Sequence record: PZ445428.1
DNA length: 64,000 bases
Source: a phage
Strand: one strand, 5' to 3'
Shown: in pieces, positions 1 to 64,000 of the stretch
Layout of the letters: each line of letters starts with the position of its first letter
Position numbering within the stretch: position 1 is the first letter of the stretch
Translations under genes and position numbers: made by a program
Notes under the pieces: model-generated
Seen by the model: the letters and a program-made list of their open reading frames with translations, nothing else
The model's database searches: none
Told to the model about the DNA's origin: nothing

Positions 1-394
1 GGATATACTCTTTTCGATCTGGCAATTCCTTAATACGAACTTCTGGTAAATAACCATGAACGTGTAGAACTTCACTTTTTGGCACACCAGCCCTTTCCAG
101 TAGATCATCCACGTTAGTAGTGATGTTCAGTACAGTCTCTGGATATCGTTGGAACCACTCCCCAATGCGGAGATGCGCAATGTTAGGTTCAACAGTCTGC
201 AATTCCTGACGACGCTTGTTGTAGAACTCGTGGGTTTTCCAGTAGAACTGTCCACGGAAAGCATGAATATCACATACTTCTTCCAGATCGTATTCATCCC
301 ACATTGCCTTGCCACTAGCAGTATCTGTACGGAATGCACGGATACCACTATCAACACTTAAACCTGCACCACTAACAATAATTAGTCTACGCAT
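1..394 (-). CDS. Sir2-family NAD-dependent deacetylase-like protein (N-terminal part; gene runs off window start)
   Basis: Hand translation of minus strand from ATG at 394: MRRLIIVSGAGLSVDSGIRAFR...TTNVDDLLERAG, matching Sir2 GAG.S..SGI..FR and QN.D.L motifs; not in ORF track because truncated. Confidence 0.55.
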   Translation of the reverse strand, partial: MRRLIIVSGAGLSVDSGIRAFRTDTASGKAMWDEYDLEEVCDIHAFRGQFYWKTHEFYNKRRQELQTVEPNIAHLRIGEWFQRYPETVLNITTNVDDLLERAGVPKSEVLHVHGYLPEVRIKELPDRKEYI

Positions 395-632
395 TTTTCA
401 CCTGCTCTCGGAAATTTTGACCAATACTATCTAATAGCTCAGCTAATTCTTTATTACCTTTTTCTACTAAGGTATTAGCAATAACTTCCAGCATAGTAGC
501 ACAAGATTCAACACCATCTTTGTAACCAGTTTCCCAGTGTTTCATTAAAACACCCTGAAACTCTTCATTGAGCTTGTTTAGGTCAATGAGGCTAACATTT
601 TCACTTGGTAGCTTCTGACTCGAGAATGCCAT
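387..632 (-). CDS. hypothetical protein (81 aa)
   Basis: ORF track 387..764; start moved to internal ATG (MAFSSQ...) that overlaps stop of upstream ORF. Confidence 0.4.
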   Translation of the reverse strand: MAFSSQKLPSENVSLIDLNKLNEEFQGVLMKHWETGYKDGVESCATMLEVIANTLVEKGNKELAELLDSIGQNFREQVKNA

Positions 633-804
633 ACAGTTTGTCCTCCAGTTCCATAATACGATTTTCATAGGAAGCACGCAGCTTCTCGATGGATAAAGCA
701 CGAACCGTAACCTCATCTGAGTTAATCGCCAGTTGAGCGAGGTCTTCCGTTTCCATGCGGCCATTGTAAATTAAGCGATATTTAAGATGTTTTACGTTTT
801 TCAT
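601..804 (-). CDS. hypothetical protein (67 aa)
   Basis: ORF track; AAGGAAG RBS upstream of ATG. Confidence 0.45.
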   Translation of the reverse strand: MKNVKHLKYRLIYNGRMETEDLAQLAINSDEVTVRALSIEKLRASYENRIMELEDKLYGILESEATK

Positions 805-813
805 TCTTCTTCC

Positions 814-1095
814 TTAGTTCTGTACTGTAAATGCGTTTTTATCGGCATGAGCATTATAAGGATCATTCATGCGATAGATTTTCACAGCTTTAGTAGACCC
901 TTTTGATTCTTCATAATCAATCCAGAGCCACTTGTCTTTGCCTACATAATGTACCCGAAATTTCTTAACTTTCTTATCGTTCCACGTTGCTACAACTCTA
1001 CGATAATCAAAGCCACCTAACCAATCAAGAGCCTTACGTTCTTCACTAGGCTCTCCCAAATGTGAAACGTCCACTTTAGGAAGCAATTCGCTCAT
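814..1095 (-). CDS. hypothetical protein (93 aa)
   Basis: ORF track; GAGAGGAG RBS upstream of ATG. Confidence 0.5.
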   Translation of the reverse strand: MSELLPKVDVSHLGEPSEERKALDWLGGFDYRRVVATWNDKKVKKFRVHYVGKDKWLWIDYEESKGSTKAVKIYRMNDPYNAHADKNAFTVQN

Positions 1096-1149
1096 AGCTT
1101 TCTCCTCTCAAATTTATAAATCTATTATACACAAATTTTTAGCTGAAAG

Positions 1150-1186
1150 CAAATAAAATAAAAGCCAGGTCGACTAGCAACCTGGC
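1150..1186 (-). terminator. rho-independent terminator downstream of nrdD
   Basis: Hairpin GCCAGGT...ACCTGGC preceded on plus strand by A-run (U-run on minus transcript). Confidence 0.6.
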
Positions 1187-1194
1187 TGATTCAC

Positions 1195-3069
1195 TTATTT
1201 AGCGCGAACGTCTCTATGTTTCACTCGACCCATAACCTCATGTTGTTTACCAGGGTTAAAAGGACGTGCTCCTGGGTTCCCAAGATAACCACAAACTCGA
1301 CGAGTTACCTCTAAAGTTTCAGGATCATGGTTTCCACAGATAGGACATTTGAATCCATCCTCAGAAGCGATAGTCTCACCCAAGAATCCACACTCACCAC
1401 AGGAATCTACGGGGGTATTAATACCGAAGTAATGAACCTTACTTGCAGCATAATTAATAACCCATTCCAATGCATCAGGGAATTTCTTCATATCAGGTAA
1501 TTCCACATAGGAAATGCACCCACCAGAAGCAATTGGGGTAAAGTTAGACTCATAATCAAACTTCACGTTTGGAGCAACCTTACGTTCCACATCAAGGTGA
1601 TGTGAGTTAGTATAGTATCCTTTACCAAGAATATCTTCATGCTCTGGGAAATATTCACGGTCTAGACGACAGAAGCGATCACATAGGGATTCAGAAGGCG
1701 TTGCATACAAACTGTACCCTAACTGAGTTTCTTCCTTCTTCTGATCTGCACGATCACGCATATATTGTAAAACACGCTGTACAAACTTAATGCAGGTGTC
1801 AGACATTGTATCTACATCCTTACCAAACATAAACTGTAACATTTCATGGCAGCCAATGTACCCTAGTGATACAGAAGCACGCTTGTAGAAATGATCAAAC
1901 ACATATTCATCGGGCCCCAGACGTAATCCAAAGGCTCCTGACATATAGAGGATGGGCGCAGCTTTAGCTTGAATGTATTTTAAGCGATCAACCCTCCACT
2001 CCAATGCTTTAAGTGCAGTATCAACACGCAGCTCAAGCAGATCGAAAAACAGATCAATATCTCCATCGGCTTCGATAGCGATTCGAGGAAGGTTTACAGA
2101 AACGACACCTAAGTTATTACGACCTGATGTTTCTCCATCTTCCGCAGCAGCTAAGAATGAGCGGCAGCCCATAGAAACTTTGTAGTCTCCAGTAACTTCA
2201 ACTACCTTATCATAGCTGATATAGTCAGGATACATACGTTCGGCAGTACACTTCATAGCTAACTTCTTGATATCGTAGTTTACATCACCAGGTTTCATAT
2301 TAACGCCATCACGAAGTACAAATACCAGTTTAGGGAAGATTGCAGTACGTTTATTGATACCCAGACCATCCATACGTACTTCTAGGATTGCTTTCTGTAC
2401 AAGACGAGCTTCCCAAGAAGTTCCTAAACCAAAGCCAAAGGTGATAAAAGGACTCTGACCATTAGAGTTGAACATCGTATTGATCTCATACTCTAGACCC
2501 TGACAGGCGTCGTAAACTTCTTTCTCAGTCATTTCCGTAGCCATTACAGATGCTTTGGCTTCGTCCTTAGTCCAACGCTTAGCGAACGCATGGTTCTTAT
2601 CATAAGATTTACGAACGTAAGGGGCTAATACTTCATCAAGACGGTCAACAGAAGTACCGCCATATTGATGGGAGCTAACCTGAGTAATAATCTGAGCTGT
2701 AATAGCAGCCGCAGTAGTGATAGAATTTGGCGTACTGATTTCAGCATTACCAACCTTCATACCATTCTTCAACATATCTTCCAAAGCAACGAGGCAACAG
2801 TTAGTCATACCTAAAGCTGCATAGTCAGCATCGTGGAAGTGAATATCACCAATCATATGAGCATTTCGAATCTGAATCGGCATTTCTTCTAGAATCAGAT
2901 ACTTACTCAACTCACCTGCTAGCATATCCCTTTGAGTAGGGAAGCGTTCTGAAGGTTTATTGGCGTTATTAAACAGCAGCTCTTCATCTGCTGAACCTTC
3001 GATAATTTCCTTGCAGTTTGTAATTAAAGACTGCATTCTTTTAATCTTCATCTGATCATTGTGATTCAT
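1195..3069 (-). CDS. nrdD: anaerobic ribonucleoside-triphosphate reductase (class III RNR)
   Basis: 624-aa ORF; C-terminal glycyl-radical motif RVCGYLG and CxxC zinc site (CGECGF...CPICG); AGGAGAAT RBS. Confidence 0.9.
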   Translation of the reverse strand: MNHNDQMKIKRMQSLITNCKEIIEGSADEELLFNNANKPSERFPTQRDMLAGELSKYLILEEMPIQIRNAHMIGDIHFHDADYAALGMTNCCLVALEDMLKNGMKVGNAEISTPNSITTAAAITAQIITQVSSHQYGGTSVDRLDEVLAPYVRKSYDKNHAFAKRWTKDEAKASVMATEMTEKEVYDACQGLEYEINTMFNSNGQSPFITFGFGLGTSWEARLVQKAILEVRMDGLGINKRTAIFPKLVFVLRDGVNMKPGDVNYDIKKLAMKCTAERMYPDYISYDKVVEVTGDYKVSMGCRSFLAAAEDGETSGRNNLGVVSVNLPRIAIEADGDIDLFFDLLELRVDTALKALEWRVDRLKYIQAKAAPILYMSGAFGLRLGPDEYVFDHFYKRASVSLGYIGCHEMLQFMFGKDVDTMSDTCIKFVQRVLQYMRDRADQKKEETQLGYSLYATPSESLCDRFCRLDREYFPEHEDILGKGYYTNSHHLDVERKVAPNVKFDYESNFTPIASGGCISYVELPDMKKFPDALEWVINYAASKVHYFGINTPVDSCGECGFLGETIASEDGFKCPICGNHDPETLEVTRRVCGYLGNPGARPFNPGKQHEVMGRVKHRDVRAK

Positions 3070-3327
3070 TATATTCTCCTTCTCTAACTAAGACTACTAT
3101 TATAGCTCATTTGAAGGCGTATGTCAATATAAATTTTCTAAAGAGCTAAGTAACTTGATCTGGCTCAATTTTTGGAAAATTGTTGTTGACACCTTACCCT
3201 ATTTTATACTATAATCCCGCGCCCATGTACGCGATATAAAATGATTATCTAGTATCATACATCTCCCTCTATAAGCAAGCAAATTTTTTATTTAACTGCA
3301 ATGTCATAGGCTTATTTAAAATTGTAG

Positions 3328-3356
3328 TTGCTTTTTACTGTAGATATTGGTATAAT
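3328..3356 (+). promoter_or_regulatory. sigma70-type promoter (-35 TTGCTT, 17-bp spacer, -10 TATAAT)
   Basis: Hexamers read directly upstream of phoH. Confidence 0.55.
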
Positions 3357-3429
3357 ATATTTGTAAGTTGATAAACAAGATCTTTTTGTTGATCCTCTGT
3401 TAGCGAAGTACACTATAGGAGTGTTATTT

Positions 3430-4179
3430 ATGGGAAAACTGCGTCAGAAAAGAGAAACCCGTAACGGGTCAAGAAAGCGTAACAGCAACTACGAAGATAA
3501 CATTATTCAGGGAAACTTCTCTGATTTTGCTATTCCCGTTGCTAAGTCCCTAGAAGGTAAAAACAAAGAGCAAAAATCATATATCAATATGATCAAGAAC
3601 AACACCATTACCGTTGGTATTGGTGAACCAGGTACGGGTAAGACTTTTATCCCTTCCGTTCTTGCTGCTCAGGAACTTACTAATCCTCGCTCTAATATTG
3701 AGCAAGTGATTTTAGTGCGTCCTAACGAACCTCTAGGCAAATCTCTTGGGATGCTACCGGGTGACCTGGCTGAGAAGCTAGAACCTTGGCTGGAACCGAT
3801 TGCAGATGGCATGAAATGGGCTATAGGTGATCAGGCATATAAAGGGTATGTAGAACGTCAGAAAGTTAAATTCCTGGCTATCGAGCATGCTCGTGGACGA
3901 ACTTTCAACAACTCCTATGTGATTGTCGATGAAGCTCAGAATATCTCAGTCGAAGCAATGATCTGTCTCCTAACTCGTGTAGGACAAGATTGTCGCTTAG
4001 TCATTTGCGGAGATATCGCTCAGAAAGACATTAAGGGTGACTCAGGCTTAGCACTTCTAATGGAAGTGTATAAGAGGTATGATTACTCTCCATTCTCAAT
4101 GATTGAACTTATTGAGAACGTACGTTCCCGAGAATCTAAAGCATTCTATGACATCTTTAAAGAGATGGGGCTGGTGTAA
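3430..4179 (+). CDS. phoH: PhoH-like ATPase
   Basis: ORF track 3421..4179, start moved to ATG 3430 after TAGGAG RBS; Walker A GEPGTGKT and VIVDEAQN motifs. Confidence 0.85.
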   Translation: MGKLRQKRETRNGSRKRNSNYEDNIIQGNFSDFAIPVAKSLEGKNKEQKSYINMIKNNTITVGIGEPGTGKTFIPSVLAAQELTNPRSNIEQVILVRPNEPLGKSLGMLPGDLAEKLEPWLEPIADGMKWAIGDQAYKGYVERQKVKFLAIEHARGRTFNNSYVIVDEAQNISVEAMICLLTRVGQDCRLVICGDIAQKDIKGDSGLALLMEVYKRYDYSPFSMIELIENVRSRESKAFYDIFKEMGLV

Positions 4180-4180
4180 T

Positions 4181-4423
4181 ATGGGAAATGTCGTACATCT
4201 ACATCGCAAAACTAAAATTCACCGCACTTCGCTGAGTGCTGCAAACATGATTACCCGTAAAGAGGGTGAAGAAAGTCCTAAGACTTCTCTAGCATGGAAA
4301 ATTGTAGCCTCTAATCCAAATCGACCGTTCAACTATAATGAATTGAATACTTCCGTAGATATTTTAATGGCTAAGGAAATACGAGAGAAATTAAGAGATA
4401 TGGCCGATAAAATTAAACGGTAA
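4181..4423 (+). CDS. hypothetical protein (80 aa)
   Basis: ORF track 4103..4423; start moved to ATG overlapping phoH stop (TAATATG). Confidence 0.45.
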   Translation: MGNVVHLHRKTKIHRTSLSAANMITRKEGEESPKTSLAWKIVASNPNRPFNYNELNTSVDILMAKEIREKLRDMADKIKR

Positions 4424-4430
4424 GACAGAT

Positions 4431-4465
4431 GAGCCTGGGTATGAAAATATCCGGGCTCTTTTTAT
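4431..4465 (+). terminator. rho-independent terminator
   Basis: Hairpin GAGCCTGG...CCGGGCTC followed by TTTTTAT. Confidence 0.6.
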
Positions 4466-4546
4466 CTGTAAAATTGTACTTGCATAATGACTCAAAACAA
4501 AGTAGAATATTTCCTAAATCCTGAGAACTACAAAAAGGAAACTGCA

Positions 4547-6880
4547 ATGGACTTTCGAATCACAAAAGTAATTAAACGCGACGGTACGATCCAGGACTTT
4601 GCTCCTGAAAAACTCAACGACTGGGCTGCGTGGGCATGTAAGAATGCTAACGTTAGCTGGTCTGCCGTAGTTATGGCTGCACTGAAAAATCTACCTAAAG
4701 GGGTTGTAGATTCCGATACACTTCAAGATGTATTAATCAAAGCAGCAGAAGGTTTGATCAAAGATAACCCTGCGTATGATGAAGTAGCGAAGGAATTACG
4801 TCTTGCACAGATGCGTAAACGCCTGTATGATTCCTATGAACCACCTTCTTTACGTTTCTTCCATGACCACATGGTTAAAGTTGGGGCTTGGGAAGATATG
4901 AGTGCATGGATTTCCGATGAACAGTTTGACGCTTTGAATGGTGTTATTGATCATGAACGTGATCGTCTCTTCACTAGCGGTGGTCTGAAACAGTTCTTCG
5001 ATAAGTATTCCCGTCGTAATATCGCAACTGGCGAAATTTACGAAACCCCGCAATTTGCCTACATGGGTATGGCAATGGCGATGTTATCTCAACCTAACTG
5101 GACAATTCTGGATGCAATCGACCTCTACAATGCAATGTCGCTCCATAAAATCAACGTTCCTACTCCGCCACTGGTTGGTCTGCGCTCTAGTGACCGTGGA
5201 TTTGCTAGTTGCTGCCTCGTGGATTCCACGGACACGCTGGATTCAATCGACACAGCCGAGCACATCGTTTTCAAAATGGTCGCAGCCAGAGCGGGAATCG
5301 GGTATCATCTTGAAAGCCGATCAATTGCTGATCCGGTGCGAAATGGGGCGTTCCCGCATTCCGGAAAACTGCCATATTATAGACACATCGACCGTTCAGT
5401 AAAAGCGAACACTCAGCAAACCCGTGGTGGTTCTGCTACTGTATCTTATCCGTACTTCGATCCTGAAATCATTCAGTTGATGCAGGTTAAACAGCAACGT
5501 GCTACAGACGAGAACAAAATCGATAAGATGGACTACTCTCTGAGCTTTAACAACCTTCTATTGAAACGTTATCTGAAAAACGAAGATATTACGCTCATGT
5601 CTTACTTCTATGCACCAGAAGTCCACGAAGCGTTTTATGGGGAAGATGAGGCTAAGTTTGAAGAAATCTATGTGGCAGCGGAGAAACGTGTGGCATCTCT
5701 TACAAAGATCGACCACGAAGGAAAAACAATTCCAGCAGCTCCTAAAATCCCTGCAAAAGAAATCCTAGATACTTGGTTACGTATCCGTATGGAAACAGGT
5801 CGTATGTACGCTCATCACATTGGGGAATCTAACCGTCATGGTAACTTCCTTGACCCGATTCGTATGACCAACCTTTGTGTAGAGATTACCCAGCCAACTC
5901 GTCCATTCCAGCACATTACGGAACTGTACAAAACTCCAGATCAACTGGATGATATGCGTCCAGAAGATATTGGTGAAGTATCTCTGTGTAACCTGGGTGG
6001 TGTTGTTCTAGGCCGTATGAGTTCTCTGGCAGAATGGGAGAAAACTTGCTACATCCTTCTGAAATTCGTTGATACTATCATTGAAATTCAGGACTATCCG
6101 TTCCCAACTATGGAATACACGGCTAAGAAGCGTCGTAACGTAGGTATTGGTCTGATGAATGCAGCAGGTGCAATGGCAGCAGAAGGTCTGGCTTACGAAG
6201 GTGAAGAAGCTCGTAACTGGATTCACCGTGAAGCTGAGAAGCTCTCTTACTTCCTGCATAAAGCCTCTGTACGTCTGGCAAAAGAACAAGGTGCATGTGA
6301 TTGGTTTAACCGTACCAAACCTTCTCAAGGAACTCTGGTAATCGACACCTATAAGAAAACTGTTGATGAACTGGTATCCGTAGGTCTAGAAATGGATTGG
6401 GAATCTCTGCGTGCAGATATCCTGAAATACGGTATGCGTAACTCTGTTCTGACAGCTCAGATGCCTGGTGAAAGTTCTTCTGTACTGTTAGGTGTTACCA
6501 ACTCAATTGAGCCACCTCGTAAGATTGTATCTATCAAGGGTAGTGCAGTGAACAAAGTAATTGCAATTGCTCCAGGTGCAACTGATTGGGATACTCTCAT
6601 GAGCTATAAACTAGCCTATGATGTAGATCGCATTGAGTGGATCAAGTGGGTAGCAACTATGCAGAAATTCTTCAGCCAGTCTATTAGTACGAACATGTAC
6701 TATGACTACACCAAGTTTGAGAATGAAATCATTCCTGGCCCAGTAGTAGTTCGTGATTTCATGACTGCTGTTAAGTACGGATGGAAGACTTGGTACTACG
6801 CTAACTTCAACACTGAAAACGGTGGTGGAGCAGGTGAAGAAGCCGCAGCTGGTTGTGCATCAGGTGGTTGCCAACTTTAA
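4547..6880 (+). CDS. nrdA: ribonucleoside-diphosphate reductase large subunit (class Ia)
   Basis: ORF track 4487..6880; start moved to ATG 4547 after AAGGAAA RBS (4487 possible); NLCVEI active-site region and C-terminal CASGGC tail. Confidence 0.9.
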   Translation: MDFRITKVIKRDGTIQDFAPEKLNDWAAWACKNANVSWSAVVMAALKNLPKGVVDSDTLQDVLIKAAEGLIKDNPAYDEVAKELRLAQMRKRLYDSYEPPSLRFFHDHMVKVGAWEDMSAWISDEQFDALNGVIDHERDRLFTSGGLKQFFDKYSRRNIATGEIYETPQFAYMGMAMAMLSQPNWTILDAIDLYNAMSLHKINVPTPPLVGLRSSDRGFASCCLVDSTDTLDSIDTAEHIVFKMVAARAGIGYHLESRSIADPVRNGAFPHSGKLPYYRHIDRSVKANTQQTRGGSATVSYPYFDPEIIQLMQVKQQRATDENKIDKMDYSLSFNNLLLKRYLKNEDITLMSYFYAPEVHEAFYGEDEAKFEEIYVAAEKRVASLTKIDHEGKTIPAAPKIPAKEILDTWLRIRMETGRMYAHHIGESNRHGNFLDPIRMTNLCVEITQPTRPFQHITELYKTPDQLDDMRPEDIGEVSLCNLGGVVLGRMSSLAEWEKTCYILLKFVDTIIEIQDYPFPTMEYTAKKRRNVGIGLMNAAGAMAAEGLAYEGEEARNWIHREAEKLSYFLHKASVRLAKEQGACDWFNRTKPSQGTLVIDTYKKTVDELVSVGLEMDWESLRADILKYGMRNSVLTAQMPGESSSVLLGVTNSIEPPRKIVSIKGSAVNKVIAIAPGATDWDTLMSYKLAYDVDRIEWIKWVATMQKFFSQSISTNMYYDYTKFENEIIPGPVVVRDFMTAVKYGWKTWYYANFNTENGGGAGEEAAAGCASGGCQL

Positions 6881-6889
6881 TAAAACTAA

Positions 6890-6916
6890 GGAGATCTTCG
6901 GGTCTCCTTTTTCTTT
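6890..6916 (+). terminator. rho-independent terminator after nrdA
   Basis: Hairpin GGAGATC-ttcg-GGTCTCC followed by TTTTTCTTT. Confidence 0.6.
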
Positions 6917-6926
6917 GAAATTTTAC

Positions 6927-6955
6927 TTGCTAATCGCGACCTGATTTGCTATAAT
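6927..6955 (+). promoter_or_regulatory. early promoter cassette (-35 TTGCTA, -10 TATAAT)
   Basis: Consensus hexamers with 17-bp spacer upstream of HNH/nrdB. Confidence 0.6.
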
Positions 6956-6979
6956 ATCTCTATATTAAGGAGATATACT

Positions 6980-7498
6980 GTGAAACCTCAATTAACAAAA
7001 GAATTTCTAGAGAAATACCTAGAACTCAGAGAAGATACACTCTATTGGAAGCCAAGAGAAACTAACAAGGGTGGATTTAACACTAGATTTGCTGGAAAAC
7101 CTGTAGGAGCCGTCAATGGAAATGGCTACCTATGCTTCCGACTTAATGTGGAAGGTTATAGATGGGAGTTAAGAAATCATGTAGTAATCTTCTGTCTCTA
7201 TTATGGATATTACCCTACTAAGACAGTAGATCATAAAGATACAAATAAACTTAATAACCACCCTTTAAGTCTAAGGGAATCAACCGATGCTGGTAACGCC
7301 CAAAATAGAGGAGCTGGTAAAAACAATACTCATGGGCATAAAAACCTAGAGCCTCTTAGTTCAGGAAACTGGAGGGTTAGGATAACACACAACGGTACTG
7401 TTTATAGATCTTCCGCAATGCCTTTAGAAAAAGCTCTAGAACATAGAGATATTAAACTTAAAGAATTTCATGGTGAATACGCTAATAATGGAGAATAA
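6980..7498 (+). CDS. HNH homing endonuclease (free-standing, between nrdA and nrdB)
   Basis: GTG start after AAGGAG RBS; HNH core VDHKDTNKLNNHPLSLRE; stop 3 nt before nrdB ATG. Confidence 0.7.
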   Translation: MKPQLTKEFLEKYLELREDTLYWKPRETNKGGFNTRFAGKPVGAVNGNGYLCFRLNVEGYRWELRNHVVIFCLYYGYYPTKTVDHKDTNKLNNHPLSLRESTDAGNAQNRGAGKNNTHGHKNLEPLSSGNWRVRITHNGTVYRSSAMPLEKALEHRDIKLKEFHGEYANNGE

Positions 7499-7501
7499 TT
7501 A

Positions 7502-8647
7502 ATGACAACCTTACTAAATCTGAACTGGAATCCTGATTCTGAAGAGCTATTTCTGGGTGATGCTTTGGGAGTAGCAGACTATGTTCGTGTTGCTCATCCA
7601 GAGCTAGAACGACTTGCACTATTGCAGAGGAGCCAGTTTTGGACTGAAACAGAAATCAGTCTAGAAAGTGACAAAAAGCAATGGCCTAATCTCCCAAGAG
7701 AAATACAAGAAATCACTCTGCTGAATTTAGCTTGGCAGGTTCAAACAGATTCATTTATTAGTAGAGCACCAGAAGCCGCAGTACTTCCTTTGGTTAGTCG
7801 CCCTGAGTTAGAGGGAATGCTAAAGCAGTGGAGCTACTTCGAAGATCTGCACAGCCGTGCTTATAGCAACATTATCCGTAACGTTCTGACTGATCCAGCA
7901 GAATTTATCGATTCTGTTACAAAAAACCAAGAAGCATTCGCACGTATCGCTGATTCCGTAGAACTGTTCGATGAACTGTATCAATTAGGTCAGTATTTCA
8001 TCGCAGTACGTGACCATCGTGGTGACAATACTTATCCAGAAACCGAGTTTCCTGAAGTTAAACGTGAAACTCAGGCTAAACTGTTAGATGCCTATTTTGC
8101 AATCTATGGTCTGGAAGCAATGCAGTTCTACGCATCTTTTGCTTGTACCTTTGCTCTAGCAGAAAACGATATTCTGCAAGGTATTGCTAAGAACCTGCAA
8201 TTGATTGCTAAAGATGAAGCTCTGCATACTCAAATGTCCAAAGCAGTTATCCAGATCATGTTCCAGCAGTTCGACCAAGATCTGATTGATGAAGCTCTGG
8301 CTAAAGCACCAGCGCAGCTTTTGAAAACTCTGCAAACTGAAATCAACTGGGGCCACTTTATCTTTAAAGGCCGTAGTCTGATTGGTCTGAACGCAGAACT
8401 TCTGGAAGAATACCTTTACTTTGTAGGACGTAACGCATTTATGCATATTGGCGTAGAATGGCCGAGCAATCTGCCAGTAATTACTAAGAACCCAATTCCG
8501 TGGATCATGAACTGGCTGGATACTACCTCTTTACAACCTGCTCCACAGGAAATCCAGATTGGTGCAGCTTATCGTGTAGGTCAGGTAACTGAGACTTCAA
8601 CTGATACCTTGAAAGACCTGGGTAATGAATTTGAGGGCATGTTCTAA
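7502..8647 (+). CDS. nrdB: ribonucleoside-diphosphate reductase small subunit (class Ia)
   Basis: 381-aa ORF directly after nrdA/HNH; di-iron/tyrosyl-radical subunit-like sequence. Confidence 0.85.
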   Translation: MTTLLNLNWNPDSEELFLGDALGVADYVRVAHPELERLALLQRSQFWTETEISLESDKKQWPNLPREIQEITLLNLAWQVQTDSFISRAPEAAVLPLVSRPELEGMLKQWSYFEDLHSRAYSNIIRNVLTDPAEFIDSVTKNQEAFARIADSVELFDELYQLGQYFIAVRDHRGDNTYPETEFPEVKRETQAKLLDAYFAIYGLEAMQFYASFACTFALAENDILQGIAKNLQLIAKDEALHTQMSKAVIQIMFQQFDQDLIDEALAKAPAQLLKTLQTEINWGHFIFKGRSLIGLNAELLEEYLYFVGRNAFMHIGVEWPSNLPVITKNPIPWIMNWLDTTSLQPAPQEIQIGAAYRVGQVTETSTDTLKDLGNEFEGMF

Positions 8648-9183
8648 TGATAGCAGCAATCTATGCAACTGGGCCGAAAGGGGAGTTCGGCCTCAATGGT
8701 AGACTCCCTTGGGGTTCCTTCAAAGAGGAACTAGATATATTTTATGCCACACTAGATTCTCTAGCACCTGATAACATCATCATTGGTGCAGGTACGTGGT
8801 TGGGCTTTCCTGAAACGCTTCAAAAGCGGATTTTAGGGGATTCTGATCTGTTTATTTATGCCAATGCCCACAAGCCTTTACCAGAAACTATTGGGTGCCC
8901 TACTCGAATTACTAGCATTGGGTATACTTTGCCTGAATTCTTTAAGGAAGAAGTAACAGTAGTATTGGGCGGAGCAGCTTTGCTCCTAGAGATGTATGCT
9001 AAAAATCACTTAGACATGGCATATGTTTCGACAATCGCATCAGCAACACCATTATCAGCTGATGTACACTTGCATCCACATATTACTATGACTAACTCGA
9101 TGGCAACCAGAATGGAGTATGCATCAGGGGAGAATGCGGATAAAACCCTTTCCTTCCTACAGGAGCTGGTAACGTTTAAATGA
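8647..9183 (+). CDS. frd: dihydrofolate reductase
   Basis: 178-aa ORF between nrdB and thyA; N-terminus IAAIYA..G..G.LPW DHFR-like; start overlaps nrdB stop. Confidence 0.65.
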
Positions 9184-10034
9184 AACAATATATTGAAACA
9201 GGAAAACGTATTCTCGAAGAAGGTCAGTGGGTAACTAATCCTAGAACAGGTGTACGTTGCCTCACTATTATTGATGCAGATTTCACTTTTAATGTGGGGG
9301 CTAATGAATTTCCTCTTATTACTACTCGTAAGGCATTTGCAAAACAAGCAATAATGGAAATGATTGGCTATCTACGTGGTTATGACTCCGCAGCACAATT
9401 CCGCGATATCGGGGTTAATACGTGGAACGCTAATGCAAATGAAAACCTTGCATGGTTGGATAATCCATATCGTAAAGGCGAGGATGATATGGGACGGGTC
9501 TATGGTGTTCAAGGACGTCATTGGACAAACTCTGATGGTCTTATGTTTGACCAATTATCCAAGATCTATCGTAACCTGAAAAGAGGGATTGATGATCGTG
9601 GGGAAATTCTAACTTTCTGGAATCCGGGGGAGTTCTCAAAGGGCTGCTTGCGTCCTTGTATGCACACCCATCAGTTCTCTATTCTAGGTGATACCTTATA
9701 TCTGAATTCATTTCAGAGGTCTAATGACTTCCTGCTAGGCCAGGTATTTAACATGGTTCAATGCTACGCTTTGCTTGCAATCATGGCTCAAATCACTGGA
9801 TATAAACCTGGGATCGCTCGCCAAAAGATCGTGAATCTTCACATCTATGAGAATCAGTATGAAGTTCTAATGGAACACAAACAGTTTGATCGTGAACCTT
9901 TTGAGCCGCCTCATCTGATTATTAATCCAGATATTCGAACTTTGGATGATGTATTAACTTGGGTAAGTAAGGATGATTTTACTGTTCGTGGCTATGAACA
10001 TCATCCTGCTATTGCATATCCATTTACGGTGTAA
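9180..10034 (+). CDS. thyA: thymidylate synthase
   Basis: 284-aa ORF; [10 protein letters not shown] catalytic-Cys region and QRSNDFLLG motif typical of ThyA. Confidence 0.85.
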
Positions 10035-10037
10035 CAT

Positions 10038-10391
10038 ATGTTAATTATACTATTATTTGTAATATTCTTTCTAAAACATTTTATGGCCGATTATCCTCTC
10101 CAAACACCATATATGCTAAGAAAGACTCATAAAATAGGGTGGAAACTTCCATTATTAACCCATTCTCTAGTACATGCTGTATTAACATTTGCAATTCTAA
10201 TTCTATTCACATCACTAGGGATGGCTATAGCTTTAGCTATTATGGAATTAATTTTACACTTTATTATAGATTATTGGAAAGCACAACGCTGTAAGTACGC
10301 TATAAGCGATGCTAAGTTTTGGATAGCTTTAGGATTTGATCAGTTACTGCACTATCTGACATACGCCTTAATAATCTTGATTATAATCTAA
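10038..10391 (+). CDS. small hydrophobic membrane protein
   Basis: ORF track; multiple predicted TM stretches. Confidence 0.5.
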   Translation: MLIILLFVIFFLKHFMADYPLQTPYMLRKTHKIGWKLPLLTHSLVHAVLTFAILILFTSLGMAIALAIMELILHFIIDYWKAQRCKYAISDAKFWIALGFDQLLHYLTYALIILIII

Positions 10392-10395
10392 CTCA

Positions 10396-10421
10396 AATAG
10401 CCCTTCGGGGCTATTATATTT
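10396..10421 (+). terminator. hairpin terminator
   Basis: AATAGCCC-ttcg-GGGCTATT hairpin then AT-rich run. Confidence 0.5.
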
Positions 10422-10430
10422 AAATTTCAT

Positions 10431-10459
10431 TTGCTTACTGAGTGAAATTCAAATATAAT
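10431..10459 (+). promoter_or_regulatory. early promoter cassette (-35 TTGCTT, -10 TATAAT)
   Basis: Hexamers with 17-bp spacer. Confidence 0.55.
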
Positions 10460-10483
10460 ATATTTTATAAATTGGAGACACCT

Positions 10484-10738
10484 ATGGGACTCTTTAAAAA
10501 GAAAGTTTATTTAACACAAAGTCAAGAACGCAGGTTCTTAACTCTGTCTCAGTATTATCACTTACCTTTCGATCATTTCGTAGAACGGGCGATAGAACAA
10601 TTCCTAGAAAAGGAACTAAGGGCAATAAGACCCGAACCGCCAAGAGTACCCAATGATGCACAGAGAGGCCACCCACGTATTCCTCCTATGCCGCCAATTC
10701 CTCAGGCGACTAGGGTCATTGTAGAGGGCGAAAAATAA
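10484..10738 (+). CDS. hypothetical protein (Pro-rich C-terminus)
   Basis: ORF track 10442..10738; start moved to ATG after GGAGACACC. Confidence 0.5.
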   Translation: MGLFKKKVYLTQSQERRFLTLSQYYHLPFDHFVERAIEQFLEKELRAIRPEPPRVPNDAQRGHPRIPPMPPIPQATRVIVEGEK

Positions 10739-11007
10739 TGTCTATTCTTTTATCTGCTTTAGAAGCAAAACAAAATACTATTGCTGTTATTAAACAGGAA
10801 GTAATTGACCTAGAATCACTTATTGCCGTAGAGATTGATAAAGCAATCAAAGAAAAAGAATTTAACTGCCATATTCAGGGATTAACTGAATATTCAGAAA
10901 ACGCCAGAAACAGCGTTATGCAACGACTTACTAAACTAGGCTATATCGTAGAGGCTAAGTATGAGCAGCGTGAAGGTTTTTGGCTTGAAATTGACTGGAG
11001 CAAATAA
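10738..11007 (+). CDS. hypothetical protein (89 aa)
   Basis: ORF track; start overlaps upstream stop (TAATG). Confidence 0.5.
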   Translation: MSILLSALEAKQNTIAVIKQEVIDLESLIAVEIDKAIKEKEFNCHIQGLTEYSENARNSVMQRLTKLGYIVEAKYEQREGFWLEIDWSK

Positions 11008-11483
11008 TGTCGGTTTTCCACATATATACAGATGGTGCATGTAAAGGTAATCCTGGGTTAGGCGCTTGGGGTTTTGTAGTATATGATCCTACTGATGAAC
11101 GTTTAGGTTCTAAATCCGGTTTTAATCCAAAAACCACAAATAATGAGATGGAACTCACAGCTATTGTTGAAGTTCTACGTTGGGCTACTAAAAATGATAA
11201 GCGCCCAGCTATGATCTACACTGACTCTACATACTGTAAAAATGGCATGGAAAGCTGGGTTTTCTCCTGGCAGAAAAAAGGCTGGAAGAAAGCCGATGGA
11301 GAAGCCCCTCTTAACCTAGAGTTGTGGAAAGAAGCATTCTCATTACTACAAAAATACATAAACTTCCACGACACCACACCGACCTTCGTTAAAGTCAAGG
11401 GGCACTCAGGTGGTCCTAGAAATGACGAAGTAGACGCTCTATGTAATACAGTTATAACAGAGCAAGAGTTAGCTGAGATGTAA
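11007..11483 (+). CDS. rnh: ribonuclease H
   Basis: N-terminus IYTDGACKGNPG typical of RNase HI. Confidence 0.8.
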   Translation: MSVFHIYTDGACKGNPGLGAWGFVVYDPTDERLGSKSGFNPKTTNNEMELTAIVEVLRWATKNDKRPAMIYTDSTYCKNGMESWVFSWQKKGWKKADGEAPLNLELWKEAFSLLQKYINFHDTTPTFVKVKGHSGGPRNDEVDALCNTVITEQELAEM

Positions 11484-11503
11484 TAAATAAATTAAAAATT
11501 CAG

Positions 11504-11532
11504 TTGCTTAAAGCCCTCGATTTTAGTATAAT
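11504..11532 (+). promoter_or_regulatory. early promoter cassette (-35 TTGCTT, -10 TATAAT)
   Basis: AAAAATTCAGTTGCTT...TATAAT; conserved leader with GAGGAGG RBS. Confidence 0.65.
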
Positions 11533-11559
11533 ATTCATATTGAAAGTGAGGAGGGCTTT

Positions 11560-11838
11560 ATGCGAATTTATAACTCAAATTCATTAGGTTTCAAACCATT
11601 GAGAAAACGTGCACAATCTCCGCGTCAGATCAGAAAGGCTAATATCGGAGAACCAGAAACGCGTCTTCCGCCACCTCCTGAACAACGTTTAGTTTATCTA
11701 GACGAGGAATTGGCAGAACGTGAACGTAAAGCTCAAGAAGAAATTGAGCGTAAGAAGATGTGTACTGCTCCGGCATATAATAAAGGTGCATATCAATACG
11801 TTTCTGATGAAGAACAAGCTAAGATGGTCGGCAGATAA
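11560..11838 (+). CDS. hypothetical protein (92 aa)
   Basis: ORF track; cassette promoter and RBS. Confidence 0.5.
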   Translation: MRIYNSNSLGFKPLRKRAQSPRQIRKANIGEPETRLPPPPEQRLVYLDEELAERERKAQEEIERKKMCTAPAYNKGAYQYVSDEEQAKMVGR

Positions 11839-11854
11839 TTTTTAAAAAATTCAT

Positions 11855-11883
11855 TTGCTAAACGCTTCAAAATCTCGTATAAT
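11855..11883 (+). promoter_or_regulatory. early promoter cassette (-35 TTGCTA, -10 TATAAT)
   Basis: Hexamers with 17-bp spacer. Confidence 0.6.
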
Positions 11884-11921
11884 ATACTTCATAAATTGAT
11901 CAACAAAAAGGAAAATAAATA

Positions 11922-12437
11922 ATGGCTAAGCAGAAAAACGCAAAAACTCAGGCAGCTCCAGCAGTTAAGACTTTCCCGCAGACCGAAGCTAATCGTAAGG
12001 CTCGTCTGGAACGTCATCTGCGTAAGCATCCTGAAGATGTTCAGGCTGCACAAGCTCTGGGTCGTCCGGCTCCTGTTCGTCAGAAACCGAAGGCTAAAAA
12101 CTCAACCCGAGCTGTAGCTAAACAGGTTGTGTTCATCAAAGGTGAAGGCCACAAGTCTGTACCTGTAACCCTGGGCTTCAACGGTGGAGCTGAAATGTTC
12201 TCCCGTAAGGACATGTCCCCGAAAGAGTACGAAAAAGCAGTTAATCAGAAACGTAAGCCAATGGCCGACGTATTCCGTGAAACTCGCGGCCAGTTCGGCT
12301 CTGTTAAACCGAATATCTTCGGTGTAGAGTATAGCCGTGACAACGTTCGCGCTCTGTGCTACGGCATTGGCATCAAGTTCACTGGTGCTTCTGATCGTAA
12401 ATCCGCTAAACCGGCTCGTAAGCGTAAAGCGAAGTAA
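11922..12437 (+). CDS. hypothetical basic protein (171 aa)
   Basis: ORF track; Lys/Arg-rich termini. Confidence 0.55.
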   Translation: MAKQKNAKTQAAPAVKTFPQTEANRKARLERHLRKHPEDVQAAQALGRPAPVRQKPKAKNSTRAVAKQVVFIKGEGHKSVPVTLGFNGGAEMFSRKDMSPKEYEKAVNQKRKPMADVFRETRGQFGSVKPNIFGVEYSRDNVRALCYGIGIKFTGASDRKSAKPARKRKAK

Positions 12438-12443
12438 TGATTG

Positions 12444-12460
12444 ATGGGGCGAAAGCCCCA
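12444..12460 (+). terminator. GNRA-tetraloop hairpin (TGGGGC-GAAA-GCCCCA), putative terminator/processing site
   Basis: Perfect 6-bp stem with GAAA loop right after stop codon; weak U-run. Confidence 0.4.
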
Positions 12461-12495
12461 TATACTAACTCTCTTTCTAACTAAGGATATTTTTT

Positions 12496-12711
12496 ATGTT
12501 CTCTAAGAAACCACGTTCCGTTACTGAAATCGTTGCTTCCTTTACCACAATTACTGACGAACTTCAAGCTCGTATTGATGCTGATCAGAAAACCGCTGCT
12601 GAAATTCAGAAACAGCAGGAAGAACTTGCTCTGAAATTGGCTGAAACCAATAAGAGCGAAAAATCTGCTCAAACTATTAAGGAAAACATCCTTAAACTGC
12701 TGGGTAAGTAA
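12496..12711 (+). CDS. hypothetical protein (71 aa)
   Basis: ORF track. Confidence 0.45.
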   Translation: MFSKKPRSVTEIVASFTTITDELQARIDADQKTAAEIQKQQEELALKLAETNKSEKSAQTIKENILKLLGK

Positions 12712-12712
12712 T

Positions 12713-12973
12713 ATGAGACATAATAACTCACGTATTATGTCTGGTATGCTTCAACGACTATTTAACGATGGAGCGGTGAGGGCTTATCGGACAGACATTA
12801 CCAATATTTGGAAACTAGAGTTTAGGTTATCAGATGATTCCGAAGCCATAAACAACCGTACCTTTACTTGGTATGAATTTGAAGATGAAGTTCAGCAGTT
12901 TAGCGAGGGTTACTTTGTAACACCTGGAGAAGCTCAGGCTGCCCTAGAGCACTACTGTAGGACTTATCTCTGA
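12713..12973 (+). CDS. hypothetical protein (86 aa)
   Basis: ORF track; start overlaps upstream stop. Confidence 0.45.
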   Translation: MRHNNSRIMSGMLQRLFNDGAVRAYRTDITNIWKLEFRLSDDSEAINNRTFTWYEFEDEVQQFSEGYFVTPGEAQAALEHYCRTYL

Positions 12974-13012
12974 TATACTAGGGGGCGAAAGCCCCTCTCA
13001 TTTGGAGAAACT

Positions 13013-13228
13013 ATGCGTAACTTCGTTGCAAAGAATGATTTTAACCGTGCTAGCACTCATAAGTCTGCTAGAGATTATACTCGTCTTTCTAAACATGAGC
13101 TTCTAGAAGAAATCATGGAAGAAAACTGGGATGTTAATGAAAATGGAACAGACCTGTTTGAAGAAGAAGAAATTCCCTTGAAAGACCCCAAGCAGTGGGA
13201 GTCTAACAAAGAGACCACTCTTTGTTAG
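13013..13228 (+). CDS. hypothetical acidic protein (71 aa)
   Basis: ORF track. Confidence 0.45.
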   Translation: MRNFVAKNDFNRASTHKSARDYTRLSKHELLEEIMEENWDVNENGTDLFEEEEIPLKDPKQWESNKETTLC

Positions 13229-13252
13229 TTTTCTACACAATAAGGATAAGTT

Positions 13253-13954
13253 ATGAAAGTAAAACCATTTGGTATGCTGGACATTGAATCCCTAGGGACT
13301 CCAGATAACTGTGGAACAACCCATATCGCAATGCCGTCTTTCGCTTTCGTAGCCATGCACGGAATTGATACAGACCCTGACCTGATCTTCGTAACCCTAG
13401 ACGTTCAAGATCAACTTAATGCAGGTGCTAAAGTTACTGCATCTACATTTGCTTTCTGGATGGATCAGGCTAAAAATAGCCCATCTGCCCTCCACATTAT
13501 GGAAGCTTTACAAAGCAAAGGTGCAAAACTCATTGCATTCCGTGATGGTAAACACCAGTGCACTAATGAACTAGGTTCAAACTATGGAGCTTACCTCATG
13601 GCTAAGAACATGATGGAAATCTTCCTAGACGAAAATGCACTGTACTACGGCAATGGCCCAGAATTTGATATGACTATCTACTCTGCTAATACGTTCCATG
13701 CTGGAACTAATGAAGCAGTCGTTCCATGGAAATTCTGGAATCTGGGTAACGTTCGTTCTTTCCGTAATCTGTGGATGCAAGCAGGTTATAATTACAAAGA
13801 ACTGGAAGCCGAAGGTGCTAGCTGGGCTAAGGCTAAAATGGAGAAGATGGACACCATTCGTTATGGAATCTATCCAGTTAAGCATGATCCAGCATTCGAT
13901 GCATTAGTTGAAAGTTACTGCGTTGCGCGCATGATCGAAAAAATCAAAATTTGA
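13253..13954 (+). CDS. putative DEDD-family 3'-5' exonuclease
   Basis: N-terminal LDIESLG resembles Exo-I (D.E) motif; 233 aa. Confidence 0.4.
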   Translation: MKVKPFGMLDIESLGTPDNCGTTHIAMPSFAFVAMHGIDTDPDLIFVTLDVQDQLNAGAKVTASTFAFWMDQAKNSPSALHIMEALQSKGAKLIAFRDGKHQCTNELGSNYGAYLMAKNMMEIFLDENALYYGNGPEFDMTIYSANTFHAGTNEAVVPWKFWNLGNVRSFRNLWMQAGYNYKELEAEGASWAKAKMEKMDTIRYGIYPVKHDPAFDALVESYCVARMIEKIKI

Positions 13955-13955
13955 T

Positions 13956-13984
13956 TTGCTTTCAGCTCCAAAATTCTGTATAAT
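13956..13984 (+). promoter_or_regulatory. early promoter cassette (-35 TTGCTT, -10 TATAAT)
   Basis: Hexamers with 17-bp spacer. Confidence 0.6.
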
Positions 13985-14024
13985 ATATTCATAAATTTGA
14001 GAAAACAAACAAAAGGAAAACACA

Positions 14025-14207
14025 ATGCCAGTATCTAAAAACACTCGTAAAAATGGTAAGAAAGCTACTCGTAACCTGGGCCTGCGTCGTATGGCTGAAC
14101 GTCAGTCCGGCATCCAGAAAATCTTTAACGTGCTGAATCGCGCTAATCCAAACATTGATAACAGTTCTGATACTGTTCTGCGCACTCTGCTGGCAATCGG
14201 TCTGTAA
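14025..14207 (+). CDS. hypothetical protein (60 aa)
   Basis: ORF track. Confidence 0.45.
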   Translation: MPVSKNTRKNGKKATRNLGLRRMAERQSGIQKIFNVLNRANPNIDNSSDTVLRTLLAIGL

Positions 14208-14220
14208 TAGACCGCTTTTA
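14199..14220 (+). terminator. hairpin terminator overlapping stop codon
   Basis: GGTCT-gtaat-AGACC followed by GCTTTTAAAA. Confidence 0.45.
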
Positions 14221-14260
14221 AAACAAATTCAAATCTCAAACTTCATATAAGGAAGAAATA

Positions 14261-14899
14261 ATGACTACTCGTATGTCTAAAACTCGTGCTCTGGCAACCA
14301 TCAAGTCTCTGGAAGCTAAAATCCGTAAAGCCACTGAACAACAGCTTCTGGTTGCAGTTGGTGAAGGTAAAGACCACAACCAAGTTGTTGTTGGTGCTGC
14401 AATCGAAGTAGATGCTCTGTCTACTCGTATTGCGAATGACTTCCAGTCTCTGCTGGATATGATGTCTCAGCGCGATCGCATCAAAGCTGCCCTGATTCAG
14501 AGCAACGCAGAAACGATTGTTGAAATCGGTTCTCGCAAAATGACCGTAGCGGAAGCTATCGAAGCCAAGCGTTCTATGGAACTCAAGGCACAGCTGTTGG
14601 CTAACATGCGTAAGCAGTTCCATGCTGCAACTGTTAAGTTCAACACTCAGAAAGCTCAATTTGATGCTAAGTACGAACGTCTTCAGGATAATATGTCCAC
14701 CCGTGACAAGAAGACTTCCGAAGATGAAATCAAAATGCAGATCAACCTGCTGGAACTGAAGCACACTCCGTTCCTGATCGATCCTCTGGGTCTGGAAGCG
14801 TTGATCAAGCAGCATGACGAAGACTATCAGGACTTTGCAACTAACGTTGACTTTGTTCTGTCTGAGTCCAACGCCTCTACTTTCATCGAAGTAGAGTAA
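14261..14899 (+). CDS. hypothetical protein (212 aa)
   Basis: ORF track; AAGGAAG RBS. Confidence 0.55.
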   Translation: MTTRMSKTRALATIKSLEAKIRKATEQQLLVAVGEGKDHNQVVVGAAIEVDALSTRIANDFQSLLDMMSQRDRIKAALIQSNAETIVEIGSRKMTVAEAIEAKRSMELKAQLLANMRKQFHAATVKFNTQKAQFDAKYERLQDNMSTRDKKTSEDEIKMQINLLELKHTPFLIDPLGLEALIKQHDEDYQDFATNVDFVLSESNASTFIEVE

Positions 14900-15282
14900 T
14901 GAATTAAAAGTCTAGCAAATCGGTAGACGAAAGCCCAAGCATCTTACCTCGCAGCAGCGGTTGAAATACGAGGTTAAATAAGACCGCTGACCATACTATA
15001 AAGTATAATCTATTGGAGATTATGTTTATTACATCAGACTCTTAATCTGACACGTAAAAACAAAGGTCGTTGGTAGTACCAACACAACTTCAAAGATCAA
15101 CGCTCAAGTATGAAAGCTGAAAAGTTAAAAGCACTCAAACTTCTAACCTTCTAAAGCTAAAAGATGCAAAGTATTCGTTGATGATTCAAACCCTAGGTCA
15201 AAGGTACATGGCTCATAAGATATGGCCTGTGGCGCCTCTAGGCTGTTTATCGGTTTGCTAGTCTCTCAATCTAAAAATGTAT

Positions 15283-15311
15283 TTGCGAAAACACTTTCAC
15301 TTCTGTATAAT
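15283..15311 (+). promoter_or_regulatory. early promoter cassette (-35 TTGCGA, -10 TATAAT)
   Basis: Hexamers with 17-bp spacer. Confidence 0.55.
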
Positions 15312-15341
15312 ATATTTTTAAATTGATGAGACGAGGCTATT

Positions 15342-15659
15342 ATGACTTTCCATATTCTGATTGATGATGTTCGTAACTTAAATGGAATGGATATTATCAT
15401 TCGAACCCCCGAAGCCGCTGTTGAGTTTCTGAATACAACCGATACCACTGGTCATTTCGTTTATATGGACAACGATCTGGCTGTAGATGGTATGGAAGGT
15501 TATCAAATTCTTCGTTTACTCTTAGAATTTGGCCAGAGACCCAAGAAAGTGGTACTAGTAACCTCTAACCCGGTAGCTAAAGAGACCATGCGTAATGATC
15601 TCCTAGACGAAGGGTATCAAGAAAGCCCTAATCGTATTGAGTACGATTGGCCGGAGTAA
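15342..15659 (+). CDS. hypothetical protein (105 aa)
   Basis: ORF track. Confidence 0.5.
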   Translation: MTFHILIDDVRNLNGMDIIIRTPEAAVEFLNTTDTTGHFVYMDNDLAVDGMEGYQILRLLLEFGQRPKKVVLVTSNPVAKETMRNDLLDEGYQESPNRIEYDWPE

Positions 15660-15666
15660 ACAAAAG

Positions 15667-16116
15667 ATGAAGGCAGCACTGCTACTAACTGCTGCCCTAG
15701 CCTTTAGCTTTAATAGTCATGCCACACATGATGCAAAAGAAATAGAATGTATTGCTAAAAACATCTATTTTGAGAGCCGAGGTGAGGGCACGAAGGGAAT
15801 GCTCGCAGTTGCACAGGTTACTAAAAACCGTGTTAACTCTGGTAAGTTCCCTGATACTTACTGTAAAGTAGTATATCAGTCTAACCAGTTTTCTTGGGTA
15901 TCCAAGAACCCAAAAGTTGATAAAACCGATGAGGCTTGGCAAGTTGCTAAGAATTTAGCTAGAGTGATATACTACGTTGATTTACCACAAGATCCAACAC
16001 ATGGAGCGTTATACTTCCATAGTGGTAAAGACAAACCTTATTGGACTAAAGTATTTAAGAAAACAACTAAGATCAAAGGACACACGTTCTATAAACCTGT
16101 CTCCCAAGAAACTTAA
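15667..16116 (+). CDS. putative cell-wall hydrolase (SleB-like), signal peptide
   Basis: ORF track 15637..16116, start moved to ATG 15667; N-terminal signal MKAALLLTAALAFS; GMLAVAQVTKNRV resembles SleB-family hydrolases. Confidence 0.5.
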   Translation: MKAALLLTAALAFSFNSHATHDAKEIECIAKNIYFESRGEGTKGMLAVAQVTKNRVNSGKFPDTYCKVVYQSNQFSWVSKNPKVDKTDEAWQVAKNLARVIYYVDLPQDPTHGALYFHSGKDKPYWTKVFKKTTKIKGHTFYKPVSQET

Positions 16117-16124
16117 AAATTCGG

Positions 16125-16153
16125 TTGCTTAATGCTTTAAAAACCTGTATAAT
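16125..16153 (+). promoter_or_regulatory. early promoter cassette (-35 TTGCTT, -10 TATAAT)
   Basis: Hexamers with 17-bp spacer. Confidence 0.6.
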
Positions 16154-16184
16154 ACTTTCATAAATTAATGAGAGGAAGCGAAAC

Positions 16185-16355
16185 ATGAAATCAGTTGTAA
16201 TTATTGGTGTTAATACTCGTGGTATTCGTACTACTAAAACTGTTAAAACTGCTAAGATTTCTGATGTTACATCAAACCCTAGCAAGTTTGATTTCGCTAA
16301 AGTCTCGGCAGTTATGACTGAAAAATCTTTTAATCAAACACTGGAAGCAAAATAA
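16185..16355 (+). CDS. hypothetical protein (56 aa)
   Basis: Hand-translated ORF below track cutoff (MKSVVIIGVNTRGIR...); GAGAGGAAG RBS; stop overlaps next ATG. Confidence 0.4.
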   Translation: MKSVVIIGVNTRGIRTTKTVKTAKISDVTSNPSKFDFAKVSAVMTEKSFNQTLEAK

Positions 16356-16798
16356 TGGAAGAGAATATCCTAGACGTTCTGCGTAGAGCTTTACAAGCAT
16401 CTAAAGTAAATGGTTCTGATAAAGAAGTAGTGAAGAGCTACCAGACTATAATTGGCGATCTTCAGCGGGTAGATAAAGACTTTATCACTTCTGAACAATT
16501 TGTAAATTATCTGAAAGCTCAGTTAAAGAGCATTGAAGCAACTAAAGCAAAACTGCAGGGTGCTGATCTGCAAAACTATAGTCTGCAATCTGCTCAGTAT
16601 GAATATGTACTTAACAGTTATTTAGAGAAGTATCTGCCTCCGCAGATGTCCTCTACTGAAATACGCAATTACTTTGCAGAATTAGTTAAACTGAATCCAG
16701 GTATTACCAAAGGTACCCTGATGAAAGCGATTAAGGAAGAATTTTCTGGTCGTTATGATGGTAAACTTGCAGCTCAAGTTGCTGGCGAATTTAATTAA
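16355..16798 (+). CDS. hypothetical protein (147 aa)
   Basis: ORF track. Confidence 0.55.
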   Translation: MEENILDVLRRALQASKVNGSDKEVVKSYQTIIGDLQRVDKDFITSEQFVNYLKAQLKSIEATKAKLQGADLQNYSLQSAQYEYVLNSYLEKYLPPQMSSTEIRNYFAELVKLNPGITKGTLMKAIKEEFSGRYDGKLAAQVAGEFN

Positions 16799-16806
16799 AA
16801 ATTGAT

Positions 16807-16835
16807 TTGCTAAATGCTTCAAAAGTTGATATAAT
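16807..16835 (+). promoter_or_regulatory. early promoter cassette (-35 TTGCTA, -10 TATAAT) driving an ORF-free region
   Basis: Hexamers with 17-bp spacer; no start codon or ORF follows for about 1.1 kb. Confidence 0.6.
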
Positions 16836-17963
16836 AGTTACATAAATTAGAGAGAACAGCGAGCCGATTACGCTGAGTGCAGAATCCCAACCGGAGCGCA
16901 TTGAATAGAGTCGGTGAGTTGTACTAGGATTCCTGATTAGAGAGGTTCCAGGCACCGCAGGGTTTACTCTGTACCGCTTCCAGCTATCGATATCAGGAAT
17001 GAATAGTGCGCAAAACTCGGGAGCTGTCCCGAAACCTCGTAAACTCTTCTCTCTAATTTAATTAAACGATGGATCTCAGCACGAGCCAGTCACAGTGTGA
17101 AACATGGTGCGTGACCCAGGGGTAGAAGACTAGGAGTTGGCTTGAGAAACCCATGTAACTCCTAACGCTGACCCGTCTAGGTTGCAAATCGAGACATGTG
17201 TATATCACAATGAGGTAAGTGACCATCAAATAGTGGGTAGCGTAATTTTTAGGTGAATGATGGAGGTCTAACGACTGAGGGCATCATCTCGGGATTACCA
17301 GCCACGAAATAGTGGGGTGTCGAACTGACTTATGTAATAACACTGCCGTCCTAGTATAAACGGTAATATCAAGCCGTAACTGGTGGAAGATGTAGGTTCG
17401 AATCCTACGGTCGGTAAGAATTAGATAACTCGGGCTTATACCGGATAAGCATTCGCTGCGGAAGTACATACTATGACGGTTCAGGAGGTACGCCGCCTGA
17501 TCAGTATGAGGTTAGAATCGAAACCGCTAAACCACGAGGAAACCTGACGGCCTCAGCCAAACTCGGAAACTCAGGATCGCTGCTTAGTGCGTGCCCTGTT
17601 TTAACCTAGAGACTAAGCACTCCAGCTTCGCATCGAAAATCGGAGGTGCGATTCTACTAGACCGCGTAACTATGAGAGGGGGAAATGCTCACATGAAACA
17701 TGTGACTAATGGTGCACAATAGAACAGGTAAACGCGATAAGTCCTGTTGAGTAGCAGCAGAAGGCTGGGAGTCATGACCTGAGCCTAACCGAGTTCTCCA
17801 CATAGGGAGGACATAACCACGAAGTCACCTTGACTTAAACTGGAAGATATTGTCTGACGGCAGGGCTGAAGAGCTTAATCTGAGGGGGCTGACCCTACCT
17901 ACCGCCGGGTATCTTTAAGAGCTTTTGAGAGAGTTCTTAAAAATACCTAACAAAATCTATTTT
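16836..17963 (+). ncRNA. candidate large structured non-coding RNA / tRNA-like precursor region
   Basis: 1.1 kb with stops in all plus frames, higher GC than surroundings, promoter upstream, tRNA-like T-arm (GTAGG-TTCGAAT-CCTAC near 17392-17408), canonical tRNA-Arg directly at 3' end. Confidence 0.3.
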
Positions 17964-18038
17964 CGGGGTGTAGTCTAAGGGATAGGCAGGAGTCTTCTAA
18001 ATTCCTTTATGCAGGTTCGAATCCTGTCACCTCGGCCA
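17964..18038 (+). tRNA. tRNA-Arg (anticodon TCT)
   Basis: Cloverleaf read by eye: acceptor CGGGGTG/CACCTCG, anticodon loop CTTCTAA, T-arm GCAGG-TTCGAAT-CCTGT, CCA encoded. Confidence 0.7.
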
Positions 18039-18064
18039 ATTTTATTAACTAGTAGGAAAATAAA

Positions 18065-18265
18065 ATGAAAACACGATATATAGTAAAAGCAGTAGGTGAA
18101 CATTCTCAAGTAAATACCACTGATGTTACAGCACTAGCGTTTGAAGTAGTCTCCGGTATAGTTATATTTCATAATGGAGATATTAAAGCACCTGAATTTG
18201 CTGTGGATTCTGGCCTGTTTATTTCTGCCACTAAAGTAACTGTAGTATCTAACTCTTCTAAATAA
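18065..18265 (+). CDS. hypothetical protein (66 aa)
   Basis: ORF track. Confidence 0.45.
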   Translation: MKTRYIVKAVGEHSQVNTTDVTALAFEVVSGIVIFHNGDIKAPEFAVDSGLFISATKVTVVSNSSK

Positions 18266-18276
18266 TAAGGAAATAT

Positions 18277-19221
18277 ATGTTTACTAAAAACACTAAAGAA
18301 CTAACTTCTGAACAAAAAGTAATTCGTACTATTAAACGTTGGGGTGTTGGTGCTGTAGTTGGTCTTGGTGCTCTTATTCTGGCTCTCAATTCCTATACAG
18401 TTGTTCAGGACGGTACTGTAAAGACTCAGACATTCTTGGGTAAAGTTAACCCGAACCCTGTACTGCCAGGGTTTCACATTGTCAACCCATTCGCTTCTTT
18501 TGATACTTTTAGTACGAAAGATATTTCCATGAAACTGGATAAGCTTCAGGTTCCTAGCCAGGATAAGTTTAAGTCCACTGTTGATATTACTGTTATGTTG
18601 CAGTTCGATGGTGCTAAAGCTCCGATGAACCGTGTTAACGCAGGTACTCAGGATCAGGCGCTGAACAAGTATGTTGAAGAGAAGATGCTGTCTACTATCC
18701 GTGAATTTGGTAAGTCTGTACCGAAAGCACAGGATCTGTTCGACGCTAAGATTCAGGCACAGCTGCAAACTGCAATTCAGCAGGAAGTTGAAGAATATGC
18801 TCGTCCTTATGGTTACACCGTGAAGCAAGTATTCCTTCAGGATATTACACTTCCGCCAGTAATCATGGAACAGGTTCAGAACACAAAAGTTCGTGAAGAA
18901 CAAGTTAACGCCGCTAAAGCTGAACTAGCTCGTGTTGAACAAGAAGCACAGCAGAAAGTTAAGCAAGCTGAAGCAGATCGTTCTGCTCGTGAAAACATGG
19001 CAGTAGCTAACGAACGTGACGCAGATGCTAAACTGTACGCAGCTAAGAAAGAAGCTGAAGCTAACGCCGCACTGCAACGTACCATTACCCCTGAAATGAT
19101 TCGTTGGAAACAGCTGGAAGTTGAAATGCTTCGTGCTGAGAAATATCAGGGTGGTGTACCGCAGACTGTAGTTGGTACTGGTTATGATGGCCAGATGATC
19201 ATGGATATGCGTAACAAGTAA
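18277..19221 (+). CDS. putative SPFH/band-7 (prohibitin-like) membrane protein
   Basis: N-terminal TM helix, central SPFH-like region, long Ala/Glu/Gln coiled-coil tail. Confidence 0.5.
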   Translation: MFTKNTKELTSEQKVIRTIKRWGVGAVVGLGALILALNSYTVVQDGTVKTQTFLGKVNPNPVLPGFHIVNPFASFDTFSTKDISMKLDKLQVPSQDKFKSTVDITVMLQFDGAKAPMNRVNAGTQDQALNKYVEEKMLSTIREFGKSVPKAQDLFDAKIQAQLQTAIQQEVEEYARPYGYTVKQVFLQDITLPPVIMEQVQNTKVREEQVNAAKAELARVEQEAQQKVKQAEADRSARENMAVANERDADAKLYAAKKEAEANAALQRTITPEMIRWKQLEVEMLRAEKYQGGVPQTVVGTGYDGQMIMDMRNK

Positions 19222-19245
19222 TAGACATACGTAACATCTGAAGTA

Positions 19246-19330
19246 AGCCCGCGTTTCCTCCGAGAGCGCGGGCTTTTCTGTATTTAAGGCAAAAGAAAAG
19301 CCCCTTACCTTTCGGCAGGGGCTTTGTTTT
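19246..19330. terminator. bidirectional terminator region between convergent genes
   Basis: Two hairpins (AAGCCCGCG...CGCGGGCTT and GCCCCT...AGGGGC) flanked by T-runs on one side and A-runs on the other. Confidence 0.6.
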
Positions 19331-19539
19331 TGGTTTAGAACCATACTCTCTTGTTACAGCAACCACCCATACGGGAGACCAATCTTGACTGAAAATCTAC
19401 TCTAGGGGGCAGGATAAGAGTAGGCTTAAAGGCAAACGGATTGAACACCGGTATTTGCGTAAACATTGCTGGAGAGCAACAACGTGCTACAGGCATTGGG
19501 CAGCATGATGTAGGCTTTCTACAACACATTTAAACCTCC

Positions 19540-19968
19540 TTAGGAGTTATTCCCATTGTTTTGAGCTTTTGCAATCTGACTCTGGCAGTAGCTGTTAAAC
19601 TTCCCCATGTAAGAGACAAGAAGCTTTCCATCCTCTGTTTTAGCGAATTCTTCGAAAAGGGACAATACGGCCTGTCCCTCAGCAGAAACTTGCTGTTGTT
19701 GAGGTTGTTGAACCTGCTGCTGTTGAGGCATTTGCATCTGCTGCTGAGGCTGCATTTGTTGAGGCATTTGCGGCTGCCCGCTCATTTGCTGCATCATCTG
19801 CATAGGGTTTACACTTCCAGGATTCTGCTGGAATTGCTGTTGCATATTCTGAGCTTCTGCCAAACGCTGTTGCAACTGCTGTAGGTAAGGGTTATCCAGA
19901 CCCGGAACGGGCTGCTGGGAGCCCATTGGTTGATTAAATCCGTTGTTTACAAAACCATATTTACTCAT
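19540..19968 (-). CDS. Gln/Pro/Met-rich low-complexity protein (142 aa)
   Basis: ORF track; GGAGGAG RBS; poly-Q/QQMQ repeats. Confidence 0.5.
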   Translation of the reverse strand: MSKYGFVNNGFNQPMGSQQPVPGLDNPYLQQLQQRLAEAQNMQQQFQQNPGSVNPMQMMQQMSGQPQMPQQMQPQQQMQMPQQQQVQQPQQQQVSAEGQAVLSLFEEFAKTEDGKLLVSYMGKFNSYCQSQIAKAQNNGNNS

Positions 19969-19989
19969 AATGGGCTCCTCCCCTTAATA

Positions 19990-20976
19990 TTAAGCTGGCA
20001 GCTTAGCTTGTAGGCCAGCCAGCGTCTGAGTGATAGCACCTAGGCTAACAGCGATCTGGTTGATTACCTGACCGTTTGCACCACTACCCTGAGCGATTGC
20101 TTCGCGTAGACGACATTCGTTCAGTTCGTCCTGGATACGCGCAGTAGTTACACCAGCGATCGCAGACTGAAGTTCACAGCAGCACTCAGCAATCTGACGT
20201 TCCAGAGAGTTCTGGTTAGCACACATCTGAGCCTGAACAGCGGCGAACTGGTTGTTTGTCTGGATAGACTGAGCAAAAGAGATCTGTGCAGCATCAAACT
20301 TGTCCTGTGCACGAGCGATCTGGTTAGCAGCGAAAGCTTGATCCATCTGACGAGAAAGATCGAACTGACCCTGAATAACGTTACGAGTTTCCTGACAGAT
20401 CTGGTTGGACAGGTTAGCACCAGTACCATACACAGTAGTCAGAATCTGTTGAGTGCTAGAAGCTTGAGCAGCACCTACACCATTAACAGCGTTTAGAACA
20501 GCACCAGTACCTTGATTTGCTTCAGTACGAGTAGTGTTGATTGCAGCTAGAATACTTGCAGTATCCTGGTTGGAAAGGATAGCGTCCACAGCAGTTCCCT
20601 CAGTGGCAACACCAGCACCACGACCTAAACCACCGAAACCACCGAATCCGCCTGTTAATAGAGCACCAATCAGGATAGCTCCGAATAGACCCATACCTTC
20701 ACCACCGAAAGCACCCTGTGCAGCAGCTGGGTAACCACCCATCAGACCTGGGAAGCCGCTAGTGAATACGTTTACTGGTTCTTGCATTTTATGTTTCCTA
20801 TGTTTATGACAGCCCTCATGGTCGTCATCTTCTTCATCGTCATCATCGTGATCACGATGTTTCTTTTCGTAGGCTTTGACCTTCTCCCACTTATGTTTGT
20901 CTGATTCCTCATGACGTCTCAGTTCTGCTGCGACTTCACTTACGGTCTCAGGTTTCTTAGTTACTTCATCTGTCAT
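19990..20976 (-). CDS. hypothetical protein with His/Asp-rich N-terminal segment and Gly-rich hydrophobic core
   Basis: ORF track 19990..20985, start moved to ATG at 20976 after AGGAGG RBS. Confidence 0.55.
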   Translation of the reverse strand: MTDEVTKKPETVSEVAAELRRHEESDKHKWEKVKAYEKKHRDHDDDDEEDDDHEGCHKHRKHKMQEPVNVFTSGFPGLMGGYPAAAQGAFGGEGMGLFGAILIGALLTGGFGGFGGLGRGAGVATEGTAVDAILSNQDTASILAAINTTRTEANQGTGAVLNAVNGVGAAQASSTQQILTTVYGTGANLSNQICQETRNVIQGQFDLSRQMDQAFAANQIARAQDKFDAAQISFAQSIQTNNQFAAVQAQMCANQNSLERQIAECCCELQSAIAGVTTARIQDELNECRLREAIAQGSGANGQVINQIAVSLGAITQTLAGLQAKLPA

Positions 20977-21182
20977 TTTTGACACCTCCTAGTATATAGA
21001 AAATGTGTGTCTCTTTGATCACTCATCCATAACATATACTTTACACTACCCCAGCGAAAATGTCAAGGGGTCTTTAAAAATTGCCCCCGGATTTTTATTG
21101 GGGTAATAATTTTGGGGTCTGCCCACTCACCTGCTACCCTTAAGTGCCCTACTATTTTCCTACAAAAAGTTTAAAAATTCGA

Positions 21183-21211
21183 TTGCTTGAACGCTAAATT
21201 CTCTGTATAAT
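21183..21211 (+). promoter_or_regulatory. early promoter cassette (-35 TTGCTT, -10 TATAAT)
   Basis: Hexamers with 17-bp spacer. Confidence 0.6.
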
Positions 21212-21242
21212 ATATTTATAAATTAATGAGAAGGAAGTAAAT

Positions 21243-21707
21243 ATGAACAAGTTCAAAGGCATTCGAGTTATTCCTTGTCTTATTCCTAAAACCTTCAAAA
21301 GATTCGCTGAATGGCGTGGTGATGAAGAAGAACTTAGTCATTGCTTCCATAAATATAAAGAAATAGAGTGTGAACCACGTTTCAATCGTCCAGGTCTTTA
21401 CATGGATCGTATTAACAAAGAAGCATGGTACGAACTAGAAATGCTTGATGGTACTATTCGAGCTTTCAGCACAGAATATGAGCATCAAGAATGGGTCTGG
21501 AAGTATAAGTACTCTCACGGTGATCGTATTCTGAACAAAGGCGAATATGAAGAAATGCGCCGTATGTTCCAACTATATAACGTGCCTCTAGAGCAGCAGC
21601 CAGATGTATACAGAGCTAGCCGTGAATACTGGCATGATAAAGCAATAGGACGAGATATGGAGTTGTGTTTACTTCGTTCTTCTAAACGAAAAGCTGAGAA
21701 GGAATAA
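21243..21707 (+). CDS. hypothetical protein (154 aa)
   Basis: ORF track. Confidence 0.55.
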   Translation: MNKFKGIRVIPCLIPKTFKRFAEWRGDEEELSHCFHKYKEIECEPRFNRPGLYMDRINKEAWYELEMLDGTIRAFSTEYEHQEWVWKYKYSHGDRILNKGEYEEMRRMFQLYNVPLEQQPDVYRASREYWHDKAIGRDMELCLLRSSKRKAEKE

Positions 21708-21712
21708 AAATA

Positions 21713-22003
21713 ATGAAACACTACGCAGAACGTGAAATTGATGAATTAGACTTTGCTGGCGGGTTTTATTCCACCCATGTTAGTGCTATGACCGCAGAAG
21801 GACTTAATTCTAAGTCGGCTATTGCGGCAGAATTAGCATTTCGTGATTTTACTATTGCTGAAATGCAAGAGCATATTATGCGACTAGAGAATCAGGTGGA
21901 TGAACTCCTGAAGCACAATGAGGAACTAGGTGAAGATCTCCATGAACTCACAGAAGAACGTGATACTCTTTACATGAAGTTAGCCGGTCATGAATCTTTT
22001 TAA
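21713..22003 (+). CDS. hypothetical protein (96 aa)
   Basis: ORF track. Confidence 0.5.
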   Translation: MKHYAEREIDELDFAGGFYSTHVSAMTAEGLNSKSAIAAELAFRDFTIAEMQEHIMRLENQVDELLKHNEELGEDLHELTEERDTLYMKLAGHESF

Positions 22004-22009
22004 ATTTAT

Positions 22010-22038
22010 TTGCTAAATAACTTGAATTTCTATATAAT
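22010..22038 (+). promoter_or_regulatory. early promoter cassette (-35 TTGCTA, -10 TATAAT)
   Basis: Hexamers with 17-bp spacer. Confidence 0.6.
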
Positions 22039-22068
22039 ATACTTATAAATTTGAGAGAGGAAGCAAAT

Positions 22069-23133
22069 ATGATTAAGACTGGTCTAGTAATTGGTAAATT
22101 CGCACCATTAACTCGTGGTCATATCAACCTTATTAATACTGCGGCGACAATGTGTGAGCGCGTTATCGTTGTAGTTAGCCACGACAATCGTTGGCTGGAT
22201 AAGCAAAACTCTAGGGATCAAGAAGTCCTACAGTTGAAGAATCGTTTACGATGGCTTGAGCAGACTTATGCAGATATTGAGCATGTGGAAATCCACGATC
22301 TTATCGAAGATGATATTCCTGAGTACCCTAATGGATGGGAAGCATATACCAAGATACTCCAGGAGTGTTATGGTATGTATCCTGAAATCACTATCTTTTC
22401 TAGTGAAATTGGGTATGATGCGGAGTACAAAAAGTATCTGCCAAACTTCGGCCATTATATTGTAGACTCGGAACGCACTCGTGTACCAATCTCTGCTACT
22501 ATGATTCGTGAGAATCTGATGAAGTATTGGGAGTTCCTGCCTAGCATAGTTCGTAAAGACTATGTTCGCAAGGTAGTTGTTATCGGTACTGAAAGCTCTG
22601 GCAAGACAACTTTAACAAAGTATCTTGCGAAGTTATATAATACTTCATGGGTTGAAGAGTATGGTCGTACATACTGTGAAGTTGACTTAGTAGGCAACGA
22701 AAGCCTACTGACTAGCGACGACTACACGAAGATTGCATTTAGGCACAAAGAGCTAGAGTTTGAAGCAGAATGTACTGCAAATAAGATCATGTTTGTGGAT
22801 ACCAATGCTTTCATTACTGAGTTCTACCATAGACTCTACGAACATCGTAAGAATCCTGTGGTTACGGCTATTGCGAAAGAAGAACATTACGATTTAGTTA
22901 TTGTTCTAGCACCTACTGTGAAGTGGGTAGATGATGGTTTACGTATTAACTCAGATCGTTCTATTACTTCAGAACTATTCGAGCAGATGAAGGAGGAGTT
23001 CCCTAACCAATTCCCAGAGGGACGCACTGTTTATATCGACTCACCGGACTACAAAGTTCGTATGGACGAAGCTGTAAATGCTGTAGACTGGTTAATTCAT
23101 TATGTTGACGCGGGAGCTATCCAATATGACTAA
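22069..23133 (+). CDS. nadR: NadR-like bifunctional NMN adenylyltransferase / ribosylnicotinamide kinase
   Basis: ORF track 22051..23133, start moved to ATG 22069; N-terminal nucleotidyltransferase motif GKFAPLTRGH and C-terminal Walker A GTESSGKTT. Confidence 0.65.
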   Translation: MIKTGLVIGKFAPLTRGHINLINTAATMCERVIVVVSHDNRWLDKQNSRDQEVLQLKNRLRWLEQTYADIEHVEIHDLIEDDIPEYPNGWEAYTKILQECYGMYPEITIFSSEIGYDAEYKKYLPNFGHYIVDSERTRVPISATMIRENLMKYWEFLPSIVRKDYVRKVVVIGTESSGKTTLTKYLAKLYNTSWVEEYGRTYCEVDLVGNESLLTSDDYTKIAFRHKELEFEAECTANKIMFVDTNAFITEFYHRLYEHRKNPVVTAIAKEEHYDLVIVLAPTVKWVDDGLRINSDRSITSELFEQMKEEFPNQFPEGRTVYIDSPDYKVRMDEAVNAVDWLIHYVDAGAIQYD

Positions 23134-23803
23134 TTATCTTGTAAATGACTTTAAAAACTGGAAACCTCTGGAATATCTGTGGCTGTTCATTGCAGTGGCC
23201 TTCATTAGTTTGGCTAACTATAATGGTACAGCACTAGATTGGGCAACAGCAATCACCAACGTTGTTTGTGTTATTCTGGTTGCAAAGGGGCGTGTTTCTA
23301 ACTATGTCTGGGGTTTGGTAGGTGTTCTGACCTACGGAATTACAGCTCTAAATGCTGATCTTTATGGTAACGCAGCGCTAAACCTGTTGTACTACGTCCC
23401 TATGCAGTTCTACGGAATGTACTTGTGGCATAAAAATAAGCCAAGTAATCTGCCGGATGTTCCAACTAAAGTTCTGACAAAAGCTCAAGCTTTGCTGACT
23501 CTAGGGATTTTAGCAGTAGCAACATTAGGTTATGGTAGTTTCCTTGCTACTACGGCTGATCCATTCCCAATGTTAGACGCATTTACCGCGGTTGGCAGTG
23601 TGATTGCTATGTGGCTTATGGTTAAGCAGTATGCTGAACAGTGGCTGATCTGGATTGCCATTAACTTTGGTACTGTGTACATCTGGCTTGTAACTGCCCA
23701 ATCTACGGGTGCATCTTACGCAATCCTGGCAATGTGGCTGGTATTCTTAGGTAACTCTATTATGGGAGCCTATAAAGGCTACTTTGTAAGAGTTAACAAG
23801 TAA
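23126..23803 (+). CDS. putative PnuC-like nicotinamide riboside transporter
   Basis: Multi-TM 226-aa ORF overlapping nadR-like stop (ATGACTAA); PnuC is the usual NadR partner (inference). Confidence 0.45.
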   Translation: MTNYLVNDFKNWKPLEYLWLFIAVAFISLANYNGTALDWATAITNVVCVILVAKGRVSNYVWGLVGVLTYGITALNADLYGNAALNLLYYVPMQFYGMYLWHKNKPSNLPDVPTKVLTKAQALLTLGILAVATLGYGSFLATTADPFPMLDAFTAVGSVIAMWLMVKQYAEQWLIWIAINFGTVYIWLVTAQSTGASYAILAMWLVFLGNSIMGAYKGYFVRVNK

Positions 23804-23813
23804 TTGAATTTAT

Positions 23814-23838
23814 AGCCCTCTACCTGAGGGCTATTATA
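23814..23838 (+). terminator. hairpin terminator
   Basis: AGCCCTC-tacct-GAGGGCT after stop codon; weak U-run. Confidence 0.4.
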
Positions 23839-23851
23839 CAGAAAATTTCAC

Positions 23852-23880
23852 TTGCTAATTGCCGAAATTTTCTGTATAAT
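23852..23880 (+). promoter_or_regulatory. early promoter cassette upstream of tRNA genes (-35 TTGCTA, -10 TATAAT)
   Basis: Hexamers with 17-bp spacer; next feature is a tRNA. Confidence 0.6.
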
Positions 23881-23894
23881 ATATTCATAAATTC

Positions 23895-23988
23895 GGAAGA
23901 TTAACCCTAAAGGTAAGGGAGTTGTTTGCTAAACAACCAGTAGCTGTGGAGACACGGTGTATCAGTTCGAGTCTGGTATCTTCCTCCA
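23895..23988 (+). tRNA. tRNA-Ser (anticodon GCT)
   Basis: Acceptor GGAAGAT/ATCTTCC, anticodon loop TTGCTAA, long variable arm, T-loop TTCGAGT, CCA encoded. Confidence 0.75.
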
Positions 23989-23995
23989 AATTCAT

Positions 23996-24073
23996 GGTTC
24001 CTTAGCTCAATCAGGTTAGAGCATTCCCCTCATAAGGGACAGGTTCTCGGATCATACCCGAGAGGAGCCACCA
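23996..24073 (+). tRNA. tRNA with CAT anticodon (Met/fMet/Ile2 class)
   Basis: Acceptor GGTTCCT/AGGAGCC, anticodon loop CTCATAA, atypical T-loop ATCATAC, CCA encoded. Confidence 0.55.
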
Positions 24074-24090
24074 ATTAACTAGGAGACTTT

Positions 24091-24279
24091 ATGTCTAAAT
24101 TCCAAGAACTAATGAGAGAGTTGGGTGAGCATCGCTGCAAGGATTGTTATGGGTCTGGAGAGCAAAACGATGCAGAGCCTGGAGATACTCGATTCAATAA
24201 GTGGACTTGTCCTACCTGCGAAGGTACAGGTATCAACCCTCTTTACACTATTTCTATCTACGTGGGAATTGCTAAATAA
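24091..24279 (+). CDS. small zinc-ribbon protein (62 aa)
   Basis: ORF track; AGGAG RBS; CKDC...CPTCEGTG Cys pairs. Confidence 0.5.
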   Translation: MSKFQELMRELGEHRCKDCYGSGEQNDAEPGDTRFNKWTCPTCEGTGINPLYTISIYVGIAK

Positions 24280-24617
24280 TGGATATTTTTACTACTCCAG
24301 CAGTCAACCTTTTAGGTGTAGGTCTGTTCCAAGCTACCATCTATCGTACTGATGATTCTACTGATGTGGTAATGTTCATCGTACCTGAATTCTTCCTAGA
24401 AAAGTTCTTTGAAGAGTTTGAGCAGTTCCGTGAAGAACATAATGCTCACTCCGATATGGAAGATCTAGCAGCTATGTTCCCTGCAGTTTACGGCTATATC
24501 TTTGAAAGTAATGGTCTGGATCTTAATAAATCTGAGCTGGTCGAACTTAATTGGGGAATTAGTTTTGAAGTTGGCTCTCCATTCCCCCGATACTTCCAGG
24601 GTTTAGAGATCCGCTAA
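24279..24617 (+). CDS. hypothetical protein (112 aa)
   Basis: ORF track. Confidence 0.5.
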   Translation: MDIFTTPAVNLLGVGLFQATIYRTDDSTDVVMFIVPEFFLEKFFEEFEQFREEHNAHSDMEDLAAMFPAVYGYIFESNGLDLNKSELVELNWGISFEVGSPFPRYFQGLEIR

Positions 24618-24625
24618 GATTACAT

Positions 24626-24702
24626 GGGGGTGTAATCGAATTGGCATAGGTACTGGACTTAAAATTCAGGTTTTGTGGGTTCGAATCCCACCACCCCTAC
24701 CA
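24626..24702 (+). tRNA. tRNA with TAA anticodon (Leu-like D-loop, short variable loop)
   Basis: Acceptor GGGGGTG/CACCCCT, anticodon stem CTGGA/TTCAG loop CTTAAAA, T-arm GTGGG-TTCGAAT-CCCAC, CCA encoded; D-arm imperfect. Confidence 0.5.
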
Positions 24703-24719
24703 AATAAAAGGAAACTGAT

Positions 24720-24887
24720 ATGTATCAGAGACCGTCACCACCAGCTCGAAGATCAAGAGAAACTCTTTTGATGGAGTTGGCGAAAAACTTCAAGGCTAAA
24801 CTTGAAGACGATAATTTTACTACAGATGAAGATATTGACTTCATTTGCAAACTATTAAAAATGAAATTGGAGAAAAAACATGGCTAA
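24720..24887 (+). CDS. hypothetical protein (55 aa)
   Basis: Hand-translated ORF below track cutoff; stop overlaps next ATG. Confidence 0.3.
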   Translation: MYQRPSPPARRSRETLLMELAKNFKAKLEDDNFTTDEDIDFICKLLKMKLEKKHG

Positions 24888-25086
24888 TCCAGAAGTAGTT
24901 ACACAGCGTTTGCTGATTAAAGGTGTAGTAGCTGAAGCAGGTCTTACCGAAGCTGTTGCAGATTTTCAGGCACAGTTCACAGCTATTCTCACCCAAGCTA
25001 AAGAAACTGGTGCGGAGGAGTATGCTGCTGCAACTCTAGCGCTCACGTTAGCTGGACTTGATCTGGCAGAAGAAGCCGGAGTTTAA
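24880..25086 (+). CDS. hypothetical protein (68 aa)
   Basis: ORF track. Confidence 0.45.
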   Translation: MANPEVVTQRLLIKGVVAEAGLTEAVADFQAQFTAILTQAKETGAEEYAAATLALTLAGLDLAEEAGV

Positions 25087-25116
25087 CTCCTCCAAGCAGA
25101 AATTTTAAAAATGTAC

Positions 25117-25146
25117 TTGCTTTTTACTTAAGATTTCTGCTATAAT
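25117..25146 (+). promoter_or_regulatory. early promoter cassette (-35 TTGCTT, -10 TATAAT)
   Basis: Hexamers with 18-bp spacer. Confidence 0.55.
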
Positions 25147-25175
25147 AGTTATATAAATTGATGAGAGGAATCAGA

Positions 25176-25451
25176 ATGTCAAAACGTGTTACAGCAACTG
25201 GTATTGAAAGCTCAGTATGTAAATCCTGGGGTGGTTGGGAAGGTGAGATTGAATGGCTTTATTTCTACAATGTAGAACTTCTGCCTGAAATTAAAGCCCA
25301 CTGTATCGAAGCTGGTATGTCTCCTGATGCTAAAGCAGATATCGAAATTACTATGACTAAACTAGAAGGTCGTGTAATTACTGTTAGTGATGAAGGTGAA
25401 GAGGTCTTCGAACTTCCATTCACCTTGAAAGTCACTCCTTCGTTTGATTAA
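25176..25451 (+). CDS. hypothetical protein
   Basis: ORF track 25158..25451; start moved to ATG 25176 after GAGAGGAA. Confidence 0.5.
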   Translation: MSKRVTATGIESSVCKSWGGWEGEIEWLYFYNVELLPEIKAHCIEAGMSPDAKADIEITMTKLEGRVITVSDEGEEVFELPFTLKVTPSFD

Positions 25452-25460
25452 CTGATACAG

Positions 25461-25499
25461 CACTGAGCAAGTTCTTTAAAATTTGACTTGCTCAGTGCC
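25461..25499 (+). terminator. 13-bp inverted repeat hairpin overlapping the next promoter -35
   Basis: GCACTGAGCAAGT...ACTTGCTCAGTGC, perfect stem. Confidence 0.5.
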
Positions 25500-25516
25500 T
25501 TAAAACTTGATATAAT
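25488..25516 (+). promoter_or_regulatory. early promoter cassette upstream of tRNA cluster (-10 TATAAT)
   Basis: TTGCTC / TATAAT with 17-bp spacer; -35 lies in the 3' arm of the upstream hairpin. Confidence 0.5.
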
Positions 25517-25641
25517 AGTTATCTAATTTGGAAAACATATCTGAATGAGAAGTAACTAAGCGAGTTGCTTTGAGGGGTAAGGTCAGGATAGCCTGAAATA
25601 TTCCACCTTGAGTTTAACCGACTTACTTTTCATTCAAATAT

Positions 25642-25732
25642 GTTGGATTAGTATCGTAGAGGTAGCGAAGCAGACTGTAAATCTGCCGACTCGGAAGGGT
25701 CTCGGGTGGTTCGACTCCATCATCCAACACCA
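25642..25732 (+). tRNA. tRNA-Tyr (anticodon GTA)
   Basis: Acceptor GTTGGAT/ATCCAAC, anticodon loop CTGTAAA, long variable arm, T-loop TTCGACT, CCA. Confidence 0.75.
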
Positions 25733-25740
25733 AATTTAAT

Positions 25741-25815
25741 GCACCTATCGTCTATCGGTTAGGACATCAGGTTTTCAACCTGAGAAGCTCGGTTCGATTC
25801 CGTGTGGGTGTACCA
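25741..25815 (+). tRNA. tRNA-Glu (anticodon TTC)
   Basis: Acceptor GCACCTA/TGGGTGT, anticodon stem TCAGG/CCTGA loop TTTTCAA, T-loop TTCGATT, CCA. Confidence 0.6.
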
Positions 25816-25822
25816 AATTAAT

Positions 25823-25899
25823 GTTCTGCTAGACAAACAGGTAAAGTCCCTACCCTTTCAAGGTAGGGTTTGCGGGTTCGATCCCCGCACAGAACGCCA
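25823..25899 (+). tRNA. tRNA with TTC anticodon (second Glu-type)
   Basis: Acceptor GTTCTGC/ACAGAAC (one mismatch), anticodon stem CTACC/GGTAG loop CTTTCAA, T-arm GCGGG-TTCGATC-CCCGC, CCA. Confidence 0.55.
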
Positions 25900-25907
25900 T
25901 ATTCTGC

Positions 25908-25984
25908 ATTCCTAGAGTGTTACTGGACAGCATGTCGGTCTCCAAAACCGTACGGTCTAGGTTCGAGTCCTAGTAGGTTTGCCA
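25908..25984 (+). tRNA. tRNA-Trp candidate (anticodon CCA)
   Basis: Anticodon loop CTCCAAA, T-arm CTAGG-TTCGAGT-CCTAG, CCA encoded; acceptor stem has two T-T mismatches. Confidence 0.4.
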
Positions 25985-25990
25985 ATATTT

Positions 25991-26065
25991 GCACCTTTAG
26001 CTGAGATGGATTAGCGCTTGCCTGAAGAGCTTGAGAGGTTGGATCGTTACCAACGGGGTGCACCA
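25991..26065 (+). tRNA. tRNA candidate (anticodon GAA, Phe?)
   Basis: Perfect acceptor GCACCTT/GGGGTGC and D-arm; anticodon stem imperfect, loop CTGAAGA; atypical T-loop ATCGTTA; CCA. Confidence 0.45.
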
Positions 26066-26082
26066 ATTTGAAGGAGATGCTG

Positions 26083-26355
26083 ATGCATCCTGAAAACTTC
26101 TTTATATACTGTACTAGTCCTTTGCTTAAACGCCGGATTAATAAAGTATATCACTACAGAGCTAGTCAACAGCCTTATATTTATGATTCTAGTGGAGATC
26201 ACATTCCACTTGAGCAACTAGGGACTGATTATATGGTTTTGAAGCACTTTAATGAGGCAAAGATCTCAAGCGTTCATAACCGACAAAACTCTAAAACGTG
26301 GTGGTATAAGAAGCGTAAGAAAGGCATCAAATTTCTGAAAAATGTAGTTGCTTAA
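26083..26355 (+). CDS. hypothetical basic protein
   Basis: ORF track 26068..26355; start moved to ATG about 6 nt after AAGGAG. Confidence 0.45.
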   Translation: MHPENFFIYCTSPLLKRRINKVYHYRASQQPYIYDSSGDHIPLEQLGTDYMVLKHFNEAKISSVHNRQNSKTWWYKKRKKGIKFLKNVVA

Positions 26356-26376
26356 ATCCTTAAAGTTCTGTATAAT
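26348..26376 (+). promoter_or_regulatory. early promoter cassette (-35 TTGCTT, -10 TATAAT)
   Basis: Hexamers with 17-bp spacer; -35 overlaps upstream stop codon. Confidence 0.55.
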
Positions 26377-26404
26377 TATTACATAAATTGAACTGGAGAA
26401 CTAG

Positions 26405-26593
26405 ATGAAAGCACCTAAACCGAAATTAGTTAAGTTCGACTGCTGTGACACTGAAATCTTATTTACTAAGTTTGGTGAATTTAAGATGTGTGAATGTGGA
26501 ACATGTGGTTACGATCATGGTGATGGATATTATTGCAGAACCCTCGGGCCTTCTGAACTAATCCACTTCTCATGGCCGGAAAGTAAAGAATAA
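26405..26593 (+). CDS. small Cys-rich protein (62 aa)
   Basis: ORF track; CCDT...CECGTCGYDHGDGYYC. Confidence 0.45.
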   Translation: MKAPKPKLVKFDCCDTEILFTKFGEFKMCECGTCGYDHGDGYYCRTLGPSELIHFSWPESKE

Positions 26594-26595
26594 TA

Positions 26596-26671
26596 CGACC
26601 GTTGGCTGAATGGCTTAGGCGGGGGCCTGCAAAACCTCCTTATGTGAGTTCGAATCTCATGCGGTCGTCCA
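26596..26671 (+). tRNA. tRNA-Cys (anticodon GCA)
   Basis: Acceptor CGACCGT/GCGGTCG, anticodon loop CTGCAAA, T-loop TTCGAAT, CCA. Confidence 0.6.
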
Positions 26672-26678
26672 AATTTAT

Positions 26679-26761
26679 GGGTCGTTAGCCAAGCGGTTTG
26701 GCGGTGGACTGTTAATCCATGTCGAAAGACAACGTAGGTTCGAATCCTGCACGGCCCGCCA
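26679..26761 (+). tRNA. tRNA with GTT (Asn) anticodon and 13-nt variable arm
   Basis: Acceptor GGGTCGT/ACGGCCC, D-stem GCCA/TGGC, anticodon stem GTGGA/TCCAT loop CTGTTAA, variable hairpin GTC-GAAA-GAC, T-loop TTCGAAT, CCA. Confidence 0.55.
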
Positions 26762-26789
26762 TTTTTCACTAAAAACTGAGGAAATAGAT

Positions 26790-26975
26790 ATGACAACTCA
26801 TGCAATTGCTCGACTAGAAGCTGATCGCGATAGTATTAAGAACAATATTAAAGTTCGTGATCAAATCATTAAGGTTTTAAAGGCAGAACTGCTTGAAGAA
26901 CTTCAACATCAAGTAGATCGTCGTGAGTCTTTAAAAGAAGTCGAGGAAGCTCTGTCTAAACTCAAAGCTGAATAA
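26790..26975 (+). CDS. hypothetical coiled-coil protein (61 aa)
   Basis: ORF track. Confidence 0.45.
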   Translation: MTTHAIARLEADRDSIKNNIKVRDQIIKVLKAELLEELQHQVDRRESLKEVEEALSKLKAE

Positions 26976-26984
26976 ACAAATTAT

Positions 26985-27061
26985 GCGATCGGGGCTGGCT
27001 TGGTAATGGTACTCCCCTGTCACGGGAGAGAATGTGGGTTCGAATCCCATCGGTCGCGCCA
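26985..27061 (+). tRNA. tRNA-Asp (anticodon GTC)
   Basis: Acceptor GCGATCG/CGGTCGC, anticodon stem CTCCC/GGGAG loop CTGTCAC, T-loop TTCGAAT, CCA. Confidence 0.7.
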
Positions 27062-27067
27062 AATTAT

Positions 27068-27143
27068 ACATCCATAGCTCAATGGTTAGAGCTACCGCCT
27101 CTTAAGCGGAGGGTTCTAGGTTCAAGTCCTAGTGGGTGTACCA
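27068..27143 (+). tRNA. tRNA-Lys (anticodon CTT)
   Basis: Acceptor ACATCCA/TGGGTGT, D-arm GCTC..GAGC, anticodon loop CTCTTAA, T-loop TTCAAGT, CCA. Confidence 0.65.
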
Positions 27144-27149
27144 AATACT

Positions 27150-27237
27150 GGGGTCTTAGCTAATCGGTTAAGCGTCATGGATAGCGGTGAATTCCGGCCT
27201 ATGAAGGGAGTAACACGTAGTCTCCCAGACTCCACCA
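27150..27237 (+). ncRNA. tRNA-like element (88 nt) with canonical acceptor and D-arm but no canonical T-loop
   Basis: GGGGTCT...AGACTCC-A-CCA acceptor pairing; D-arm GCT-AATCGGTTA-AGC; remainder does not fold as standard cloverleaf. Confidence 0.3.
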
Positions 27238-27487
27238 AATTTCAGTGCAGAACACGGAGCTAGCAATTCGGAAGTGCTGACGCGCGATAAGCTGCCTATG
27301 TACTTGCAAAGCGGACGTGTCCTAGACTCGGACTCTTGCACTGAAACCAATTAAACATTCTAGCGTGGTGGAGAGGGGACACCAGCTTGCCGAGGGTAGA
27401 AGCTCGTTCGATTCGAGTGAAAGAATGGTTCTCGTAAATCCGCACAAGTGATAGTAGGTTCAAGTCCTGCCTAGATTGACTTATTAT

Positions 27488-27561
27488 GCGTCCATAGTTA
27501 AAAGGTATAATTTCTGGTTGCCAACCAGATGTTGAGAGTTCGATTCTCTCTGGCCGCACCA
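27488..27561 (+). tRNA. tRNA-Gly (anticodon GCC)
   Basis: Acceptor GCGTCCA/TGGCCGC (one mismatch), anticodon stem TCTGG/CCAGA loop TTGCCAA, T-arm GAGAG-TTCGATT-CTCTC, CCA. Confidence 0.65.
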
Positions 27562-27808
27562 AATTTAGGTTTATGCTTCCTAGAGAACGTACTCCTAAAT
27601 AAACAAGGCGATGAGTTTCCGGCCGGTTCTAGTCGCTGAAAATCCTCCCGACCAGGTAGGTGTAGGTAAACGAAAGTTTACTTATTAAGTAAGTCCGACA
27701 CATCGGCGGGTGTGTTCTAGTATTTAAAGAAGGTCTCGCAAACTTTCTCGCTAGCATGAGTTCATAGCTCGGTGACTTACCTAATAAGTAAATTTATTAA
27801 AAATGTAA

Positions 27809-27837
27809 TTGCTATTTAGCTTAATTCTCTGTATAAT
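27809..27837 (+). promoter_or_regulatory. early promoter cassette (-35 TTGCTA, -10 TATAAT)
   Basis: Hexamers with 17-bp spacer. Confidence 0.6.
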
Positions 27838-27869
27838 ATATTTTATAAAGTGATGAGAAGGAAAGCAAA

Positions 27870-28028
27870 GTGAAATTAAAAATTGCAGATGTACTTATGT
27901 GTACTTGGGTAATTCCAATCATAATTGTTGGTTTTAACGCAGATATACTTTCCACAGCGTGGAAGATTGTAGGGCTAAGTACAGGGTTCACAATGCTAGG
28001 GTTAAGCATGTTGTGGACGAAAAACTAA
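27870..28028 (+). CDS. small hydrophobic protein (52 aa), GTG start
   Basis: Hand-translated ORF after cassette RBS GAAGGAAAG; below track cutoff. Confidence 0.3.
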   Translation: MKLKIADVLMCTWVIPIIIVGFNADILSTAWKIVGLSTGFTMLGLSMLWTKN

Positions 28029-28032
28029 TATT

Positions 28033-28109
28033 CTCCGATTAGCTCAATTGGCTAGAGTACACCGTTTGGGGTGGTGGGGTTGAAGGTTCGAGTCCTTCAT
28101 TGGAGACCA
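28033..28109 (+). tRNA. tRNA-Pro (anticodon TGG)
   Basis: Acceptor CTCCGAT/ATTGGAG, anticodon stem CACCG/TGGTG loop TTTGGGG, T-arm GAAGG-TTCGAGT-CCTTC, CCA. Confidence 0.6.
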
Positions 28110-28124
28110 AATAAGAGGTTAATA

Positions 28125-28277
28125 ATGCGTCATTTAAATAGGCAAAAAACAAAAGCACCTAAAAGGTTTAAGACTTGGTGCGGTTGTGATAGAGAACTCG
28201 TTTCTCTAGGAGAGAAATGTTCTGTTTGTGGTGTACGCTTTGTTAAGTTCAAACAAAGATTTAAATTTGCGAGTTAG
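28125..28277 (+). CDS. small zinc-ribbon protein (50 aa)
   Basis: ORF track 28071..28277 trimmed to ATG after AAGAGG (track 5' part overlaps tRNA-Pro); CGCD...CSVCG. Confidence 0.4.
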   Translation: MRHLNRQKTKAPKRFKTWCGCDRELVSLGEKCSVCGVRFVKFKQRFKFAS

Positions 28278-28345
28278 ATCTCTGGTAGAGATCACTAGTC
28301 TCATAAGCTAGTAAGAGGTCGGTTCGATTCCGACACTCGCATCCA
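28268..28345 (+). tRNA. tRNA with CAT anticodon (Met/fMet/Ile2 class)
   Basis: Acceptor TGCGAGT/ACTCGCA, D-stem GATC/GATC, anticodon stem CTAGT/GCTAG loop CTCATAA, T-loop TTCGATT, CCA. Confidence 0.65.
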
Positions 28346-28356
28346 AAAAGTATTAA

Positions 28357-28434
28357 GGGTTGCTAGCTCAACTGGTTTAGAGCACTGGTCTTTTAAACCA
28401 TAGGTTACAGGTTCGAGTCCTGTGCAACCCACCA
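28357..28434 (+). tRNA. tRNA-Lys (anticodon TTT)
   Basis: Acceptor GGGTTGC/GCAACCC, anticodon loop CTTTTAA, T-arm ACAGG-TTCGAGT-CCTGT, CCA. Confidence 0.7.
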
Positions 28435-28438
28435 AATT

Positions 28439-28512
28439 GCTCGGTTAGTTTAATGGGAGAACCCCGTCTTTACACGGCGGTTGCGATAGTTCGATTCTAT
28501 CACCGAGTACCA
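28439..28512 (+). tRNA. tRNA-Val (anticodon TAC)
   Basis: Acceptor GCTCGGT/ACCGAGT, anticodon stem CCGTC/GGCGG loop TTTACAC, T-arm GATAG-TTCGATT-CTATC, CCA. Confidence 0.65.
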
Positions 28513-28536
28513 CTTAACTAAAATAAGGAATTGCAA

Positions 28537-28896
28537 ATGCAATTATCATCTAAAGTTCAAGGTTTCTTCACACATGCAACAGCAGAATTTGCTATTAGCA
28601 AGGGTTGGGACTTTGAGCAAGAACTTTCTGAGTTCTATAAAGATATAGATATGAATACACCATACATGGCCTTAGCTTCTGGACAAGAGTTCTCAGAAGG
28701 TGATCTTTTCAAGGCAAGTCAAGGCGAGGTAACGCCTGGTTTTGCCGCTTTTTGGAGTGGCTTCACAATTAAAGAAGAAGCTCCAGATGATGATGTATTT
28801 ATGCAAAGCATGCACTCTGGGAGTTCTGATATGTTATTCGTTAAAGATGTACGACATATCCAAGAAGTGGTAAAAACGTATTTGCAAAATGCTTAA
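28537..28896 (+). CDS. hypothetical protein (119 aa)
   Basis: ORF track 28531..28896; start moved to ATG after TAAGGAA. Confidence 0.55.
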   Translation: MQLSSKVQGFFTHATAEFAISKGWDFEQELSEFYKDIDMNTPYMALASGQEFSEGDLFKASQGEVTPGFAAFWSGFTIKEEAPDDDVFMQSMHSGSSDMLFVKDVRHIQEVVKTYLQNA

Positions 28897-28910
28897 TTTC
28901 TTGTTATAAT
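28882..28910 (+). promoter_or_regulatory. early promoter cassette (-35 TTGCAA, -10 TATAAT) driving ORF-free leader plus tRNAs
   Basis: Hexamers with 17-bp spacer; -35 overlaps upstream stop. Confidence 0.55.
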
Positions 28911-29150
28911 ATTTATATAAATTGATGGGGAGAAATCCTCATCAAAGTTCACTAAGGTATTAGCTCGACCTAGGACTGGCTGCCACCAAGCACGATCCCT
29001 ACGACTCGGGAGAAGTTCTAGATTAGTCCACTAGATTCAGCGGCAACTGAATAGTGTATCGGGTTTGTGAAGAGCGGGTATCCAAGCCTGGCTAATGGCA
29101 CTGGGTATTACGCACACCGAGCTAATAGCCTTAGTAAACTTGAAGAATTT

Positions 29151-29225
29151 GGGCGAATAGTGTCAGCGGGAGCACACCAGACTTGCAATCTGGTAGGGAG
29201 GGTTCGAGTCCCTCTTTGTCCACCA
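29151..29225 (+). tRNA. tRNA-Ala (anticodon TGC)
   Basis: Acceptor GGGCGAA/TTTGTCC, anticodon stem CCAGA/TCTGG loop CTTGCAA, T-arm GAGGG-TTCGAGT-CCCTC, CCA. Confidence 0.65.
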
Positions 29226-29231
29226 AATTTT

Positions 29232-29307
29232 GGGGTCATAGGTTATTTGGTTAAACTTACTGCCTTGCAAGCAGTAGAACTCAGTTCAATTCTGAGTGAC
29301 TCCACCA
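29232..29307 (+). tRNA. tRNA with TGC anticodon (second Ala-type)
   Basis: Acceptor GGGGTCA/TGACTCC, anticodon stem ACTGC/GCAGT loop CTTGCAA, T-arm CTCAG-TTCAATT-CTGAG, CCA. Confidence 0.6.
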
Positions 29308-29326
29308 AACAAATTAAGGAAATAAT

Positions 29327-29545
29327 ATGGTATTCTTAGCAGCCTCTGTAGTTCTTGCATCTTTAGCGTTAGCTATCTATTTTAGAACTGCTAAAGATTT
29401 ATCTAAAGAAAAGAAAACTTTCTTTACTGATTACTCTTGGGGTGCTCCATACGCTATCAATTCTATCAGTCTAGAAGCTATGTTGATAATGGTATTCAGT
29501 GGTATAGGTTCTATCGTTGCTGGATTACTTTTTATTTCTAACTAA
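29327..29545 (+). CDS. small membrane protein (72 aa)
   Basis: ORF track; two hydrophobic helices. Confidence 0.45.
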   Translation: MVFLAASVVLASLALAIYFRTAKDLSKEKKTFFTDYSWGAPYAINSISLEAMLIMVFSGIGSIVAGLLFISN

Positions 29546-29552
29546 ACAAAAT

Positions 29553-29633
29553 GGGGATGTGGCGAAATTGGCAGACGCGCTAGATTTAGGTTCTAGTCTT
29601 CGGGTGTGGGTTCGAGTCCCTCCATCCCTACCA
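29553..29633 (+). tRNA. tRNA-Leu (anticodon TAG)
   Basis: Acceptor GGGGATG/CATCCCT, Leu-type D-loop GAAATTGGCAGAC, anticodon stem CTAGA/TCTAG loop TTTAGGT, extended variable region, T-loop TTCGAGT, CCA. Confidence 0.65.
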
Positions 29634-29653
29634 TTTTAAAATAGGATTAATTA

Positions 29654-29818
29654 ATGTTAAAGATGCCAGTAAAACATATTTGGTTAGCTAGAAATAGGGC
29701 TACTAATGAATTTGTCTTTATTGATACAGGAATGACATATGATCAACGAATATATGATCTTCTGTATTCCGTGTCTGCTGAAGAAGTACACAAATTAATT
29801 CTAAAAGATGCAACATAA
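29654..29818 (+). CDS. hypothetical protein (54 aa)
   Basis: Hand-translated ORF between two tRNAs; weak RBS; below track cutoff. Confidence 0.3.
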   Translation: MLKMPVKHIWLARNRATNEFVFIDTGMTYDQRIYDLLYSVSAEEVHKLILKDAT

Positions 29819-29820
29819 TT

Positions 29821-29913
29821 GGAAGAGCAAATCGACTTGGTGACGAAAACCGCTTGGAAAGTGGCTGACTTGTGAAAGCAGGCTTGAGAGTTCGAATCTC
29901 TCTTCTTCCGCCA
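29821..29913 (+). tRNA. tRNA-Ser (anticodon GGA)
   Basis: Acceptor GGAAGAG/TTCTTCC, 3-bp D-stem, anticodon loop TTGGAAA, long variable arm, T-arm GAGAG-TTCGAAT-CTCTC, CCA. Confidence 0.65.
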
Positions 29914-29920
29914 AACAATT

Positions 29921-30010
29921 GGAAGTACGGGCGTAGTGGTATGCAACTAGTCTTGAAAACTAGCCCGCTGTAGCGATATGGTGATGGTTCGACTCCATGT
30001 GCTTCCGCCA
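29921..30010 (+). tRNA. tRNA-Ser (anticodon TGA)
   Basis: Acceptor GGAAGTA/TGCTTCC, anticodon stem CTAGT/ACTAG loop CTTGAAA, long variable arm, T-loop TTCGACT, CCA. Confidence 0.7.
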
Positions 30011-30016
30011 AATCTT

Positions 30017-30145
30017 GGAATATGCCGGAATTGGTAGACGGGACTGCCGAATAGGTTTACTAGGAACATCCACTCCTAGAAATATACCTTAAAAGCGGTT
30101 GAGTTAAATGGTCTAACTCGTGAAGGTTCAAGTCCTTCTATTCCT
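30017..30145 (+). tRNA. oversized tRNA-Leu(TAA)-like gene (~129 nt) with ~40-nt insertion in anticodon arm; possible intron-containing or disrupted tRNA
   Basis: Acceptor GGAATA/TATTCC, Leu-type D-arm CCG-GAATTGGTAGA-CGG, T-arm GAAGG-TTCAAGT-CCTTC, variable hairpin GAGTTA...TAACTC, anticodon stem ACTGC/GCGGT enclosing CTTAAAA loop plus inserted hairpin CTAGGA...TCCTAG; no CCA. Confidence 0.35.
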
Positions 30146-30395
30146 TGATACATCAATGGCTCAAAGAGTAACGGTGCACCTTTCTAGAGAATTTCCTGGG
30201 CGAGAATCCAGGTGTAATCAACTAGTCGTTAGTGTGATGAGTTTCGGAGAGCCGCCACAATTGAAGATCATTGTCTGTTTGAGTCTACCATTTAGGGTCG
30301 TTACTTGTAGCGCCTATCTGCTAGGTCTAATCACTAGGTAAAGGCATGCAAGCTTCTAGTGTAGAGAGTTCGCTACTCCTCGATGGTTTTCAATT

Positions 30396-30472
30396 GTGGC
30401 TATATCATAATTGGTTAATGATCCTGATTGTGAATCAGGCCTATGTGGATTCGAGTTCCACTAGCCACCCCA
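30396..30472 (+). tRNA. tRNA-His (anticodon GTG)
   Basis: Acceptor GTGGCTA/TAGCCAC, anticodon stem CCTGA/TCAGG loop TTGTGAA, T-arm GTGGA-TTCGAGT-TCCAC, CCA. Confidence 0.75.
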
Positions 30473-30478
30473 AATATT

Positions 30479-30553
30479 GCGTCCTTATTTCAACGGAAAG
30501 AATGTAAAGCTACGAACTTTACGATCGGGGTTCGATTCCCTGAGGATGCACCA
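30479..30553 (+). tRNA. tRNA-Arg (anticodon ACG)
   Basis: Acceptor GCGTCCT/AGGATGC, anticodon stem TAAAG/CTTTA loop CTACGAA, T-loop TTCGATT, CCA. Confidence 0.7.
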
Positions 30554-30577
30554 ATTAACTTAAACAGGAAAATAATA

Positions 30578-30778
30578 ATGGCTGATTTCTGTAAAGAATG
30601 CTCTATCGATATGTGGGGCAAAGATACACAAGATCTTTCTGGTCTTATCACTGAAGCTGAAGTTAAAGAAGGCTATGGTGCTGTAGTAATCTGCGAAGGT
30701 TGTGGTATTATCCGTGTTGATCATGAAGGCAAACGCCTTGAAGAACCTGAGCCAATCGCAACGGTTCCTGTAGAGTAA
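30578..30778 (+). CDS. small zinc-ribbon protein (66 aa)
   Basis: ORF track 30443..30778 trimmed to ATG after AGGAAAATAATA (5' part of track ORF overlaps two tRNAs); CKEC...CEGCG. Confidence 0.5.
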   Translation: MADFCKECSIDMWGKDTQDLSGLITEAEVKEGYGAVVICEGCGIIRVDHEGKRLEEPEPIATVPVE

Positions 30779-30786
30779 CAAATTAT

Positions 30787-30862
30787 TGGGATGTAGATCA
30801 ATTGGCAGATCGTCGGCCTCTGACTCCGAAGGTTCCTGGTTCGATCCCAGGCATCCCAGCCA
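30787..30862 (+). tRNA. tRNA-Gln (anticodon CTG)
   Basis: T1-A72 acceptor TGGGATG/CATCCCA (Gln-like), anticodon loop CTCTGAC, T-arm CCTGG-TTCGATC-CCAGG, CCA. Confidence 0.65.
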
Positions 30863-30868
30863 AACAAT

Positions 30869-30944
30869 TGGAGAATAGTGTAGTGGTTCGCACAACGGCC
30901 TTTGACTCCGTTAGTGGTAGGTTCAATTCCTCCTTCTCCTGCCA
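30869..30944 (+). tRNA. tRNA-Gln (anticodon TTG)
   Basis: Acceptor (T)GGAGAA/TTCTCC(T), anticodon loop CTTTGAC, T-loop TTCAATT, CCA. Confidence 0.6.
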
Positions 30945-30950
30945 ATTTAT

Positions 30951-31025
30951 GCGTGATTAGTTCAGTGGCTAGAATAACTGGCTTCCAACCAGTAGACACG
31001 AGTTCGACTCTCGTATCCCGCACCA
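30951..31025 (+). tRNA. tRNA-Gly (anticodon TCC)
   Basis: Acceptor GCGTGAT/ATCCCGC, anticodon stem ACTGG/CCAGT loop CTTCCAA, T-arm ACGAG-TTCGACT-CTCGT, CCA. Confidence 0.7.
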
Positions 31026-31039
31026 AATAAGGAAACGTT

Positions 31040-31261
31040 ATGCACGTTTTTGAGTTTCGTAATAAAAGCCCCAATAGACGCGTTTTGATTATTGGTGAAA
31101 CATATCGAGCTTACGAGCAAGAAGATGGTTCAGTTTTACTAAACGATGAAAAGCAAGGTTATAGCTTTCATCCAGAAGAAACGTATGAAGAGTTTCGTAC
31201 TAAGTTTCTTTTACCAGACTGGCTAGCAGTAGCCGAGCAACGAGAATCCGAAGATGGCTGA
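31040..31261 (+). CDS. hypothetical protein (73 aa)
   Basis: ORF track; AAGGAAA RBS. Confidence 0.5.
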   Translation: MHVFEFRNKSPNRRVLIIGETYRAYEQEDGSVLLNDEKQGYSFHPEETYEEFRTKFLLPDWLAVAEQRESEDG

Positions 31262-31427
31262 TAACCTGAAACTAAAGGTTGACAAACAGAAGAAACGTGT
31301 AGAGATTGAGCTTGGTGACGAACGCCTAGCACTATCCTTCGAGTTTCTTCAGCAGTTGGCGATGACAGTAATGTCTGATAAGTCTCCTGTATTTGAAAAA
31401 GAAATCCCGTTGAAATGACGGGTTTAT

Positions 31428-31502
31428 TGCTCCTAAAGCATTGCTGGCGATGCAGTTGCCTTGTAAGCATCTGAACCGGGTTCGATTCCTGGTGGGAGCA
31501 CC
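31428..31502 (+). tRNA. tRNA-Thr (anticodon TGT)
   Basis: Acceptor GCTCCTA/TGGGAGC, D-stem GCAT/ATGC, anticodon loop CTTGTAA, T-arm CCGGG-TTCGATT-CCTGG, CCA. Confidence 0.65.
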
Positions 31503-31517
31503 AAATTTAAAAATTCA

Positions 31518-31546
31518 TTTGCCTTCTCTCTTATTTCTTGTTATAA
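31518..31546 (+). promoter_or_regulatory. early promoter cassette (-35 TTGCCT, -10 TATAAT)
   Basis: Hexamers with 17-bp spacer. Confidence 0.55.
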
Positions 31547-31577
31547 TATTTATATAAATTAATGAGAGGGAAACCAA

Positions 31578-31871
31578 ATGAAACGTTATCTTTCTGTCGT
31601 GTTCCAAACTGGTGGTCAGCGTTATACCTACGAATTTCCAGAGTCTTGGAAAATCAAAGAAGGTGATCAGGTTGTTGTACTGACACCGCGTGAAGGCTTC
31701 AAAGTGGTTACGGTTAAACAAGTATTTCCTAAAGATCACGAACCATCTAAATCTATTAATTATAAGATGATTCATGGTCTGGTACGAAAAGTACCACGGA
31801 CGGAAGTTGAAGTAGATAAAGATGGTGAAGCTAAATACCAGTATACTTCTTACCTAGACGAGATGCGATAA
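31578..31871 (+). CDS. hypothetical protein (97 aa)
   Basis: ORF track; cassette RBS GAGAGGGAA. Confidence 0.55.
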   Translation: MKRYLSVVFQTGGQRYTYEFPESWKIKEGDQVVVLTPREGFKVVTVKQVFPKDHEPSKSINYKMIHGLVRKVPRTEVEVDKDGEAKYQYTSYLDEMR

Positions 31872-32095
31872 TGAGAATTACCTTTACTGAGAAGATAATA
31901 TGTAATGGGATTATGATCATTACAGCGTGGGAAGGTAAACAATGGTGCAGTATAACGGGTCTTAAAGCAGAAGATCAAACACCAGAAAACATTCTCAAAA
32001 TAAAACAAAACATGGCAAAACATGCTAAACGTCCTGGTGCTCCTAGGAATGGCATACGTTTTGCAGCAAAATGCTCCGATAGTTCAAACGGTTAG
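31871..32095 (+). CDS. hypothetical protein (74 aa)
   Basis: ORF track; 3' end overlaps tRNA-Ile by about 20 nt, so the call is uncertain. Confidence 0.35.
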   Translation: MRITFTEKIICNGIMIITAWEGKQWCSITGLKAEDQTPENILKIKQNMAKHAKRPGAPRNGIRFAAKCSDSSNG

Positions 32096-32148
32096 AACAG
32101 GCGACCGATAATCGTCAAATCTTGGTTCGATCCCAAGTTGGAGTACCA
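32073..32148 (+). tRNA. tRNA-Ile (anticodon GAT)
   Basis: Acceptor GCTCCGA/TTGGAGT, anticodon stem GGCGA/TCGTC loop CCGATAA, T-arm CTTGG-TTCGATC-CCAAG, CCA. Confidence 0.65.
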
Positions 32149-32192
32149 AAACAACGGAGAGTCACTACCGTAAGTGTGAAGTTGAAAAATAT

Positions 32193-32268
32193 AGTTAGTT
32201 GGCAGATCGGTTATGCACCTCCTTCATACGGAGCGATCAGAGTGGTTCGATTCCACTACTAACTACCA
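32193..32268 (+). tRNA. tRNA with CAT anticodon (Met/fMet/Ile2 class)
   Basis: Acceptor AGTTAGT/ACTAACT, anticodon loop TTCATAC, T-arm AGTGG-TTCGATT-CCACT, CCA. Confidence 0.6.
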
Positions 32269-32637
32269 AACAGAAGATCAGGCCATAGTGCCAGATCCTG
32301 CTGAGAAGAGAGTCCACATTCTATAAATGGACGGGCGTGACAGCAGGAAGTAGACTGCAACTCGATGCTATCTAAGAGTATAAATGTAGAAGCTAAGACT
32401 TTAGATAGTCATTGTCTTAGCGTGAGTAATCACGTAGTTGCAACAGACCAGGAAGATCGCAACGTTAAAATCAAAGCTCCTGTGCTTTTCTTCTTAATCG
32501 AGACCATCAATCTCACCGGAATGCTAGCACCCCAACAGTAGCTAGTGATTAAGAGAAAAGCAAACCTGCCTTCCAGTTTTTATCTTGCTTCTGGGTTATC
32601 AAAAAGCTGAGCCAATTTCTAACATCAGGGAGATCTA

Positions 32638-33006
32638 ATGAAAGCATATCAAAGTCTTAAATCCGGCGTAATTAACCTTGTTCATGACAATCAGATCATT
32701 CAGCTATACTCTAAAGACGGCGAACTTAAACAGAAAGTTCTAGTTGAAGATCTAGAAGGTATCACACCTCACTTTGATCCTGAAGCCTTCCGCATCGTGG
32801 ATGTTAAAGTAGTTCCTCAAGTCGAGGGTGGTCAACACCTAAATGTCAACGTATTAAGTCGTGATCAGCTTTTGGATGCTCAGAAACATCCTGAAAAATA
32901 TCCTCAGTTGACCATTCGTGTCTCTGGTTATGCTGTTCGATTTAATGCACTGACGCGTGAACAACAGAACGACGTTATTAGTCGTACATTTACTCAGGCG
33001 ATCTAA
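32638..33006 (+). CDS. grcA: autonomous glycyl-radical cofactor (GrcA/YfiD-like)
   Basis: 122-aa ORF ending [11 protein letters not shown]...[36 protein letters not shown], nearly collinear with E. coli YfiD glycyl-radical domain (RVSGY motif). Confidence 0.8.
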
Positions 33007-33087
33007 TGGGGTTTGGATACGATTTCTCCCAGCTACGCAAGGTAGTCGAGCAAACTCCATTTATCTCCGAAGTTTTAGGAGAACTTA

Positions 33088-33387
33088 GTGGACAGAGCAT
33101 TAAGACGTCACCACCGTCAACGTGTCAAGAACAATCGCAAGAAGTATTGGACAGTCTTCCCTCATGAAGAAAGTCCTAAACGGTTAGGTATTATTACTAC
33201 CACTCCTTGTATTTGCTCTTGCTGGATGTGTGGCAACCCACGCAAATACTATAAAAATAGTAAAGCAGCAATGAAAATCTCGGAGATTAAAAAGATGGAT
33301 TCAGGATATAATGAAATCACGTTTACAGGTGGTATCTCTGATGAGTTCGATGGTTTTGTATCACAAGACGTTATCGAAATTATCTAA
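33088..33387 (+). CDS. hypothetical basic Cys-rich protein (99 aa), GTG start
   Basis: ORF track; AGGAG RBS. Confidence 0.45.
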   Translation: MDRALRRHHRQRVKNNRKKYWTVFPHEESPKRLGIITTTPCICSCWMCGNPRKYYKNSKAAMKISEIKKMDSGYNEITFTGGISDEFDGFVSQDVIEII

Positions 33388-33396
33388 TTAAATAAC

Positions 33397-33432
33397 AAAC
33401 CCCGGCTATTGAATAAGTAGTTGGGGTTTTCT
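33397..33432 (+). terminator. rho-independent terminator
   Basis: AAACCCCGGCTA...TAGTTGGGGTTT hairpin followed by TTCTTAT. Confidence 0.5.
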
Positions 33433-33453
33433 TATATACACAGGATTTTCAAA

Positions 33454-33639
33454 ATGAAAATTTTTAAAGTGAACTACCGTGGACTATGGTTAGGTGGTAC
33501 AGCTATTGTTGTTGCGGAAACTGCGGAAAAAGCAATCGAACTGGCTAGAAACCATAGATCTTCTATAGAGTTTGAAGGTGTGACAGTAGAAGAACTCCCT
33601 AGCAGTGGGGTAGTATACAACGATAACGGGAATTACTGA
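33454..33639 (+). CDS. hypothetical protein (61 aa)
   Basis: ORF track 33421..33639 trimmed to ATG downstream of terminator. Confidence 0.45.
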   Translation: MKIFKVNYRGLWLGGTAIVVAETAEKAIELARNHRSSIEFEGVTVEELPSSGVVYNDNGNY

Positions 33640-33696
33640 TGTTATATTTTAAAGTTCGACCACATTAAGTTAATTCACAGACTTAATGGAGAAAAT

Positions 33697-34092
33697 ATGA
33701 GCCGTACTTATCGCAAACAATCTGGAAATCATTACTGGCGTGACAAACATCGTTGCACTTATAACTTCCACAGCACTAATGTGCGTATTCCCTATGTTTA
33801 CACAGATCGTGAAGGTAAACAGTGGAAATACTACAAAGTTCGCTCTAATGAAGCATGGGCTATGTCTTGGGATGAAGTTGATGCAGAAATTCAGGAAGGC
33901 ATCCTGAATAACGAAAAGAAAGATGGTCACTGGTGGGATTCTATCAACCAGAGTGTTAAATGGCACTCTAACAAAATGGTTCGACAGGGAAATCGCCGTG
34001 AGTTACATCGTGTAATGAAAGATCCAGAAAATTACGACTACAATCGAGATCACGACCTTCGTAAGAAAGGCATCTGGTGGATCTACGACTAA
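33697..34092 (+). CDS. hypothetical Trp/His-rich protein (131 aa)
   Basis: ORF track. Confidence 0.55.
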   Translation: MSRTYRKQSGNHYWRDKHRCTYNFHSTNVRIPYVYTDREGKQWKYYKVRSNEAWAMSWDEVDAEIQEGILNNEKKDGHWWDSINQSVKWHSNKMVRQGNRRELHRVMKDPENYDYNRDHDLRKKGIWWIYD

Positions 34093-34109
34093 TTTCGTAA
34101 ATAATTCAT

Positions 34110-34138
34110 TTGCTAAAACCCTCTCCTTTTGATATAAT
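34110..34138 (+). promoter_or_regulatory. early promoter cassette (-35 TTGCTA, -10 TATAAT)
   Basis: Hexamers with 17-bp spacer. Confidence 0.6.
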
Positions 34139-34168
34139 ATTTATATAAATTGATGAGAGGGCTTTGAA

Positions 34169-34441
34169 ATGAAAGAAGCAGAAATTAATGAAATGGCTAG
34201 GGTTTTCGTAGTTTCCTATATGCAAGGTAGCTGCAATAGTCTTTTCGATTCAGCAGTAGTATTTCAGGAAGAATTAGCTGAGAAAGGTATACATATGGAA
34301 GATACTGAAATTGAGGATCTTCTGATGGAAGCTGCAAGTAGTGCAGAAGTATTCTTGTGTGATAATTGTGGTTGGTGGTGTCCTGAGCATGACCGTTCTG
34401 AAGAAGGCTCTTACTGTTCTGACTGTGAGGGAGAAGAATAA
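34169..34441 (+). CDS. hypothetical acidic Cys-cluster protein (90 aa)
   Basis: ORF track; CDNCGWWCPEH...CSDCEG. Confidence 0.5.
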   Translation: MKEAEINEMARVFVVSYMQGSCNSLFDSAVVFQEELAEKGIHMEDTEIEDLLMEAASSAEVFLCDNCGWWCPEHDRSEEGSYCSDCEGEE

Positions 34442-34737
34442 TGAATAAGTTTACTATTGCACTGATGATTTCCGCAGTTAGTTTCAGTTCTCTGGCATCC
34501 ACCAAAGTTTCTATGAAAAATGGTAATGTTAAAGTTCAGCAGAACGGCATTACCACTGAGTATGGTAAAGTCAGATTAGTAAAGGAGCGTAATGGTAATA
34601 TAGAAATTATGACCAATAAAAACTTCTCTACTCCAGCTATTACCATTCAGCGTAACGGTAATATTACTACCCAACGTTCCAACAATTCTGACTCGTTTAC
34701 TTGTCGTTATGATTGTGGTGTGGAAGTAGAAGAATGA
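34441..34737 (+). CDS. secreted small protein (signal peptide)
   Basis: ORF track; N-terminal MNKFTIALMISAVSFSSLAS. Confidence 0.5.
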   Translation: MNKFTIALMISAVSFSSLASTKVSMKNGNVKVQQNGITTEYGKVRLVKERNGNIEIMTNKNFSTPAITIQRNGNITTQRSNNSDSFTCRYDCGVEVEE

Positions 34738-35261
34738 TTACTCAAGAAAGGTTAAAAGAACTGCTAGAGTATAATCCTGAGACAGGACAATTTACTAATA
34801 AAATCCTAAGAGGTAGACTAAAGGTAGGTGCATTTGCAGGCACGTTAAGGTCTGATGGGTATATCCAAATAAGGCTTGATAAAAAAGCATATTATGCACA
34901 ACAACTAGCTTTCCTATATATGACAGGTATACTTCCAGAGGAAGTTGATCACATTAATAGGATTAGGTCGGATAACAGATGGGTTAATCTTAGAGAATCT
35001 AACAGACAAGAAAATAGTAGAAATCGTAAATCCACTAGTAACTCTGGATACTTAGGTGTGTCTTGGAATACAAAGGCACAGAAATGGCAAGTAATGGTGC
35101 GAAATTCCACGGGAAATAATATATTTGGTGGTTATTTTAACTATGAAGATTTAGATTATGCCGTTGCTAAAGCTAATGGATTACGACTAGAATTGCATGG
35201 AACTCTAGCAGTTATCGAAGAGTTTAGCGGTTTTCCACAAGAAAGAGAGAGAAGAACGTGA
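34734..35261 (+). CDS. HNH homing endonuclease (second copy)
   Basis: ORF track 34713..35261, start moved to ATG 34734; HNH core EVDHINRIRSDNRWVNLR plus AP2-like GYLGVSWNTKAQKWQ. Confidence 0.7.
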   Translation: MITQERLKELLEYNPETGQFTNKILRGRLKVGAFAGTLRSDGYIQIRLDKKAYYAQQLAFLYMTGILPEEVDHINRIRSDNRWVNLRESNRQENSRNRKSTSNSGYLGVSWNTKAQKWQVMVRNSTGNNIFGGYFNYEDLDYAVAKANGLRLELHGTLAVIEEFSGFPQERERRT

Positions 35262-35551
35262 AAGAAATAAACTTAAACAGTTACGCGAGGATTCTAGCGA
35301 CGGAACCAGTTCTGGAGTTCCTTCGTAAAGAACATACTGAATTCTGGCAAGAGTACAGCTTTGAGCATGGTTCAGAAGCAGCCGCAGCCTTTGCTAGAAA
35401 AAGAATTGACGAGTATGTTGACCCAGTAATTACTGATGGATTTATCAAGATGCCCCTTTGGGATCTGATGCAAAAATTCGGTGACACAATGGTAATGGGA
35501 CGAGTTCCTTACTTCACTGAAATCTACTTTGACGAAAAGGATATTAAATGA
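35258..35551 (+). CDS. hypothetical protein (97 aa), GTG start
   Basis: ORF track. Confidence 0.45.
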   Translation: MKEINLNSYARILATEPVLEFLRKEHTEFWQEYSFEHGSEAAAAFARKRIDEYVDPVITDGFIKMPLWDLMQKFGDTMVMGRVPYFTEIYFDEKDIK

Positions 35552-35832
35552 TTGTTTCTCCGTTTGCTCTTTGGTTTATTATTGGTGCAGTCGTTGCGAT
35601 TTACAGCTGTGTTGACGATGTGTTCTTCTCGAAAAACAAGGCTGTATTGTTAGAGCATATGCGGCGAACTTCCTCAGATATCTTAACCTTCTTTGGTGAG
35701 GAAAAGGCATACAAGATCGCTCTAGCAATATTTATTATATTTGACACATTATTCGGGCCGGTAGCTCTCTACGGATTCTATCGTAAAACCCGCAAGATGA
35801 AACAACTCAAAGCTGAATACTTTGGGAAGTAA
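35548..35832 (+). CDS. small membrane protein (94 aa)
   Basis: ORF track. Confidence 0.5.
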   Translation: MIVSPFALWFIIGAVVAIYSCVDDVFFSKNKAVLLEHMRRTSSDILTFFGEEKAYKIALAIFIIFDTLFGPVALYGFYRKTRKMKQLKAEYFGK

Positions 35833-35949
35833 AGAACTCGCGTAGGACCGAGTTAGTGTCACCTACTAACGTTACGGAGGGGAGTCGTGCCCCCGACAGG
35901 CAAAAGTGGTGAGTTGGTCGCTGACCTCAATTTTAACTTAGGAGCTAAC

Positions 35950-36294
35950 ATGACTTTTCTTTTAATTATTCTTGTTGCATGGCTGTTGATCGGAGCTGGT
36001 TATGCAATTGCACTTACTCGTCATCTTGATGAATACTCCGCTGAGTGGTTTGTAAAGTATCTACGACTAGACGATAAAGCTGAATCTTTTTCTAGTGAAG
36101 ATGAACGAAAAGCTGTTATGGAAATGACCCCGAAGCAATGTTTACGTTACATGCGTGTTGTTGGCTTCTTTGGTCTATTATTCCTTGGGCCGATTGGTAC
36201 TACAATCGCCCCGTACAAAGAAACAGTTGCCGACATCAAACTATGGAGAACTGCTGGATCGCTACGTCGTGCTAGAGAATTGAGTACCAAATAA
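35950..36294 (+). CDS. membrane protein (114 aa)
   Basis: ORF track 35887..36294, start moved to ATG after AGGAG. Confidence 0.5.
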   Translation: MTFLLIILVAWLLIGAGYAIALTRHLDEYSAEWFVKYLRLDDKAESFSSEDERKAVMEMTPKQCLRYMRVVGFFGLLFLGPIGTTIAPYKETVADIKLWRTAGSLRRARELSTK

Positions 36295-36335
36295 GATTGA
36301 TCTCAAATCAACTTACTAGCAAAACAATAATGACA

Positions 36336-36370
36336 AAGCCCAGCCTGCACTTTTGCGACTGGGCTATTTT
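36336..36370 (+). terminator. rho-independent terminator
   Basis: AGCCCAG...CTGGGCT hairpin followed by TTTTT. Confidence 0.6.
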
Positions 36371-36386
36371 TGTAATAAAATTTCAG

Positions 36387-36415
36387 TTGCGTAGATGCCC
36401 AAAGTCTTGTATAAT
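36387..36415 (+). promoter_or_regulatory. early promoter cassette (-35 TTGCGT, -10 TATAAT)
   Basis: Hexamers with 17-bp spacer. Confidence 0.55.
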
Positions 36416-36446
36416 ATGTTTATAGATTGAGGCAAAAGGATAATTT

Positions 36447-37145
36447 ATGAGAATCATTTCAAAGTTTAATGATGTTTATGATTTACAGAACAGTTTATTT
36501 GACCCCGACCGTGTTTGGGAACGTAAATCAGACGAGATTCTGGTAAAAGTAACTGAAGATGTAGAAAAGAACATCGTTCATGATCGCCAAGTATTTCAAG
36601 AAGGCTCTATGTCCTTCCGCGGTGACTTCGAGTATCATGTAAATCCACTATTCGTTGCAGGTGAAGTGTACTGGTTACATGGGTTATACTGCTGGCATCC
36701 AAAATTCAGCTTCAAAACGTTTAATCTCGATGCAGTGTTCGACAAAATGGAAGAAATGGGATTACACGCTCGCTCTTACTTACTAGACAAAAGTCGTGGT
36801 GATGTTCGAGAATCCATGCGAGATATGCTGATTGAGGCAAAACCAAAAGCAGAACGTATCTTATCTGAGCTGAGAGTACCGATTGCGTATGTGAAGGGTA
36901 TTAAGAAGAACGACAACGATGATATTCGTAACTTCGTTATTCAGACCAACATTCGTTTCCATCAGTCAGGTATTCCGTGGCAGGAAATTGAAAGTAACTT
37001 ATATCGTTTACACCAAGTTCTCGAACAGTATATCTTCGGAGTGCTAGGAACTGGTGAGCCTGATATGATCACCGTATCAGATAAAGACAGGTTAGCAGCT
37101 CATGGTTTCGATACAAAAACTTCTTTCAGGAATATGGCAAGGTAA
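36447..37145 (+). CDS. hypothetical protein (232 aa)
   Basis: ORF track. Confidence 0.55.
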   Translation: MRIISKFNDVYDLQNSLFDPDRVWERKSDEILVKVTEDVEKNIVHDRQVFQEGSMSFRGDFEYHVNPLFVAGEVYWLHGLYCWHPKFSFKTFNLDAVFDKMEEMGLHARSYLLDKSRGDVRESMRDMLIEAKPKAERILSELRVPIAYVKGIKKNDNDDIRNFVIQTNIRFHQSGIPWQEIESNLYRLHQVLEQYIFGVLGTGEPDMITVSDKDRLAAHGFDTKTSFRNMAR

Positions 37146-37551
37146 GTGGTATATTCTGGGAGCTGGACTAGCGATAGGCATCGGATTTGGTGCTTATCAT
37201 CTAGTAAATAAGGTAGAGACTTTAGCAGGAGATCTAGCGGTAGCTACTAAAAAGATCTCAACTCTAGAAACTTCCTTAAACAAGGTGAAAGCAGAGAGTG
37301 AACAGCGTGAAACACGCATGAATCAATACTTCACTTTCCACAACATTTCACAACAAGATCTTGATAAAAAGATCGCCCAGCTTGATAAAGCTCTTAGTCG
37401 TCAAGACATTATAGCTGCAAAGCCTGGACTGGTAACATTAATAGCTAAAAAGCAGAGTAAAGAGTTCGAGGAAAGATTAGCATGTTTAACTGGAAACTTG
37501 GAATACTGCTCGCAGCCGCAATCACCGTCACAGGCTGCGCAGAAACGGTAG
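37102..37551 (+). CDS. membrane-anchored coiled-coil protein (i-spanin-like?)
   Basis: ORF track; N-terminal TM then coiled-coil; overlaps downstream lipoprotein gene. Confidence 0.3.
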   Translation: MVSIQKLLSGIWQGKWYILGAGLAIGIGFGAYHLVNKVETLAGDLAVATKKISTLETSLNKVKAESEQRETRMNQYFTFHNISQQDLDKKIAQLDKALSRQDIIAAKPGLVTLIAKKQSKEFEERLACLTGNLEYCSQPQSPSQAAQKR

Positions 37552-37835
37552 TACCAGAGCCGTCACATGAGTTAAAGCAAGCCCATGTGGATTGGCCTAA
37601 AGGACTTCAGCCTTGTAGCTTTGATTTCAAATTCGAAAAGAAACTAGCTACAAATGGTGAAGATGGCGTAGTAGTTGTTGTACCGTATAAAGATTGGAAT
37701 ATGTTAGCGAAATGTCGTGAGGCAGAATTTTCGTATATTTCAAGACTGACTAGTATGGTTTGCTTCTACCGCCAAGATTTACAAGAACAACGTTGCTTAG
37801 TTTACTATCCACCCATTACAAATAGGAAAGATTAA
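37482..37835 (+). CDS. lipoprotein (o-spanin-like?)
   Basis: ORF track; lipobox ...AITVTGC; embedded in 3' end of preceding ORF in another frame. Confidence 0.4.
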   Translation: MFNWKLGILLAAAITVTGCAETVVPEPSHELKQAHVDWPKGLQPCSFDFKFEKKLATNGEDGVVVVVPYKDWNMLAKCREAEFSYISRLTSMVCFYRQDLQEQRCLVYYPPITNRKD

Positions 37836-38581
37836 TGTCAGTATTAGTCGGTTTACATGGTGAGGCTGGTGCGGGGAAAGATACCGTAGCAAAATTGATG
37901 TTAGAATGGTGCAATGATACGTTCCCAACGTATTTAGCCCGCCAATACAGTTTTGCTAAACCCGTTTACGAACTTGCATCCGTAATCCTCGGGGTAACTC
38001 CAGAGTTTCTGGGAGAGCGCAGGGGAAAAGAGGTTAGTCAATGGTTTAATGTGACTCAATCTCAATTGGAGCGAGCTAGGGATGTGTGGTTTAAATACGG
38101 AATCGACAAATATGAAGACTTCTCGTACGTTTGGCCGATTTTTGAAGGAAAATACCTTGATCCTCAGCAGCTTATCAGTCAGGAGGAAGCACTATATAGT
38201 GTATTTATCTCCCCAAGAAAGATGCTACAGCTTGTAGGTACTGAGTTAGGAAGGCAGCTGGTGCATGAACGCATTTGGCTCATAATTCTGGAGCAATCCA
38301 TCGCTAAAGACGACCCAGACGTCGCCGTAGTAACAGATGTGAGATTCCCTAATGAAGGAGAGTTGATCAGAGAAACAAATCGTCTAGATATGGATTCTCT
38401 GTTAGTAAATGTCGTACCCGCGGAACGTGAATATACTATAAAGACAAACCATCCGTCAGAAAATGGTATTCCCGTTAAATACATTACTCACGAATTTGTT
38501 AATACATTCGAGGGTATGCACAACCTTAAACTAGAAGTAAATAACTTCTGTGACTTAGAGCTAGAACCACTAGTTGGATAA
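37835..38581 (+). CDS. dnk: deoxynucleoside monophosphate kinase
   Basis: N-terminal P-loop GLHGEAGAGKDT resembles phage dNMP kinases. Confidence 0.6.
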   Translation: MSVLVGLHGEAGAGKDTVAKLMLEWCNDTFPTYLARQYSFAKPVYELASVILGVTPEFLGERRGKEVSQWFNVTQSQLERARDVWFKYGIDKYEDFSYVWPIFEGKYLDPQQLISQEEALYSVFISPRKMLQLVGTELGRQLVHERIWLIILEQSIAKDDPDVAVVTDVRFPNEGELIRETNRLDMDSLLVNVVPAEREYTIKTNHPSENGIPVKYITHEFVNTFEGMHNLKLEVNNFCDLELEPLVG

Positions 38582-38594
38582 TTAAAGGATCACT

Positions 38595-39194
38595 ATGACT
38601 AATAAGAAAGAAGAGAAGACTAACCTGTTTCACACTGTTCGCCAATCTAACGAATATACCTTTTTCTTTGACGAAGAATTAGGTTCACCAGATGAGTATC
38701 GTGATCTTTCAATGATACTGATGCAGGCTGGTGAAGAAGATGAAATTAATCTGATGATTAATGGGCCTGGTGGTTATGTTGATACTGCTGCACAGCTATC
38801 TAACCTGATTGCCAACTGTCGTGGAACGGTTATTGGACACCTGCTCGGTCCTAGTGCCTCTGCTTACTGCACAATCTTCCTGTCTTGCCACGGTTGGGTT
38901 GTACATCCACATGCTACGCTTATGGGACATACGTTCTCTGGCGGATTCTGTGAGAAAGGTCAAGAAATCAAGAAAGCCTATGAATCTTACAACCAGTTCG
39001 TAGAAGATATGATGCTCGATGTTTACTTCCCGTTCTTCTCCATCGATGAAATCGAGGATATGGTAAAAGAGAATAAAAATATCTATCTCGACAGCAAAGA
39101 AATCAATAAGCGTATTGAAGTATTGGCGAACTATCGCAAAGAGCAGTACAGTAAAGCTCAATGCCCTCATCCAGAAGAACATGGAGAAGTGTAA
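38595..39194 (+). CDS. ClpP-like serine peptidase (putative)
   Basis: INGPGGYVDTAAQLSNLI resembles ClpP INSPGG... segment. Confidence 0.4.
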   Translation: MTNKKEEKTNLFHTVRQSNEYTFFFDEELGSPDEYRDLSMILMQAGEEDEINLMINGPGGYVDTAAQLSNLIANCRGTVIGHLLGPSASAYCTIFLSCHGWVVHPHATLMGHTFSGGFCEKGQEIKKAYESYNQFVEDMMLDVYFPFFSIDEIEDMVKENKNIYLDSKEINKRIEVLANYRKEQYSKAQCPHPEEHGEV

Positions 39195-39203
39195 GTAATT
39201 TTA

Positions 39204-39235
39204 AGCCAGAGTTTAACGACTCTGGCTTTTCTTTT
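39204..39235 (+). terminator. rho-independent terminator
   Basis: AAGCCAGAGT-ttaacg-ACTCTGGCTT followed by TTCTTTT. Confidence 0.6.
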
Positions 39236-39297
39236 GCCTAAAATTCTTCTTGACAACGATAAAAAATTGTGCTCCAGAAGTGAACTTTAAAAACACG

Positions 39298-39326
39298 TTG
39301 TAATTTTCCTCTAGACTTAGTATAAT
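39298..39326 (+). promoter_or_regulatory. promoter (-35 TTGTAA, -10 TATAAT) for lysis genes
   Basis: Hexamers with 17-bp spacer; additional TTGACA at about 39250. Confidence 0.45.
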
Positions 39327-39350
39327 GGTAATGGTTAGAGGAGGTTACAA

Positions 39351-40007
39351 GTGGAAAAGTTTCTACAACTATTAACGGTACTGCTCCAAGAAGCGAAAGA
39401 TCCAGCTTCGCTTCTAAAACGTCTGCTAACTATCTTAGTTGCTGTCATTATTTTCTTATTTGTTAGTAATACTAGCGAGGTGATGTCATTTTTAAAGACT
39501 TTCTCCACGTCTGCGGTTTTACAGGATGTTCAAACCCAAAGGATCGATAACTTTCCTAATATAGCTCGAGAAAAGAGTATGGTGCTTTTCTCGCAAACGG
39601 GTGCGGATGCTGTTTTTGTAGTCAAGTATAAACCCGATGCTATTAATGATTATTCCAACATTATCGCATGGGAGAGCAATGCGCAATTAGATAGGGCTGA
39701 CTTGGCCGATAAAGCAGTAAATAAGACGTCTGAAATGTATAGACGTCACCTGGAAGGCTTTAACTACGCTTCGGACTTAACTGTAAAGATTAATAAATAT
39801 ATGGGGGCAAATATCCCTACGTTTAAGAACGTTACATTTAATTATATTTACACGTGTCCGTATTTCAACCTGAATAATATCTACGCTGGATATGTAGGTA
39901 TTGCATGGAAGGATAAACCCGTAGATACAGCTGACTCGGAACAATTTAACGAGTACTTAACAAAGCTTTGCTCACCGCAGCAAAGATCATTAGGTAGATC
40001 TATATGA
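39351..40007 (+). CDS. putative holin / membrane protein
   Basis: GTG start after AGAGGAGG; N-terminal TM segment; immediately upstream of, and overlapping, the endolysin gene. Confidence 0.45.
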   Translation: MEKFLQLLTVLLQEAKDPASLLKRLLTILVAVIIFLFVSNTSEVMSFLKTFSTSAVLQDVQTQRIDNFPNIAREKSMVLFSQTGADAVFVVKYKPDAINDYSNIIAWESNAQLDRADLADKAVNKTSEMYRRHLEGFNYASDLTVKINKYMGANIPTFKNVTFNYIYTCPYFNLNNIYAGYVGIAWKDKPVDTADSEQFNEYLTKLCSPQQRSLGRSI

Positions 40008-40417
40008 GTTTTAAATTTGGTAAAAATAGCGAAAAACAACTTGCTACTGTAAAACCCGAGCTACAAAAGGTAGCTCGGAGAGCATTAGAACTGTCTCCTT
40101 ACGATTTTACTATCGTTCAAGGGATTCGTACTGTTGCTCAAAGTGCCCAAAACATTGCTAATGGCACATCATTCCTCAAAGATCCTAGTAAGAGTAAACA
40201 CGTTACTGGAGATGCAATCGATTTTGCACCATATATTAATGGTAAGATTGATTGGAACGATCTTGAGGCATTTTGGGCTGTTAAGAAGGCTTTCGAACAA
40301 GCTGGAAAAGAATTGGGCGTGAAACTTCGTTTCGGGGCTGACTGGAATGCATCTAACGATTATCGTGATGAAATTCAACGTGGTACCTACGACGGTGGTC
40401 ATGTAGAATTGGTTTAA
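40004..40417 (+). CDS. lys: endolysin, L-alanyl-D-glutamate peptidase (M15-like)
   Basis: 137-aa ORF; sequence and length as expected for T5-type endolysin; Zn-ligand-like H/D residues. Confidence 0.7.
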   Translation: MSFKFGKNSEKQLATVKPELQKVARRALELSPYDFTIVQGIRTVAQSAQNIANGTSFLKDPSKSKHVTGDAIDFAPYINGKIDWNDLEAFWAVKKAFEQAGKELGVKLRFGADWNASNDYRDEIQRGTYDGGHVELV

Positions 40418-40428
40418 ATAGTAAGGTA

Positions 40429-40452
40429 AGGCGGGGTTCTCCCGCCTTTTAA
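40429..40452 (+). terminator. rho-independent terminator after endolysin
   Basis: AGGCGGGG-ttct-CCCGCCTT followed by TTTT. Confidence 0.6.
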
Positions 40453-40492
40453 AGCAAAGGGGGCTTTAATAACTTAATGATAGGAGAAAGCC

Positions 40493-40909
40493 ATGTTTGC
40501 AGAACTATTCACAATGACGCTATTAGGTATCTGGAAAATAAGTCTGATAGTGTTCGTCTTAATGATAATTTTAACTATAGTCGCACTAGTCACCCAAAAT
40601 GACCTACTAAAAAGAGTCATCCAAGGGCTAGAGTATATAATTATGGGCACATTCGGTGTTTGCAAATGTAAATGCCAGAGGAATACGAAATATTGTTGGT
40701 TATGGATGGAATTAGAAAGCTGTCTATCTGTCGCCTTGGCTGTCTCATTCGGTATGATTCTTATGGCCCTTACTCTAGCACTGATACCATTAATGCTGGC
40801 TGGGGGAGTCACGGCTTATTTCACTCTTTTCTCCCCTATACTTATGTATTCAATCTACCCAATCACTATGTTCTTAGTGAGGAAGAGATTCCCGCATATT
40901 GCACATTAA
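40493..40909 (+). CDS. membrane protein (138 aa)
   Basis: ORF track; TAGGAGAAAG RBS; four hydrophobic segments. Confidence 0.5.
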   Translation: MFAELFTMTLLGIWKISLIVFVLMIILTIVALVTQNDLLKRVIQGLEYIIMGTFGVCKCKCQRNTKYCWLWMELESCLSVALAVSFGMILMALTLALIPLMLAGGVTAYFTLFSPILMYSIYPITMFLVRKRFPHIAH

Positions 40910-40922
40910 GATAAAAAAGTAA

Positions 40923-40951
40923 TTGACTTCCTGCTTAAATTTTTATATAAT
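40923..40951 (+). promoter_or_regulatory. early promoter cassette (-35 TTGACT, -10 TATAAT)
   Basis: Hexamers with 17-bp spacer. Confidence 0.6.
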
Positions 40952-40982
40952 ATATGTATAAATTGAATCAGAGGAGTTCACT

Positions 40983-41393
40983 ATGTCAGATCGTTTCTAT
41001 ACTCAGATGGCCAACCATTACAATATGGCTCCGTATGAATTGAACATCGCATTACGTGACCTCGATTCACCAGAGCGTCAGAAACTTGAGAAAAAGGCGG
41101 GAATTCGTATGTCTAGCAAGGGCAAAAAACTTACTCGTATTGACTTAAATACTATGCTAATGGAAGAGCTTGGCAGAAACATTGAAGGTCAAAAACTGCC
41201 TCTCAATGTGTTAGAATTGATGCTGGATAAAGTCAAGAAGAAAACTTATAAGAAAGTAGAAGTACCAGAAGGCAGGCTAAAAGCCCCTTATCAGGCTGCT
41301 GTATCCGAGTGCTTGGGAGCTACTTTAGATATGAGCACTGCGACTGTTAAAGTAATGAAGGCATTTTTGGAGGCCATTAATAAACATGAGTAA
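40983..41393 (+). CDS. hypothetical protein (136 aa)
   Basis: ORF track. Confidence 0.55.
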   Translation: MSDRFYTQMANHYNMAPYELNIALRDLDSPERQKLEKKAGIRMSSKGKKLTRIDLNTMLMEELGRNIEGQKLPLNVLELMLDKVKKKTYKKVEVPEGRLKAPYQAAVSECLGATLDMSTATVKVMKAFLEAINKHE

Positions 41394-41676
41394 ATTAGTA
41401 TATCTGTTAAAGGGATCTACCTGCAATCCGTGCAAACTTTTCGAGCCTGTGTTCGATAAAGTAGTGGATGAATACAGTTTGGAAGTCCATAAGGAAACTG
41501 ATAATACTGAGCTAATGCAGAAGTTTGGTGTACGCCAAGTTCCTGTTGTGGTTCTAGCAGATCGTCTCCCGAACGGTCGTATTGAGGCTAATCATATTAT
41601 GGTTGGTCGTCAGCTTCGTAAAGAAACTATGCACGAGGCTATCAAAACATTCCTGGAAGATAATCCAGAAGATTAA
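41386..41676 (+). CDS. thioredoxin-like protein
   Basis: CNPC active-site-like CxxC and VRQVPVVVL cis-Pro region. Confidence 0.5.
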   Translation: MSKLVYLLKGSTCNPCKLFEPVFDKVVDEYSLEVHKETDNTELMQKFGVRQVPVVVLADRLPNGRIEANHIMVGRQLRKETMHEAIKTFLEDNPED

Positions 41677-41683
41677 TAATTCA

Positions 41684-41713
41684 ACCCAGATCTTAGCTGA
41701 TCTGGGTTTTTTA
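41684..41713 (+). terminator. rho-independent terminator
   Basis: ACCCAGATC-ttagct-GATCTGGGT followed by TTTTTTATT. Confidence 0.65.
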
Positions 41714-41717
41714 TTAG

Positions 41718-41746
41718 TTGCTAAACGCTAAAATTTTTGATATAAT
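41718..41746 (+). promoter_or_regulatory. early promoter cassette (-35 TTGCTA, -10 TATAAT)
   Basis: Hexamers with 17-bp spacer. Confidence 0.6.
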
Positions 41747-41780
41747 ATACATATAAATTGATGAGAGGAGTATCAAATAA

Positions 41781-42161
41781 ATGAATTACGCTTACTTAAT
41801 AATCCATAATAACGTAGTTTGTGGTACTCGCGCTGTCGAAATGGGTATCACAGAAGAAAAGTATAACTCTTTGTCTGAATCGGAGCAAGAATACTATGTC
41901 GAACAAGCTGCTTGGGAATATGCTGAAGCTTATCCCGAAGAACGTGAAGGCCGCGTTACTATTGTTGTGTCTTTGGGCTTGGTTGGCTGTGATACCGAAG
42001 TTGATACAGATTTAGAAACGCTTGAAGAATGGGAAGAGCTAGATATTGGCGAACAAAACGCTATTATCAAAACATCTTTCTGGGAAGCAGTAGACTGCCA
42101 TGTAGTCTTTGAGCCTAACGATAACGAAGCTGAAAAGCACACTAATTGGATGACTCGATAA
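41781..42161 (+). CDS. hypothetical acidic protein (126 aa)
   Basis: ORF track. Confidence 0.5.
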   Translation: MNYAYLIIHNNVVCGTRAVEMGITEEKYNSLSESEQEYYVEQAAWEYAEAYPEEREGRVTIVVSLGLVGCDTEVDTDLETLEEWEELDIGEQNAIIKTSFWEAVDCHVVFEPNDNEAEKHTNWMTR

Positions 42162-43024
42162 TGAAAAAAGAATTTAATGTACATGAAACGCTGGTAGTTC
42201 CTGATACCGCTAACCTGTTCTTCGTAGGTGATATTCATGGTTGCCATGATATGCTGGAAGATGCACTCAAACTAGCAGGATACAAGGATCGTCGTGACTA
42301 TGTTGTTTGCGTTGGTGATCTAATCGACCGTGGTAAGCAGAATTTACAGGTTCTAGCGAAGTTCCTTTACAACCCACGTTTCCGCAGCGTTCGTGGCAAT
42401 CATGATCAGTTTATGATTGGTGGCGACTATGCCAACTGGATGTACAACGGTGGTAGTTGGGCAATGAATGATATGGATACTGATACCATTAAGGGTATTG
42501 CAGCAGATATGGCTGAAAAACTTCCAGTATTCATGACTATTCTGCATCGTGGCAAGAAGTATGGCGTAGTTCATGGTGGTGTCCCATTCCAATATAAGGA
42601 TAATGGGAATGATGTACATAAACCTAACTGGGATACTATCATTCAGACTATCGAAGCCAGCAAACTCGATAAGAATGATCATCCAGCATATTACATCGAG
42701 CCTTATCTGTGGGATCGTGATGTAATTCAGGAAATTGGGTTCAATCTGGCACGTCAAGGTGCTACAGATGAGTATTTCCAGCGGTACGCTAGCTTTAAGG
42801 CAGAATTAGTAATGGAAGTACCTCCGGTGGATGGTGTGGATTTCGTATTCCATGGTCATACTGGTGTTCCATATCCAATTCTGTACCAGAACCGTGTTTA
42901 CCTCGATACTGGCGGTGTTTTCAACGGCAAGTTGACGGTTGCGCAAGTTAGTGATGATGCTAACAAAATTATAACGTTTACCACAGATCGTGATGATAGC
43001 TGTGGTGTGCAGAGGGTTCTCTAA
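42161..43024 (+). CDS. Ser/Thr protein phosphatase (calcineurin-like metallophosphoesterase)
   Basis: ORF track 42146..43024, start moved to ATG overlapping upstream stop; GDIHGCHD, GDLIDRG, GNHD motifs. Confidence 0.7.
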   Translation: MKKEFNVHETLVVPDTANLFFVGDIHGCHDMLEDALKLAGYKDRRDYVVCVGDLIDRGKQNLQVLAKFLYNPRFRSVRGNHDQFMIGGDYANWMYNGGSWAMNDMDTDTIKGIAADMAEKLPVFMTILHRGKKYGVVHGGVPFQYKDNGNDVHKPNWDTIIQTIEASKLDKNDHPAYYIEPYLWDRDVIQEIGFNLARQGATDEYFQRYASFKAELVMEVPPVDGVDFVFHGHTGVPYPILYQNRVYLDTGGVFNGKLTVAQVSDDANKIITFTTDRDDSCGVQRVL

Positions 43025-43398
43025 TGGAACGCGAAGAACGTTACATAGTTATAAAGCTAGCCGATATTGAGAAAGCCCTAGAATTAGGGCATATCAATCA
43101 AAGCAACATTACTACGCTAGAGCATATCGTTACTAAGATATGGTATAGTCGTAATCAGCGTGGTAAAGAGGATCTCAAAACTGTCGTGGTAGAACAAGAT
43201 TGGCCTGAATATGAAAAAGTTTGGGAAATGCTTGAAGAACGGGATGAAAAAGAAGACTATGCCAACTCTGAGTATAATAGTGGGTGGGATAATGCATTAA
43301 TGCATATAGGTAGTGGCGAGAAACCTTACCTAATAAGAGGTATTAGCCCTTACGCTACAGGTTGGAATACTTATATGAAATCCTTGAGGAATGAATAA
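43024..43398 (+). CDS. hypothetical protein (124 aa)
   Basis: ORF track. Confidence 0.5.
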   Translation: MEREERYIVIKLADIEKALELGHINQSNITTLEHIVTKIWYSRNQRGKEDLKTVVVEQDWPEYEKVWEMLEERDEKEDYANSEYNSGWDNALMHIGSGEKPYLIRGISPYATGWNTYMKSLRNE

Positions 43399-44021
43399 TG
43401 AAAGTTAAATTCTGGTCGGATTTGCACTTAGACCACCCAGGGACATTACGTTTCCGTCCATGGTTTAAGAACATGAAAGAGCACGATGAATATATTCTGG
43501 ATACCCTATCCAAGCACATCGGCAAGCGTACTAAGCTCGTCCTGCTAGGAGACATTGCAGTAGGTCGTGAAGGTCTGGCAAAATTAAAATCGGTTATCTA
43601 CAACGTGCCGAACCAACTTATCCTGGGCAACCATGATGCTGAACGTCAGGGTCTGCGTATTAAAGATCTTGTAGACGTTTACGATGATATTCAGGCTCTA
43701 GGTAAGCAGACTGGTGGTGGCAAGAAGTTCTGGCTGTCACACTGCCCATTGCACGAAGCTGAACTTCGGGGTAAGGTAAACATCCACGGACACGTTCACA
43801 CCAATTCTGTACGTGACCAACGTTATATCAACGTTTCATTTGAAATGAGCAAGACACCGATTACTCTAGAAGATATCGTGTCTGGTAAGTATCAGACGTG
43901 GAACAAGATTGTTGACCCAATTACTGGTGTTGTATCTGAAATTAGCCAAGATATGGTTGATATCCTTAGTAAGGGGTTTACTTTCGCTGATGGACACCCT
44001 GTGAGGACTAACAATGTTTGA
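43398..44021 (+). CDS. metallophosphoesterase
   Basis: DLHLDHP...LGDIAVG...GNHD...GHVH motifs. Confidence 0.6.
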   Translation: MKVKFWSDLHLDHPGTLRFRPWFKNMKEHDEYILDTLSKHIGKRTKLVLLGDIAVGREGLAKLKSVIYNVPNQLILGNHDAERQGLRIKDLVDVYDDIQALGKQTGGGKKFWLSHCPLHEAELRGKVNIHGHVHTNSVRDQRYINVSFEMSKTPITLEDIVSGKYQTWNKIVDPITGVVSEISQDMVDILSKGFTFADGHPVRTNNV

Positions 44022-44123
44022 TTTTGATGGAATGGCTCGTGAAATATTTATTGCGATAGCAATAGTAGTTCTTATTTCTTTCTTCACTGGCCTAGGAATA
44101 GGCCTTTTATTTTAAAACTTCAG

Positions 44124-44152
44124 TTGCTAAAATGCTTTAATTTCTGTATAAT
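44124..44152 (+). promoter_or_regulatory. early promoter cassette (-35 TTGCTA, -10 TATAAT)
   Basis: Hexamers with 17-bp spacer. Confidence 0.6.
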
Positions 44153-44182
44153 TACTTTATAAATTGATGAGAAGGAATCAAA

Positions 44183-44614
44183 ATGCAAAAGGTTGATAAA
44201 GCACTCTTAATCGCAGCAGCAGATAAGTTTGAACAAGTTAAAGCTACTTTTAGAGCAGTCTTCCAGACCTATGTTCAAGACAAATCAAACCCTATTTCTG
44301 AACGTTTGATGATGTGGGAATGTTTTGCTTGTAATGCTCTGCTAATTTCCGATTATAAGGGAGAAGTATCTGAGGAGTTACACGAGATCTTTATTAATGA
44401 AGATACTCCACGCTATCAGTTAGTGAACTTCCAAGATCTGGCTGAGCAAGTTATTCCTGATGATCTTTGGGACAAGTATTACGGTGATCCTGAAGAAGAT
44501 GGTATGGAACCTGAGAAGTGCATCGAACTGATCTGTAAAGATCATCCGCATATTGCGGAAAAGTTTGAAGCGGTATTTGCTTCTGAGTTCTCCGGTTTTG
44601 TGAATGACTGGTAA
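44183..44614 (+). CDS. hypothetical protein (143 aa)
   Basis: ORF track. Confidence 0.55.
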   Translation: MQKVDKALLIAAADKFEQVKATFRAVFQTYVQDKSNPISERLMMWECFACNALLISDYKGEVSEELHEIFINEDTPRYQLVNFQDLAEQVIPDDLWDKYYGDPEEDGMEPEKCIELICKDHPHIAEKFEAVFASEFSGFVNDW

Positions 44615-44631
44615 TTAATTTAAAAATTCAC

Positions 44632-44660
44632 TTGCTTGATGCTTCAAAATGCTGTATAAT
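44632..44660 (+). promoter_or_regulatory. early promoter cassette (-35 TTGCTT, -10 TATAAT)
   Basis: Hexamers with 17-bp spacer. Confidence 0.6.
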
Positions 44661-44692
44661 AGCTTCATAAATTAATGAGAGAGGATTCAAAC

Positions 44693-44944
44693 ATGGAAAA
44701 CATGACTAAAAACGAAATGGCAAACGTATTGGCTATCCTGCTGGATATGCAGGGTCTGGAAGGTCAGCTGATGAAGATGTCCATTCCGGCAATGAAGAAG
44801 ATGTATGATTCTCTGAACAAGAACGCTATGGCATTCAACCTCGCTAAACAAGAAGCACGTTTTGCGAAAGAGCATCAGGCAACTGCCGAACGTCGTGCAG
44901 CTTCCTTTGAGCGTGAAGTTAAACAACTGAAAGGTAAGAAATAA
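44693..44944 (+). CDS. hypothetical protein (83 aa)
   Basis: ORF track 44675..44944 trimmed to ATG after cassette RBS. Confidence 0.5.
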   Translation: MENMTKNEMANVLAILLDMQGLEGQLMKMSIPAMKKMYDSLNKNAMAFNLAKQEARFAKEHQATAERRAASFEREVKQLKGKK

Positions 44945-45342
44945 TGACTAATGGAAAATTCTTACTTGTACTAGGGCTGAATGCTCTAGTTTCTATAGCT
45001 ATCACACTCGGTGTTACTGATTTTATGCTCAACCAACATGAGAAGAAGGAAGCACTTGAGCAAGTATATATTAGCCCTGAAATTAAAGCACAGGCAGAAC
45101 GTAATAAAATGCTCGCAGAAGCAAACCTTGTGCTTAATCAAGCAGAGTTTGATAAAGCTCTCTCGATATATTCAGGTGCTAAAATAAAAGATGCGCATGT
45201 GCTAAAGGATTTAGAAGAAATAAAGCATCAAATTGAAGAGGCCAAAAGATTTTGTAAATCAATTGACCAATCTTTAGAAAAAATCACGTTCTATAGAACT
45301 ATAAGCCCATATATTGAGTGTGGTCATGGAGTAGTTAAATGA
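44944..45342 (+). CDS. hypothetical membrane-anchored protein
   Basis: ORF track. Confidence 0.5.
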   Translation: MTNGKFLLVLGLNALVSIAITLGVTDFMLNQHEKKEALEQVYISPEIKAQAERNKMLAEANLVLNQAEFDKALSIYSGAKIKDAHVLKDLEEIKHQIEEAKRFCKSIDQSLEKITFYRTISPYIECGHGVVK

Positions 45343-45620
45343 TAACAGAAATTCTAATTGGATTGCTAGTAATTACAACGATAGCAGCAATCGGTGGTAT
45401 AATTGGCATCATTAATGCCAGTAAAAATATGGAAGCTATGAAGCTTACTAATGAAGGGTTACACAAACGTCTGGTCGAACAAGAAGAAGCTATTGAAATG
45501 GCTCAGCGAAGATCAGATATTCTTAAAGATAAACTAACAACTGTCGAGTCTCTGGCCGGAAACGTTAAACTGCCTGTTAAAATATTACGTGCACAGATTA
45601 TTACGGAGATTAAGAAATGA
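45339..45620 (+). CDS. hypothetical protein (93 aa)
   Basis: ORF track; overlapping start/stop. Confidence 0.5.
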   Translation: MITEILIGLLVITTIAAIGGIIGIINASKNMEAMKLTNEGLHKRLVEQEEAIEMAQRRSDILKDKLTTVESLAGNVKLPVKILRAQIITEIKK

Positions 45621-45862
45621 TTATGTTCCTCCTAGCGATGTATCTTGTTGTTATTGCGGTTCTGGTTCAAAAGTACCACACCTGGACTATTAAGAACGTT
45701 GCAAAAGTAGCACTGTTTATTATTCCAGTTCCGGTTCTTATCGTTGCCTTAGTTCTCACGATGATTGCGGGTAAGATCACCAAGACTAACGTTAAACGTA
45801 TTATCGACGAAATACAGCAATCTTCTGACCTAATCGAGGATATCCTGAAAGATGAAGCTTAA
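45617..45862 (+). CDS. small membrane protein (81 aa)
   Basis: ORF track. Confidence 0.5.
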   Translation: MIMFLLAMYLVVIAVLVQKYHTWTIKNVAKVALFIIPVPVLIVALVLTMIAGKITKTNVKRIIDEIQQSSDLIEDILKDEA

Positions 45863-46181
45863 TCACTTAGAAGCAACTTTACTGCACGAGTTCCTGGGTT
45901 TTGTTACTGATGGTTTCATCCAGACAGATGCCCAAACTACCGAAGTTCTCGGGCGGATTCGTGGGAAGCTAGAAGGTACGTTGGAAGATTTCTGGCGTCC
46001 ACTGTCTGAATTACCGCCACTTCAACTAAAGGTAATTGTTAAAGATATCGAGACTGGTGAAGAACGTGAAATGATCCGTAAAGAGTACGCGGATAGCTAT
46101 TCTCCAGCTTCTCTGATTATGCACCACGACGATGAACCAGAAACCCTCTGGACAGCCCATTACAAATGGCGTCTCCCGTGA
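45852..46181 (+). CDS. hypothetical protein (109 aa)
   Basis: ORF track. Confidence 0.5.
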   Translation: MKLNHLEATLLHEFLGFVTDGFIQTDAQTTEVLGRIRGKLEGTLEDFWRPLSELPPLQLKVIVKDIETGEEREMIRKEYADSYSPASLIMHHDDEPETLWTAHYKWRLP

Positions 46182-46281
46182 TTGAACTATCAACTGTTAC
46201 GGCAATCCTAGTCTTCGGTTTAGTGTTTGCCGTTTTCATTATTGTGGAGCAGGCCAAAGTAATAAGGAGACTTAAAAACAG

Positions 46282-46482
46282 ATGATCAATTTTTATAACC
46301 CTCGATTGCAAAAAGCAACATGGGATTACTTCATAATCCTGCCAGCCTTCATGCTAAGCTGCGCAATCATCAATATTATGTATCAAGAAGCTGGTTGGAC
46401 AGTTCAAGACTTCCATGTTTCGCAAGTTTTACCTTTTATGTATGAAGGCTTTATCGCAGCAATAAATGGAGTTCGCAAATGA
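46282..46482 (+). CDS. hypothetical protein (66 aa)
   Basis: ORF track. Confidence 0.4.
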   Translation: MINFYNPRLQKATWDYFIILPAFMLSCAIINIMYQEAGWTVQDFHVSQVLPFMYEGFIAAINGVRK

Positions 46483-46946
46483 CAGCACTACAGAGATTAC
46501 AAAACTACTGGTTTGATGGCCAATTTAACGATCTGTTTGTCCAGTTATTTGTCGAAACGAATGGACGCTTTAACTACCGCTTCTTCAACACATTCCACGA
46601 ATCTAAATACTCTCATACAGAAATTAACGCAGCGATTCAAGACCTCACAGGTTCTAAGGTAATTCCTTATCGTGATGTAGATTTCGCTCCTGATTGTTTC
46701 GGTTTTGAACTGTTTAAGAAAGCGTATAAATTCGGTAAGTTCGAGGATGCACGTCAATGGGTTCATGACTTTTGGTACAATACCGATATCGTTCCTAGTC
46801 GTGTTCTGATCCTCAACTGGATTGCAAAACAACATCCACCTAAGCAGCAAAGTTCGTTCCTCCCAACTGATACAAGGAATCTATACCATGACTCAAAAGA
46901 AAAATCCAGTTCTAGAGCAGATGAAGCAGTTGGAGAAGCGGATTGA
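46479..46946 (+). CDS. hypothetical protein (155 aa)
   Basis: ORF track. Confidence 0.5.
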   Translation: MTALQRLQNYWFDGQFNDLFVQLFVETNGRFNYRFFNTFHESKYSHTEINAAIQDLTGSKVIPYRDVDFAPDCFGFELFKKAYKFGKFEDARQWVHDFWYNTDIVPSRVLILNWIAKQHPPKQQSSFLPTDTRNLYHDSKEKSSSRADEAVGEAD

Positions 46947-47271
46947 GGAAGGCACTCTAGAAGGTCGAGATATTGTTAATCATGCCTTTGATCTTACTAC
47001 AGACCATGCTGACCCAATCGTTGCAGGTGAAACAGCAGATCTTATTGGTCTTTTAATGGCGGTTGGCCAGTTAATGGACATTACTCAGGAAGAGATTGAT
47101 AATGGTGAAGAAGTCACTGTTCAAGATGTTCTTGGTGCTATAGATCTAGTTGTTAATGCCTATGCTTATAAGCGTCGTCACGCAATTAACGAGTATTCAG
47201 TATCTCGTGAAATGACTGAATCATTACTTGAAACTGCTGACTTAGCTCTGCAAGGCAAGAAACTCCACTAA
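46888..47271 (+). CDS. hypothetical protein (127 aa)
   Basis: ORF track 46822..47271 trimmed to first ATG; still overlaps upstream ORF by 59 nt. Confidence 0.45.
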   Translation: MTQKKNPVLEQMKQLEKRIEEGTLEGRDIVNHAFDLTTDHADPIVAGETADLIGLLMAVGQLMDITQEEIDNGEEVTVQDVLGAIDLVVNAYAYKRRHAINEYSVSREMTESLLETADLALQGKKLH

Positions 47272-47277
47272 TCCTAG

Positions 47278-47307
47278 AGGCCAGGACTTAATTGTTCTGG
47301 CCTTTTG
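47278..47307 (+). terminator. rho-independent terminator
   Basis: AGGCCAGGA...TTCTGGCCT hairpin followed by TTTTGTGT. Confidence 0.6.
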
Positions 47308-47315
47308 TGTATACT

Positions 47316-47834
47316 ATGCGTGATAAAATAAATGATTTACTTTATGAGGAAGCTCTAGCTTTCCCATATAATAAGTTCACAAAGTCTGACGGTTCTATTA
47401 ATAGAACGAAGATTAGACAGTTACACCCTGACTTCCAACAAGAAGCACTAAACCTTATATTCGTTAGAAGAGCTATTAAAGCTCATGGTAAGTTCTTTGG
47501 GTATGAGAGAGTTAAGTATAGAACTATGCAACAGCAGGTTGAGATTTATTGTCCGGATCATGATGGATATTACTTGCAGACTGCACGTTCTCACTTAGAA
47601 GGTCATGGTTGCCGATTATGTGCGCACAAAGTTGTGACACGCCTTACAGAATATGGTGTGTATACCGTACCAGCATCTCTCCACAAATTTGTAGTTGACG
47701 GTGAGCACATAATTTGGTATAATAAAGATCAAAAGTTAAAACAGGAGTTAAAGAAAGATGGAGTACGTAGTTTGGTCAAACCCCTTAGCTCTCCTGTCCC
47801 ACAAACTGTTCAAGACGACGTGGGGAAGGAATGA
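47316..47834 (+). CDS. hypothetical protein (172 aa)
   Basis: ORF track 47292..47834 trimmed to ATG (MRDKIND...). Confidence 0.5.
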   Translation: MRDKINDLLYEEALAFPYNKFTKSDGSINRTKIRQLHPDFQQEALNLIFVRRAIKAHGKFFGYERVKYRTMQQQVEIYCPDHDGYYLQTARSHLEGHGCRLCAHKVVTRLTEYGVYTVPASLHKFVVDGEHIIWYNKDQKLKQELKKDGVRSLVKPLSSPVPQTVQDDVGKE

Positions 47835-48045
47835 GGTTGATATAAGTCTAACACCTTACCCAAATAATCATCCTCTAGTTCCTACCTTGTTTAAGGTAAG
47901 GATTAATGATAAAGAATACTTACTAGATTCTTTTGGACATGAATTTGTATTGGAAGCTATAGAGGACAATAGTATCTCTATGGGCGAATTAATTAATAGA
48001 GCAGCCACGTTCGACAAGAGCTGGATGCTAATCTGGAGTAACTAA
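47758..48045 (+). CDS. hypothetical protein (95 aa)
   Basis: ORF track; overlaps upstream ORF by 77 nt. Confidence 0.4.
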   Translation: MEYVVWSNPLALLSHKLFKTTWGRNEVDISLTPYPNNHPLVPTLFKVRINDKEYLLDSFGHEFVLEAIEDNSISMGELINRAATFDKSWMLIWSN

Positions 48046-48230
48046 TGGAAACCTTATTACTAGTAATACTTGGCGGCTCACTCTTAACCATCCTAGGCTT
48101 GATACTTGTATGCAGTCGCCTAAATGTTAAGAATCTAGAACTAAATAGTGAGAACGAAATTCTTAACCGAGAAATTAAACAACATAATATCGCAGCTTGT
48201 AAGCTATTAGATAAACTGGAGAATAAATAA
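48045..48230 (+). CDS. small membrane protein (61 aa)
   Basis: ORF track. Confidence 0.45.
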   Translation: METLLLVILGGSLLTILGLILVCSRLNVKNLELNSENEILNREIKQHNIAACKLLDKLENK

Positions 48231-48862
48231 TGTTTACACAACAATCTATCCAAGTAGTAGCAGACCATGAATTAGATACATGGGACTATAGTTTTAAAGA
48301 TCTAACTGCAACGGTTCAGTTCAAATCTATGAAGATGTCGTTTTTGCACACTGATCTGCAAGGTTGCAAGGATTTCGAAAGCAAACTCATGAGTGCTCGG
48401 GCTATCTTTGGCACGGCTCGCATCCCGGCTGATAACCTCATTAATGCACTGATCGATGCTGGATACAAACTCGTGAAGACTGAGGTGAATCGTCCTAGTA
48501 ATAACAGTATGCAGCTACCATCTTTAGGTTCTGGGTACATCACAGCTATGACAAATTCTGATAAAAGATTAATGTCGGATATGCACAATGTTAAACTTGG
48601 GGGTACTATTGAAGCCTCTACACCTTACCGAATTGGGGAAGCTGGTGGCACTGGAGCTACGGAGGTATTCAGAGAAGTAGCCCAGAAACAGTTCGAGGAC
48701 TCCGGAGCTTCTAGGAACCGTGTAATACCTTTGGATGCTAAAGCTTCTGGGAAGCAGATCTATACTGTGCATCTGAGTACACCATCTAGCAGAAATGAGA
48801 GCTTTGCTGATGCAGTTATGGAAGCTCTTGTAGATCTTACCAATGACAGTGGTTTTAAGTAA
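48230..48862 (+). CDS. hypothetical protein (210 aa)
   Basis: ORF track. Confidence 0.55.
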   Translation: MFTQQSIQVVADHELDTWDYSFKDLTATVQFKSMKMSFLHTDLQGCKDFESKLMSARAIFGTARIPADNLINALIDAGYKLVKTEVNRPSNNSMQLPSLGSGYITAMTNSDKRLMSDMHNVKLGGTIEASTPYRIGEAGGTGATEVFREVAQKQFEDSGASRNRVIPLDAKASGKQIYTVHLSTPSSRNESFADAVMEALVDLTNDSGFK

Positions 48863-48931
48863 GTAACACACAAGCCTCTACGGAGGCTTTAAAATAAAAA
48901 GCAGGTCATCTGACCTTAAAAAGGAAATACA

Positions 48932-49819
48932 ATGAGTACATATAATTTCAAAGACAAACTGAGACAAAATGCCGGTAAAGGGAAAACTAAGGAAACAAAT
49001 AACATTCCAAATGCTAAGATCCTACCATTCCCTGAACTAACCCAAGAAGAAAAAGATAAACTAGCATTTATGTTTGACACCTTGCTAGGGTTGAATGGGC
49101 GTTTATATTCTACGTTATCTTTAAATGAGAAACGTTTAGTGGAGTTCTTCGGAAAACGTTATCAAGTTACATCTAAGGGTAATGCTCTTAAAGAAGGAGA
49201 GAAACCCTACACAGTTATTAAGATTAGTGCATATGCACATCGTTTTTTAATTCGTGCGCTAGAGACAGAATACTTCACGTTACCCTCATTTAGTGCATTC
49301 CATATCTTCGAAGATGAACGAATGAATATTGATGATTTATATGGAGATCGTTATCAATATTCTGGAAGTCCTTTTCATGATGCATTGAGAAGCTACCCAA
49401 ATTGTTATCTACCAATCAGAGCATCACAAGGTAAAGCAAGTGTCTTTGCAGTGTATTCAGGATCTAAAGCATCTGATATAGAAACTTATATTTATAAAGA
49501 ACGCAGATCTGCTATTCCTGAAGAAGCACGTTATGAAAATCCAATCCTACCAACTAAAGAAGTCAAGGAAACCAAAACTTCTACTACTCAAACAGAATCT
49601 CCTTATCTGAAATTTGAGAAACAAACTGGATGGGTTCTAGAAATGGGTATAGCTTCACCGCTTGCTGCAGCATTCATCAATAGATATCTAGAAATTCCTG
49701 ACGAGTTCCACTCACGTTATAACACGAATATTCAGATCACTGATGAATTAATTGCAATTGCAAAAGATACACCTACAGATACCGAGGCGTATCAAAAAGC
49801 GTACCAAGAACTACTGTAA
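48932..49819 (+). CDS. hypothetical protein (295 aa)
   Basis: ORF track; AAAAGGAAA RBS. Confidence 0.55.
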   Translation: MSTYNFKDKLRQNAGKGKTKETNNIPNAKILPFPELTQEEKDKLAFMFDTLLGLNGRLYSTLSLNEKRLVEFFGKRYQVTSKGNALKEGEKPYTVIKISAYAHRFLIRALETEYFTLPSFSAFHIFEDERMNIDDLYGDRYQYSGSPFHDALRSYPNCYLPIRASQGKASVFAVYSGSKASDIETYIYKERRSAIPEEARYENPILPTKEVKETKTSTTQTESPYLKFEKQTGWVLEMGIASPLAAAFINRYLEIPDEFHSRYNTNIQITDELIAIAKDTPTDTEAYQKAYQELL

Positions 49820-49829
49820 ATATCTGCAT

Positions 49830-49858
49830 GTCTCGGTACACAATACCTGTACCGAGAC
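49830..49858. repeat. perfect 11-bp inverted repeat hairpin (GTCTCGGTACA...TGTACCGAGAC) at end of early gene array
   Basis: Read directly; no U-run follows. Confidence 0.6.
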
Positions 49859-50189
49859 AACAATACAAACTCTCGTTGACAGATAGATTAATGTATGTTA
49901 TCATAACTCTATGAGTTAATAAAATTAACCATTTAGAGTTGCCACACAGAAGGTGTGGTGGTTCAGGAATCTTAAATTACTGACTTGTAGCGTAGGATAC
50001 GGAGCGACAGGACAAGTCAACAGGTAATTTAATAAAGATTACTAGAAACATCACGAGACCTTCTGGCGGGGGCAAAGCTCTATATGAGAACCCTGGGGGA
50101 TCTTATACTTATATAAAAACTGATACTGTCAAATAGGTAAATTAACGTTCAAGATGATACACCGGTTGCCGCTCATCTGCTAGGATGGC

Positions 50190-50470
50190 TCAACACTTTC
50201 TTCTAGACTCCTAAGTTTCTAGGAAAACTCTCGATATCCAGGGCAGTTTTCATTATTCCTAGAAACTCTAGCAATAGGCGGTTAATACAGTAAACTGTCA
50301 TTTCAGTCGCTACCCTCCTTCAATGACAGGGCGGTTATAGGGAGGGCGGTTATTTCTAGGAGACATTTTTTGAAAACACATTTCTGGAAATTCTCATCGG
50401 ATTTGCACATTACATTTCTAGAAATTTATGGTCGGATTTGCACATTGATAGAAGACTCCAGAATTTCTAT
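50190..50470. repeat. cluster of TTTCTAGRAA-type palindromic motifs (about 6 copies)
   Basis: AGTTTCTAGGAAAACT, TTCCTAGAAACT, CATTTCTAGGAGA, TACATTTCTAGAAATTTATG, CCAGAATTTCTATG read in sequence. Confidence 0.5.
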
Positions 50471-50996
50471 GAACATTGAAAATAGCAGCATTATTTCGGG
50501 CCGAAGGCCCATGTTTGCCTGAGTTTTTAGAGCCACAGGAATTTTCACTTGTCAAGCAATTTTGCCCCCTTTAACTAATAAAATTTCACATAATCTCCAC
50601 CTATCTCAAATCTCCCCAAAACATCCCACATTATCCCCAAAAACGCAGCAAATAAGGCGTTTCACGCCATTTCCGCTGCCCCTTCCGTTTCTCCTCTTAT
50701 TTTCTCTCACTGCGTCAACTCTCACACAAACTCACACAATCACACACTCTCTCATCGAACTCACAAAAACTTCATCGGATTCGCACATCTTAACCCTAGA
50801 AAAATCATGTCGTATTTGCACATATGCGGCTGGATTTGTGCGCAGCACGAGTCTGCCCGAGTTTTTAGGAAAATTCATTGTCGGATTTGCACAATATAAA
50901 ATATTTTCGGGTCGGATTTGCACACTACCAAAAATTGTCGGATTCGCACATACACGCCCACGCGTAATTCATGGCGGCAAATGTCGGATTTGCACA
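50394..50996 (+). repeat. array of about 9 direct copies of 14-bp motif GTCGGATT(T/C)GCACA with irregular spacing
   Basis: Copies near 50397, 50431, 50775, 50809, 50830 (degenerate), 50880, 50911, 50937, 50983, all same orientation. Confidence 0.8.
50570..50760 (+). repeat. CA/CT-rich low-complexity tract (CTCACACAA repeats)
   Basis: Strand-biased pyrimidine+A composition; generates spurious Pro/Ser/Thr/His ORFs. Confidence 0.6.
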
Positions 50997-51039
50997 AAAG
51001 CGCAGGGCAAAATGAAAATGCCCTGCTGGCCGAAATGCG

Positions 51040-51175
51040 AATGATAATGAGAACGATTCGCATTTGAGAAGTTGAATGCGAATGAGAATGAGTCGCGTTT
51101 GGAAAGTGGAATGAGAATGGTTATTATTTACAGAGTTGAATGCGAATGAGTCGCATAATGAGAATGATTTGCATT
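51040..51175 (+). repeat. tandem GAATGCGAATGAGAATGA-family repeats
   Basis: GTTGAATGCGAATGAG twice plus several GAATGAGAATG units. Confidence 0.7.
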
Positions 51176-51204
51176 TAGGGAGGGAAGTGAGAAACACTGC
51201 TATT

Positions 51205-51305
51205 TAAGTTATCCACAGGTTTATCAACAGCACGATTTGACTTGACAAAACCCTAGCGATTTTGAGGCGTTTTCAACAGACTTATCAACAGGTTATCCTA
51301 CTGGA
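51205..51305. promoter_or_regulatory. cluster of DnaA-box-like 9-mers (one perfect TTATCCACA, plus TTATCAACA x2 and TTATCCTAC)
   Basis: Consensus TTATCCACA at about 51209-51217; related boxes at about 51221, 51282, 51293. Confidence 0.5.
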
Positions 51306-51345
51306 TAAATATACAGTATTCCTGCGTAGGGAATAACTCTAATAT

Positions 51346-51385
51346 AGCGTTTAAACGCTCTCAAACGCATTCTAAGCGGTTTAAT
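51346..51385 (+). repeat. copy A of ~30-bp repeat AAACGCTCT..AA.GC.ATTCTAAGCG.TTT
   Basis: Near-identical to copy at 54931-54968; inverted related copy at 54393-54430. Confidence 0.55.
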
Positions 51386-51691
51386 TTTGGAGGAGGTATT
51401 TTAATAAGGGGAAATTTGTTTGCAGGCAGAAAAGGCGGGGCCGATAGTTGCGCCCCGTTATTATTAGAGGAGTGGGCAATTATCCCGCTTTGCCATTTCG
51501 CGCCACTCCTCCCACTGTTTCACCTTGCGGCGATGTTCCAAAAACTTTTTAAACCACTGTTTCATAATGCCATCGCACCTAGAATGAGAATGATTATTAT
51601 TAACATTGCAAAGCCGTTCCCAAATCGTAAACGCTGGGAATGTTTCCCAGCGGTATTATTAGATTTATGGGATTGCGTTTTACGCCACCAG

Positions 51692-51877
51692 CTATTCACG
51701 GTAGACACGCCAGCCGTCATTAAACATTTCACGGCTGTAAAATTCATGATTGAATTTGTAACCGTCCTCAGTGGTGATCACTTCATATTTCATGAATAAA
51801 TATTCATGGATAGAAAAATAACGATGGGTTACTTTTTCACCTTCTAGCATAGCCTTTACAGCTTCATTTCTAGTCAT
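51692..51877 (-). CDS. hypothetical protein (61 aa)
   Basis: ORF track; start overlaps stop of upstream gene (ATGA); AAGGTGG RBS. Confidence 0.45.
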   Translation of the reverse strand: MTRNEAVKAMLEGEKVTHRYFSIHEYLFMKYEVITTEDGYKFNHEFYSREMFNDGWRVYRE

Positions 51878-52218
51878 TGCGCCACCTTTCGAAACGCTGT
51901 TTCAATACTTTCAGCGGTTGATTGAATATACGCGCCTTTCATAATCAGGCGCTCTGTACATACTTTGCGGAAAATATCAATAAATTCATCTTCATTTTCT
52001 GCAATCAAAGGCTCACCCATAACCTGAATATCGCATGAGTTAAAAGTAAGAAACTGAAAGGCAAGCTCGCGAGCGACAACGGCATTAATCTTATAATGTG
52101 CTTTTCCTTCATAGATGTTAACCACGCCTTTATAAACTGGTGAAAGCTGATTTAAATAGTTTGCTAACAATGCCGGACGGCAATTAGTTACAAAGCGGTT
52201 GCCTTCATAAATAACCAT
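51874..52218 (-). CDS. hypothetical protein (114 aa)
   Basis: ORF track 51874..52317 trimmed to ATG after AGGAG RBS. Confidence 0.5.
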   Translation of the reverse strand: MVIYEGNRFVTNCRPALLANYLNQLSPVYKGVVNIYEGKAHYKINAVVARELAFQFLTFNSCDIQVMGEPLIAENEDEFIDIFRKVCTERLIMKGAYIQSTAESIETAFRKVAQ

Positions 52219-52354
52219 TAGAAATATACTCCTGTTACCAGATTGTAGCACAAACGGACGGTAGCAGATATTGACAGCGCCACGGCACAAACGCCCCCAA
52301 ACGCCGCCACTATACAAACAACGGTTTCACAAGTTTTTTCAAAATCGCTTTTCA

Positions 52355-52567
52355 TTATAATACCCCACGAAAAGCAGCGTAAAAAGTAGCAAAGTGTTTA
52401 ACCGTTTCCGCTATCAAATTGCCGCGCTTATCAAATTTCTTTTCTGTAACACGGAAAGCGTTTTTGTTGCGCGGTACATATTCAATTTTGCAGTCGTCAC
52501 GCTCAAACGTGTTAACATCCACCAGCTTAAAACCTTTAGAACGGGCAAGGGATACATTTTTCAACAT
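52355..52567 (-). CDS. hypothetical protein (70 aa)
   Basis: ORF track; strong AGGAGG RBS. Confidence 0.5.
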   Translation of the reverse strand: MLKNVSLARSKGFKLVDVNTFERDDCKIEYVPRNKNAFRVTEKKFDKRGNLIAETVKHFATFYAAFRGVL

Positions 52568-52624
52568 TTTACTTCCTCCTAGTAAGGGAATTTTTTACTC
52601 CACCATTTCGGTGTAAAGGCATTA

Positions 52625-52657
52625 TAACAAAAAAGGCCGCCGATTAGGGCGACCTTT
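52625..52657 (-). terminator. hairpin terminator (minus strand)
   Basis: AAGGCCGC...GCGACCTT hairpin with A-run on plus strand to the left. Confidence 0.45.
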
Positions 52658-52670
52658 ACAAAACTTTACA

Positions 52671-53144
52671 TTACGCTATTTCTGTGACTTCAATACTGTA
52701 TAACTCTCTTAAAGCCTGAATGAGAACGTTGTACTCTTCCCATTCTTTCCCCTCGGGAATATATACAAGTTGCTTTAATCGGTTGGCGTATAATAACGCC
52801 TTGTTATCATTAATAGCTACGCCGCCGTGTTTAACAATCCATCGTGTAACAGTTCCAATCGGATCACCGCCATTAACATAAATACCTGATTGCGTCAACT
52901 GATATTTATAGAGGCTGCCTTCAATACTATTATCTTCAATGCCGCTTTCGAAATCCTCATCATTTTCGAAACGAGAAGCATTATCATATGCTAGTTCTTG
53001 GGCGAAAGCGTCCAGATCACAGCCAGCAGGAATAAAATGTTCCTCCGTCCAGTTCTCTCCGCAATAGCCCGTATTGCAATCTGATATAACGATCATATCG
53101 TGGTTAGCTTTCCCGCTAACAGGTAAACCGTATTTCTCTGACAT
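52671..53144 (-). CDS. hypothetical protein (157 aa)
   Basis: ORF track; AGGAGA RBS; CG-rich codon usage unlike the early region. Confidence 0.6.
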   Translation of the reverse strand: MSEKYGLPVSGKANHDMIVISDCNTGYCGENWTEEHFIPAGCDLDAFAQELAYDNASRFENDEDFESGIEDNSIEGSLYKYQLTQSGIYVNGGDPIGTVTRWIVKHGGVAINDNKALLYANRLKQLVYIPEGKEWEEYNVLIQALRELYSIEVTEIA

Positions 53145-53160
53145 TAATTAGTCTCCTAAC

Positions 53161-53193
53161 TAAAAGGGAAAAGGCGGGGCAAACTACCCCGCC
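53161..53193 (-). terminator. rho-independent terminator (minus strand)
   Basis: GGCGGGG-caaacta-CCCCGCC hairpin with A-run on plus strand to the left. Confidence 0.55.
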
Positions 53194-53202
53194 CGATTAT
53201 TA

Positions 53203-54210
53203 TTACTCGCTTTCGGCGTTTTGGGTAAAGGTGGAAATGTCAATGCCTTTTACCATTTCGTCGATCATTTCAGCGATGTTAAAAGATTGTACCATTTCTA
53301 ACATTGCCGCTTCCATTGCCGCGCCTGCTACTGCTTTAGCTTTTGCGTTAGTCGGGGCGTACTGGTCAACCGCTACGCTTAACAGGTTAGCGATCACTAC
53401 GCGGCCAATCGGCGTATCAATATAACCTTTAATCATAAACGGTGCTTTTTTCGCCGCTACTTTTGTGATTTGAGTCAAAGCAATTTTACCCGCTTCCAGT
53501 TTAGCAGCGTTTACAACGGCGGATTTATTAGCGGCGATGATAGAAGTTACTTTAGACATAGTGTTATTTCCTTTATTTTCAGTAGTTTGCGCAATTGCGC
53601 TTGAAGTTTGAGTGTTAGAGCTTACAGCTTGTTTAGCTACGTTGTCAACTGGTTTTAATGTAAATCCAGATTTTGCGACATTCATCACATTATCCTCATC
53701 CTCAAAATAACTTTGAGGAAACAACATGTTACCTGTCGAACGTTCAAAACACAATACGCCGGTAGTAGAAATTGAATCATCTTTCGCGCGGCTAATATGT
53801 GTACCACACTCGCCCCAAATGCTAGACAATAAATCTTCTACACTGCTAGAGTTAATATTAGATACCCGAACGCCGAAAACTTGATCTTTATCCTGTACAT
53901 TATAACCACGGGCAAGATAACCGCGATCGTCATGACCTACAATGATAAAATCAATATTGTTTTCACGGCGATTATTAAAGATGAAATAATCACGGTTATA
54001 TAATACTAAAATCCGCGTAGGATCAAGTAATTGTGTGAAATCATCAATTGAATAATCCACCTCACAATCATCTAAAATCATGCTGTGGATTTGTTCAACC
54101 TTTGCCGCCGTATGGTGAACGCTTGCCGCGCTACTACCATCTAGCAGATTGCGCAAACTACCTTTTAAAATAGTTGCGTTTTCTGGTACTGCAATTCTGG
54201 TCAAAGACAT
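53203..54210 (-). CDS. hypothetical protein (335 aa)
   Basis: ORF track; GAGGGAG RBS; Ala/Lys-rich C-terminal half. Confidence 0.6.
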   Translation of the reverse strand: MSLTRIAVPENATILKGSLRNLLDGSSAASVHHTAAKVEQIHSMILDDCEVDYSIDDFTQLLDPTRILVLYNRDYFIFNNRRENNIDFIIVGHDDRGYLARGYNVQDKDQVFGVRVSNINSSSVEDLLSSIWGECGTHISRAKDDSISTTGVLCFERSTGNMLFPQSYFEDEDNVMNVAKSGFTLKPVDNVAKQAVSSNTQTSSAIAQTTENKGNNTMSKVTSIIAANKSAVVNAAKLEAGKIALTQITKVAAKKAPFMIKGYIDTPIGRVVIANLLSVAVDQYAPTNAKAKAVAGAAMEAAMLEMVQSFNIAEMIDEMVKGIDISTFTQNAESE

Positions 54211-54392
54211 TTCTTTGTCTCCCTCGTTAATCGGTGAGTGAATGATATAGATATTTGTTCACTATGGGCAACGTTTATTTTACCTTTTTATTTTTCTTGC
54301 TCAAATCGAAAAAGTATGCTAACCGCGCGTTTTCTATTTCTAGCTCTCTGTAAGCGTACACAAGGCTTTATTATAATAAGGGTAACAGTGAG

Positions 54393-54430
54393 AAAACCGC
54401 TTAGAATCGATTCTAGACCGCTTAAAATTG
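54393..54430 (-). repeat. inverted copy of TTCTAAGCGG-family repeat
   Basis: AAACCGCTTAGAATCGATTCTAGACCGCTTAAAA. Confidence 0.45.
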
Positions 54431-54930
54431 ATTGCGGTTGTTAGTGCTACCTATTTACCCTGTATATTTATACAGTAGGATAACCTGTTTATAAGTCTGT
54501 AGATAAGTCCTCTTATCTCTGCCTATTGCGTCAAGTTATTTTGTGCTGTGTATAACTTTGGGGATAAGTTAAATGATAGTGGTTCTCACTTAGCCCGATA
54601 GTTTCTCATAGTTATTATTTCTCATTAATTTATATGTATATTATATATTATGGAATAGTTAGTTGGCTAATAGGATTTTCCGTGATTAATAGTCTGCTAA
54701 TGATAACGCATGTTACAATCCACCAGCGCGATTACCATCCTAGCGACTGTTAGCGTGCTAATGATCCATAACGTTACCAATTCTTAAATGATACTCATTC
54801 TCATTGTAGGAAAGTTACGAAATGCTGTTATAAAGCAACATGTCAATAGCAAAGCGGGTAAGGCATAAAAATAAATTTTGTCAATACCCGAAAGTTATTA
54901 AATGTGGTGTGAATAAGTTATCAACAGGGT

Positions 54931-54968
54931 CTAAAACGCTCTGTAAGCGATTCTAAGCGCTTTTGATG
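54931..54968 (+). repeat. copy B of ~30-bp repeat, preceded by DnaA-box-like TTATCAACA
   Basis: CTAAAACGCTCTGTAAGCGATTCTAAGCGCTTTTGATG; TTATCAACA at about 54918. Confidence 0.55.
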
Positions 54969-55377
54969 AAAAGCTATCCCATCATAAGGGGACTATACCG
55001 AACGCCTCACCACGAGGATTTTAGATTTTGTCAAGTACCCTAGAGCAGATATAAATGAAAAAATTACTTGCTTAAATGGTTGTTTTCGTGTTATTCGCGC
55101 GCCCGTTTCATTAAATTTAGTGCCTTGCTGGACGTTTGCGGAGACTGGTTTTCTTTACGTTTCTTTACAAAAATAAGGTTGCGCCATTTTCGGGAATAAC
55201 CTATTATTTATCTCGTAGGACGGCAAGACGGAAACGAAAGGCCAGAATACACGGTAAGGATAACAGCGATTGACAGTCTGTATGACCTTTCAAAACCTTA
55301 CCACGCTCTTTAAAAATCAGGTACAAGATACATATTAAAGCCTATCGGCTTACTCCACTAAACAAGGATAAGACGAT

Positions 55378-55569
55378 ATGAGAGAAAAACTGTATGATGC
55401 GACTATTTCAAATGAAATCAGGACGCTAGATAAAATTACAGTAGAACAAGCCGAAAATGTGATTAAATTTGTTGAAAAATATGATGGTGAATGTTTCTTT
55501 ATAAGAGACGATATCTACGCATGTTGTTACAAATCACATAATTTTTCAGTTACTCATAAAGGTTTATAA
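55378..55569 (+). CDS. hypothetical protein (63 aa)
   Basis: ORF track. Confidence 0.45.
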   Translation: MREKLYDATISNEIRTLDKITVEQAENVIKFVEKYDGECFFIRDDIYACCYKSHNFSVTHKGL

Positions 55570-55570
55570 T

Positions 55571-55780
55571 ATGAAACAATCTCTTTTGCTAACGGGTAAA
55601 CCTGCTAGCCCATTAAACAGCAGAACAAAAAAGCTCTTGACAGTAGCGCAACAATCCGTAAAATACAGATTCAAGCAATACAAGAAAGGCAAGCAACAAG
55701 GTTTAGAAATGGTGTGGCGTAATATAATGATTGATTTATATAACTCACATCAAATCGAAAAAAGTTTAAAAAACGCTTGA
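55571..55780 (+). CDS. hypothetical basic protein (69 aa)
   Basis: ORF track. Confidence 0.45.
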   Translation: MKQSLLLTGKPASPLNSRTKKLLTVAQQSVKYRFKQYKKGKQQGLEMVWRNIMIDLYNSHQIEKSLKNA

Positions 55781-55962
55781 CGCTCCAGCCGATAGGCTCT
55801 AATATGTATCTCGTACCACGGCGAATGACAAAACGCCCTGCTCTTTAAAAATTTGGATAACGGTAATGTTTAGGCTAACTCCTAGCGGATTATAATCTAA
55901 TACCGATTTAAAACATCAAATCGGTATTGTGGAATAATCCCCAATAAACCGGAGTATTAAAA

Positions 55963-56214
55963 ATGCAAAACGTTATTACCGCGCCGAAAGTTGGTCAATC
56001 TGTATTCATTCCTTTTGTTACTAAAACGGATGAATTAACCGGAAAAGCCGAACGTATTAAAGGTGCGGCGCTTGATCCTTTCGATAAAATCGAAGCGGTC
56101 TATGCGGAAACGGAACGCAGTAACCACGGCAAGCCGATTTATAACGTCCGTGTTAAATCAGGCGACGTTGTAAAGATCATTCAAAAAGATGATAAATGGC
56201 AAGCTATCGCATAA
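55963..56214 (+). CDS. hypothetical protein (83 aa)
   Basis: ORF track; GGAGTATTAAAA before ATG. Confidence 0.5.
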   Translation: MQNVITAPKVGQSVFIPFVTKTDELTGKAERIKGAALDPFDKIEAVYAETERSNHGKPIYNVRVKSGDVVKIIQKDDKWQAIA

Positions 56215-56470
56215 TAAGCGGTAACGATTTTAAATTAAAATATCATGCTTAGAGCGGCAATTATGAGCTAACTCGAAGTAATAGCGAGAAATTACCATAC
56301 CAGTGAAAGTGATAAAAGCTATCGGTTATAACCTTTAGCGCCTTAATTGGCTTTAAATTGAAAACTATAATCTAGAGTTTTCGTTATATATTTCGTGACT
56401 ATATACCGGAATATATAGCGGCTAATTCTAGCCATAATCCCTTAATTAAAAATTGAATGGAGTATTAAAT

Positions 56471-56887
56471 ATGTCTAACGTTAAAACCGAAAAAACCGCA
56501 AAATTCTCTTGGAACGAAGAAAACACCGAAAAAGCGGTATCAATGTATAATACTTTCGTAAAAGATAGCGGCATTGAATTTGCTAACACTGACGGCTTAA
56601 AAGAAATTGCCGCCGCCGTTGGCGCTGCAAGTCCTGTTTCTGTACGTTCTAAATTGACAAGCGCGAAAGCGTATCAGAAAAGCGATAAACCGCGTAAAGT
56701 TGGCGGCGGGTCTAGTGTCCGTAAAGCTCACTATGTACGCGTCATTGCTAAACACGCCATTGATTCAGGTATCGTAAAAGATGCTGACGATCTGGCATCG
56801 CTGGAAAGTGCAAAATTGGAAACGCTGGACGCGGTAGCGCAATTGCTCGGCGTAGCGGAGGAAGTAAAACAGGCCGCAGGTGAATAA
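56471..56887 (+). CDS. hypothetical protein (138 aa); possible A2-like pre-early protein
   Basis: ORF track 56453..56887 trimmed to ATG after AATGGAGT; size and position relative to A1-like gene fit T5 A2 (inference only). Confidence 0.4.
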   Translation: MSNVKTEKTAKFSWNEENTEKAVSMYNTFVKDSGIEFANTDGLKEIAAAVGAASPVSVRSKLTSAKAYQKSDKPRKVGGGSSVRKAHYVRVIAKHAIDSGIVKDADDLASLESAKLETLDAVAQLLGVAEEVKQAAGE

Positions 56888-56936
56888 ATTTTAATTAGCG
56901 GGGAATATTCCCCGCTATCCCTGAAAGGAGAATAAA

Positions 56937-57164
56937 TTGATTTTCTATCCTAGCGAGTCGCTAATATTAGGTTTATTCCTGATAGCGGTTATATTTATCT
57001 TTAATTACGGTAAATATATAATTGCAATAATCGGTATTAATTCAGTATATGCCGCCGATAAATTTAAACGATCGGCAAATGTGCAAAAGTATTTAGCCAT
57101 TATCTTTTTAACGCTGGCTATAGCTTGCGGTTTTAGTTCTAGTCTAGTGCCTATATTAGAATAA
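56937..57164 (+). CDS. small membrane protein (75 aa), TTG start
   Basis: ORF track; AAAGGAGA RBS. Confidence 0.35.
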   Translation: MIFYPSESLILGLFLIAVIFIFNYGKYIIAIIGINSVYAADKFKRSANVQKYLAIIFLTLAIACGFSSSLVPILE

Positions 57165-57270
57165 TATTGCAAATTATAACGCCTTTAAAAGTCCCCACTT
57201 CGGGTAAGGCGTTATATTTGGCAATATTGCCAGTATTAATAATTATCCCTTTAATGGAGTTGAATTAGTT

Positions 57271-58935
57271 ATGAATATTTCCGCTGAAAAACAAGCTCAA
57301 ATCGTTAAACTTGCTGCTGATTTTAATTTCTACGGTAAACGTTTACGCGCTACTAAGCTGGAAGTGTGCGACGATATTTCAAAAGCTGTTTACGATACAA
57401 CGAAACATTCAACCGCAATCTGTGACTGGCTGGAAGCAAACAAGCCAGCAAAACCAAAAGCGGCAAAAGCTGAAAAGGCGATTAAAAATGATGATCGCCC
57501 CGAAGCGGCAGGGATTGTTTCTAGTACCGTTGAACAATGGGAAGTTAAATCCGGTCGCCGTTTTATTCTAACGTCGATTCAAAATAACACTTTCCCGCAT
57601 AAAAACTTTTTAGCAAGTCTGGAAAAATTCGCTGATTATATCGGCGCTGAATTGCTGATTAGTAAATTCATTTACAATAAAAACGGCTTCCAGAATGGTG
57701 AAGGTAGCGACGGCATTAAATACGATCCCGCATTTAATAAATATATTTGCGAGAAAAACGTATTTTTGAATAATCGCCGCTTTGCTTTCATGGCTGAAAT
57801 TAACGTATTACCAACGGCAGATTATCCGCTTTCAGGATTCGCAGAAACCGCCACGGCTTTAAATATTGAAGGTTTGGCAATCGGTCACGCTAAAATCACC
57901 GCTGAAAGTGTGCCAGCGTTAAAAGGTGAAATTGTGCGCCGTATGTATTCAACCGGAACGGCTACGCTTAAAAACTACATCCAGCAGAAAGCAGGTCAAA
58001 AAGCTGAAGCGTTACATAATTTCGGCGCTTTGCTGGTGGAGTTCGACGACGACGGCGAATTTTTTGTTCGCCAGCTTGAAACAATGGATGAAAGCGGAAT
58101 GTTCTATGATTTGAATATTTGCGCCACTCCTAGCGGTTGCAAAGAAATTACAGGACACGTTTTAGGCTTGCAATATGGCGATATTCATGCCGAAAAATTA
58201 GATGATGAATGTGCCGTTGCGTCATGGGCTAGTGAAAATTCATTGCTGGATATTCTTAAACCGAAATATCAGTTTATTCATGATGTGCATGATTTTACAT
58301 CCCGCAATCACCATAACCGCGCAAGTGGTGTATTCCTTGCTAAACAGTACGCCGCAGGACGTGACAAAGTTCTGGATGATCTAATTGATACGGGTCGCGT
58401 ATTGGAATCAATGGAGCGTGATTTTAGTCAGACAATCATTGTTGAATCTAACCATGATTTAGCGCTTTCACGCTGGCTTGATGATCGCAACGCTAACATT
58501 AAGGACGATCCCGCAAACGCCGAACTATATCACCGCCTGAATGCAGCCATTTACGCCGCAATCGGTGAACGTGATGAAACGTTTAACGTGTTAGATTACG
58601 CGCTTAGAAACGTTGCTGGCTGCGAATTTAACGCCATATTCCTGACTACTGACCAGTCGTTTAAAATCGCTGGCATTGAATGCGGCGTACATGGTCACAA
58701 CGGCATTAACGGCAGTCGTGGCAATCCTAAGCAGTTTAAGAAACTTGGACGCCTTAACACTGGTCACACTCACACGGCTAGTATTTACGGCGGCGTTTAT
58801 ACCGCTGGCGTTGCTGGTAATCTTGATATGGGCTACAACGTCGGCGCTAGTAGCTGGACGCAAACGCATTTAATTACCTATGCAAACGGTCAAAGAACAT
58901 TGATTGACTTTAAGAATGGTAAATTCTTTGCATAA
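57271..58935 (+). CDS. A1: A1-like pre-early protein (metallophosphoesterase-type nuclease domain)
   Basis: 554-aa ORF with GDIHAE and HD..H metallophosphatase-like motifs; size close to T5 A1 and adjacent to dmp-like gene. Confidence 0.6.
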   Translation: MNISAEKQAQIVKLAADFNFYGKRLRATKLEVCDDISKAVYDTTKHSTAICDWLEANKPAKPKAAKAEKAIKNDDRPEAAGIVSSTVEQWEVKSGRRFILTSIQNNTFPHKNFLASLEKFADYIGAELLISKFIYNKNGFQNGEGSDGIKYDPAFNKYICEKNVFLNNRRFAFMAEINVLPTADYPLSGFAETATALNIEGLAIGHAKITAESVPALKGEIVRRMYSTGTATLKNYIQQKAGQKAEALHNFGALLVEFDDDGEFFVRQLETMDESGMFYDLNICATPSGCKEITGHVLGLQYGDIHAEKLDDECAVASWASENSLLDILKPKYQFIHDVHDFTSRNHHNRASGVFLAKQYAAGRDKVLDDLIDTGRVLESMERDFSQTIIVESNHDLALSRWLDDRNANIKDDPANAELYHRLNAAIYAAIGERDETFNVLDYALRNVAGCEFNAIFLTTDQSFKIAGIECGVHGHNGINGSRGNPKQFKKLGRLNTGHTHTASIYGGVYTAGVAGNLDMGYNVGASSWTQTHLITYANGQRTLIDFKNGKFFA

Positions 58936-58987
58936 TTAAATTTAATCGGCGGTTGAAATATACCGCCATTAATAAAAGGATAATTAA

Positions 58988-59260
58988 ATGTCTATTAAAA
59001 TTAATATTCCATCTAGTAAAAACGTGTCAGATGTTTACGATATTAGCCAGATAAGGCAGGGCACTGTATATCAAAATATTAAAGATGGTGAATGTTATAT
59101 TTACCAGAATGAATTAAACGGTCATTCATATATTATTGAATCACACGATTTTTATTCTTTTGAAACTGACCACGAGGCAAGGGAATTTATTTCTGATAAT
59201 GATTTGCCTGACGCATGGAAAGAAACAAATCTAAACTTTGTTGTAAGTTTAGAAAAATAA
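58988..59260 (+). CDS. hypothetical protein (90 aa)
   Basis: ORF track. Confidence 0.45.
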   Translation: MSIKINIPSSKNVSDVYDISQIRQGTVYQNIKDGECYIYQNELNGHSYIIESHDFYSFETDHEAREFISDNDLPDAWKETNLNFVVSLEK

Positions 59261-59296
59261 ATTAATCCCGTAATTAAATAATCTGGAGTTATAAAC

Positions 59297-59689
59297 ATGA
59301 AACAATCAAACATTCCTTTTGATCGCGCCGCTTCTTCAATCGTTCTGGTTTATTCTAATGGTGAACGCTATCACGTTGAATCAGGTCATGTTATCGACGA
59401 TTTGCTAAACTATAACGAAGCGTTACAGGTTACAACGTTTGCATATATGACAGGGAAAGCGGCAAGCCATATTAAAGCAAAAGGCGTTTATGTCGATACA
59501 ATCAAACAAGAAACGATTATTATCGATGCTGTTAAATCCGGTCTAGCGTTTGCAGTTGTCGCGCCGTGTCTCGGTTGCCTTGATGATCAAATGGTATCGG
59601 CAAAGGTCTACACTTGCGCGGGGATTCGTTCTAGCGTATCCGGTGAAGATGTTAGCTTTATTGCTGATGCTCTCGCTTTTGGTCTGTAA
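59297..59689 (+). CDS. hypothetical protein (130 aa)
   Basis: ORF track. Confidence 0.5.
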   Translation: MKQSNIPFDRAASSIVLVYSNGERYHVESGHVIDDLLNYNEALQVTTFAYMTGKAASHIKAKGVYVDTIKQETIIIDAVKSGLAFAVVAPCLGCLDDQMVSAKVYTCAGIRSSVSGEDVSFIADALAFGL

Positions 59690-59778
59690 TAGTTAATTGA
59701 ACATTGCCAGCTAATCTAATATAATTAGCTGGCAAGATTGAATTAATAACCCAGTCCCTTAAATGGAGAAAGTAACAA

Positions 59779-60513
59779 ATGAATCAAGTTAACATGAATA
59801 TTACCCGCACTTTCCCGCATATTTCCCGCGTTATGATTTGGGATTTAGACGGAACGGTTATAAATAGTTTTCATCGTGTAGCGCCTTGCTTTGATGATAA
59901 CGGGAATTTAGATTTAGTTAAGTATTCCCGCGAAGCCTGCAAACATGATTTAATTATGCAGGATTCTTTATTGCCATTGGTTGAATATATGCGCCAATGT
60001 ATGAATGATGCTAATACATTAAACATCATTTGCACCGCTCGCTTAATGTCTAAAAGCGATTATTTCTACTTACGTAAACAAGGTCTAAGAGGGCGCGGAA
60101 ATAGTAACATTCGCGTGTTTTCCCGAGATACATTACATAAATACTTTGAAGCGGAAAAGGTTAGCGATATATATCACAGCAAAGACGCTGTATATAAATC
60201 TTATTACTTTGAACTGTTTAAACAGCTATATCCGAACGCTGATTTTACGATGATTGATGATCATAAAGGCGTATTATCAGCAGCAGCAAACGCAGGATTT
60301 AAAACACTGGACGCTCAAGCCGTTAACGATATCCTATCAATCGGGGTAACATTGATCGGTGAAACCTTTATTGATGAATCGCTTGATGATGATAACGATT
60401 ATCAATTCCTAGCCGAACGTTTAAAAATGTGTTGGGAAGGTATGACCGAAGAAGAACGCAGCGAATATAGTACCACGCCGCAACAGTTCATTGATAAATT
60501 AAAAGTTGCCTAA
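59779..60513 (+). CDS. dmp: 5'-deoxyribonucleotidase-like HAD-family hydrolase
   Basis: 244-aa ORF; HAD motif I IWDLDGTVI near N-terminus; size matches T5 dmp. Confidence 0.6.
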   Translation: MNQVNMNITRTFPHISRVMIWDLDGTVINSFHRVAPCFDDNGNLDLVKYSREACKHDLIMQDSLLPLVEYMRQCMNDANTLNIICTARLMSKSDYFYLRKQGLRGRGNSNIRVFSRDTLHKYFEAEKVSDIYHSKDAVYKSYYFELFKQLYPNADFTMIDDHKGVLSAAANAGFKTLDAQAVNDILSIGVTLIGETFIDESLDDDNDYQFLAERLKMCWEGMTEEERSEYSTTPQQFIDKLKVA

Positions 60514-60677
60514 CAATTAAAAATAAAATAGTCACGGTGTGTAATGATAACATGCCGTGACTATTAGCTTGCTAAGTACCGGGGCGGTAATGAGACTCAT
60601 TCTCATCTGGGGAACCACTGGGCCCACCTCCATGTGTAATCTTATGAAATTTGGCAAAAAGGTAATTAGCGCTAAAC

Positions 60678-60923
60678 TTAGGAGGAACGCCTATCTACTG
60701 GCTTATCTCCCGATTCTGACATACGAAATCTCCTCCGAGAACTTCTTGAGCCATCGCTCCACTCCCGCTCGAACTCCTCCCGTTTCTCCGCAAACCTCCT
60801 CTCTCTTTCCGAAAGCTCCCGCATCAGCCCCGAGACATATTCACGATGCCTGTTGATTGCCGCAGCCGTCCCGAAAATACCTGCAAGCACCCCGATAATA
60901 AATATGATTACTAAAGTTGACAT
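60678..60923 (-). CDS. small membrane protein (81 aa)
   Basis: ORF track 60678..60959 trimmed to internal ATG (MSTLVIIFIIG...). Confidence 0.35.
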   Translation of the reverse strand: MSTLVIIFIIGVLAGIFGTAAAINRHREYVSGLMRELSERERRFAEKREEFEREWSDGSRSSRRRFRMSESGDKPVDRRSS

Positions 60924-61031
60924 TATCCCACACACCCCGCCATTGCCGCAATAAACCAAACTACGAAAATTAGAAATAGTACAGTCCCGAATCCGAAACT
61001 ATTTATCCAACTCTCGTACACTTCCCCTCTT

Positions 61032-61310
61032 TTATTTCTTCTGTTGTCGTTTGACATCTCTTTGCTTCTCCTGTAAGCCTGGTATTTGGAAGATCCTAGA
61101 TATTGCACGAACCATTACGACTGTCCCGATAAGATCCATTACTTCATCGAAGCCGGATTCTTCTAGTAAGAAGGATGTTCCCATAACATCTTCCATTGTA
61201 TCTTGTATGACGTCTTGAATAATTTCGTTTATTGCATCATGTATTGCCTTTGTCTTGGGATCTAACTCTAGAGGTAGAGGTTCCTGAAAAGGCTTATCAT
61301 TTTCTTGCAT
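61032..61310 (-). CDS. hypothetical acidic protein (92 aa)
   Basis: ORF track. Confidence 0.4.
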   Translation of the reverse strand: MQENDKPFQEPLPLELDPKTKAIHDAINEIIQDVIQDTMEDVMGTSFLLEESGFDEVMDLIGTVVMVRAISRIFQIPGLQEKQRDVKRQQKK

Positions 61311-61384
61311 TGTGTTTGCTACCTGTACCTCATCCCAAAAATAAAAATTTTTGTTTACTTCGAGATCTTTTTAATTTATACTAA

Positions 61385-61651
61385 TTACAAGTATCCAGAT
61401 TGTTCGAGATTAAATTTACAATCACCGTATTTTAAATCGAATTGTGATAAGTCCCACCAACCAAATTTAGTACGCATCTGTACTTTAGGGAAACGATATC
61501 CTACTTCACGAACATCTCGGATTGTTAAGCTATAGTGACCCGACCCTGCTGCCCACGAAGTTTTCACATATGAAGTACAGAATGGTTTCGGTTGTGGTGC
61601 ACAGCCAGATAATAGTGTTATAGTAGCTAAAGCGATTAGTAACTTTTTCAT
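61385..61651 (-). CDS. llp: lipoprotein, Llp-like (putative lytic-conversion / receptor-blocking lipoprotein)
   Basis: ORF track 61385..61669 trimmed to ATG (MKKLLIALATITLLSGC...); lipobox LLSGC; divergent from adjacent receptor-binding protein gene as in T5 llp-oad. Confidence 0.5.
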   Translation of the reverse strand: MKKLLIALATITLLSGCAPQPKPFCTSYVKTSWAAGSGHYSLTIRDVREVGYRFPKVQMRTKFGWWDLSQFDLKYGDCKFNLEQSGYL

Positions 61652-61734
61652 TTTAGTTCTCCAGTTCAATTTATAAATATATTATAACAAAATAATAGGA
61701 ACAGAGCAACTACATTTTTAATTTAGGAGATTGT

Positions 61735-63507
61735 ATGGGTTTTTTCGCAGGAAAGTTTAGTGATGGTAAAACAGTATTATCACTAACAAACAATAATGGT
61801 GGAGACACCAATGAACATTACAGTCCTGGTGGTAATACAATATTTCACTCTGATATGCCCTTCGTTCTAGTAGACGGGACATATGAGGCTGCTCTAGGTA
61901 ACGCCGGTAATGGGTATTTTGTTTGTGCGATGCCTTCTGATATCATTAATATGAAGTCTAATGATCCTGGTAGAGTAATCCTTACTGCTATTGAGATTAA
62001 TGGTACGCATAGGGGGTTCCTCAATGGTACACAATCGCAAGTAGGTCAGTATCTTACTTTTGCAGAAGAGCCATCACGCGCATTTGCTGCTGTTGGATTA
62101 AGTTCAGCTTTTGCTATTGGGGATAGTTTGGCTAGTGGTACATATATATACAATAGTTTAATAGGTCATGAAGAATCTATAGCGCGTCAAGGTACTGGTG
62201 GTACACTAATTCAGGGTTCTGATTTTGGTATAGTAAGGCCAGGTGGATTTGTACCTGCAGGTGAAGCTATTGCAGGGGCTTATGATTTACTAGGCTTCCC
62301 CAAAGGGTCTAGTACTGTACCTTTGGATGGTGGAAATGCTAAATACTGGGATCCGAACTGGTATAACCCTATTGGGTCTGCTGGTAGGGGGCATAATCAT
62401 TTTTATGTGTGTAGCTCTAACATTCGTAGCTACATCGGAAAGAAAAGAGAAGTTCCTGCGAATACTAACGTATTCTATAACCCTAGTACTCTAGTTTACG
62501 CATGTAGGGGATCCGCTAGTAACATGGCTAGTCAGTCTGTTAACACCGTTTATGTTCAGGATTGGTATAATATTACTCCGACCAAAGTTATTTGGTATGT
62601 ACTGAATCTACGTTATTCAAATGGTAATATGGGAGTTTCTGGAACTCCCTTTACTGGTTCTGATATACTTATTTCCCCCTCTAATTTTACTATTAAAGGT
62701 GTTAGTCTCCCTAACACAGGATATAAGTTCATTAACCAGAATGCTTTTGGGAACTTGGGTTATCGTCCTGACATGGAGTACGTGGGTAATAATGCTGCGT
62801 ATACTGGAGTTTTTGGCGATACAACCGCTAGATGTGAGTTCATTGGCTCTAATAATGGTAGTCTATGGTCCCCTGTAAACTACGGAGGTGCTGCCTCCCA
62901 GATTAGTATATACAAGTTTAATGCGGGTAAACAGTGGTACGTAGATACTAATACTAACTCTATTGGCAACGAACATGGGGCTGTGTGGAGTCCAAGTACA
63001 GTTCCTCTCAGATTATTTCCAAATAACGTGGCTAGTACGTATGTTGGGGATGATATTACTCCTTCGTACCCAGGTACTGGAGATTACTATCTTCCTCTAT
63101 CAACTGTTTGGTTGGGGCTACCTAATGCCCATTCTACTATCATCCTAACTACTGAAGTTATTATGGGTAATATTAATACTGCCGGACAACCAATACGTAC
63201 GTATGGTGGTAGTGCTTGGCAGGTACAGGGTAGGCGTCAACAGAGCTATACTGCGGGTGATGGAGTATTCCACCAAATATTGACTTTGCCACCTGGTTAC
63301 TTAGTACCTTATCATGGAACTTCTTCTTATAGCTATTGGCAATTATGGGGTAGTAGACCAGATATGGAATTCCGTAGAAACGGATATATCTACACAGTAA
63401 AGAACCTGGGTAATGGTAATGTCGAGTTCGGTGTAATTATACATGCTGGATCTCAGGCTGCTATATTCCTACCAAGACTACGTGTAACTGCACAGCGCCT
63501 GACCTAA
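61735..63507 (+). CDS. receptor-binding tail protein (pb5/Oad/Hrs-like)
   Basis: 590-aa Gly/Asn/Ser/Thr/Tyr-rich ORF next to llp-like gene; GGAGATTGT RBS. Confidence 0.55.
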
Positions 63508-63518
63508 AGGAGGTAATT

Positions 63519-64000
63519 ATGGCAAATGATGTTTTAGTACCTGATCTCATGTCTCCTGAAGGCATGGACGTAATTGAGGCTTATCTACAATGTGGTAGTG
63601 ATGTACGAATGGCCTCACGTACTCTTGGAATGTCGGAAATTGCATTCCGCGATATTATGAATCGTGGTGAGGTAAAGAATTATCTCAACGACATATTTAT
63701 GGAGAGTGGCTTCCGCAATCGTGACAAGTTATTTGGTGTACTCGATGAAGTCATCAAGCGCAAGTTGGAAGAACTCGAAGAAACTGGTATGGGATCTGAC
63801 CAGGATATCATGGATATTCTGTGGAAAGCCCATAAAATGAAGATGGAAGAAATGAAGATGATGGTAGAGCTGGAGAAAGCGAGAGCTGCTACACGTGCTC
63901 CTACTAATCAGACTAACATTCAGAACAACATTATTGCTGGCTCCGGTGATCAGAACTACATGGACTTAATTACTTCGCTAGCAACTGGAGGTAGAAAGTA
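63519..64000 (+). CDS. HTH DNA-binding protein, possibly terminase small subunit (3' end beyond window)
   Basis: AAGGAGG RBS; helix-turn-helix-like [16 protein letters not shown]; no stop before window end. Confidence 0.35.

Follow-up and report, generated by a model that had tools for sequence, protein, structure and literature searches.

Repeated T5-type early promoter modules of Escherichia phage TrudiGerster and their possible role in gene-cassette exchange

Why does one module of about 70 bp recur among the early genes of a phage, and what does it do there? The window is a stretch of 64,000 nucleotides from Escherichia phage TrudiGerster (Bas27), a T5-like Epseptimavirus of the Demerecviridae, with a 100% match. 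An earlier note on this DNA interpreted the repeat as an early promoter fused to a conserved initial transcribed region, with a ribosome-binding site (RBS) and an in-frame ATG in the leader and with insulation of each gene group by terminators. The promoter, the transcribed region, and the RBS are borne out, whereas the insulation is overstated and the in-frame ATG is unsupported. The repeats are very probably early-class promoters of a T5-like phage, of the same family as classical T5 promoters such as N25. The module is already known and belongs to the well-studied, strong T5 early promoter family that includes N25, a laboratory promoter. Beyond this known role, there are hints that the modules are also recombination points for the swapping of gene cassettes.

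A repeated module in the early-gene regions

An iterated position-weight matrix (PWM) covering -50 to +25, with a cut-off of 12 bits, identifies 28 copies in the window, 25 on the plus strand and three on the minus strand (1152, 3127, and 61709). The top score among 30 dinucleotide shuffles is 1.9 bits. The plus-strand copies, with -35 elements that start from 3328 to 44632, agree with the "about 25 copies" reported earlier for 3328-44660. Of 19 matches to the core pattern TTGCTW-N16-18-TATAAT, compared with 0.15 predicted from shuffles, 18 are on the plus strand. The composite pattern TTGCT-N18-TATAAT-N6-ATAAATT, with up to three mismatches, has 21 matches against an expected 0.18. In an unseeded repeat search, the window's main family of dispersed repeats (D1-D5, D8, and D14) is again this module. 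All 28 copies are oriented toward the gene or RNA that they precede (Table 1). Such statistics and orientation are direct observations, as are the architecture and the orthology to T5 features described below.

The whole genome encodes about 35 such promoters, 28 of which lie within the window, and the copies are confined to early-gene regions. The replication genes (32.8-45 kb of the record) contain five further matches to the composite pattern, and the profile scan gives seven copies. No composite-pattern match is found in the structural genes (1-26 kb of the record). None of these promoters is annotated in the TrudiGerster record.

Modules 4480, 6927, 3127, and 3328 are weak or atypical. 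Module 3328 has an atypically long leader of 67 nt, and its initial transcribed region diverges (GTAAGTT). At module 6927, the ribosome site of an inserted HNH gene has replaced the leader, and homology to Salmonella phage Stitch ends at 6957 and restarts at 7491. Module 3127 has 12/12 hexamer matches and is without ATAAATT.

Table 1. Promoter modules, named by the position of the -35 element, and upstream hairpins in the window
Feature	Position	Strand	Gene, RNA, or module served	PWM (bits)	T5 orthologue
Module 1152	1098..1164	-	CDS 814-1095	58.7
Module 3127, marginal (-35 TTGACA, -10 TATAAT)	3073..3139	-	nrdD	16.6
Module 3328	3316..3382	+	PhoH-like gene at 3430	54.5
Module 4480, weaker (-35 TTGCAT, -10 TAGAAT)	4468..4534	+	ribonucleotide reductase alpha	34.3	T5P29
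Module 6927	6915..6981	+	HNH homing endonuclease gene (6980-7498), then nrdB	31.5
Module 10431	10419..10485	+	CDS at 10484	41.4
Module 11504	11492..11558	+	CDS at 11560	49.7
Module 11855	11843..11909	+	CDS at 11922	51.8
Module 13956	13944..14010	+	CDS at 14025, leader 34 nt	66.9
Module 15283 (-35 TTGCGA)	15271..15337	+	CDS at 15342	60.8	T5P23
Module 16125	16113..16179	+	CDS at 16185	66.9	T5P22
Module 16807	16795..16861	+	ORF-free RNA block	67.0
Module 21183	21171..21237	+	two-gene cassette 21243-22003	68.3
Module 22010	21998..22064	+	NadR-like and PnuC genes	65.2
Module 23852	23840..23906	+	tRNA-Ser, tRNA-Met	58.4
Module 25117 (18-bp spacer)	25105..25172	+	CDS at 25176		T5P20
Module 25488 (-35 TTGCTC)	25476..25542	+	119-nt leader, then tRNA-Tyr cluster	56.2	T5P19
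Module 26348	26336..26402	+	CDS at 26405	59.7	T5P18
Module 27809	27797..27863	+	52-aa ORF, then tRNA-Pro	49.7	T5P17
Module 28882 (-35 TTGCAA)	28870..28936	+	RNA2H, then tRNA-Ala cluster	59.1
Module 31519 (-35 TTGCCT)	31507..31573	+	CDS at 31578	63.7	T5P16
Module 34110	34098..34164	+	CDS at 34169	60.9	T5P14
Module 36387 (-35 TTGCGT)	36375..36441	+	CDS at 36447	53.3	T5P13
Module 40923 (-35 TTGACT)	40911..40977	+	CDS at 40983	50.0	T5P11
Module 41718	41706..41772	+	CDS	50.9	T5P10
Module 44124	44112..44178	+	CDS at 44183	67.6	T5P9
Module 44632	44620..44686	+	CDS at 44693	68.6	T5P8
Module 61709	61655..61721	-	superinfection-exclusion (Llp-like) gene	62.1
Terminator-like hairpin	1163..1187	-	directly 5' of module 1152
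Hairpin + T-run, intrinsic-terminator-like	4431..4458	+	ends 21 nt 5' of -35, module 4480
Terminator-like hairpin + T-run	6888..6909	+	ends 17 nt 5' of -35, module 6927
Terminator-like hairpin	10395..10416	+	ends 14 nt 5' of -35, module 10431
GC-rich hairpin, weak T-tail	23815..23831	+	ends 20 nt 5' of -35, module 23852
Hairpin, 7-bp stem, long loop, then ATTTTTGT	36337..36365	+	upstream of module 36387
Terminator-like hairpin	41683..41708	+	T-tail abuts -35 of module 41718
Terminator-like hairpin + TTTTATTTT	44089..44104	+	ends 19 nt 5' of -35, module 44124

Module anatomy and the T5 promoter family

The module is composed of an A-tract, a -35 element (TTGCTw), a 17-bp spacer, a -10 element (TATAAT), an A/T-rich discriminator, and ATAAATT at +1. 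The TATAAT sequence and the 17-bp spacer are each found in 27/28 copies, and the -35 element is TTGCTT in nine copies and TTGCTA in another nine. Positions -45 to -42 are A in 23-27 of 28 copies, and the A-tract is centred near -43, directly 5' of the -35 element, in 22/28. At promoters abutted by a terminator, the T-tail of the latter replaces the A/T block near -43, e.g., at module 41718, where the T-tail stands in for the A-tract, and at module 1152, where the terminator tail is the upstream A/T block. All T5 early promoters are said to carry ATATT in the discriminator (PMC7472727). The exact ATATT is present in 8/28 copies here, the others having A/T-rich variants such as ATACTT, ATTTAT, and AGTTAT, and 20/28 discriminators are free of G. 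ATAAATT is exact at +1 to +7 in 17/28 copies, and the C content of +1 to +20 is 6.6% versus 19.4% in the whole window.

An A-tract near -43, directly upstream of the -35 element, is also observed in E. coli UP-element promoters of the rrnB P1 type. Stringently controlled promoters have a G+C-rich discriminator, whereas the TrudiGerster discriminator is A/T-rich.

Comparison with T5, as the earlier note proposed, identifies the modules as positional orthologues of 70-bp "putative early promoter" features in the T5 record AY587007. These features (T5P6-T5P38) are annotated with adjacent rho-independent terminators. Of the 18 features annotated between 10 and 45 kb in T5, the profile built from the window matches 13, in the same gene order, and it also matches five T5 sites labelled "repeat b/c" in that record. 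N25 is T5P33, as the N25 sequence TATAATAGATTCATAAATTTGAGAGAGGAG is found inside this feature. The conserved transcript start in TrudiGerster corresponds to the downstream region of N25, +1 to about +20 (ATAAATTTGAGAGAGGAG). The two sets share the order of elements and a near-identical consensus (A-tract, TTGCTw, 17 bp, TATAAT, A/T-rich discriminator, ATAAATT(T)GAGAGG), as well as the extent of about 70 bp, the positions relative to orthologous genes, and the occasional adjacent terminator. They differ in genus, TrudiGerster being an Epseptimavirus and T5 a Tequintavirus. Individual spacers also diverge, and some TrudiGerster promoters, e.g., module 21183, precede other genes than in T5. Module 11855 has a near-identical copy in the Tequintavirus Stokescottia.

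A main dispersed repeat family might instead be a recently spread mobile or duplicated repeat, i.e., a transposing cassette and not a set of independently maintained promoters, and parts of some copies bear the label "repeat a/b/c" in AY587007. Such spread is very improbable. Copies within the TrudiGerster genome share only 43% identity in their spacers and upstream flanks, yet identity to the positional orthologue in Stitch is 85-96% for each copy, with a peak of 96% at -12 to +10 versus 79-89% in the flanks. Because orthologues are alike while intragenomic spacers are not, the copies appear to have been inherited one by one, with their similarity kept by function. Copies also occupy the same places in T5, and the modules have no terminal repeats, target duplications, or transposase.

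As maintained promoters, the modules would be bound by the host RNA polymerase with sigma-70 at the upstream A-tract (A at -45 to -41, UP-element-like). The polymerase would also contact the near-consensus -35 (TTGCTw), the 17-bp A/T-rich spacer, and the perfect -10 (TATAAT). Melting of the A/T-rich, G-poor discriminator would follow, and transcription would begin with the A of cATAAATT. The first 7-20 bases of the transcript, conserved and poor in C, would then speed exit from a promoter that is otherwise very tight. Both the start site and the escape function come from the N25 literature. In N25, TATAATAGATTCAT covers -12 to +2 around the known start site (PMC7472727), alteration of +3 to +20 lowers productive RNA about 10-fold, and no C occurs before +30 (PMC12464699). 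No genome-wide T5 start-site map was found in the literature searched. Judging from sequence, every copy is presumably active in TrudiGerster, and early. Promoters and occasional intrinsic terminators would split the early region into many short units, which could turn on together once the second part of the phage DNA is inside the cell.

The leader and the +1 to +20 region

Where a protein gene follows, the leader provides an RBS, as the earlier note held. A Shine-Dalgarno (SD)-like motif lies at +8 to +24 in 22/24 such copies; the ribosome site is of the GAGG type, and the start codon follows at about +23 to +27. Module 11855 retains ATAAATT and has its ribosome site further downstream (leader 32 nt). 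The true start of the CDS behind module 41718 is probably the ATG at 41781. Before protein genes, ATAAATT would lead straight into the GAGG-type site at +11 to +17, and the leaders would be very short and strongly translated. In units for tRNAs and stable RNAs, just ATAAATT would be retained; with up to one mismatch, it is found in three of the four RNA-gene copies, and an SD-like motif in one. The tRNA-Ser of module 23852 begins 8 nt past +1, without a ribosome site. The 22-mer leader ATTCATAAATTGATGAGAGGAA quoted earlier has only two matches at up to three mismatches and is sound as a consensus, but not as a repeated string.

The +1 to +20 region could be conserved for the sake of the RNA, be it ribosome-site strength, ribosome loading at an A/U-rich 5' end, or 5'-end stability, and not for promoter escape. 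The GAGG block tracks protein genes (22/24 versus 1/4), leader length is nearly constant (mostly 22-26 nt), and the first transcribed bases of two stable-RNA units pair downstream to form a 5'-terminal helix. However, ATAAATT is retained at +1 to +7 before untranslated tRNA and RNA genes, and +3 to +20 of N25 directly affects escape in published experiments (PMC12464699), which leaves this explanation unlikely, though still of some weight. Far less credible is a chiefly regulatory role of the leader, as an RNA or DNA signal, in which an ATG at +9 permits a second in-frame initiation or the repeated sequence binds and titrates a regulator of phage or host origin. The earlier note described an in-frame ATGAGAGGA, and an ATG is indeed present at +9 or +10 in 11 copies. 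It is missing from the other 17/28, including N25-type TTTGAGAGAGG leaders. Among the eight copies with a leader ATG and an annotated start, the ATG is in frame and open to that start in only two, no more than chance. The remaining leader ATGs open out-of-frame stubs of 4-34 codons or lie upstream of RNA genes, e.g., at module 28882. The ATG is separated from the 5' end of the RNA by 8 nt and lacks a preceding ribosome site, and no protein that binds +1 to +20 was found in the literature searched. In the presence of T5 gp026, polymerase contacts the -5 to +2 segment of N25 more weakly (PMC7472727), which suggests that early promoters may be addressable as a class via nearby sequence.

Modules at cassette junctions and in transcription units

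In addition to their promoter role, and not in its place, the modules may be short homologous linkers for the insertion, deletion, and exchange of early-gene cassettes. This reading, for which the chances are about even, is modelled on the promoter-early stem-loop (PeSL) elements of T4-type phages, whose anatomy and hybrid forms have been described (PMC2839356, PMC4122927). Slightly short of even is the wider proposal that T5-type modules also serve as recombination linkers of the Demerecviridae early region, with cassettes exchanged between co-infecting T5-like phages. Cassettes would be gained, lost, and exchanged through short near-identical stretches of the modules, either -12 to +7 or the A-tract with the -35 element. 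If true, this would be a PeSL counterpart in an unrelated phage family, PeSL having been described only for T4-type phages. No report of a recombination-linker role in T5-like phages was found in the literature searched.

The linker reading is suggested by two independent indels between TrudiGerster and Stitch, each with a single hybrid module in one phage and two tandem modules in the other. In the first, TrudiGerster modules 21183 (left) and 22010 (right) flank a two-gene cassette (21243-22003) that, among matching records, is found in TrudiGerster only. Stitch has one module here, identical to 21183 through the spacer and -10 and to 22010 from +8 onward, which places the crossover within the shared TATAATATAyTTATAAATT. 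In the second, TrudiGerster module 23852 corresponds to Stitch module 26252 upstream and to Stitch module 26616 from the spacer onward. The two Stitch modules stand in tandem, and the crossover lies in ATTTCACTTGCT. Three of the four repeat-mediated indel signatures among four genomes lie in modules, and the three represent these two events. Four different cassette sets follow the module 21183 junction in TrudiGerster, Stitch, T5, and KookSpook, and dozens of other phages lose homology at the start codon behind this module. Homology boundaries are also observed at module edges around 11845 and 44090.

The clean events, however, number only two. A module breakpoint is found in 6/17 indels of at least 150 nt versus Stitch, with no clear excess over the expectation for breakpoints confined to gene boundaries. 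Conserved promoters beside variable genes stop alignments at module edges under any mechanism. One Stokescottia insertion is not module-to-module, and many indels of the tRNA region sit at tRNA boundaries.

Like PeSL, the module joins an A/T-rich block to a sigma-70 early promoter and has a ribosome site with its start codon as the 3' end (in 22/24 protein-gene copies here, with the codon mostly 22-26 nt after +1). Both kinds of element separate small accessory early genes, in some cases with a terminator stem-loop directly 5', and hybrid elements occur at indel junctions of related phages, here at two junctions versus Stitch, a small sample. The stem-loop is present at only about a third of the TrudiGerster copies. 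The phage family is unrelated (Demerecviridae, not T4-type) and the consensus is another, which makes this an analogy and not membership. In PeSL, recombination between neighbouring elements forms mini-circles.

Hairpin terminators upstream of many modules were earlier said to insulate each gene group. Such hairpins are present within 80 nt at 10/28 copies (about eight are convincing), compared with 10.7% of random positions. As they precede only about a third of the copies, most units are not insulated. In the Stitch region that matches the hairpin of module 23852, a terminator is annotated just 5' of Stitch module 26252.

The contexts given earlier for the RNA units agree with the sequence. 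Clusters of tRNA genes lie downstream of modules 23852 and 25488, and no credible plus-strand ORF follows 16807 or 28882. Both of these ORF-free blocks encode structured RNAs. The block after 16807 has a structured RNA domain (fold z = -3.0), a tRNA-like element at 17345-17416, and tRNA-Arg at 17964, and is conserved as far as Klebsiella phages. The block after 28882 contains the stable RNA "RNA2H", annotated in DT571/2 (fold z = -4.6). The 52-aa ORF after module 27809 is unannotated, begins with GTG, and spans 27870-28028.

Sequence and distribution of the promoter-leader module

Window bases 15000-27000 are a 100% match to Escherichia phage TrudiGerster (Bas27, MZ501108.1; Demerecviridae, Epseptimavirus). 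The window corresponds to record positions 50662-114179 followed by 1-482, and a window coordinate is the record coordinate minus 50661. Within it lie the receptor-binding gene, the tRNA and pre-early (A1/A2) regions, and the greater part of the early region.

The earlier note described a repeated cassette of early promoter and leader, and this cassette is real. A profile seeded with the exact copies and then iterated yields 28 sites above a cut-off of 12 bits, while 30 dinucleotide shuffles score 1.9 bits at most. The pattern TTGCTW-N16-18-TATAAT occurs 19 times (0.15 expected), and the composite TTGCT-N18-TATAAT-N6-ATAAATT, at 3 mismatches or fewer, 21 times (0.18 expected). The module is also the main dispersed repeat family in a repeat search run without a seed. 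Each copy is named here by the start of its -35 hexamer, and all are oriented toward the gene or RNA downstream of them. Beyond the window, the profile finds 7 further copies on the other strand, at the replication genes (record 32.8-48.5 kb). The structural genes (record 1-26 kb) are free of matches to the composite pattern, and the window's pre-early region yields no copy in the profile scan.

Copies were anchored on the -10 hexamer. The start site of N25, a known T5 early promoter, is given by TATAATAGATTCAT, which covers -12 to +2 (PMC7472727), and +1 was therefore set at the seventh base past the hexamer. Upstream, A is found at -45 to -42 in 23-27 of the 28 copies, and T at -40 in 24 and at -39 in 20. 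The -35 hexamer is TTGCTT in 9/28 and TTGCTA in 9/28. The spacer is 17 bp in 27/28, and the -10 hexamer is TATAAT in 27/28. The discriminator lacks G in 20/28 and is exactly ATATT in 8/28. A canonical extended -10 (TGnTATAAT) is rejected as a class feature, being present in 10/28 only; in many copies the TG abuts the hexamer. ATAAATT occupies +1 to +7 in 17/28, and the C content of +1 to +20 is 6.6%, compared with 19.4% for the window. The native initial sequence of N25 promotes fast escape and has its first C not before +30; with +3 to +20 replaced, productive RNA falls about 10-fold (PMC12464699).

The 22-nt leader of the earlier note holds as a consensus but not as a literal repeated string, for which just 2 matches are found when up to 3 mismatches are allowed. 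Among the protein-gene copies, 22 of 24 have a Shine-Dalgarno-like GAGG, GGAG, or AGGA within +8 to +24, and in most the distance from +1 to the start codon is 22-26 nt. RNA-gene copies have a ribosome site in 1/4 and ATAAATT in 3/4. Since the ribosome site tracks protein genes and ATAAATT stays at RNA genes, the leader is composed of two parts: a promoter-attached segment (+1 to +7 or +10) and a ribosome site found only at copies that need one.

Two further claims concerned terminators and a leader ATG. Terminator-like hairpins are found within 80 nt upstream of 10/28 copies, compared with 10.7% of 1000 random positions, and about 8 are convincing. In modules 41718 and 1152, the A-tract is replaced by the T-tail of the terminator. 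The hairpins thus stand, but the claim that each gene group is insulated is too strong because about two-thirds of the copies have no terminator before them. An ATG is found at +9 or +10 in 11 copies. It is in frame and open in just 2 of the 8 copies with an annotated downstream start (25117 and 44632), and the in-frame ATG is accordingly dropped as a general leader feature. The other frames reach a stop within 4-34 codons, no leader ATG has a ribosome site upstream, and one (28882) belongs to a copy that heads an RNA gene. Overall, the observation in the earlier note is accurate, and its interpretation is right for the most part.

Correspondence with the early promoters of T5

The T5 record AY587007 carries features named "putative early promoter T5P6-T5P38" of 70 bp each, several of them adjoined by a "putative rho-independent terminator" and some partly labelled "repeat a/b/c". 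The profile derived from the window matches 13/18 of the T5 features across 10-45 kb, together with 5 T5 sites labelled merely "repeat", and the T5 matches are colinear with the window modules. The N25 sequence is located inside T5P33. H207 and D/E20 are presumably names of particular copies as well. Promoters are likewise annotated at corresponding places in AY543070, AJ604531, and MH370367. By sequence, the T5 features, the colinear matches, and the position of N25 identify the modules as orthologous to a promoter class that is already known and named.

When copies in the genome are compared with each other, two blocks, -41 to -30 and -12 to +10, reach 67-69% identity, and the spacers and flanks upstream stand at 43%. 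Between a copy and the orthologue at the same position in Salmonella phage Stitch, identity is 85% in the spacer, 96% from -12 to +10, and 79-89% in the flanks. Low identity within the genome and high identity between orthologues indicate that the copies are old and individually inherited, with the strongest constraint on the core.

As promoters, the modules are not new: work on T5 early promoters goes back decades, and a T5 GenBank record annotates each element individually. Literature searches did not find a genome-wide T5 start-site map. The promoters themselves are of low interest, and moderate potential lies in a possible recombination role and in promoter-driven stable RNAs. As 28 naturally occurring versions of a very strong promoter, the modules lend themselves to comparison of spacer, discriminator, and initial transcribed sequence.

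Modules as possible recombination linkers

In anatomy, the modules resemble the promoter-early stem-loop (PeSL) cassettes of T4-type phages. PeSLs consist of a promoter, ribosome site, and start codon, with a stem-loop upstream in some; they recombine among themselves, and hybrid elements remain at indel junctions (PMC2839356, PMC4122927). Comparison with Stitch gives two clean hybrid-module events. In the first, a two-gene cassette lies between modules 21183 and 22010; among 393 matching records, it is unique to the window. Stitch has a single module, where two alignment blocks overlap by 49 nt; it equals 21183 from upstream to -3 and 22010 from +8 on. The second event is the reverse: in Stitch, one gene lies between modules 26252 and 26616, and the window has the single module 23852, which equals 26252 upstream and 26616 from the spacer on, with the crossover in ATTTCACTTGCT. 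Among four genomes, 3/4 repeat-mediated indel signatures lie in modules, and these 3 make up the two events. At the junction behind module 21183, TrudiGerster, Stitch, T5, and KookSpook each carry a different gene set, and the cassette genes have protein relatives at 46-80% in other Demerecviridae.

Against a recombination role, conserved promoters beside variable genes stop alignments at module edges regardless. Larger indels relative to Stitch touch a module in 6/17 cases, no clear excess over a gene-boundary null, and breakpoint enrichment in modules is unconvincing. A Stokescottia insertion near module 11855 was ruled out on inspection as a module-to-module event, and a search with the NadR-like protein returned 4 related loci only, too few for a population test. 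Given the two clean events, the 6/17 tally, and the alignment-edge effect, recombination linker is a plausible, not established, added function of the module. Literature searches found no paper extending the PeSL idea to T5-like phages. If the role is true, it would explain the movement of accessory early genes, many of which probably have anti-defence or host-takeover functions, among T5-like phages, and T4-type phages would not be the only ones to shuffle cassettes by way of promoters.

RNA genes, gene starts, and neighbouring features

The blocks behind modules 16807 and 28882 were reported as ORF-free, and a + strand search finds no credible ORF in either. Both are promoter-driven RNA genes. 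The 234 nt from module 28882 to tRNA-Ala fold with z = -4.6 relative to shuffles, and this leader RNA is conserved in >500 phage records. Phage DT571/2 annotates it as "RNA2H, stable RNA with unknown functions". In an alignment with Stitch and T5, one stem is exchanged in Stitch for a different and longer one. RNAI, RNAIII, and RNA3 of DT571/2 have no BLAST match in the window; RNA2H alone maps.

The block behind 16807 contains a structured domain of ~215 nt (z = -3.0). In the predicted fold, TTCTCTCTAATTTA, ~200 nt downstream, pairs with the initial 15 bases of the transcript, forming the closing helix. Conservation of the promoter and domain reaches Klebsiella Sugarlandvirus phages. In T5, the domain is cleanly deleted and the closing hairpin alone is kept. 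Rfam (E <= 0.1, 16-33 kb) reports only tRNAs and one tRNA-like element, leaving the rest of the ORF-free blocks without a known family.

Recognition of the module corrects gene starts, reveals a missed small ORF, and argues against several minus-strand "hypothetical proteins". At modules, annotation seems to err repeatedly by setting the gene start too far upstream.

Coordinates of modules and neighbouring features (window positions unless marked)
Feature	Position	Strand	Observation
Modules (25)	3328 to 44632 (-35 starts)	+	
Modules (3)	1152, 3127, 61709	-	
nrdD/phoH divergent intergenic region	3060-3440		Two perfect-consensus promoters
Promoter, nrdD/phoH region	3127-3099	-	TTGACA-17-TATAAT
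Promoter, nrdD/phoH region	3186-3215	+	TTGACA-18-TATAAT; discriminator CCCGCGCCC is G+C-rich, which sets it apart from the early class
Palindrome ACACTATAGGAGTGT	~3402-3416		Just upstream of phoH; presumably akin to an NrdR box
Ribonucleotide reductase alpha	4487 (annotated start)		Within spacer of module 4480; in-frame ATG 4547 behind AAGGAAA suits promoter and T5/Stitch gene starts; probably 20 codons too long, with start at 4547
HNH homing endonuclease gene	6980-7498		Precisely flanked by promoter 6927 and nrdB (insertion 6957-7491); in T5, missing in Stitch; usual leader swapped for own ribosome site
Block behind module 16807	16842-17963		
"Hypothetical protein" CDSs (three)	16791-16955, 17062-17226, 17284-17469	-	In 16807 block; look spurious
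tRNA-like element	17345-17416		Rfam tRNA 36.2 bits; ARAGORN Ser, anticodon ACT; no TrudiGerster annotation, pseudo-tRNA annotated at corresponding T5 position
Annotated tRNAs (Phe, two Ser)	25991-26065, 29821-29913, 29921-30010		Missed by ARAGORN; Rfam supports 25991-26062, and 29921-30006 only sub-threshold, tRNA-Sec-like
Hydrophobic 52-aa ORF, GTG start	27870-28028		Unannotated, directly behind module 27809; segment in T5, missing in Stitch, where module leads straight into tRNA-Pro
28882 leader RNA	28917-29150		
RNA2H	28958-29070		Unannotated in TrudiGerster record and AY587007
CDS behind module 41718	41841 (annotated start)		ATG 41781 in frame, open, just past ribosome site; probably the start
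GTCGGATTTGCAC motif (~nine sites)	43407-58269		Densest at 50.4-50.9 kb
Tandem AATGAGAA-type units (four)	51046-51197		~35-47 nt each; ORF-poor stretch between early and pre-early regions
Final 482 bases	63519-64000		GenBank record start (terminase small subunit); record's arbitrary ends crossed
KookSpook module (L012)	KookSpook 1442-1510		Annotated gene start 1450 inside promoter; ATG ~60 nt past -35 hexamer (near 1500) is a better start

The "direct repeat A/D" copies of AY587007, near the terminal-repeat boundary, look unrelated to the window repeats at first sight.

What the first reader, a model, noticed from the sequence alone, without database searches (positions are those of the whole stretch)
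6980..7498. Free-standing HNH homing endonuclease inserted between nrdA and nrdB
A 172-aa HNH ORF with its own promoter cassette and GTG start occupies the nrdA-nrdB intergenic space, a classic homing-endonuclease target site in phages. A second HNH gene lies at 34734-35261. Both are likely mobile and may mark recombination hot spots.
Basis: partly seen in the sequence, partly recalled or inferred. Interest (0 to 1): 0.4.

Follow-up and report, generated by a model that had tools for sequence, protein, structure and literature searches.

The report
Homing endonuclease gene upstream of nrdB
This is an ordinary, already annotated selfish nuclease gene sitting between the two ribonucleotide-reductase genes of a T5-like phage; comparison with relatives shows it has moved between genomes together with the first 250 bases of nrdB, but this particular copy carries a change at an otherwise invariant active-site-motif residue.

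Summary
The window is Escherichia phage TrudiGerster (Bas27, a T5-like Epseptimavirus). The ORF at 6980-7498 is real and is already annotated bas27_0060, "putative homing endonuclease". It matches Pfam HNH_3 (2.7e-8) and PHROG 99 (3.9e-38) and lies between nrdA and nrdB.

The site is polymorphic. About 58% of roughly 450 T5-like records have an empty 103-109 nt spacer. The rest carry one of at least four HNH_3 lineages, including T5's own hegH; this lineage is in only 34 records.

Mobility is well supported. TrudiGerster's flanks are closest to a HEG-less phage, but the HEG plus nrdB nt 1-250 group with the other carriers. The HEG is under strong purifying selection (dN/dS about 0.01-0.03).

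- The promoter at 6927-6955 and the terminator are also present in empty alleles. The promoter is therefore the resident nrdB promoter, not the HEG's own.
- TrudiGerster alone has Ser97 where 128 of 128 family representatives, and every other copy examined, have the motif Asn. This copy may be impaired.

The closest functional analogue is T4 MobE, which is unrelated in sequence. The kind of element is known and interest is low.

The parts
4487..6880 (+). nrdA (class Ia ribonucleotide reductase large subunit), the upstream neighbour. Its last ~400 nt are of the 'backbone' type, 98% identical to HEG-less phage AKM_ECS.
   Evidence: Pfam calls; segment identities; informative sites.
6888..6909 (+). 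nrdA intrinsic terminator hairpin followed by a T-run. It is conserved in empty, A, B and C alleles.
   Evidence: 9-bp stem, 4-nt loop, T-run; searches show it is identical in HEG-less alleles.
6927..6955 (+). Resident nrdB promoter (-35 TTGCTA 6927-6932, 17-nt spacer, extended -10 TGcTATAAT ending at 6955). It now drives a HEG-nrdB transcript and is not part of the mobile insert.
   Evidence: the same sequence is in the HEG-less alleles L002, L020 and L006; the T5 records annotate a 'promoter' here.
6958..7501 (+). The inserted segment relative to empty alleles (544 bp). It replaces the ~46-nt nrdB 5' leader of empty alleles.
   Evidence: Alignment A1; junction sequences; spacer 621 nt against 103-109 nt.
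6967..6972 (+). Shine-Dalgarno AAGGAG of the HEG, 7 nt before the GTG start.
   Evidence: Sequence; conserved in lineage A and B leaders.
6980..7498 (+). HEG-A coding sequence (172 aa, HNH_3 family; bas27_0060).
   Evidence: dN/dS 0.01-0.026.
7229..7306 (+). HNH (His-Me finger) motif, D84-H85 ... S97 ... N106 ... N109.
   Evidence: Alignment to I-HmuI 1U3E residues 53-101; family column counts.
7268..7270 (+). Codon 97, AGT (Ser). It is AAT (Asn) in all other copies and corresponds to I-HmuI Asn87, the central N of the H-N-N motif.
7340..7474 (+). C-terminal three-strand plus helix domain (aa ~121-165), probably an AP2-like DNA-binding module.
   Evidence: It is the only confidently modelled part of the AF2 model (pLDDT 72-89). 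Top Foldseek hits are AP2 domains, but with E 0.06-0.17, which is not significant.
7490..7493 (+). GGAG inside the last HEG codons (..N-G-E-stop). It serves as the new Shine-Dalgarno for nrdB, 8 nt before the ATG at 7502.
   Evidence: Sequence; the same arrangement is seen in lineages B and C and in L042.
7502..7750 (+). HEG-A-linked nrdB 5' haplotype (inferred co-conversion tract or cleavage-immune allele). It is 96% identical to other HEG-A carriers but only 70-81% identical to empty alleles.
   Evidence: (sharp switch between 7750 and 7753).
7607..7636 (+). Candidate position of the HEG target in HEG-less alleles (nrdB nt 106-135). It has the densest A/B/C-versus-empty differences, including synonymous codon-family switches. 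It is homologous to the T4 MobE nick region.
   Evidence: MobE data from PMC2790892. This is an inference, not shown.
7502..8647 (+). nrdB, the downstream neighbour, co-transcribed with the HEG.
   Evidence: No + strand promoter-like or terminator-like site lies between 6956 and 7502.
34734..35261 (+). Second HNH_3 gene (bas27_0147, 175 aa), a distant paralogue (28% identity) with an intact D-H...N...N motif.

Best explanation
The ORF is a free-standing homing endonuclease gene of the HNH_3 / I-HmuI-like group of His-Me finger nucleases, called lineage 'A' here. It is inserted between the -10 box of the resident nrdB promoter and the nrdB start codon. It is transcribed from that promoter as the first cistron of a HEG-nrdB mRNA, and its last codons supply the GGAG ribosome-binding site for nrdB, so nrdB expression is preserved. 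In mixed infections the enzyme is inferred to nick or cut HEG-less T5-like genomes in the first ~100-250 nt of nrdB. Recombinational repair from the HEG-bearing genome then copies the HEG together with the adjoining nrdB 5' segment, whose many substitutions make the donor allele immune. Shown here: family membership, sporadic distribution, the empty site, the mosaic patch, and purifying selection. Inferred: cleavage, its position, and immunity. The TrudiGerster copy carries N97S at an invariant motif residue, so it may be a recently weakened or dead copy of an otherwise active lineage.
For: Family: Pfam HNH_3 2.7e-8 and PHROG 99 3.9e-38. The D84-H85...N106...N109 residues align to I-HmuI D74-H75...N96...N99. 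There are 16,586 related cluster representatives.

Site polymorphism: spacers are 103-109 nt in empty alleles against 572-623 nt in occupied ones. In an evenly spaced sample, 30 of 49 sites are empty. Record counts are A 34, B (T5 hegH type) 75, C about 32 and D 46, out of about 440-460 records.

Mobility: TrudiGerster's nearest relative is HEG-less AKM_ECS in the last 400 nt of nrdA (98.0%), nrdB nt 300-1146 (93.3%) and td (95.1%). In nrdB nt 1-250 the nearest relatives are HEG-A carriers (96.4%), against about 72% for AKM_ECS. From 6488 to 6942, 27 of 29 informative sites are backbone-type. From 7507 to 7750, 55 of 59 are HEG-A-type, with a switch at 7753. HEG-A carriers are polyphyletic on the backbone tree but monophyletic on nrdB nt 1-250.

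Selection: TrudiGerster and SH9 differ at 23 nt but only 1 aa (dN/dS 0.011). Against EH7 there are 76 nt and 8 aa differences (0.026). A 73%-identical homologue occupies the same site in a phage whose nrdB is only ~63% identical at the DNA level.

Expression: the terminator and promoter are shared with empty alleles, and no other + strand promoter or terminator site lies between 6956 and 7502.

Target: A, B and C each have their own nrdB 5' haplotype over 150-250 nt, while the upstream flank shows no differentiation. Differences peak at nrdB nt 106-135 and include CGT->AGG and TCT->AGC synonymous recoding. T4 MobE, also located between nrdA and nrdB, nicks T2 nrdB at nt 122-126 (PMC2790892). 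That position is homologous to nt ~119-123 here.
Against: No cleavage, nicking or homing has been measured for this protein, for T5 hegH ('P-' means putative) or for any HEG at this site in T5-like phages. Ser97 replaces an Asn that is invariant in 128 of 128 representatives, so this copy may be inactive. The shared right-hand boundary of the A haplotype at ~7750 in all carriers could reflect a single ancient import of a divergent block followed by ordinary recombination, rather than repeated homing. The AF2 model is poor (pLDDT 47.7), so the fold is supported by sequence only. The A-type nrdB haplotype also occurs without HEG-A in two phages, so linkage is not absolute. dN/dS as low as that of nrdB is unusual for a purely selfish gene and may indicate an additional benefit to the phage.
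Confidence: 0.85

Rival explanations
1. This particular copy is a recently inactivated relic. The lineage is a homing endonuclease, but TrudiGerster's N97S substitution at the Omega-loop Asn of the H-N-N motif has abolished or strongly reduced catalysis. The gene now persists only by linkage to nrdB, which needs its 3' end as a ribosome-binding site and has no other promoter-proximal leader.
For: Ser97 (AGT) is unique to TrudiGerster. The residue is Asn (AAT) in 9 of 9 other HEG-A copies, in P0001 and P0002, and in 128 of 128 family representatives, which is as invariant as the catalytic His85. It aligns to I-HmuI Asn87. It is the only non-synonymous change among 23 differences from the SH9-type gene, so it arose on the terminal branch. 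From general knowledge, not tested here: alanine substitutions of the equivalent Asn in colicin E9 and in Cas9 (N854A) cripple HNH cleavage.
Against: Ser is a small polar residue that could partly replace the Asn hydrogen bonds. There are no other signs of decay: no frameshift or stop, and the RBS is intact. A single A->G sequencing or passage artefact cannot be excluded. No biochemical data are available.
Confidence: 0.4
2. The HEG homes, but its cleavage site is at the insertion point itself (the nrdB leader between the -10 box and the ATG, which the insert disrupts) rather than inside nrdB. On this reading the divergent nrdB 5' block is merely hitch-hiking DNA from a distant original donor.
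For: Lineages A, B and C share exactly the same left junction (TATAATAT|CT...), and all of them replace the same ~46-nt leader. For all carriers the A block ends at the same place, ~7750, as expected for a single imported heterology block whose crossovers resolve in the first good homology. Classic intron- or intein-type HEGs cut at their insertion site.
Against: Free-standing phage HEGs, including MobE at the analogous locus, typically cut tens to hundreds of nt from their gene (PMC2790892). Three independent lineages (A, B, C) each carry a different recoded nrdB 5' segment, with differences peaking at the same nt 106-135 and including multi-nucleotide synonymous codon-family switches. That pattern is hard to explain by hitch-hiking alone. 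A more distant carrier of the same HEG lineage (L042) is not the source of the A block.
Confidence: 0.3
3. It is a domesticated, non-mobile HNH nuclease that serves the phage (for example in DNA processing, nicking, or exclusion of competitors) and is retained by ordinary selection. Its patchy distribution would then reflect gene loss.
For: dN/dS of 0.01-0.03 equals or beats that of nrdA (0.06) and nrdB (0.01-0.03). The lineage is as conserved (73% aa) as its host genes between distant phages. The gene is embedded in the nrdB transcription unit.
Against: Only 34 of ~450 relatives have it, and most have a clean empty site. Four or more non-orthologous HNH lineages alternate at the same spot. 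Carriers are polyphyletic on the backbone, and the gene lies in a sharply bounded mosaic patch. None of this fits a vertically inherited housekeeping gene. A competitive benefit in co-infection is not distinct from homing.
Confidence: 0.07

Closest known systems
Phage T4 MobE (free-standing HNH homing endonuclease between nrdA and nrdB; Wilson & Edgell 2009, PMC2790892)
   Same: It occupies the same genomic niche, the nrdA-nrdB gap of a lytic coliphage. It has no promoter of its own and depends on a neighbour's transcription. MobE nicks the nrdB 5' region (T2 nrdB nt 122-126) and its recombination point lies within the first 189 nt of nrdB. Here the HEG-linked haplotype covers nrdB nt 1-250, and lineage-specific differences peak at nt 106-135, the homologous position.
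   Different: There is no detectable sequence similarity. MobE belongs to His-Me group 1 (Pfam HNH), whereas this protein belongs to group 2 (HNH_3, I-HmuI-like). [quoted passage not shown] Activity has been demonstrated for MobE but not for this protein.
Phage T5 hegH (putative H-N-H endonuclease P-TflVIII) and AKFV33 ORF96
   Same: They share the same family (HNH_3, PHROG 99-type architecture) and the same insertion point between the nrdB -10 box and the ATG in T5-like phages. The leader and RBS are homologous between lineages A and B. The literature already calls this a HEG hot spot (PMC3326045).
   Different: Protein identity is only 29% to T5 hegH and 36% to the STWB21/AKFV33 type. Each is linked to a different nrdB 5' haplotype. 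All of them are putative; none has been assayed.
I-HmuI (PDB 1U3E), an intron-encoded HNH nicking homing endonuclease of Bacillus phage SPO1
   Same: It is the only solved structure detected by sequence. The D-H...N...N motif aligns residue for residue over 50 aa, and it belongs to the same His-Me group 2.
   Different: The match is weak (E=0.048). I-HmuI is intron-encoded, whereas this gene is free-standing. The C-terminal DNA-binding part differs (AP2-like here). The Asn87 equivalent is Ser in this copy.
T5 F-TflI/II/IV (tRNA-region HNH endonucleases; Akulenko et al. 2004, cited)
   Same: They are experimentally shown site-specific endonucleases encoded by free-standing genes in T5. HEG presence or absence is the main source of differences among T5-like genomes (PMC10644984).
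   Different: They occupy different loci (the tRNA region). F-TflIV is placed in His-Me group 1. The sequence relationship to this ORF was not tested here.

Membership tests
HNH_3 / I-HmuI-like group of His-Me finger nucleases (Pfam PF13392) | Profile match above the curated threshold | tested here: met
   PF13392 scores 33.8 bits against a cut-off of 24.8, E=2.7e-8, over aa 67-107. PHROG 99 scores 3.9e-38 over aa 1-171.
HNH_3 / I-HmuI-like group of His-Me finger nucleases (Pfam PF13392) | Catalytic His at the end of strand 1, preceded by an acidic metal ligand (I-HmuI D74-H75) | tested here: met
   D84-H85 align to D74-H75. The columns are H in 128 of 128 and D in 126 of 128 representatives.
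HNH_3 / I-HmuI-like group of His-Me finger nucleases (Pfam PF13392) | Central Asn of the H-N-N/H motif in the loop between the two strands (I-HmuI N87) | tested here: not met
   It is Ser97 (AGT) in this copy. It is Asn in 9 of 9 other HEG-A copies, in P0001 and P0002, and in 128 of 128 representatives. The lineage meets the criterion; this copy does not.
HNH_3 / I-HmuI-like group of His-Me finger nucleases (Pfam PF13392) | Metal-binding Asn in the helix (I-HmuI N96) | tested here: met
   N106 aligns to N96 and N109 to N99. The columns are Asn in 119 of 128 and 128 of 128 representatives.
HNH_3 / I-HmuI-like group of His-Me finger nucleases (Pfam PF13392) | Beta-beta-alpha-metal fold | tested here: inconclusive
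   The AF2 model was built from a 4-sequence alignment: mean pLDDT 47.7, with the HNH region below 50. No significant Foldseek hit was found.
HNH_3 / I-HmuI-like group of His-Me finger nucleases (Pfam PF13392) | Accessory DNA-binding module (NUMOD/HTH/AP2) | tested here: inconclusive
   Residues 121-165 are modelled confidently as three strands plus a helix. The top Foldseek hits are AP2 domains (prob ~1.0) but with E 0.06-0.17. No Pfam AP2 hit was found.
Free-standing homing endonuclease gene (functional class) | Stand-alone ORF, not within an intron or intein, in an intergenic gap between conserved genes | tested here: met
Free-standing homing endonuclease gene (functional class) | Presence/absence polymorphism at the same locus among close relatives, with a clean empty site | tested here: met
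   34 carriers among ~450 records. Empty spacers are 103-109 nt, and alternative HEG lineages occupy the same site.
Free-standing homing endonuclease gene (functional class) | Co-conversion of flanking markers, with HEG phylogeny discordant from the backbone | tested here: met
   The mosaic patch spans about 6958-7750. The backbone is closest to a HEG-less phage. Carriers are polyphyletic on the backbone and monophyletic on nrdB nt 1-250.
Free-standing homing endonuclease gene (functional class) | Site-specific cleavage or nicking of the HEG-less allele, and resistance of the HEG-bearing allele | not testable with these tools
   Only indirect evidence is available: lineage-specific recoding of nrdB nt 106-135.
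T4 MobE family | Sequence homology to MobE | tested here: not met
   BLASTP gives no meaningful alignment (best 6 of 19 identities, E=0.04 for a single comparison). The two proteins fall in different His-Me groups.
T4 MobE family | Promoterless and co-transcribed with nrdA | tested here: not met
   An nrdA terminator (6888-6909) and the nrdB promoter (6927-6955) lie between nrdA and the HEG. The HEG is likewise without a promoter of its own, but it borrows the nrdB promoter.
T5 hegH (P-TflVIII) orthologue | Same insertion junctions and close sequence identity | tested here: not met
   The junction is the same, but protein identity is only 29% and there is no DNA match in blastn 'distant' mode. 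It is a sister lineage, not an orthologue.

The most novel reading that the evidence does not exclude
The 104-nt nrdA-nrdB spacer of T5-like phages may be a battleground where at least four HNH_3 lineages compete. Lineages A, B and C would each be locked to a cognate, recoded 'immune' nrdB 5' haplotype, and all would aim at the same ~30-nt stretch of nrdB just upstream of the conserved FW-T-E-T-E codons. That is the same stretch nicked by the unrelated T4 MobE, which would make this convergent targeting across phage families. Lineage D, inserted on the other side of the promoter, would displace resident A or B genes and leave orphan immune haplotypes behind, as seen in phage 1-23, mar003J3 and L030.
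Probability: 0.3. Interest if true: 0.5.

Novelty: already known. Interest (0 to 1): 0.22.

Why it matters
The practical value is mainly in annotation and phylogenetics. The HEG and the first 250 nt of nrdB should be excluded from backbone trees of Epseptimaviruses. The promoter should be assigned to nrdB. Some deposited records over-extend this ORF.

Biologically, the locus offers a compact natural system for studying competition between homing endonucleases and target-site immunity. It has several HEG lineages, cognate nrdB haplotypes, abundant empty sites, and phages available in the BASEL collection. It also provides a natural N97S variant for testing the role of the motif Asn. None of this changes current understanding of homing endonucleases.

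Tried and rejected
(1) Homology to T4 MobE: none was found, so the parallel is functional or positional only.

(2) Structure: the search for homologous proteins returned only two clusters. The resulting 4-sequence AF2 model was poor (pLDDT 47.7), and the Foldseek PDB search gave no significant hit, only suggestive AP2 domains. The fold is therefore not used as evidence.

(3) Donor of the A-type nrdB 5' block: the metagenomic phage L042 carries the 73%-identical HEG at the same site. It is equally distant from the A and empty haplotypes (0.68 against 0.676), so it is not the source.

(4) Pfam at E<=10 gave no AP2, NUMOD or other DNA-binding domain.

(5) Literature: no experimental paper was found on T5 hegH/P-TflVIII or on any nrdA-nrdB HEG of T5-like phages. 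The only paper in the library that mentions TrudiGerster is unrelated. One search failed on a term that was too short.

(6) The first MAFFT run timed out and was repeated with faster settings.

Only residues 53-101 are verified, and only those are relied on.

(8) The idea that the HNH makes T5's genomic nicks, or has another housekeeping role, was considered. It was rejected because of the sporadic distribution.
Full report
**Identity of the window and check of the observation**

The nrdA-nrdB stretch of the window (4487-8647) is 100% identical to Escherichia phage TrudiGerster. This is Bas27, MZ501108.1, a T5-like member of Demerecviridae, Markadamsvirinae, Epseptimavirus. The ORF at 6980-7498 (+, GTG start, 172 aa) exists as described. 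In the public record it is bas27_0060, "putative homing endonuclease".

The ORF matches Pfam HNH_3 at 33.8 bits against a cut-off of 24.8 (E=2.7e-8) and PHROG 99 "HNH endonuclease" at 3.9e-38 over its full length. Its neighbours are confirmed as NrdA (4487-6880) and NrdB (7502-8647). The second ORF at 34734-35261 is also HNH_3 (2e-13; bas27_0147). It is the only other HNH_3-type ORF in the window.

**Anatomy**

After the nrdA stop comes a terminator hairpin with a T-run (6888-6909). Next is a strong sigma-70-type promoter, TTGCTA-17-TGcTATAAT (6927-6955). AAGGAG lies at 6967-6972 and the GTG start at 6980. The HEG stop is at 7496-7498, and the nrdB ATG follows at 7502. The GGAG at 7490-7493, inside the last HEG codons (N-G-E-stop), is the only Shine-Dalgarno available to nrdB.

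The alignment with relatives shows that the terminator and promoter are not part of the insert. HEG-less alleles such as Salmonella phage vB_SenS-AKM_ECS carry the same terminator and promoter, followed by a ~46-nt leader and nrdB. The insert begins right after TATAATAT (about 6958) and ends at the nrdB ATG. The HEG has become the first cistron of the nrdB transcript. No other + strand promoter-like or terminator-like site lies between 6956 and 7502.

**Polymorphism of the site**

Among 38 sequenced loci, the nrdA-nrdB spacer is either 103-109 nt (empty) or 572-623 nt (occupied). A blastn search with an empty-allele query listed rows at even steps down the ranking. It gave 30 empty and 19 occupied sites among 49 T5-like records with both flanks.

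Occupied sites hold at least four HNH_3 lineages that share only 29-36% protein identity:
- Lineage A is the TrudiGerster/SH9 type (172 aa), found in 34 records.
- Lineage B is the type of T5's own hegH, "putative H-N-H endonuclease P-TflVIII", found in 75 records.
- Lineage C is the STWB21/AKFV33/Spc35 type (165 aa), found in about 32 records.
- Lineage D is the EPS7/FFH_1 type (160-168 aa), found in 46 records.

These counts are out of roughly 440-460 records that carry the junction. Lineages A, B and C share exactly the same left junction after the -10 box. Lineage D is inserted elsewhere in the spacer, between the nrdA stop and the nrdB promoter, and leaves the nrdB leader intact.

The next-best protein homologue of A in the phage collection is only 42% identical.

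**Evidence of mobility**

Sliding-window comparisons across 39 loci show two things. The upstream flank (nrdA 3' end, terminator, promoter) shows no differentiation linked to A, B or C. The first ~250 nt of nrdB form a haplotype specific to the HEG lineage. Identity between A and empty alleles there is 70-81%, against a 90-95% background. Lineages B and C have their own haplotypes over about 150 and 200 nt.

For TrudiGerster itself, the closest relative in my sample is the HEG-less phage AKM_ECS in three flanking segments:
- the last 400 nt of nrdA (98.0%);
- nrdB nt 300-1146 (93.3%);
- td (95.1%).

In nrdB nt 1-250 the closest relatives are the other HEG-A carriers (96.4%), and AKM_ECS drops to about 72%.

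Informative sites give sharp boundaries. From 6488 to 6942, 27 of 29 sites are backbone-type. From 7507 to 7750, 55 of 59 sites are HEG-A-type, with a switch at 7753.

On a neighbour-joining tree of backbone sequence, HEG-A carriers fall in at least four separate places, interleaved with empty, C and D phages. On nrdB nt 1-250 they form one clade, as do the B and C carriers. This is the expected footprint of homing with co-conversion of the downstream flank.

**Selection**

TrudiGerster's HEG differs from the SH9-type gene at 23 of 519 nt but at only one residue (dS 0.23, dN 0.0025, ratio 0.011). Against EH7 there are 76 nt and 8 aa differences (ratio 0.026). These ratios are as low as those of nrdA (~0.06) and nrdB (0.01-0.03).

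A 73%-identical homologue (P0002) sits at the same position, promoter-HEG-nrdB, in metagenomic T5-like contigs whose nrdB is only ~63% identical at the DNA level. The lineage is therefore maintained as a working protein.

**The motif substitution**

The single amino-acid difference from the other HEG-A copies is Ser97 (AGT, 7268-7270) instead of Asn (AAT). In the phmmer alignment to the solved I-HmuI structure (1U3E), D84-H85 align to D74-H75, position 97 to Asn87, N106 to Asn96 and N109 to Asn99. Position 97 is thus the central Asn of the H-N-N motif. The His-Me finger classification places this Asn in the loop between the two strands (PMC5714182).

Position 97 is Asn in 9 of 9 other HEG-A copies and in P0001 and P0002. 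It is also Asn in 128 of 128 family representatives of 240 aa or less drawn from an exhaustive HMMER search. That makes it as invariant as the catalytic His85.

The change is derived and specific to TrudiGerster, and the gene shows no other sign of decay. From general knowledge, not tested here, alanine substitutions of the equivalent Asn cripple other HNH nucleases. I therefore put about 0.4 on this copy being impaired.

**Likely target and the MobE parallel**

T4 MobE is a free-standing HNH gene between nrdA and nrdB. It lacks its own promoter, nicks the non-coding strand of T2 nrdB at nt 122-126, and yields recombination points within the first 189 nt of nrdB (PMC2790892). MobE shows no sequence similarity to this protein and belongs to a different His-Me group.

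Differences between the A, B and C consensus sequences and the empty allele peak at nrdB nt 106-135 (window 7607-7636), just upstream of the invariant TGG ACT GAA ACT GAA block. They include synonymous codon-family switches such as CGT->AGG, TCT->AGC and CTC->TTA, each needing two or three substitutions. This suggests selection on the DNA sequence rather than on the protein.

Aligning T4 and TrudiGerster NrdB places the MobE nick position at about nt 119-123 of the T5-like gene, inside this segment. I therefore infer that the A, B and C enzymes cut HEG-less nrdB in this region and that the linked haplotypes confer immunity. This is not shown.

The main alternative is cleavage at the insertion point, with the divergent block merely hitch-hiking. 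It is not excluded. All A carriers share the same block end near 7750, which is what a single imported heterology block would give.

**What was already known**

The gene is annotated in GenBank. The T5 genome lists hegH at this site. The AKFV33 paper explicitly notes a homing endonuclease between nrdA and nrdB in T5-like phages, compares it with T5 P-TflVIII and mobE, and calls the region a hot spot (PMC3326045). [quoted passage not shown]

What this analysis adds is comparative:
- the promoter assignment to nrdB;
- the lineage-specific nrdB haplotypes;
- the mosaic boundaries;
- the N97S substitution.

I found no experimental work on any HEG at this site in T5-like phages.

**Structure attempt**

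Only two related clusters were returned by the word-indexed protein search, so the AlphaFold2 alignment had four rows. The model was poor (mean pLDDT 47.7). Only residues 121-165 were confident, as three strands plus a helix. The best Foldseek matches to this model are AP2 domains, but E is 0.06-0.17. This is compatible with the known HNH_3 + AP2 architecture but is not proof of it.

**Verdict**

The element is a known kind at a known hot spot, so interest is low (0.22).

The most novel reading that remains open is competition between lineages with cognate immune haplotypes, convergent targeting with MobE, and displacement of A or B by D. It rests on orphan haplotypes in phage 1-23, mar003J3 and L030 and would need wet-lab tests.

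Noticed in passing
L048 (Salmonella phage 1-23) 952-1749; L049 (vB_Eco_mar003J3) 952-1749; L030 4396-5250: These loci show 'orphan' immune haplotypes. Phage 1-23 and mar003J3 carry the A-type nrdB nt 1-250 haplotype (94-98% identical to the window) but no HEG-A. L030 carries the B-type haplotype without HEG-B. All three have a D-type HNH right after the nrdA stop and an intact empty-type nrdB promoter and leader. This suggests that D homing can delete a resident A or B gene.
   Followed up: partly
L009, L031, L030 spacer (about 4394-5000); compare window 6881-6957: The D-type HNH lineage is inserted at a different point in the same 104-nt spacer, between the nrdA stop and the nrdB promoter. 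It has its own hairpin after nrdA. It shows differentiation of the upstream flank (53% identity to empty alleles at 6887-6936) rather than of the nrdB 5' end.
   Followed up: partly
L003 3440-3470; L022 4490-4515: In the C lineage (STWB21, AKFV33) the HEG ATG starts only 6 nt after the -10 hexamer (TATAATATCTACATG). The HEG is therefore probably translated from a leaderless mRNA.
   Followed up: no
window 34734-35261: The second HNH_3 gene (bas27_0147, 175 aa) is 28% identical to the first and has an intact D-H...N...N motif. The surrounding 2.2 kb is fully matched only in TrudiGerster. In phage SP3 the homologous span is ~512 nt shorter, consistent with absence of the gene. Many relatives have unrelated DNA of similar length there.
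   Followed up: partly
L049 2646-3158; window 8647: mar003J3 has a further HNH gene (hegJ_1, 'P-TflX') between nrdB and frd. In the window, nrdB and frd abut (share base 8647), so that site is empty here.
   Followed up: no
window 3070-3420 (nrdD-phoH divergent intergenic region); L035 1-697, L036 1-603, L038 297-788, L039 643-786: Several relatives carry nuclease ORFs in or next to the nrdD-phoH gap: a GIY-YIG gene in HZ_ZJUN2, a 'putative endonuclease' in EH7, an unnamed 164-aa ORF in gmork, and an HNH fragment in SE24. The window has none there.
   Followed up: no
window ~8800-9900 (frd and td): Identity to many relatives collapses to 43-60%, while a few (AKM_ECS, L031) stay at 90-95%. There appear to be two deeply diverged allele classes of frd/td, forming another mosaic block downstream of nrdB.
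   Followed up: no
L042 1688-4924; row H108 (SelmaRatti): nrdA of some relatives is enlarged: NrdA is 1078 aa in metagenomic L042, and SelmaRatti is annotated as intein-containing. nrdA in the window (797 aa) has no such insert. L042 also has an additional HNH_3 gene upstream of nrdA.
   Followed up: no
L037 4379-5041 (rokbiter_80); P0001 (misterkot_77, 220 aa): Some deposited annotations extend the HEG-A ORF 48 codons upstream, through the nrdA terminator and nrdB promoter and overlapping nrdA. EH3 and EH7 leave the gene unannotated.
   Followed up: yes
L035 (vB_EcoS_HZ_ZJUN2) nrdB nt 1-250: This HEG-A carrier has a chimeric nrdB 5' haplotype. It is A-like at the start, but it has the B-type CAA->GCT (Gln->Ala) codon 42 and lacks the AGG AGC recoding.
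   Followed up: no
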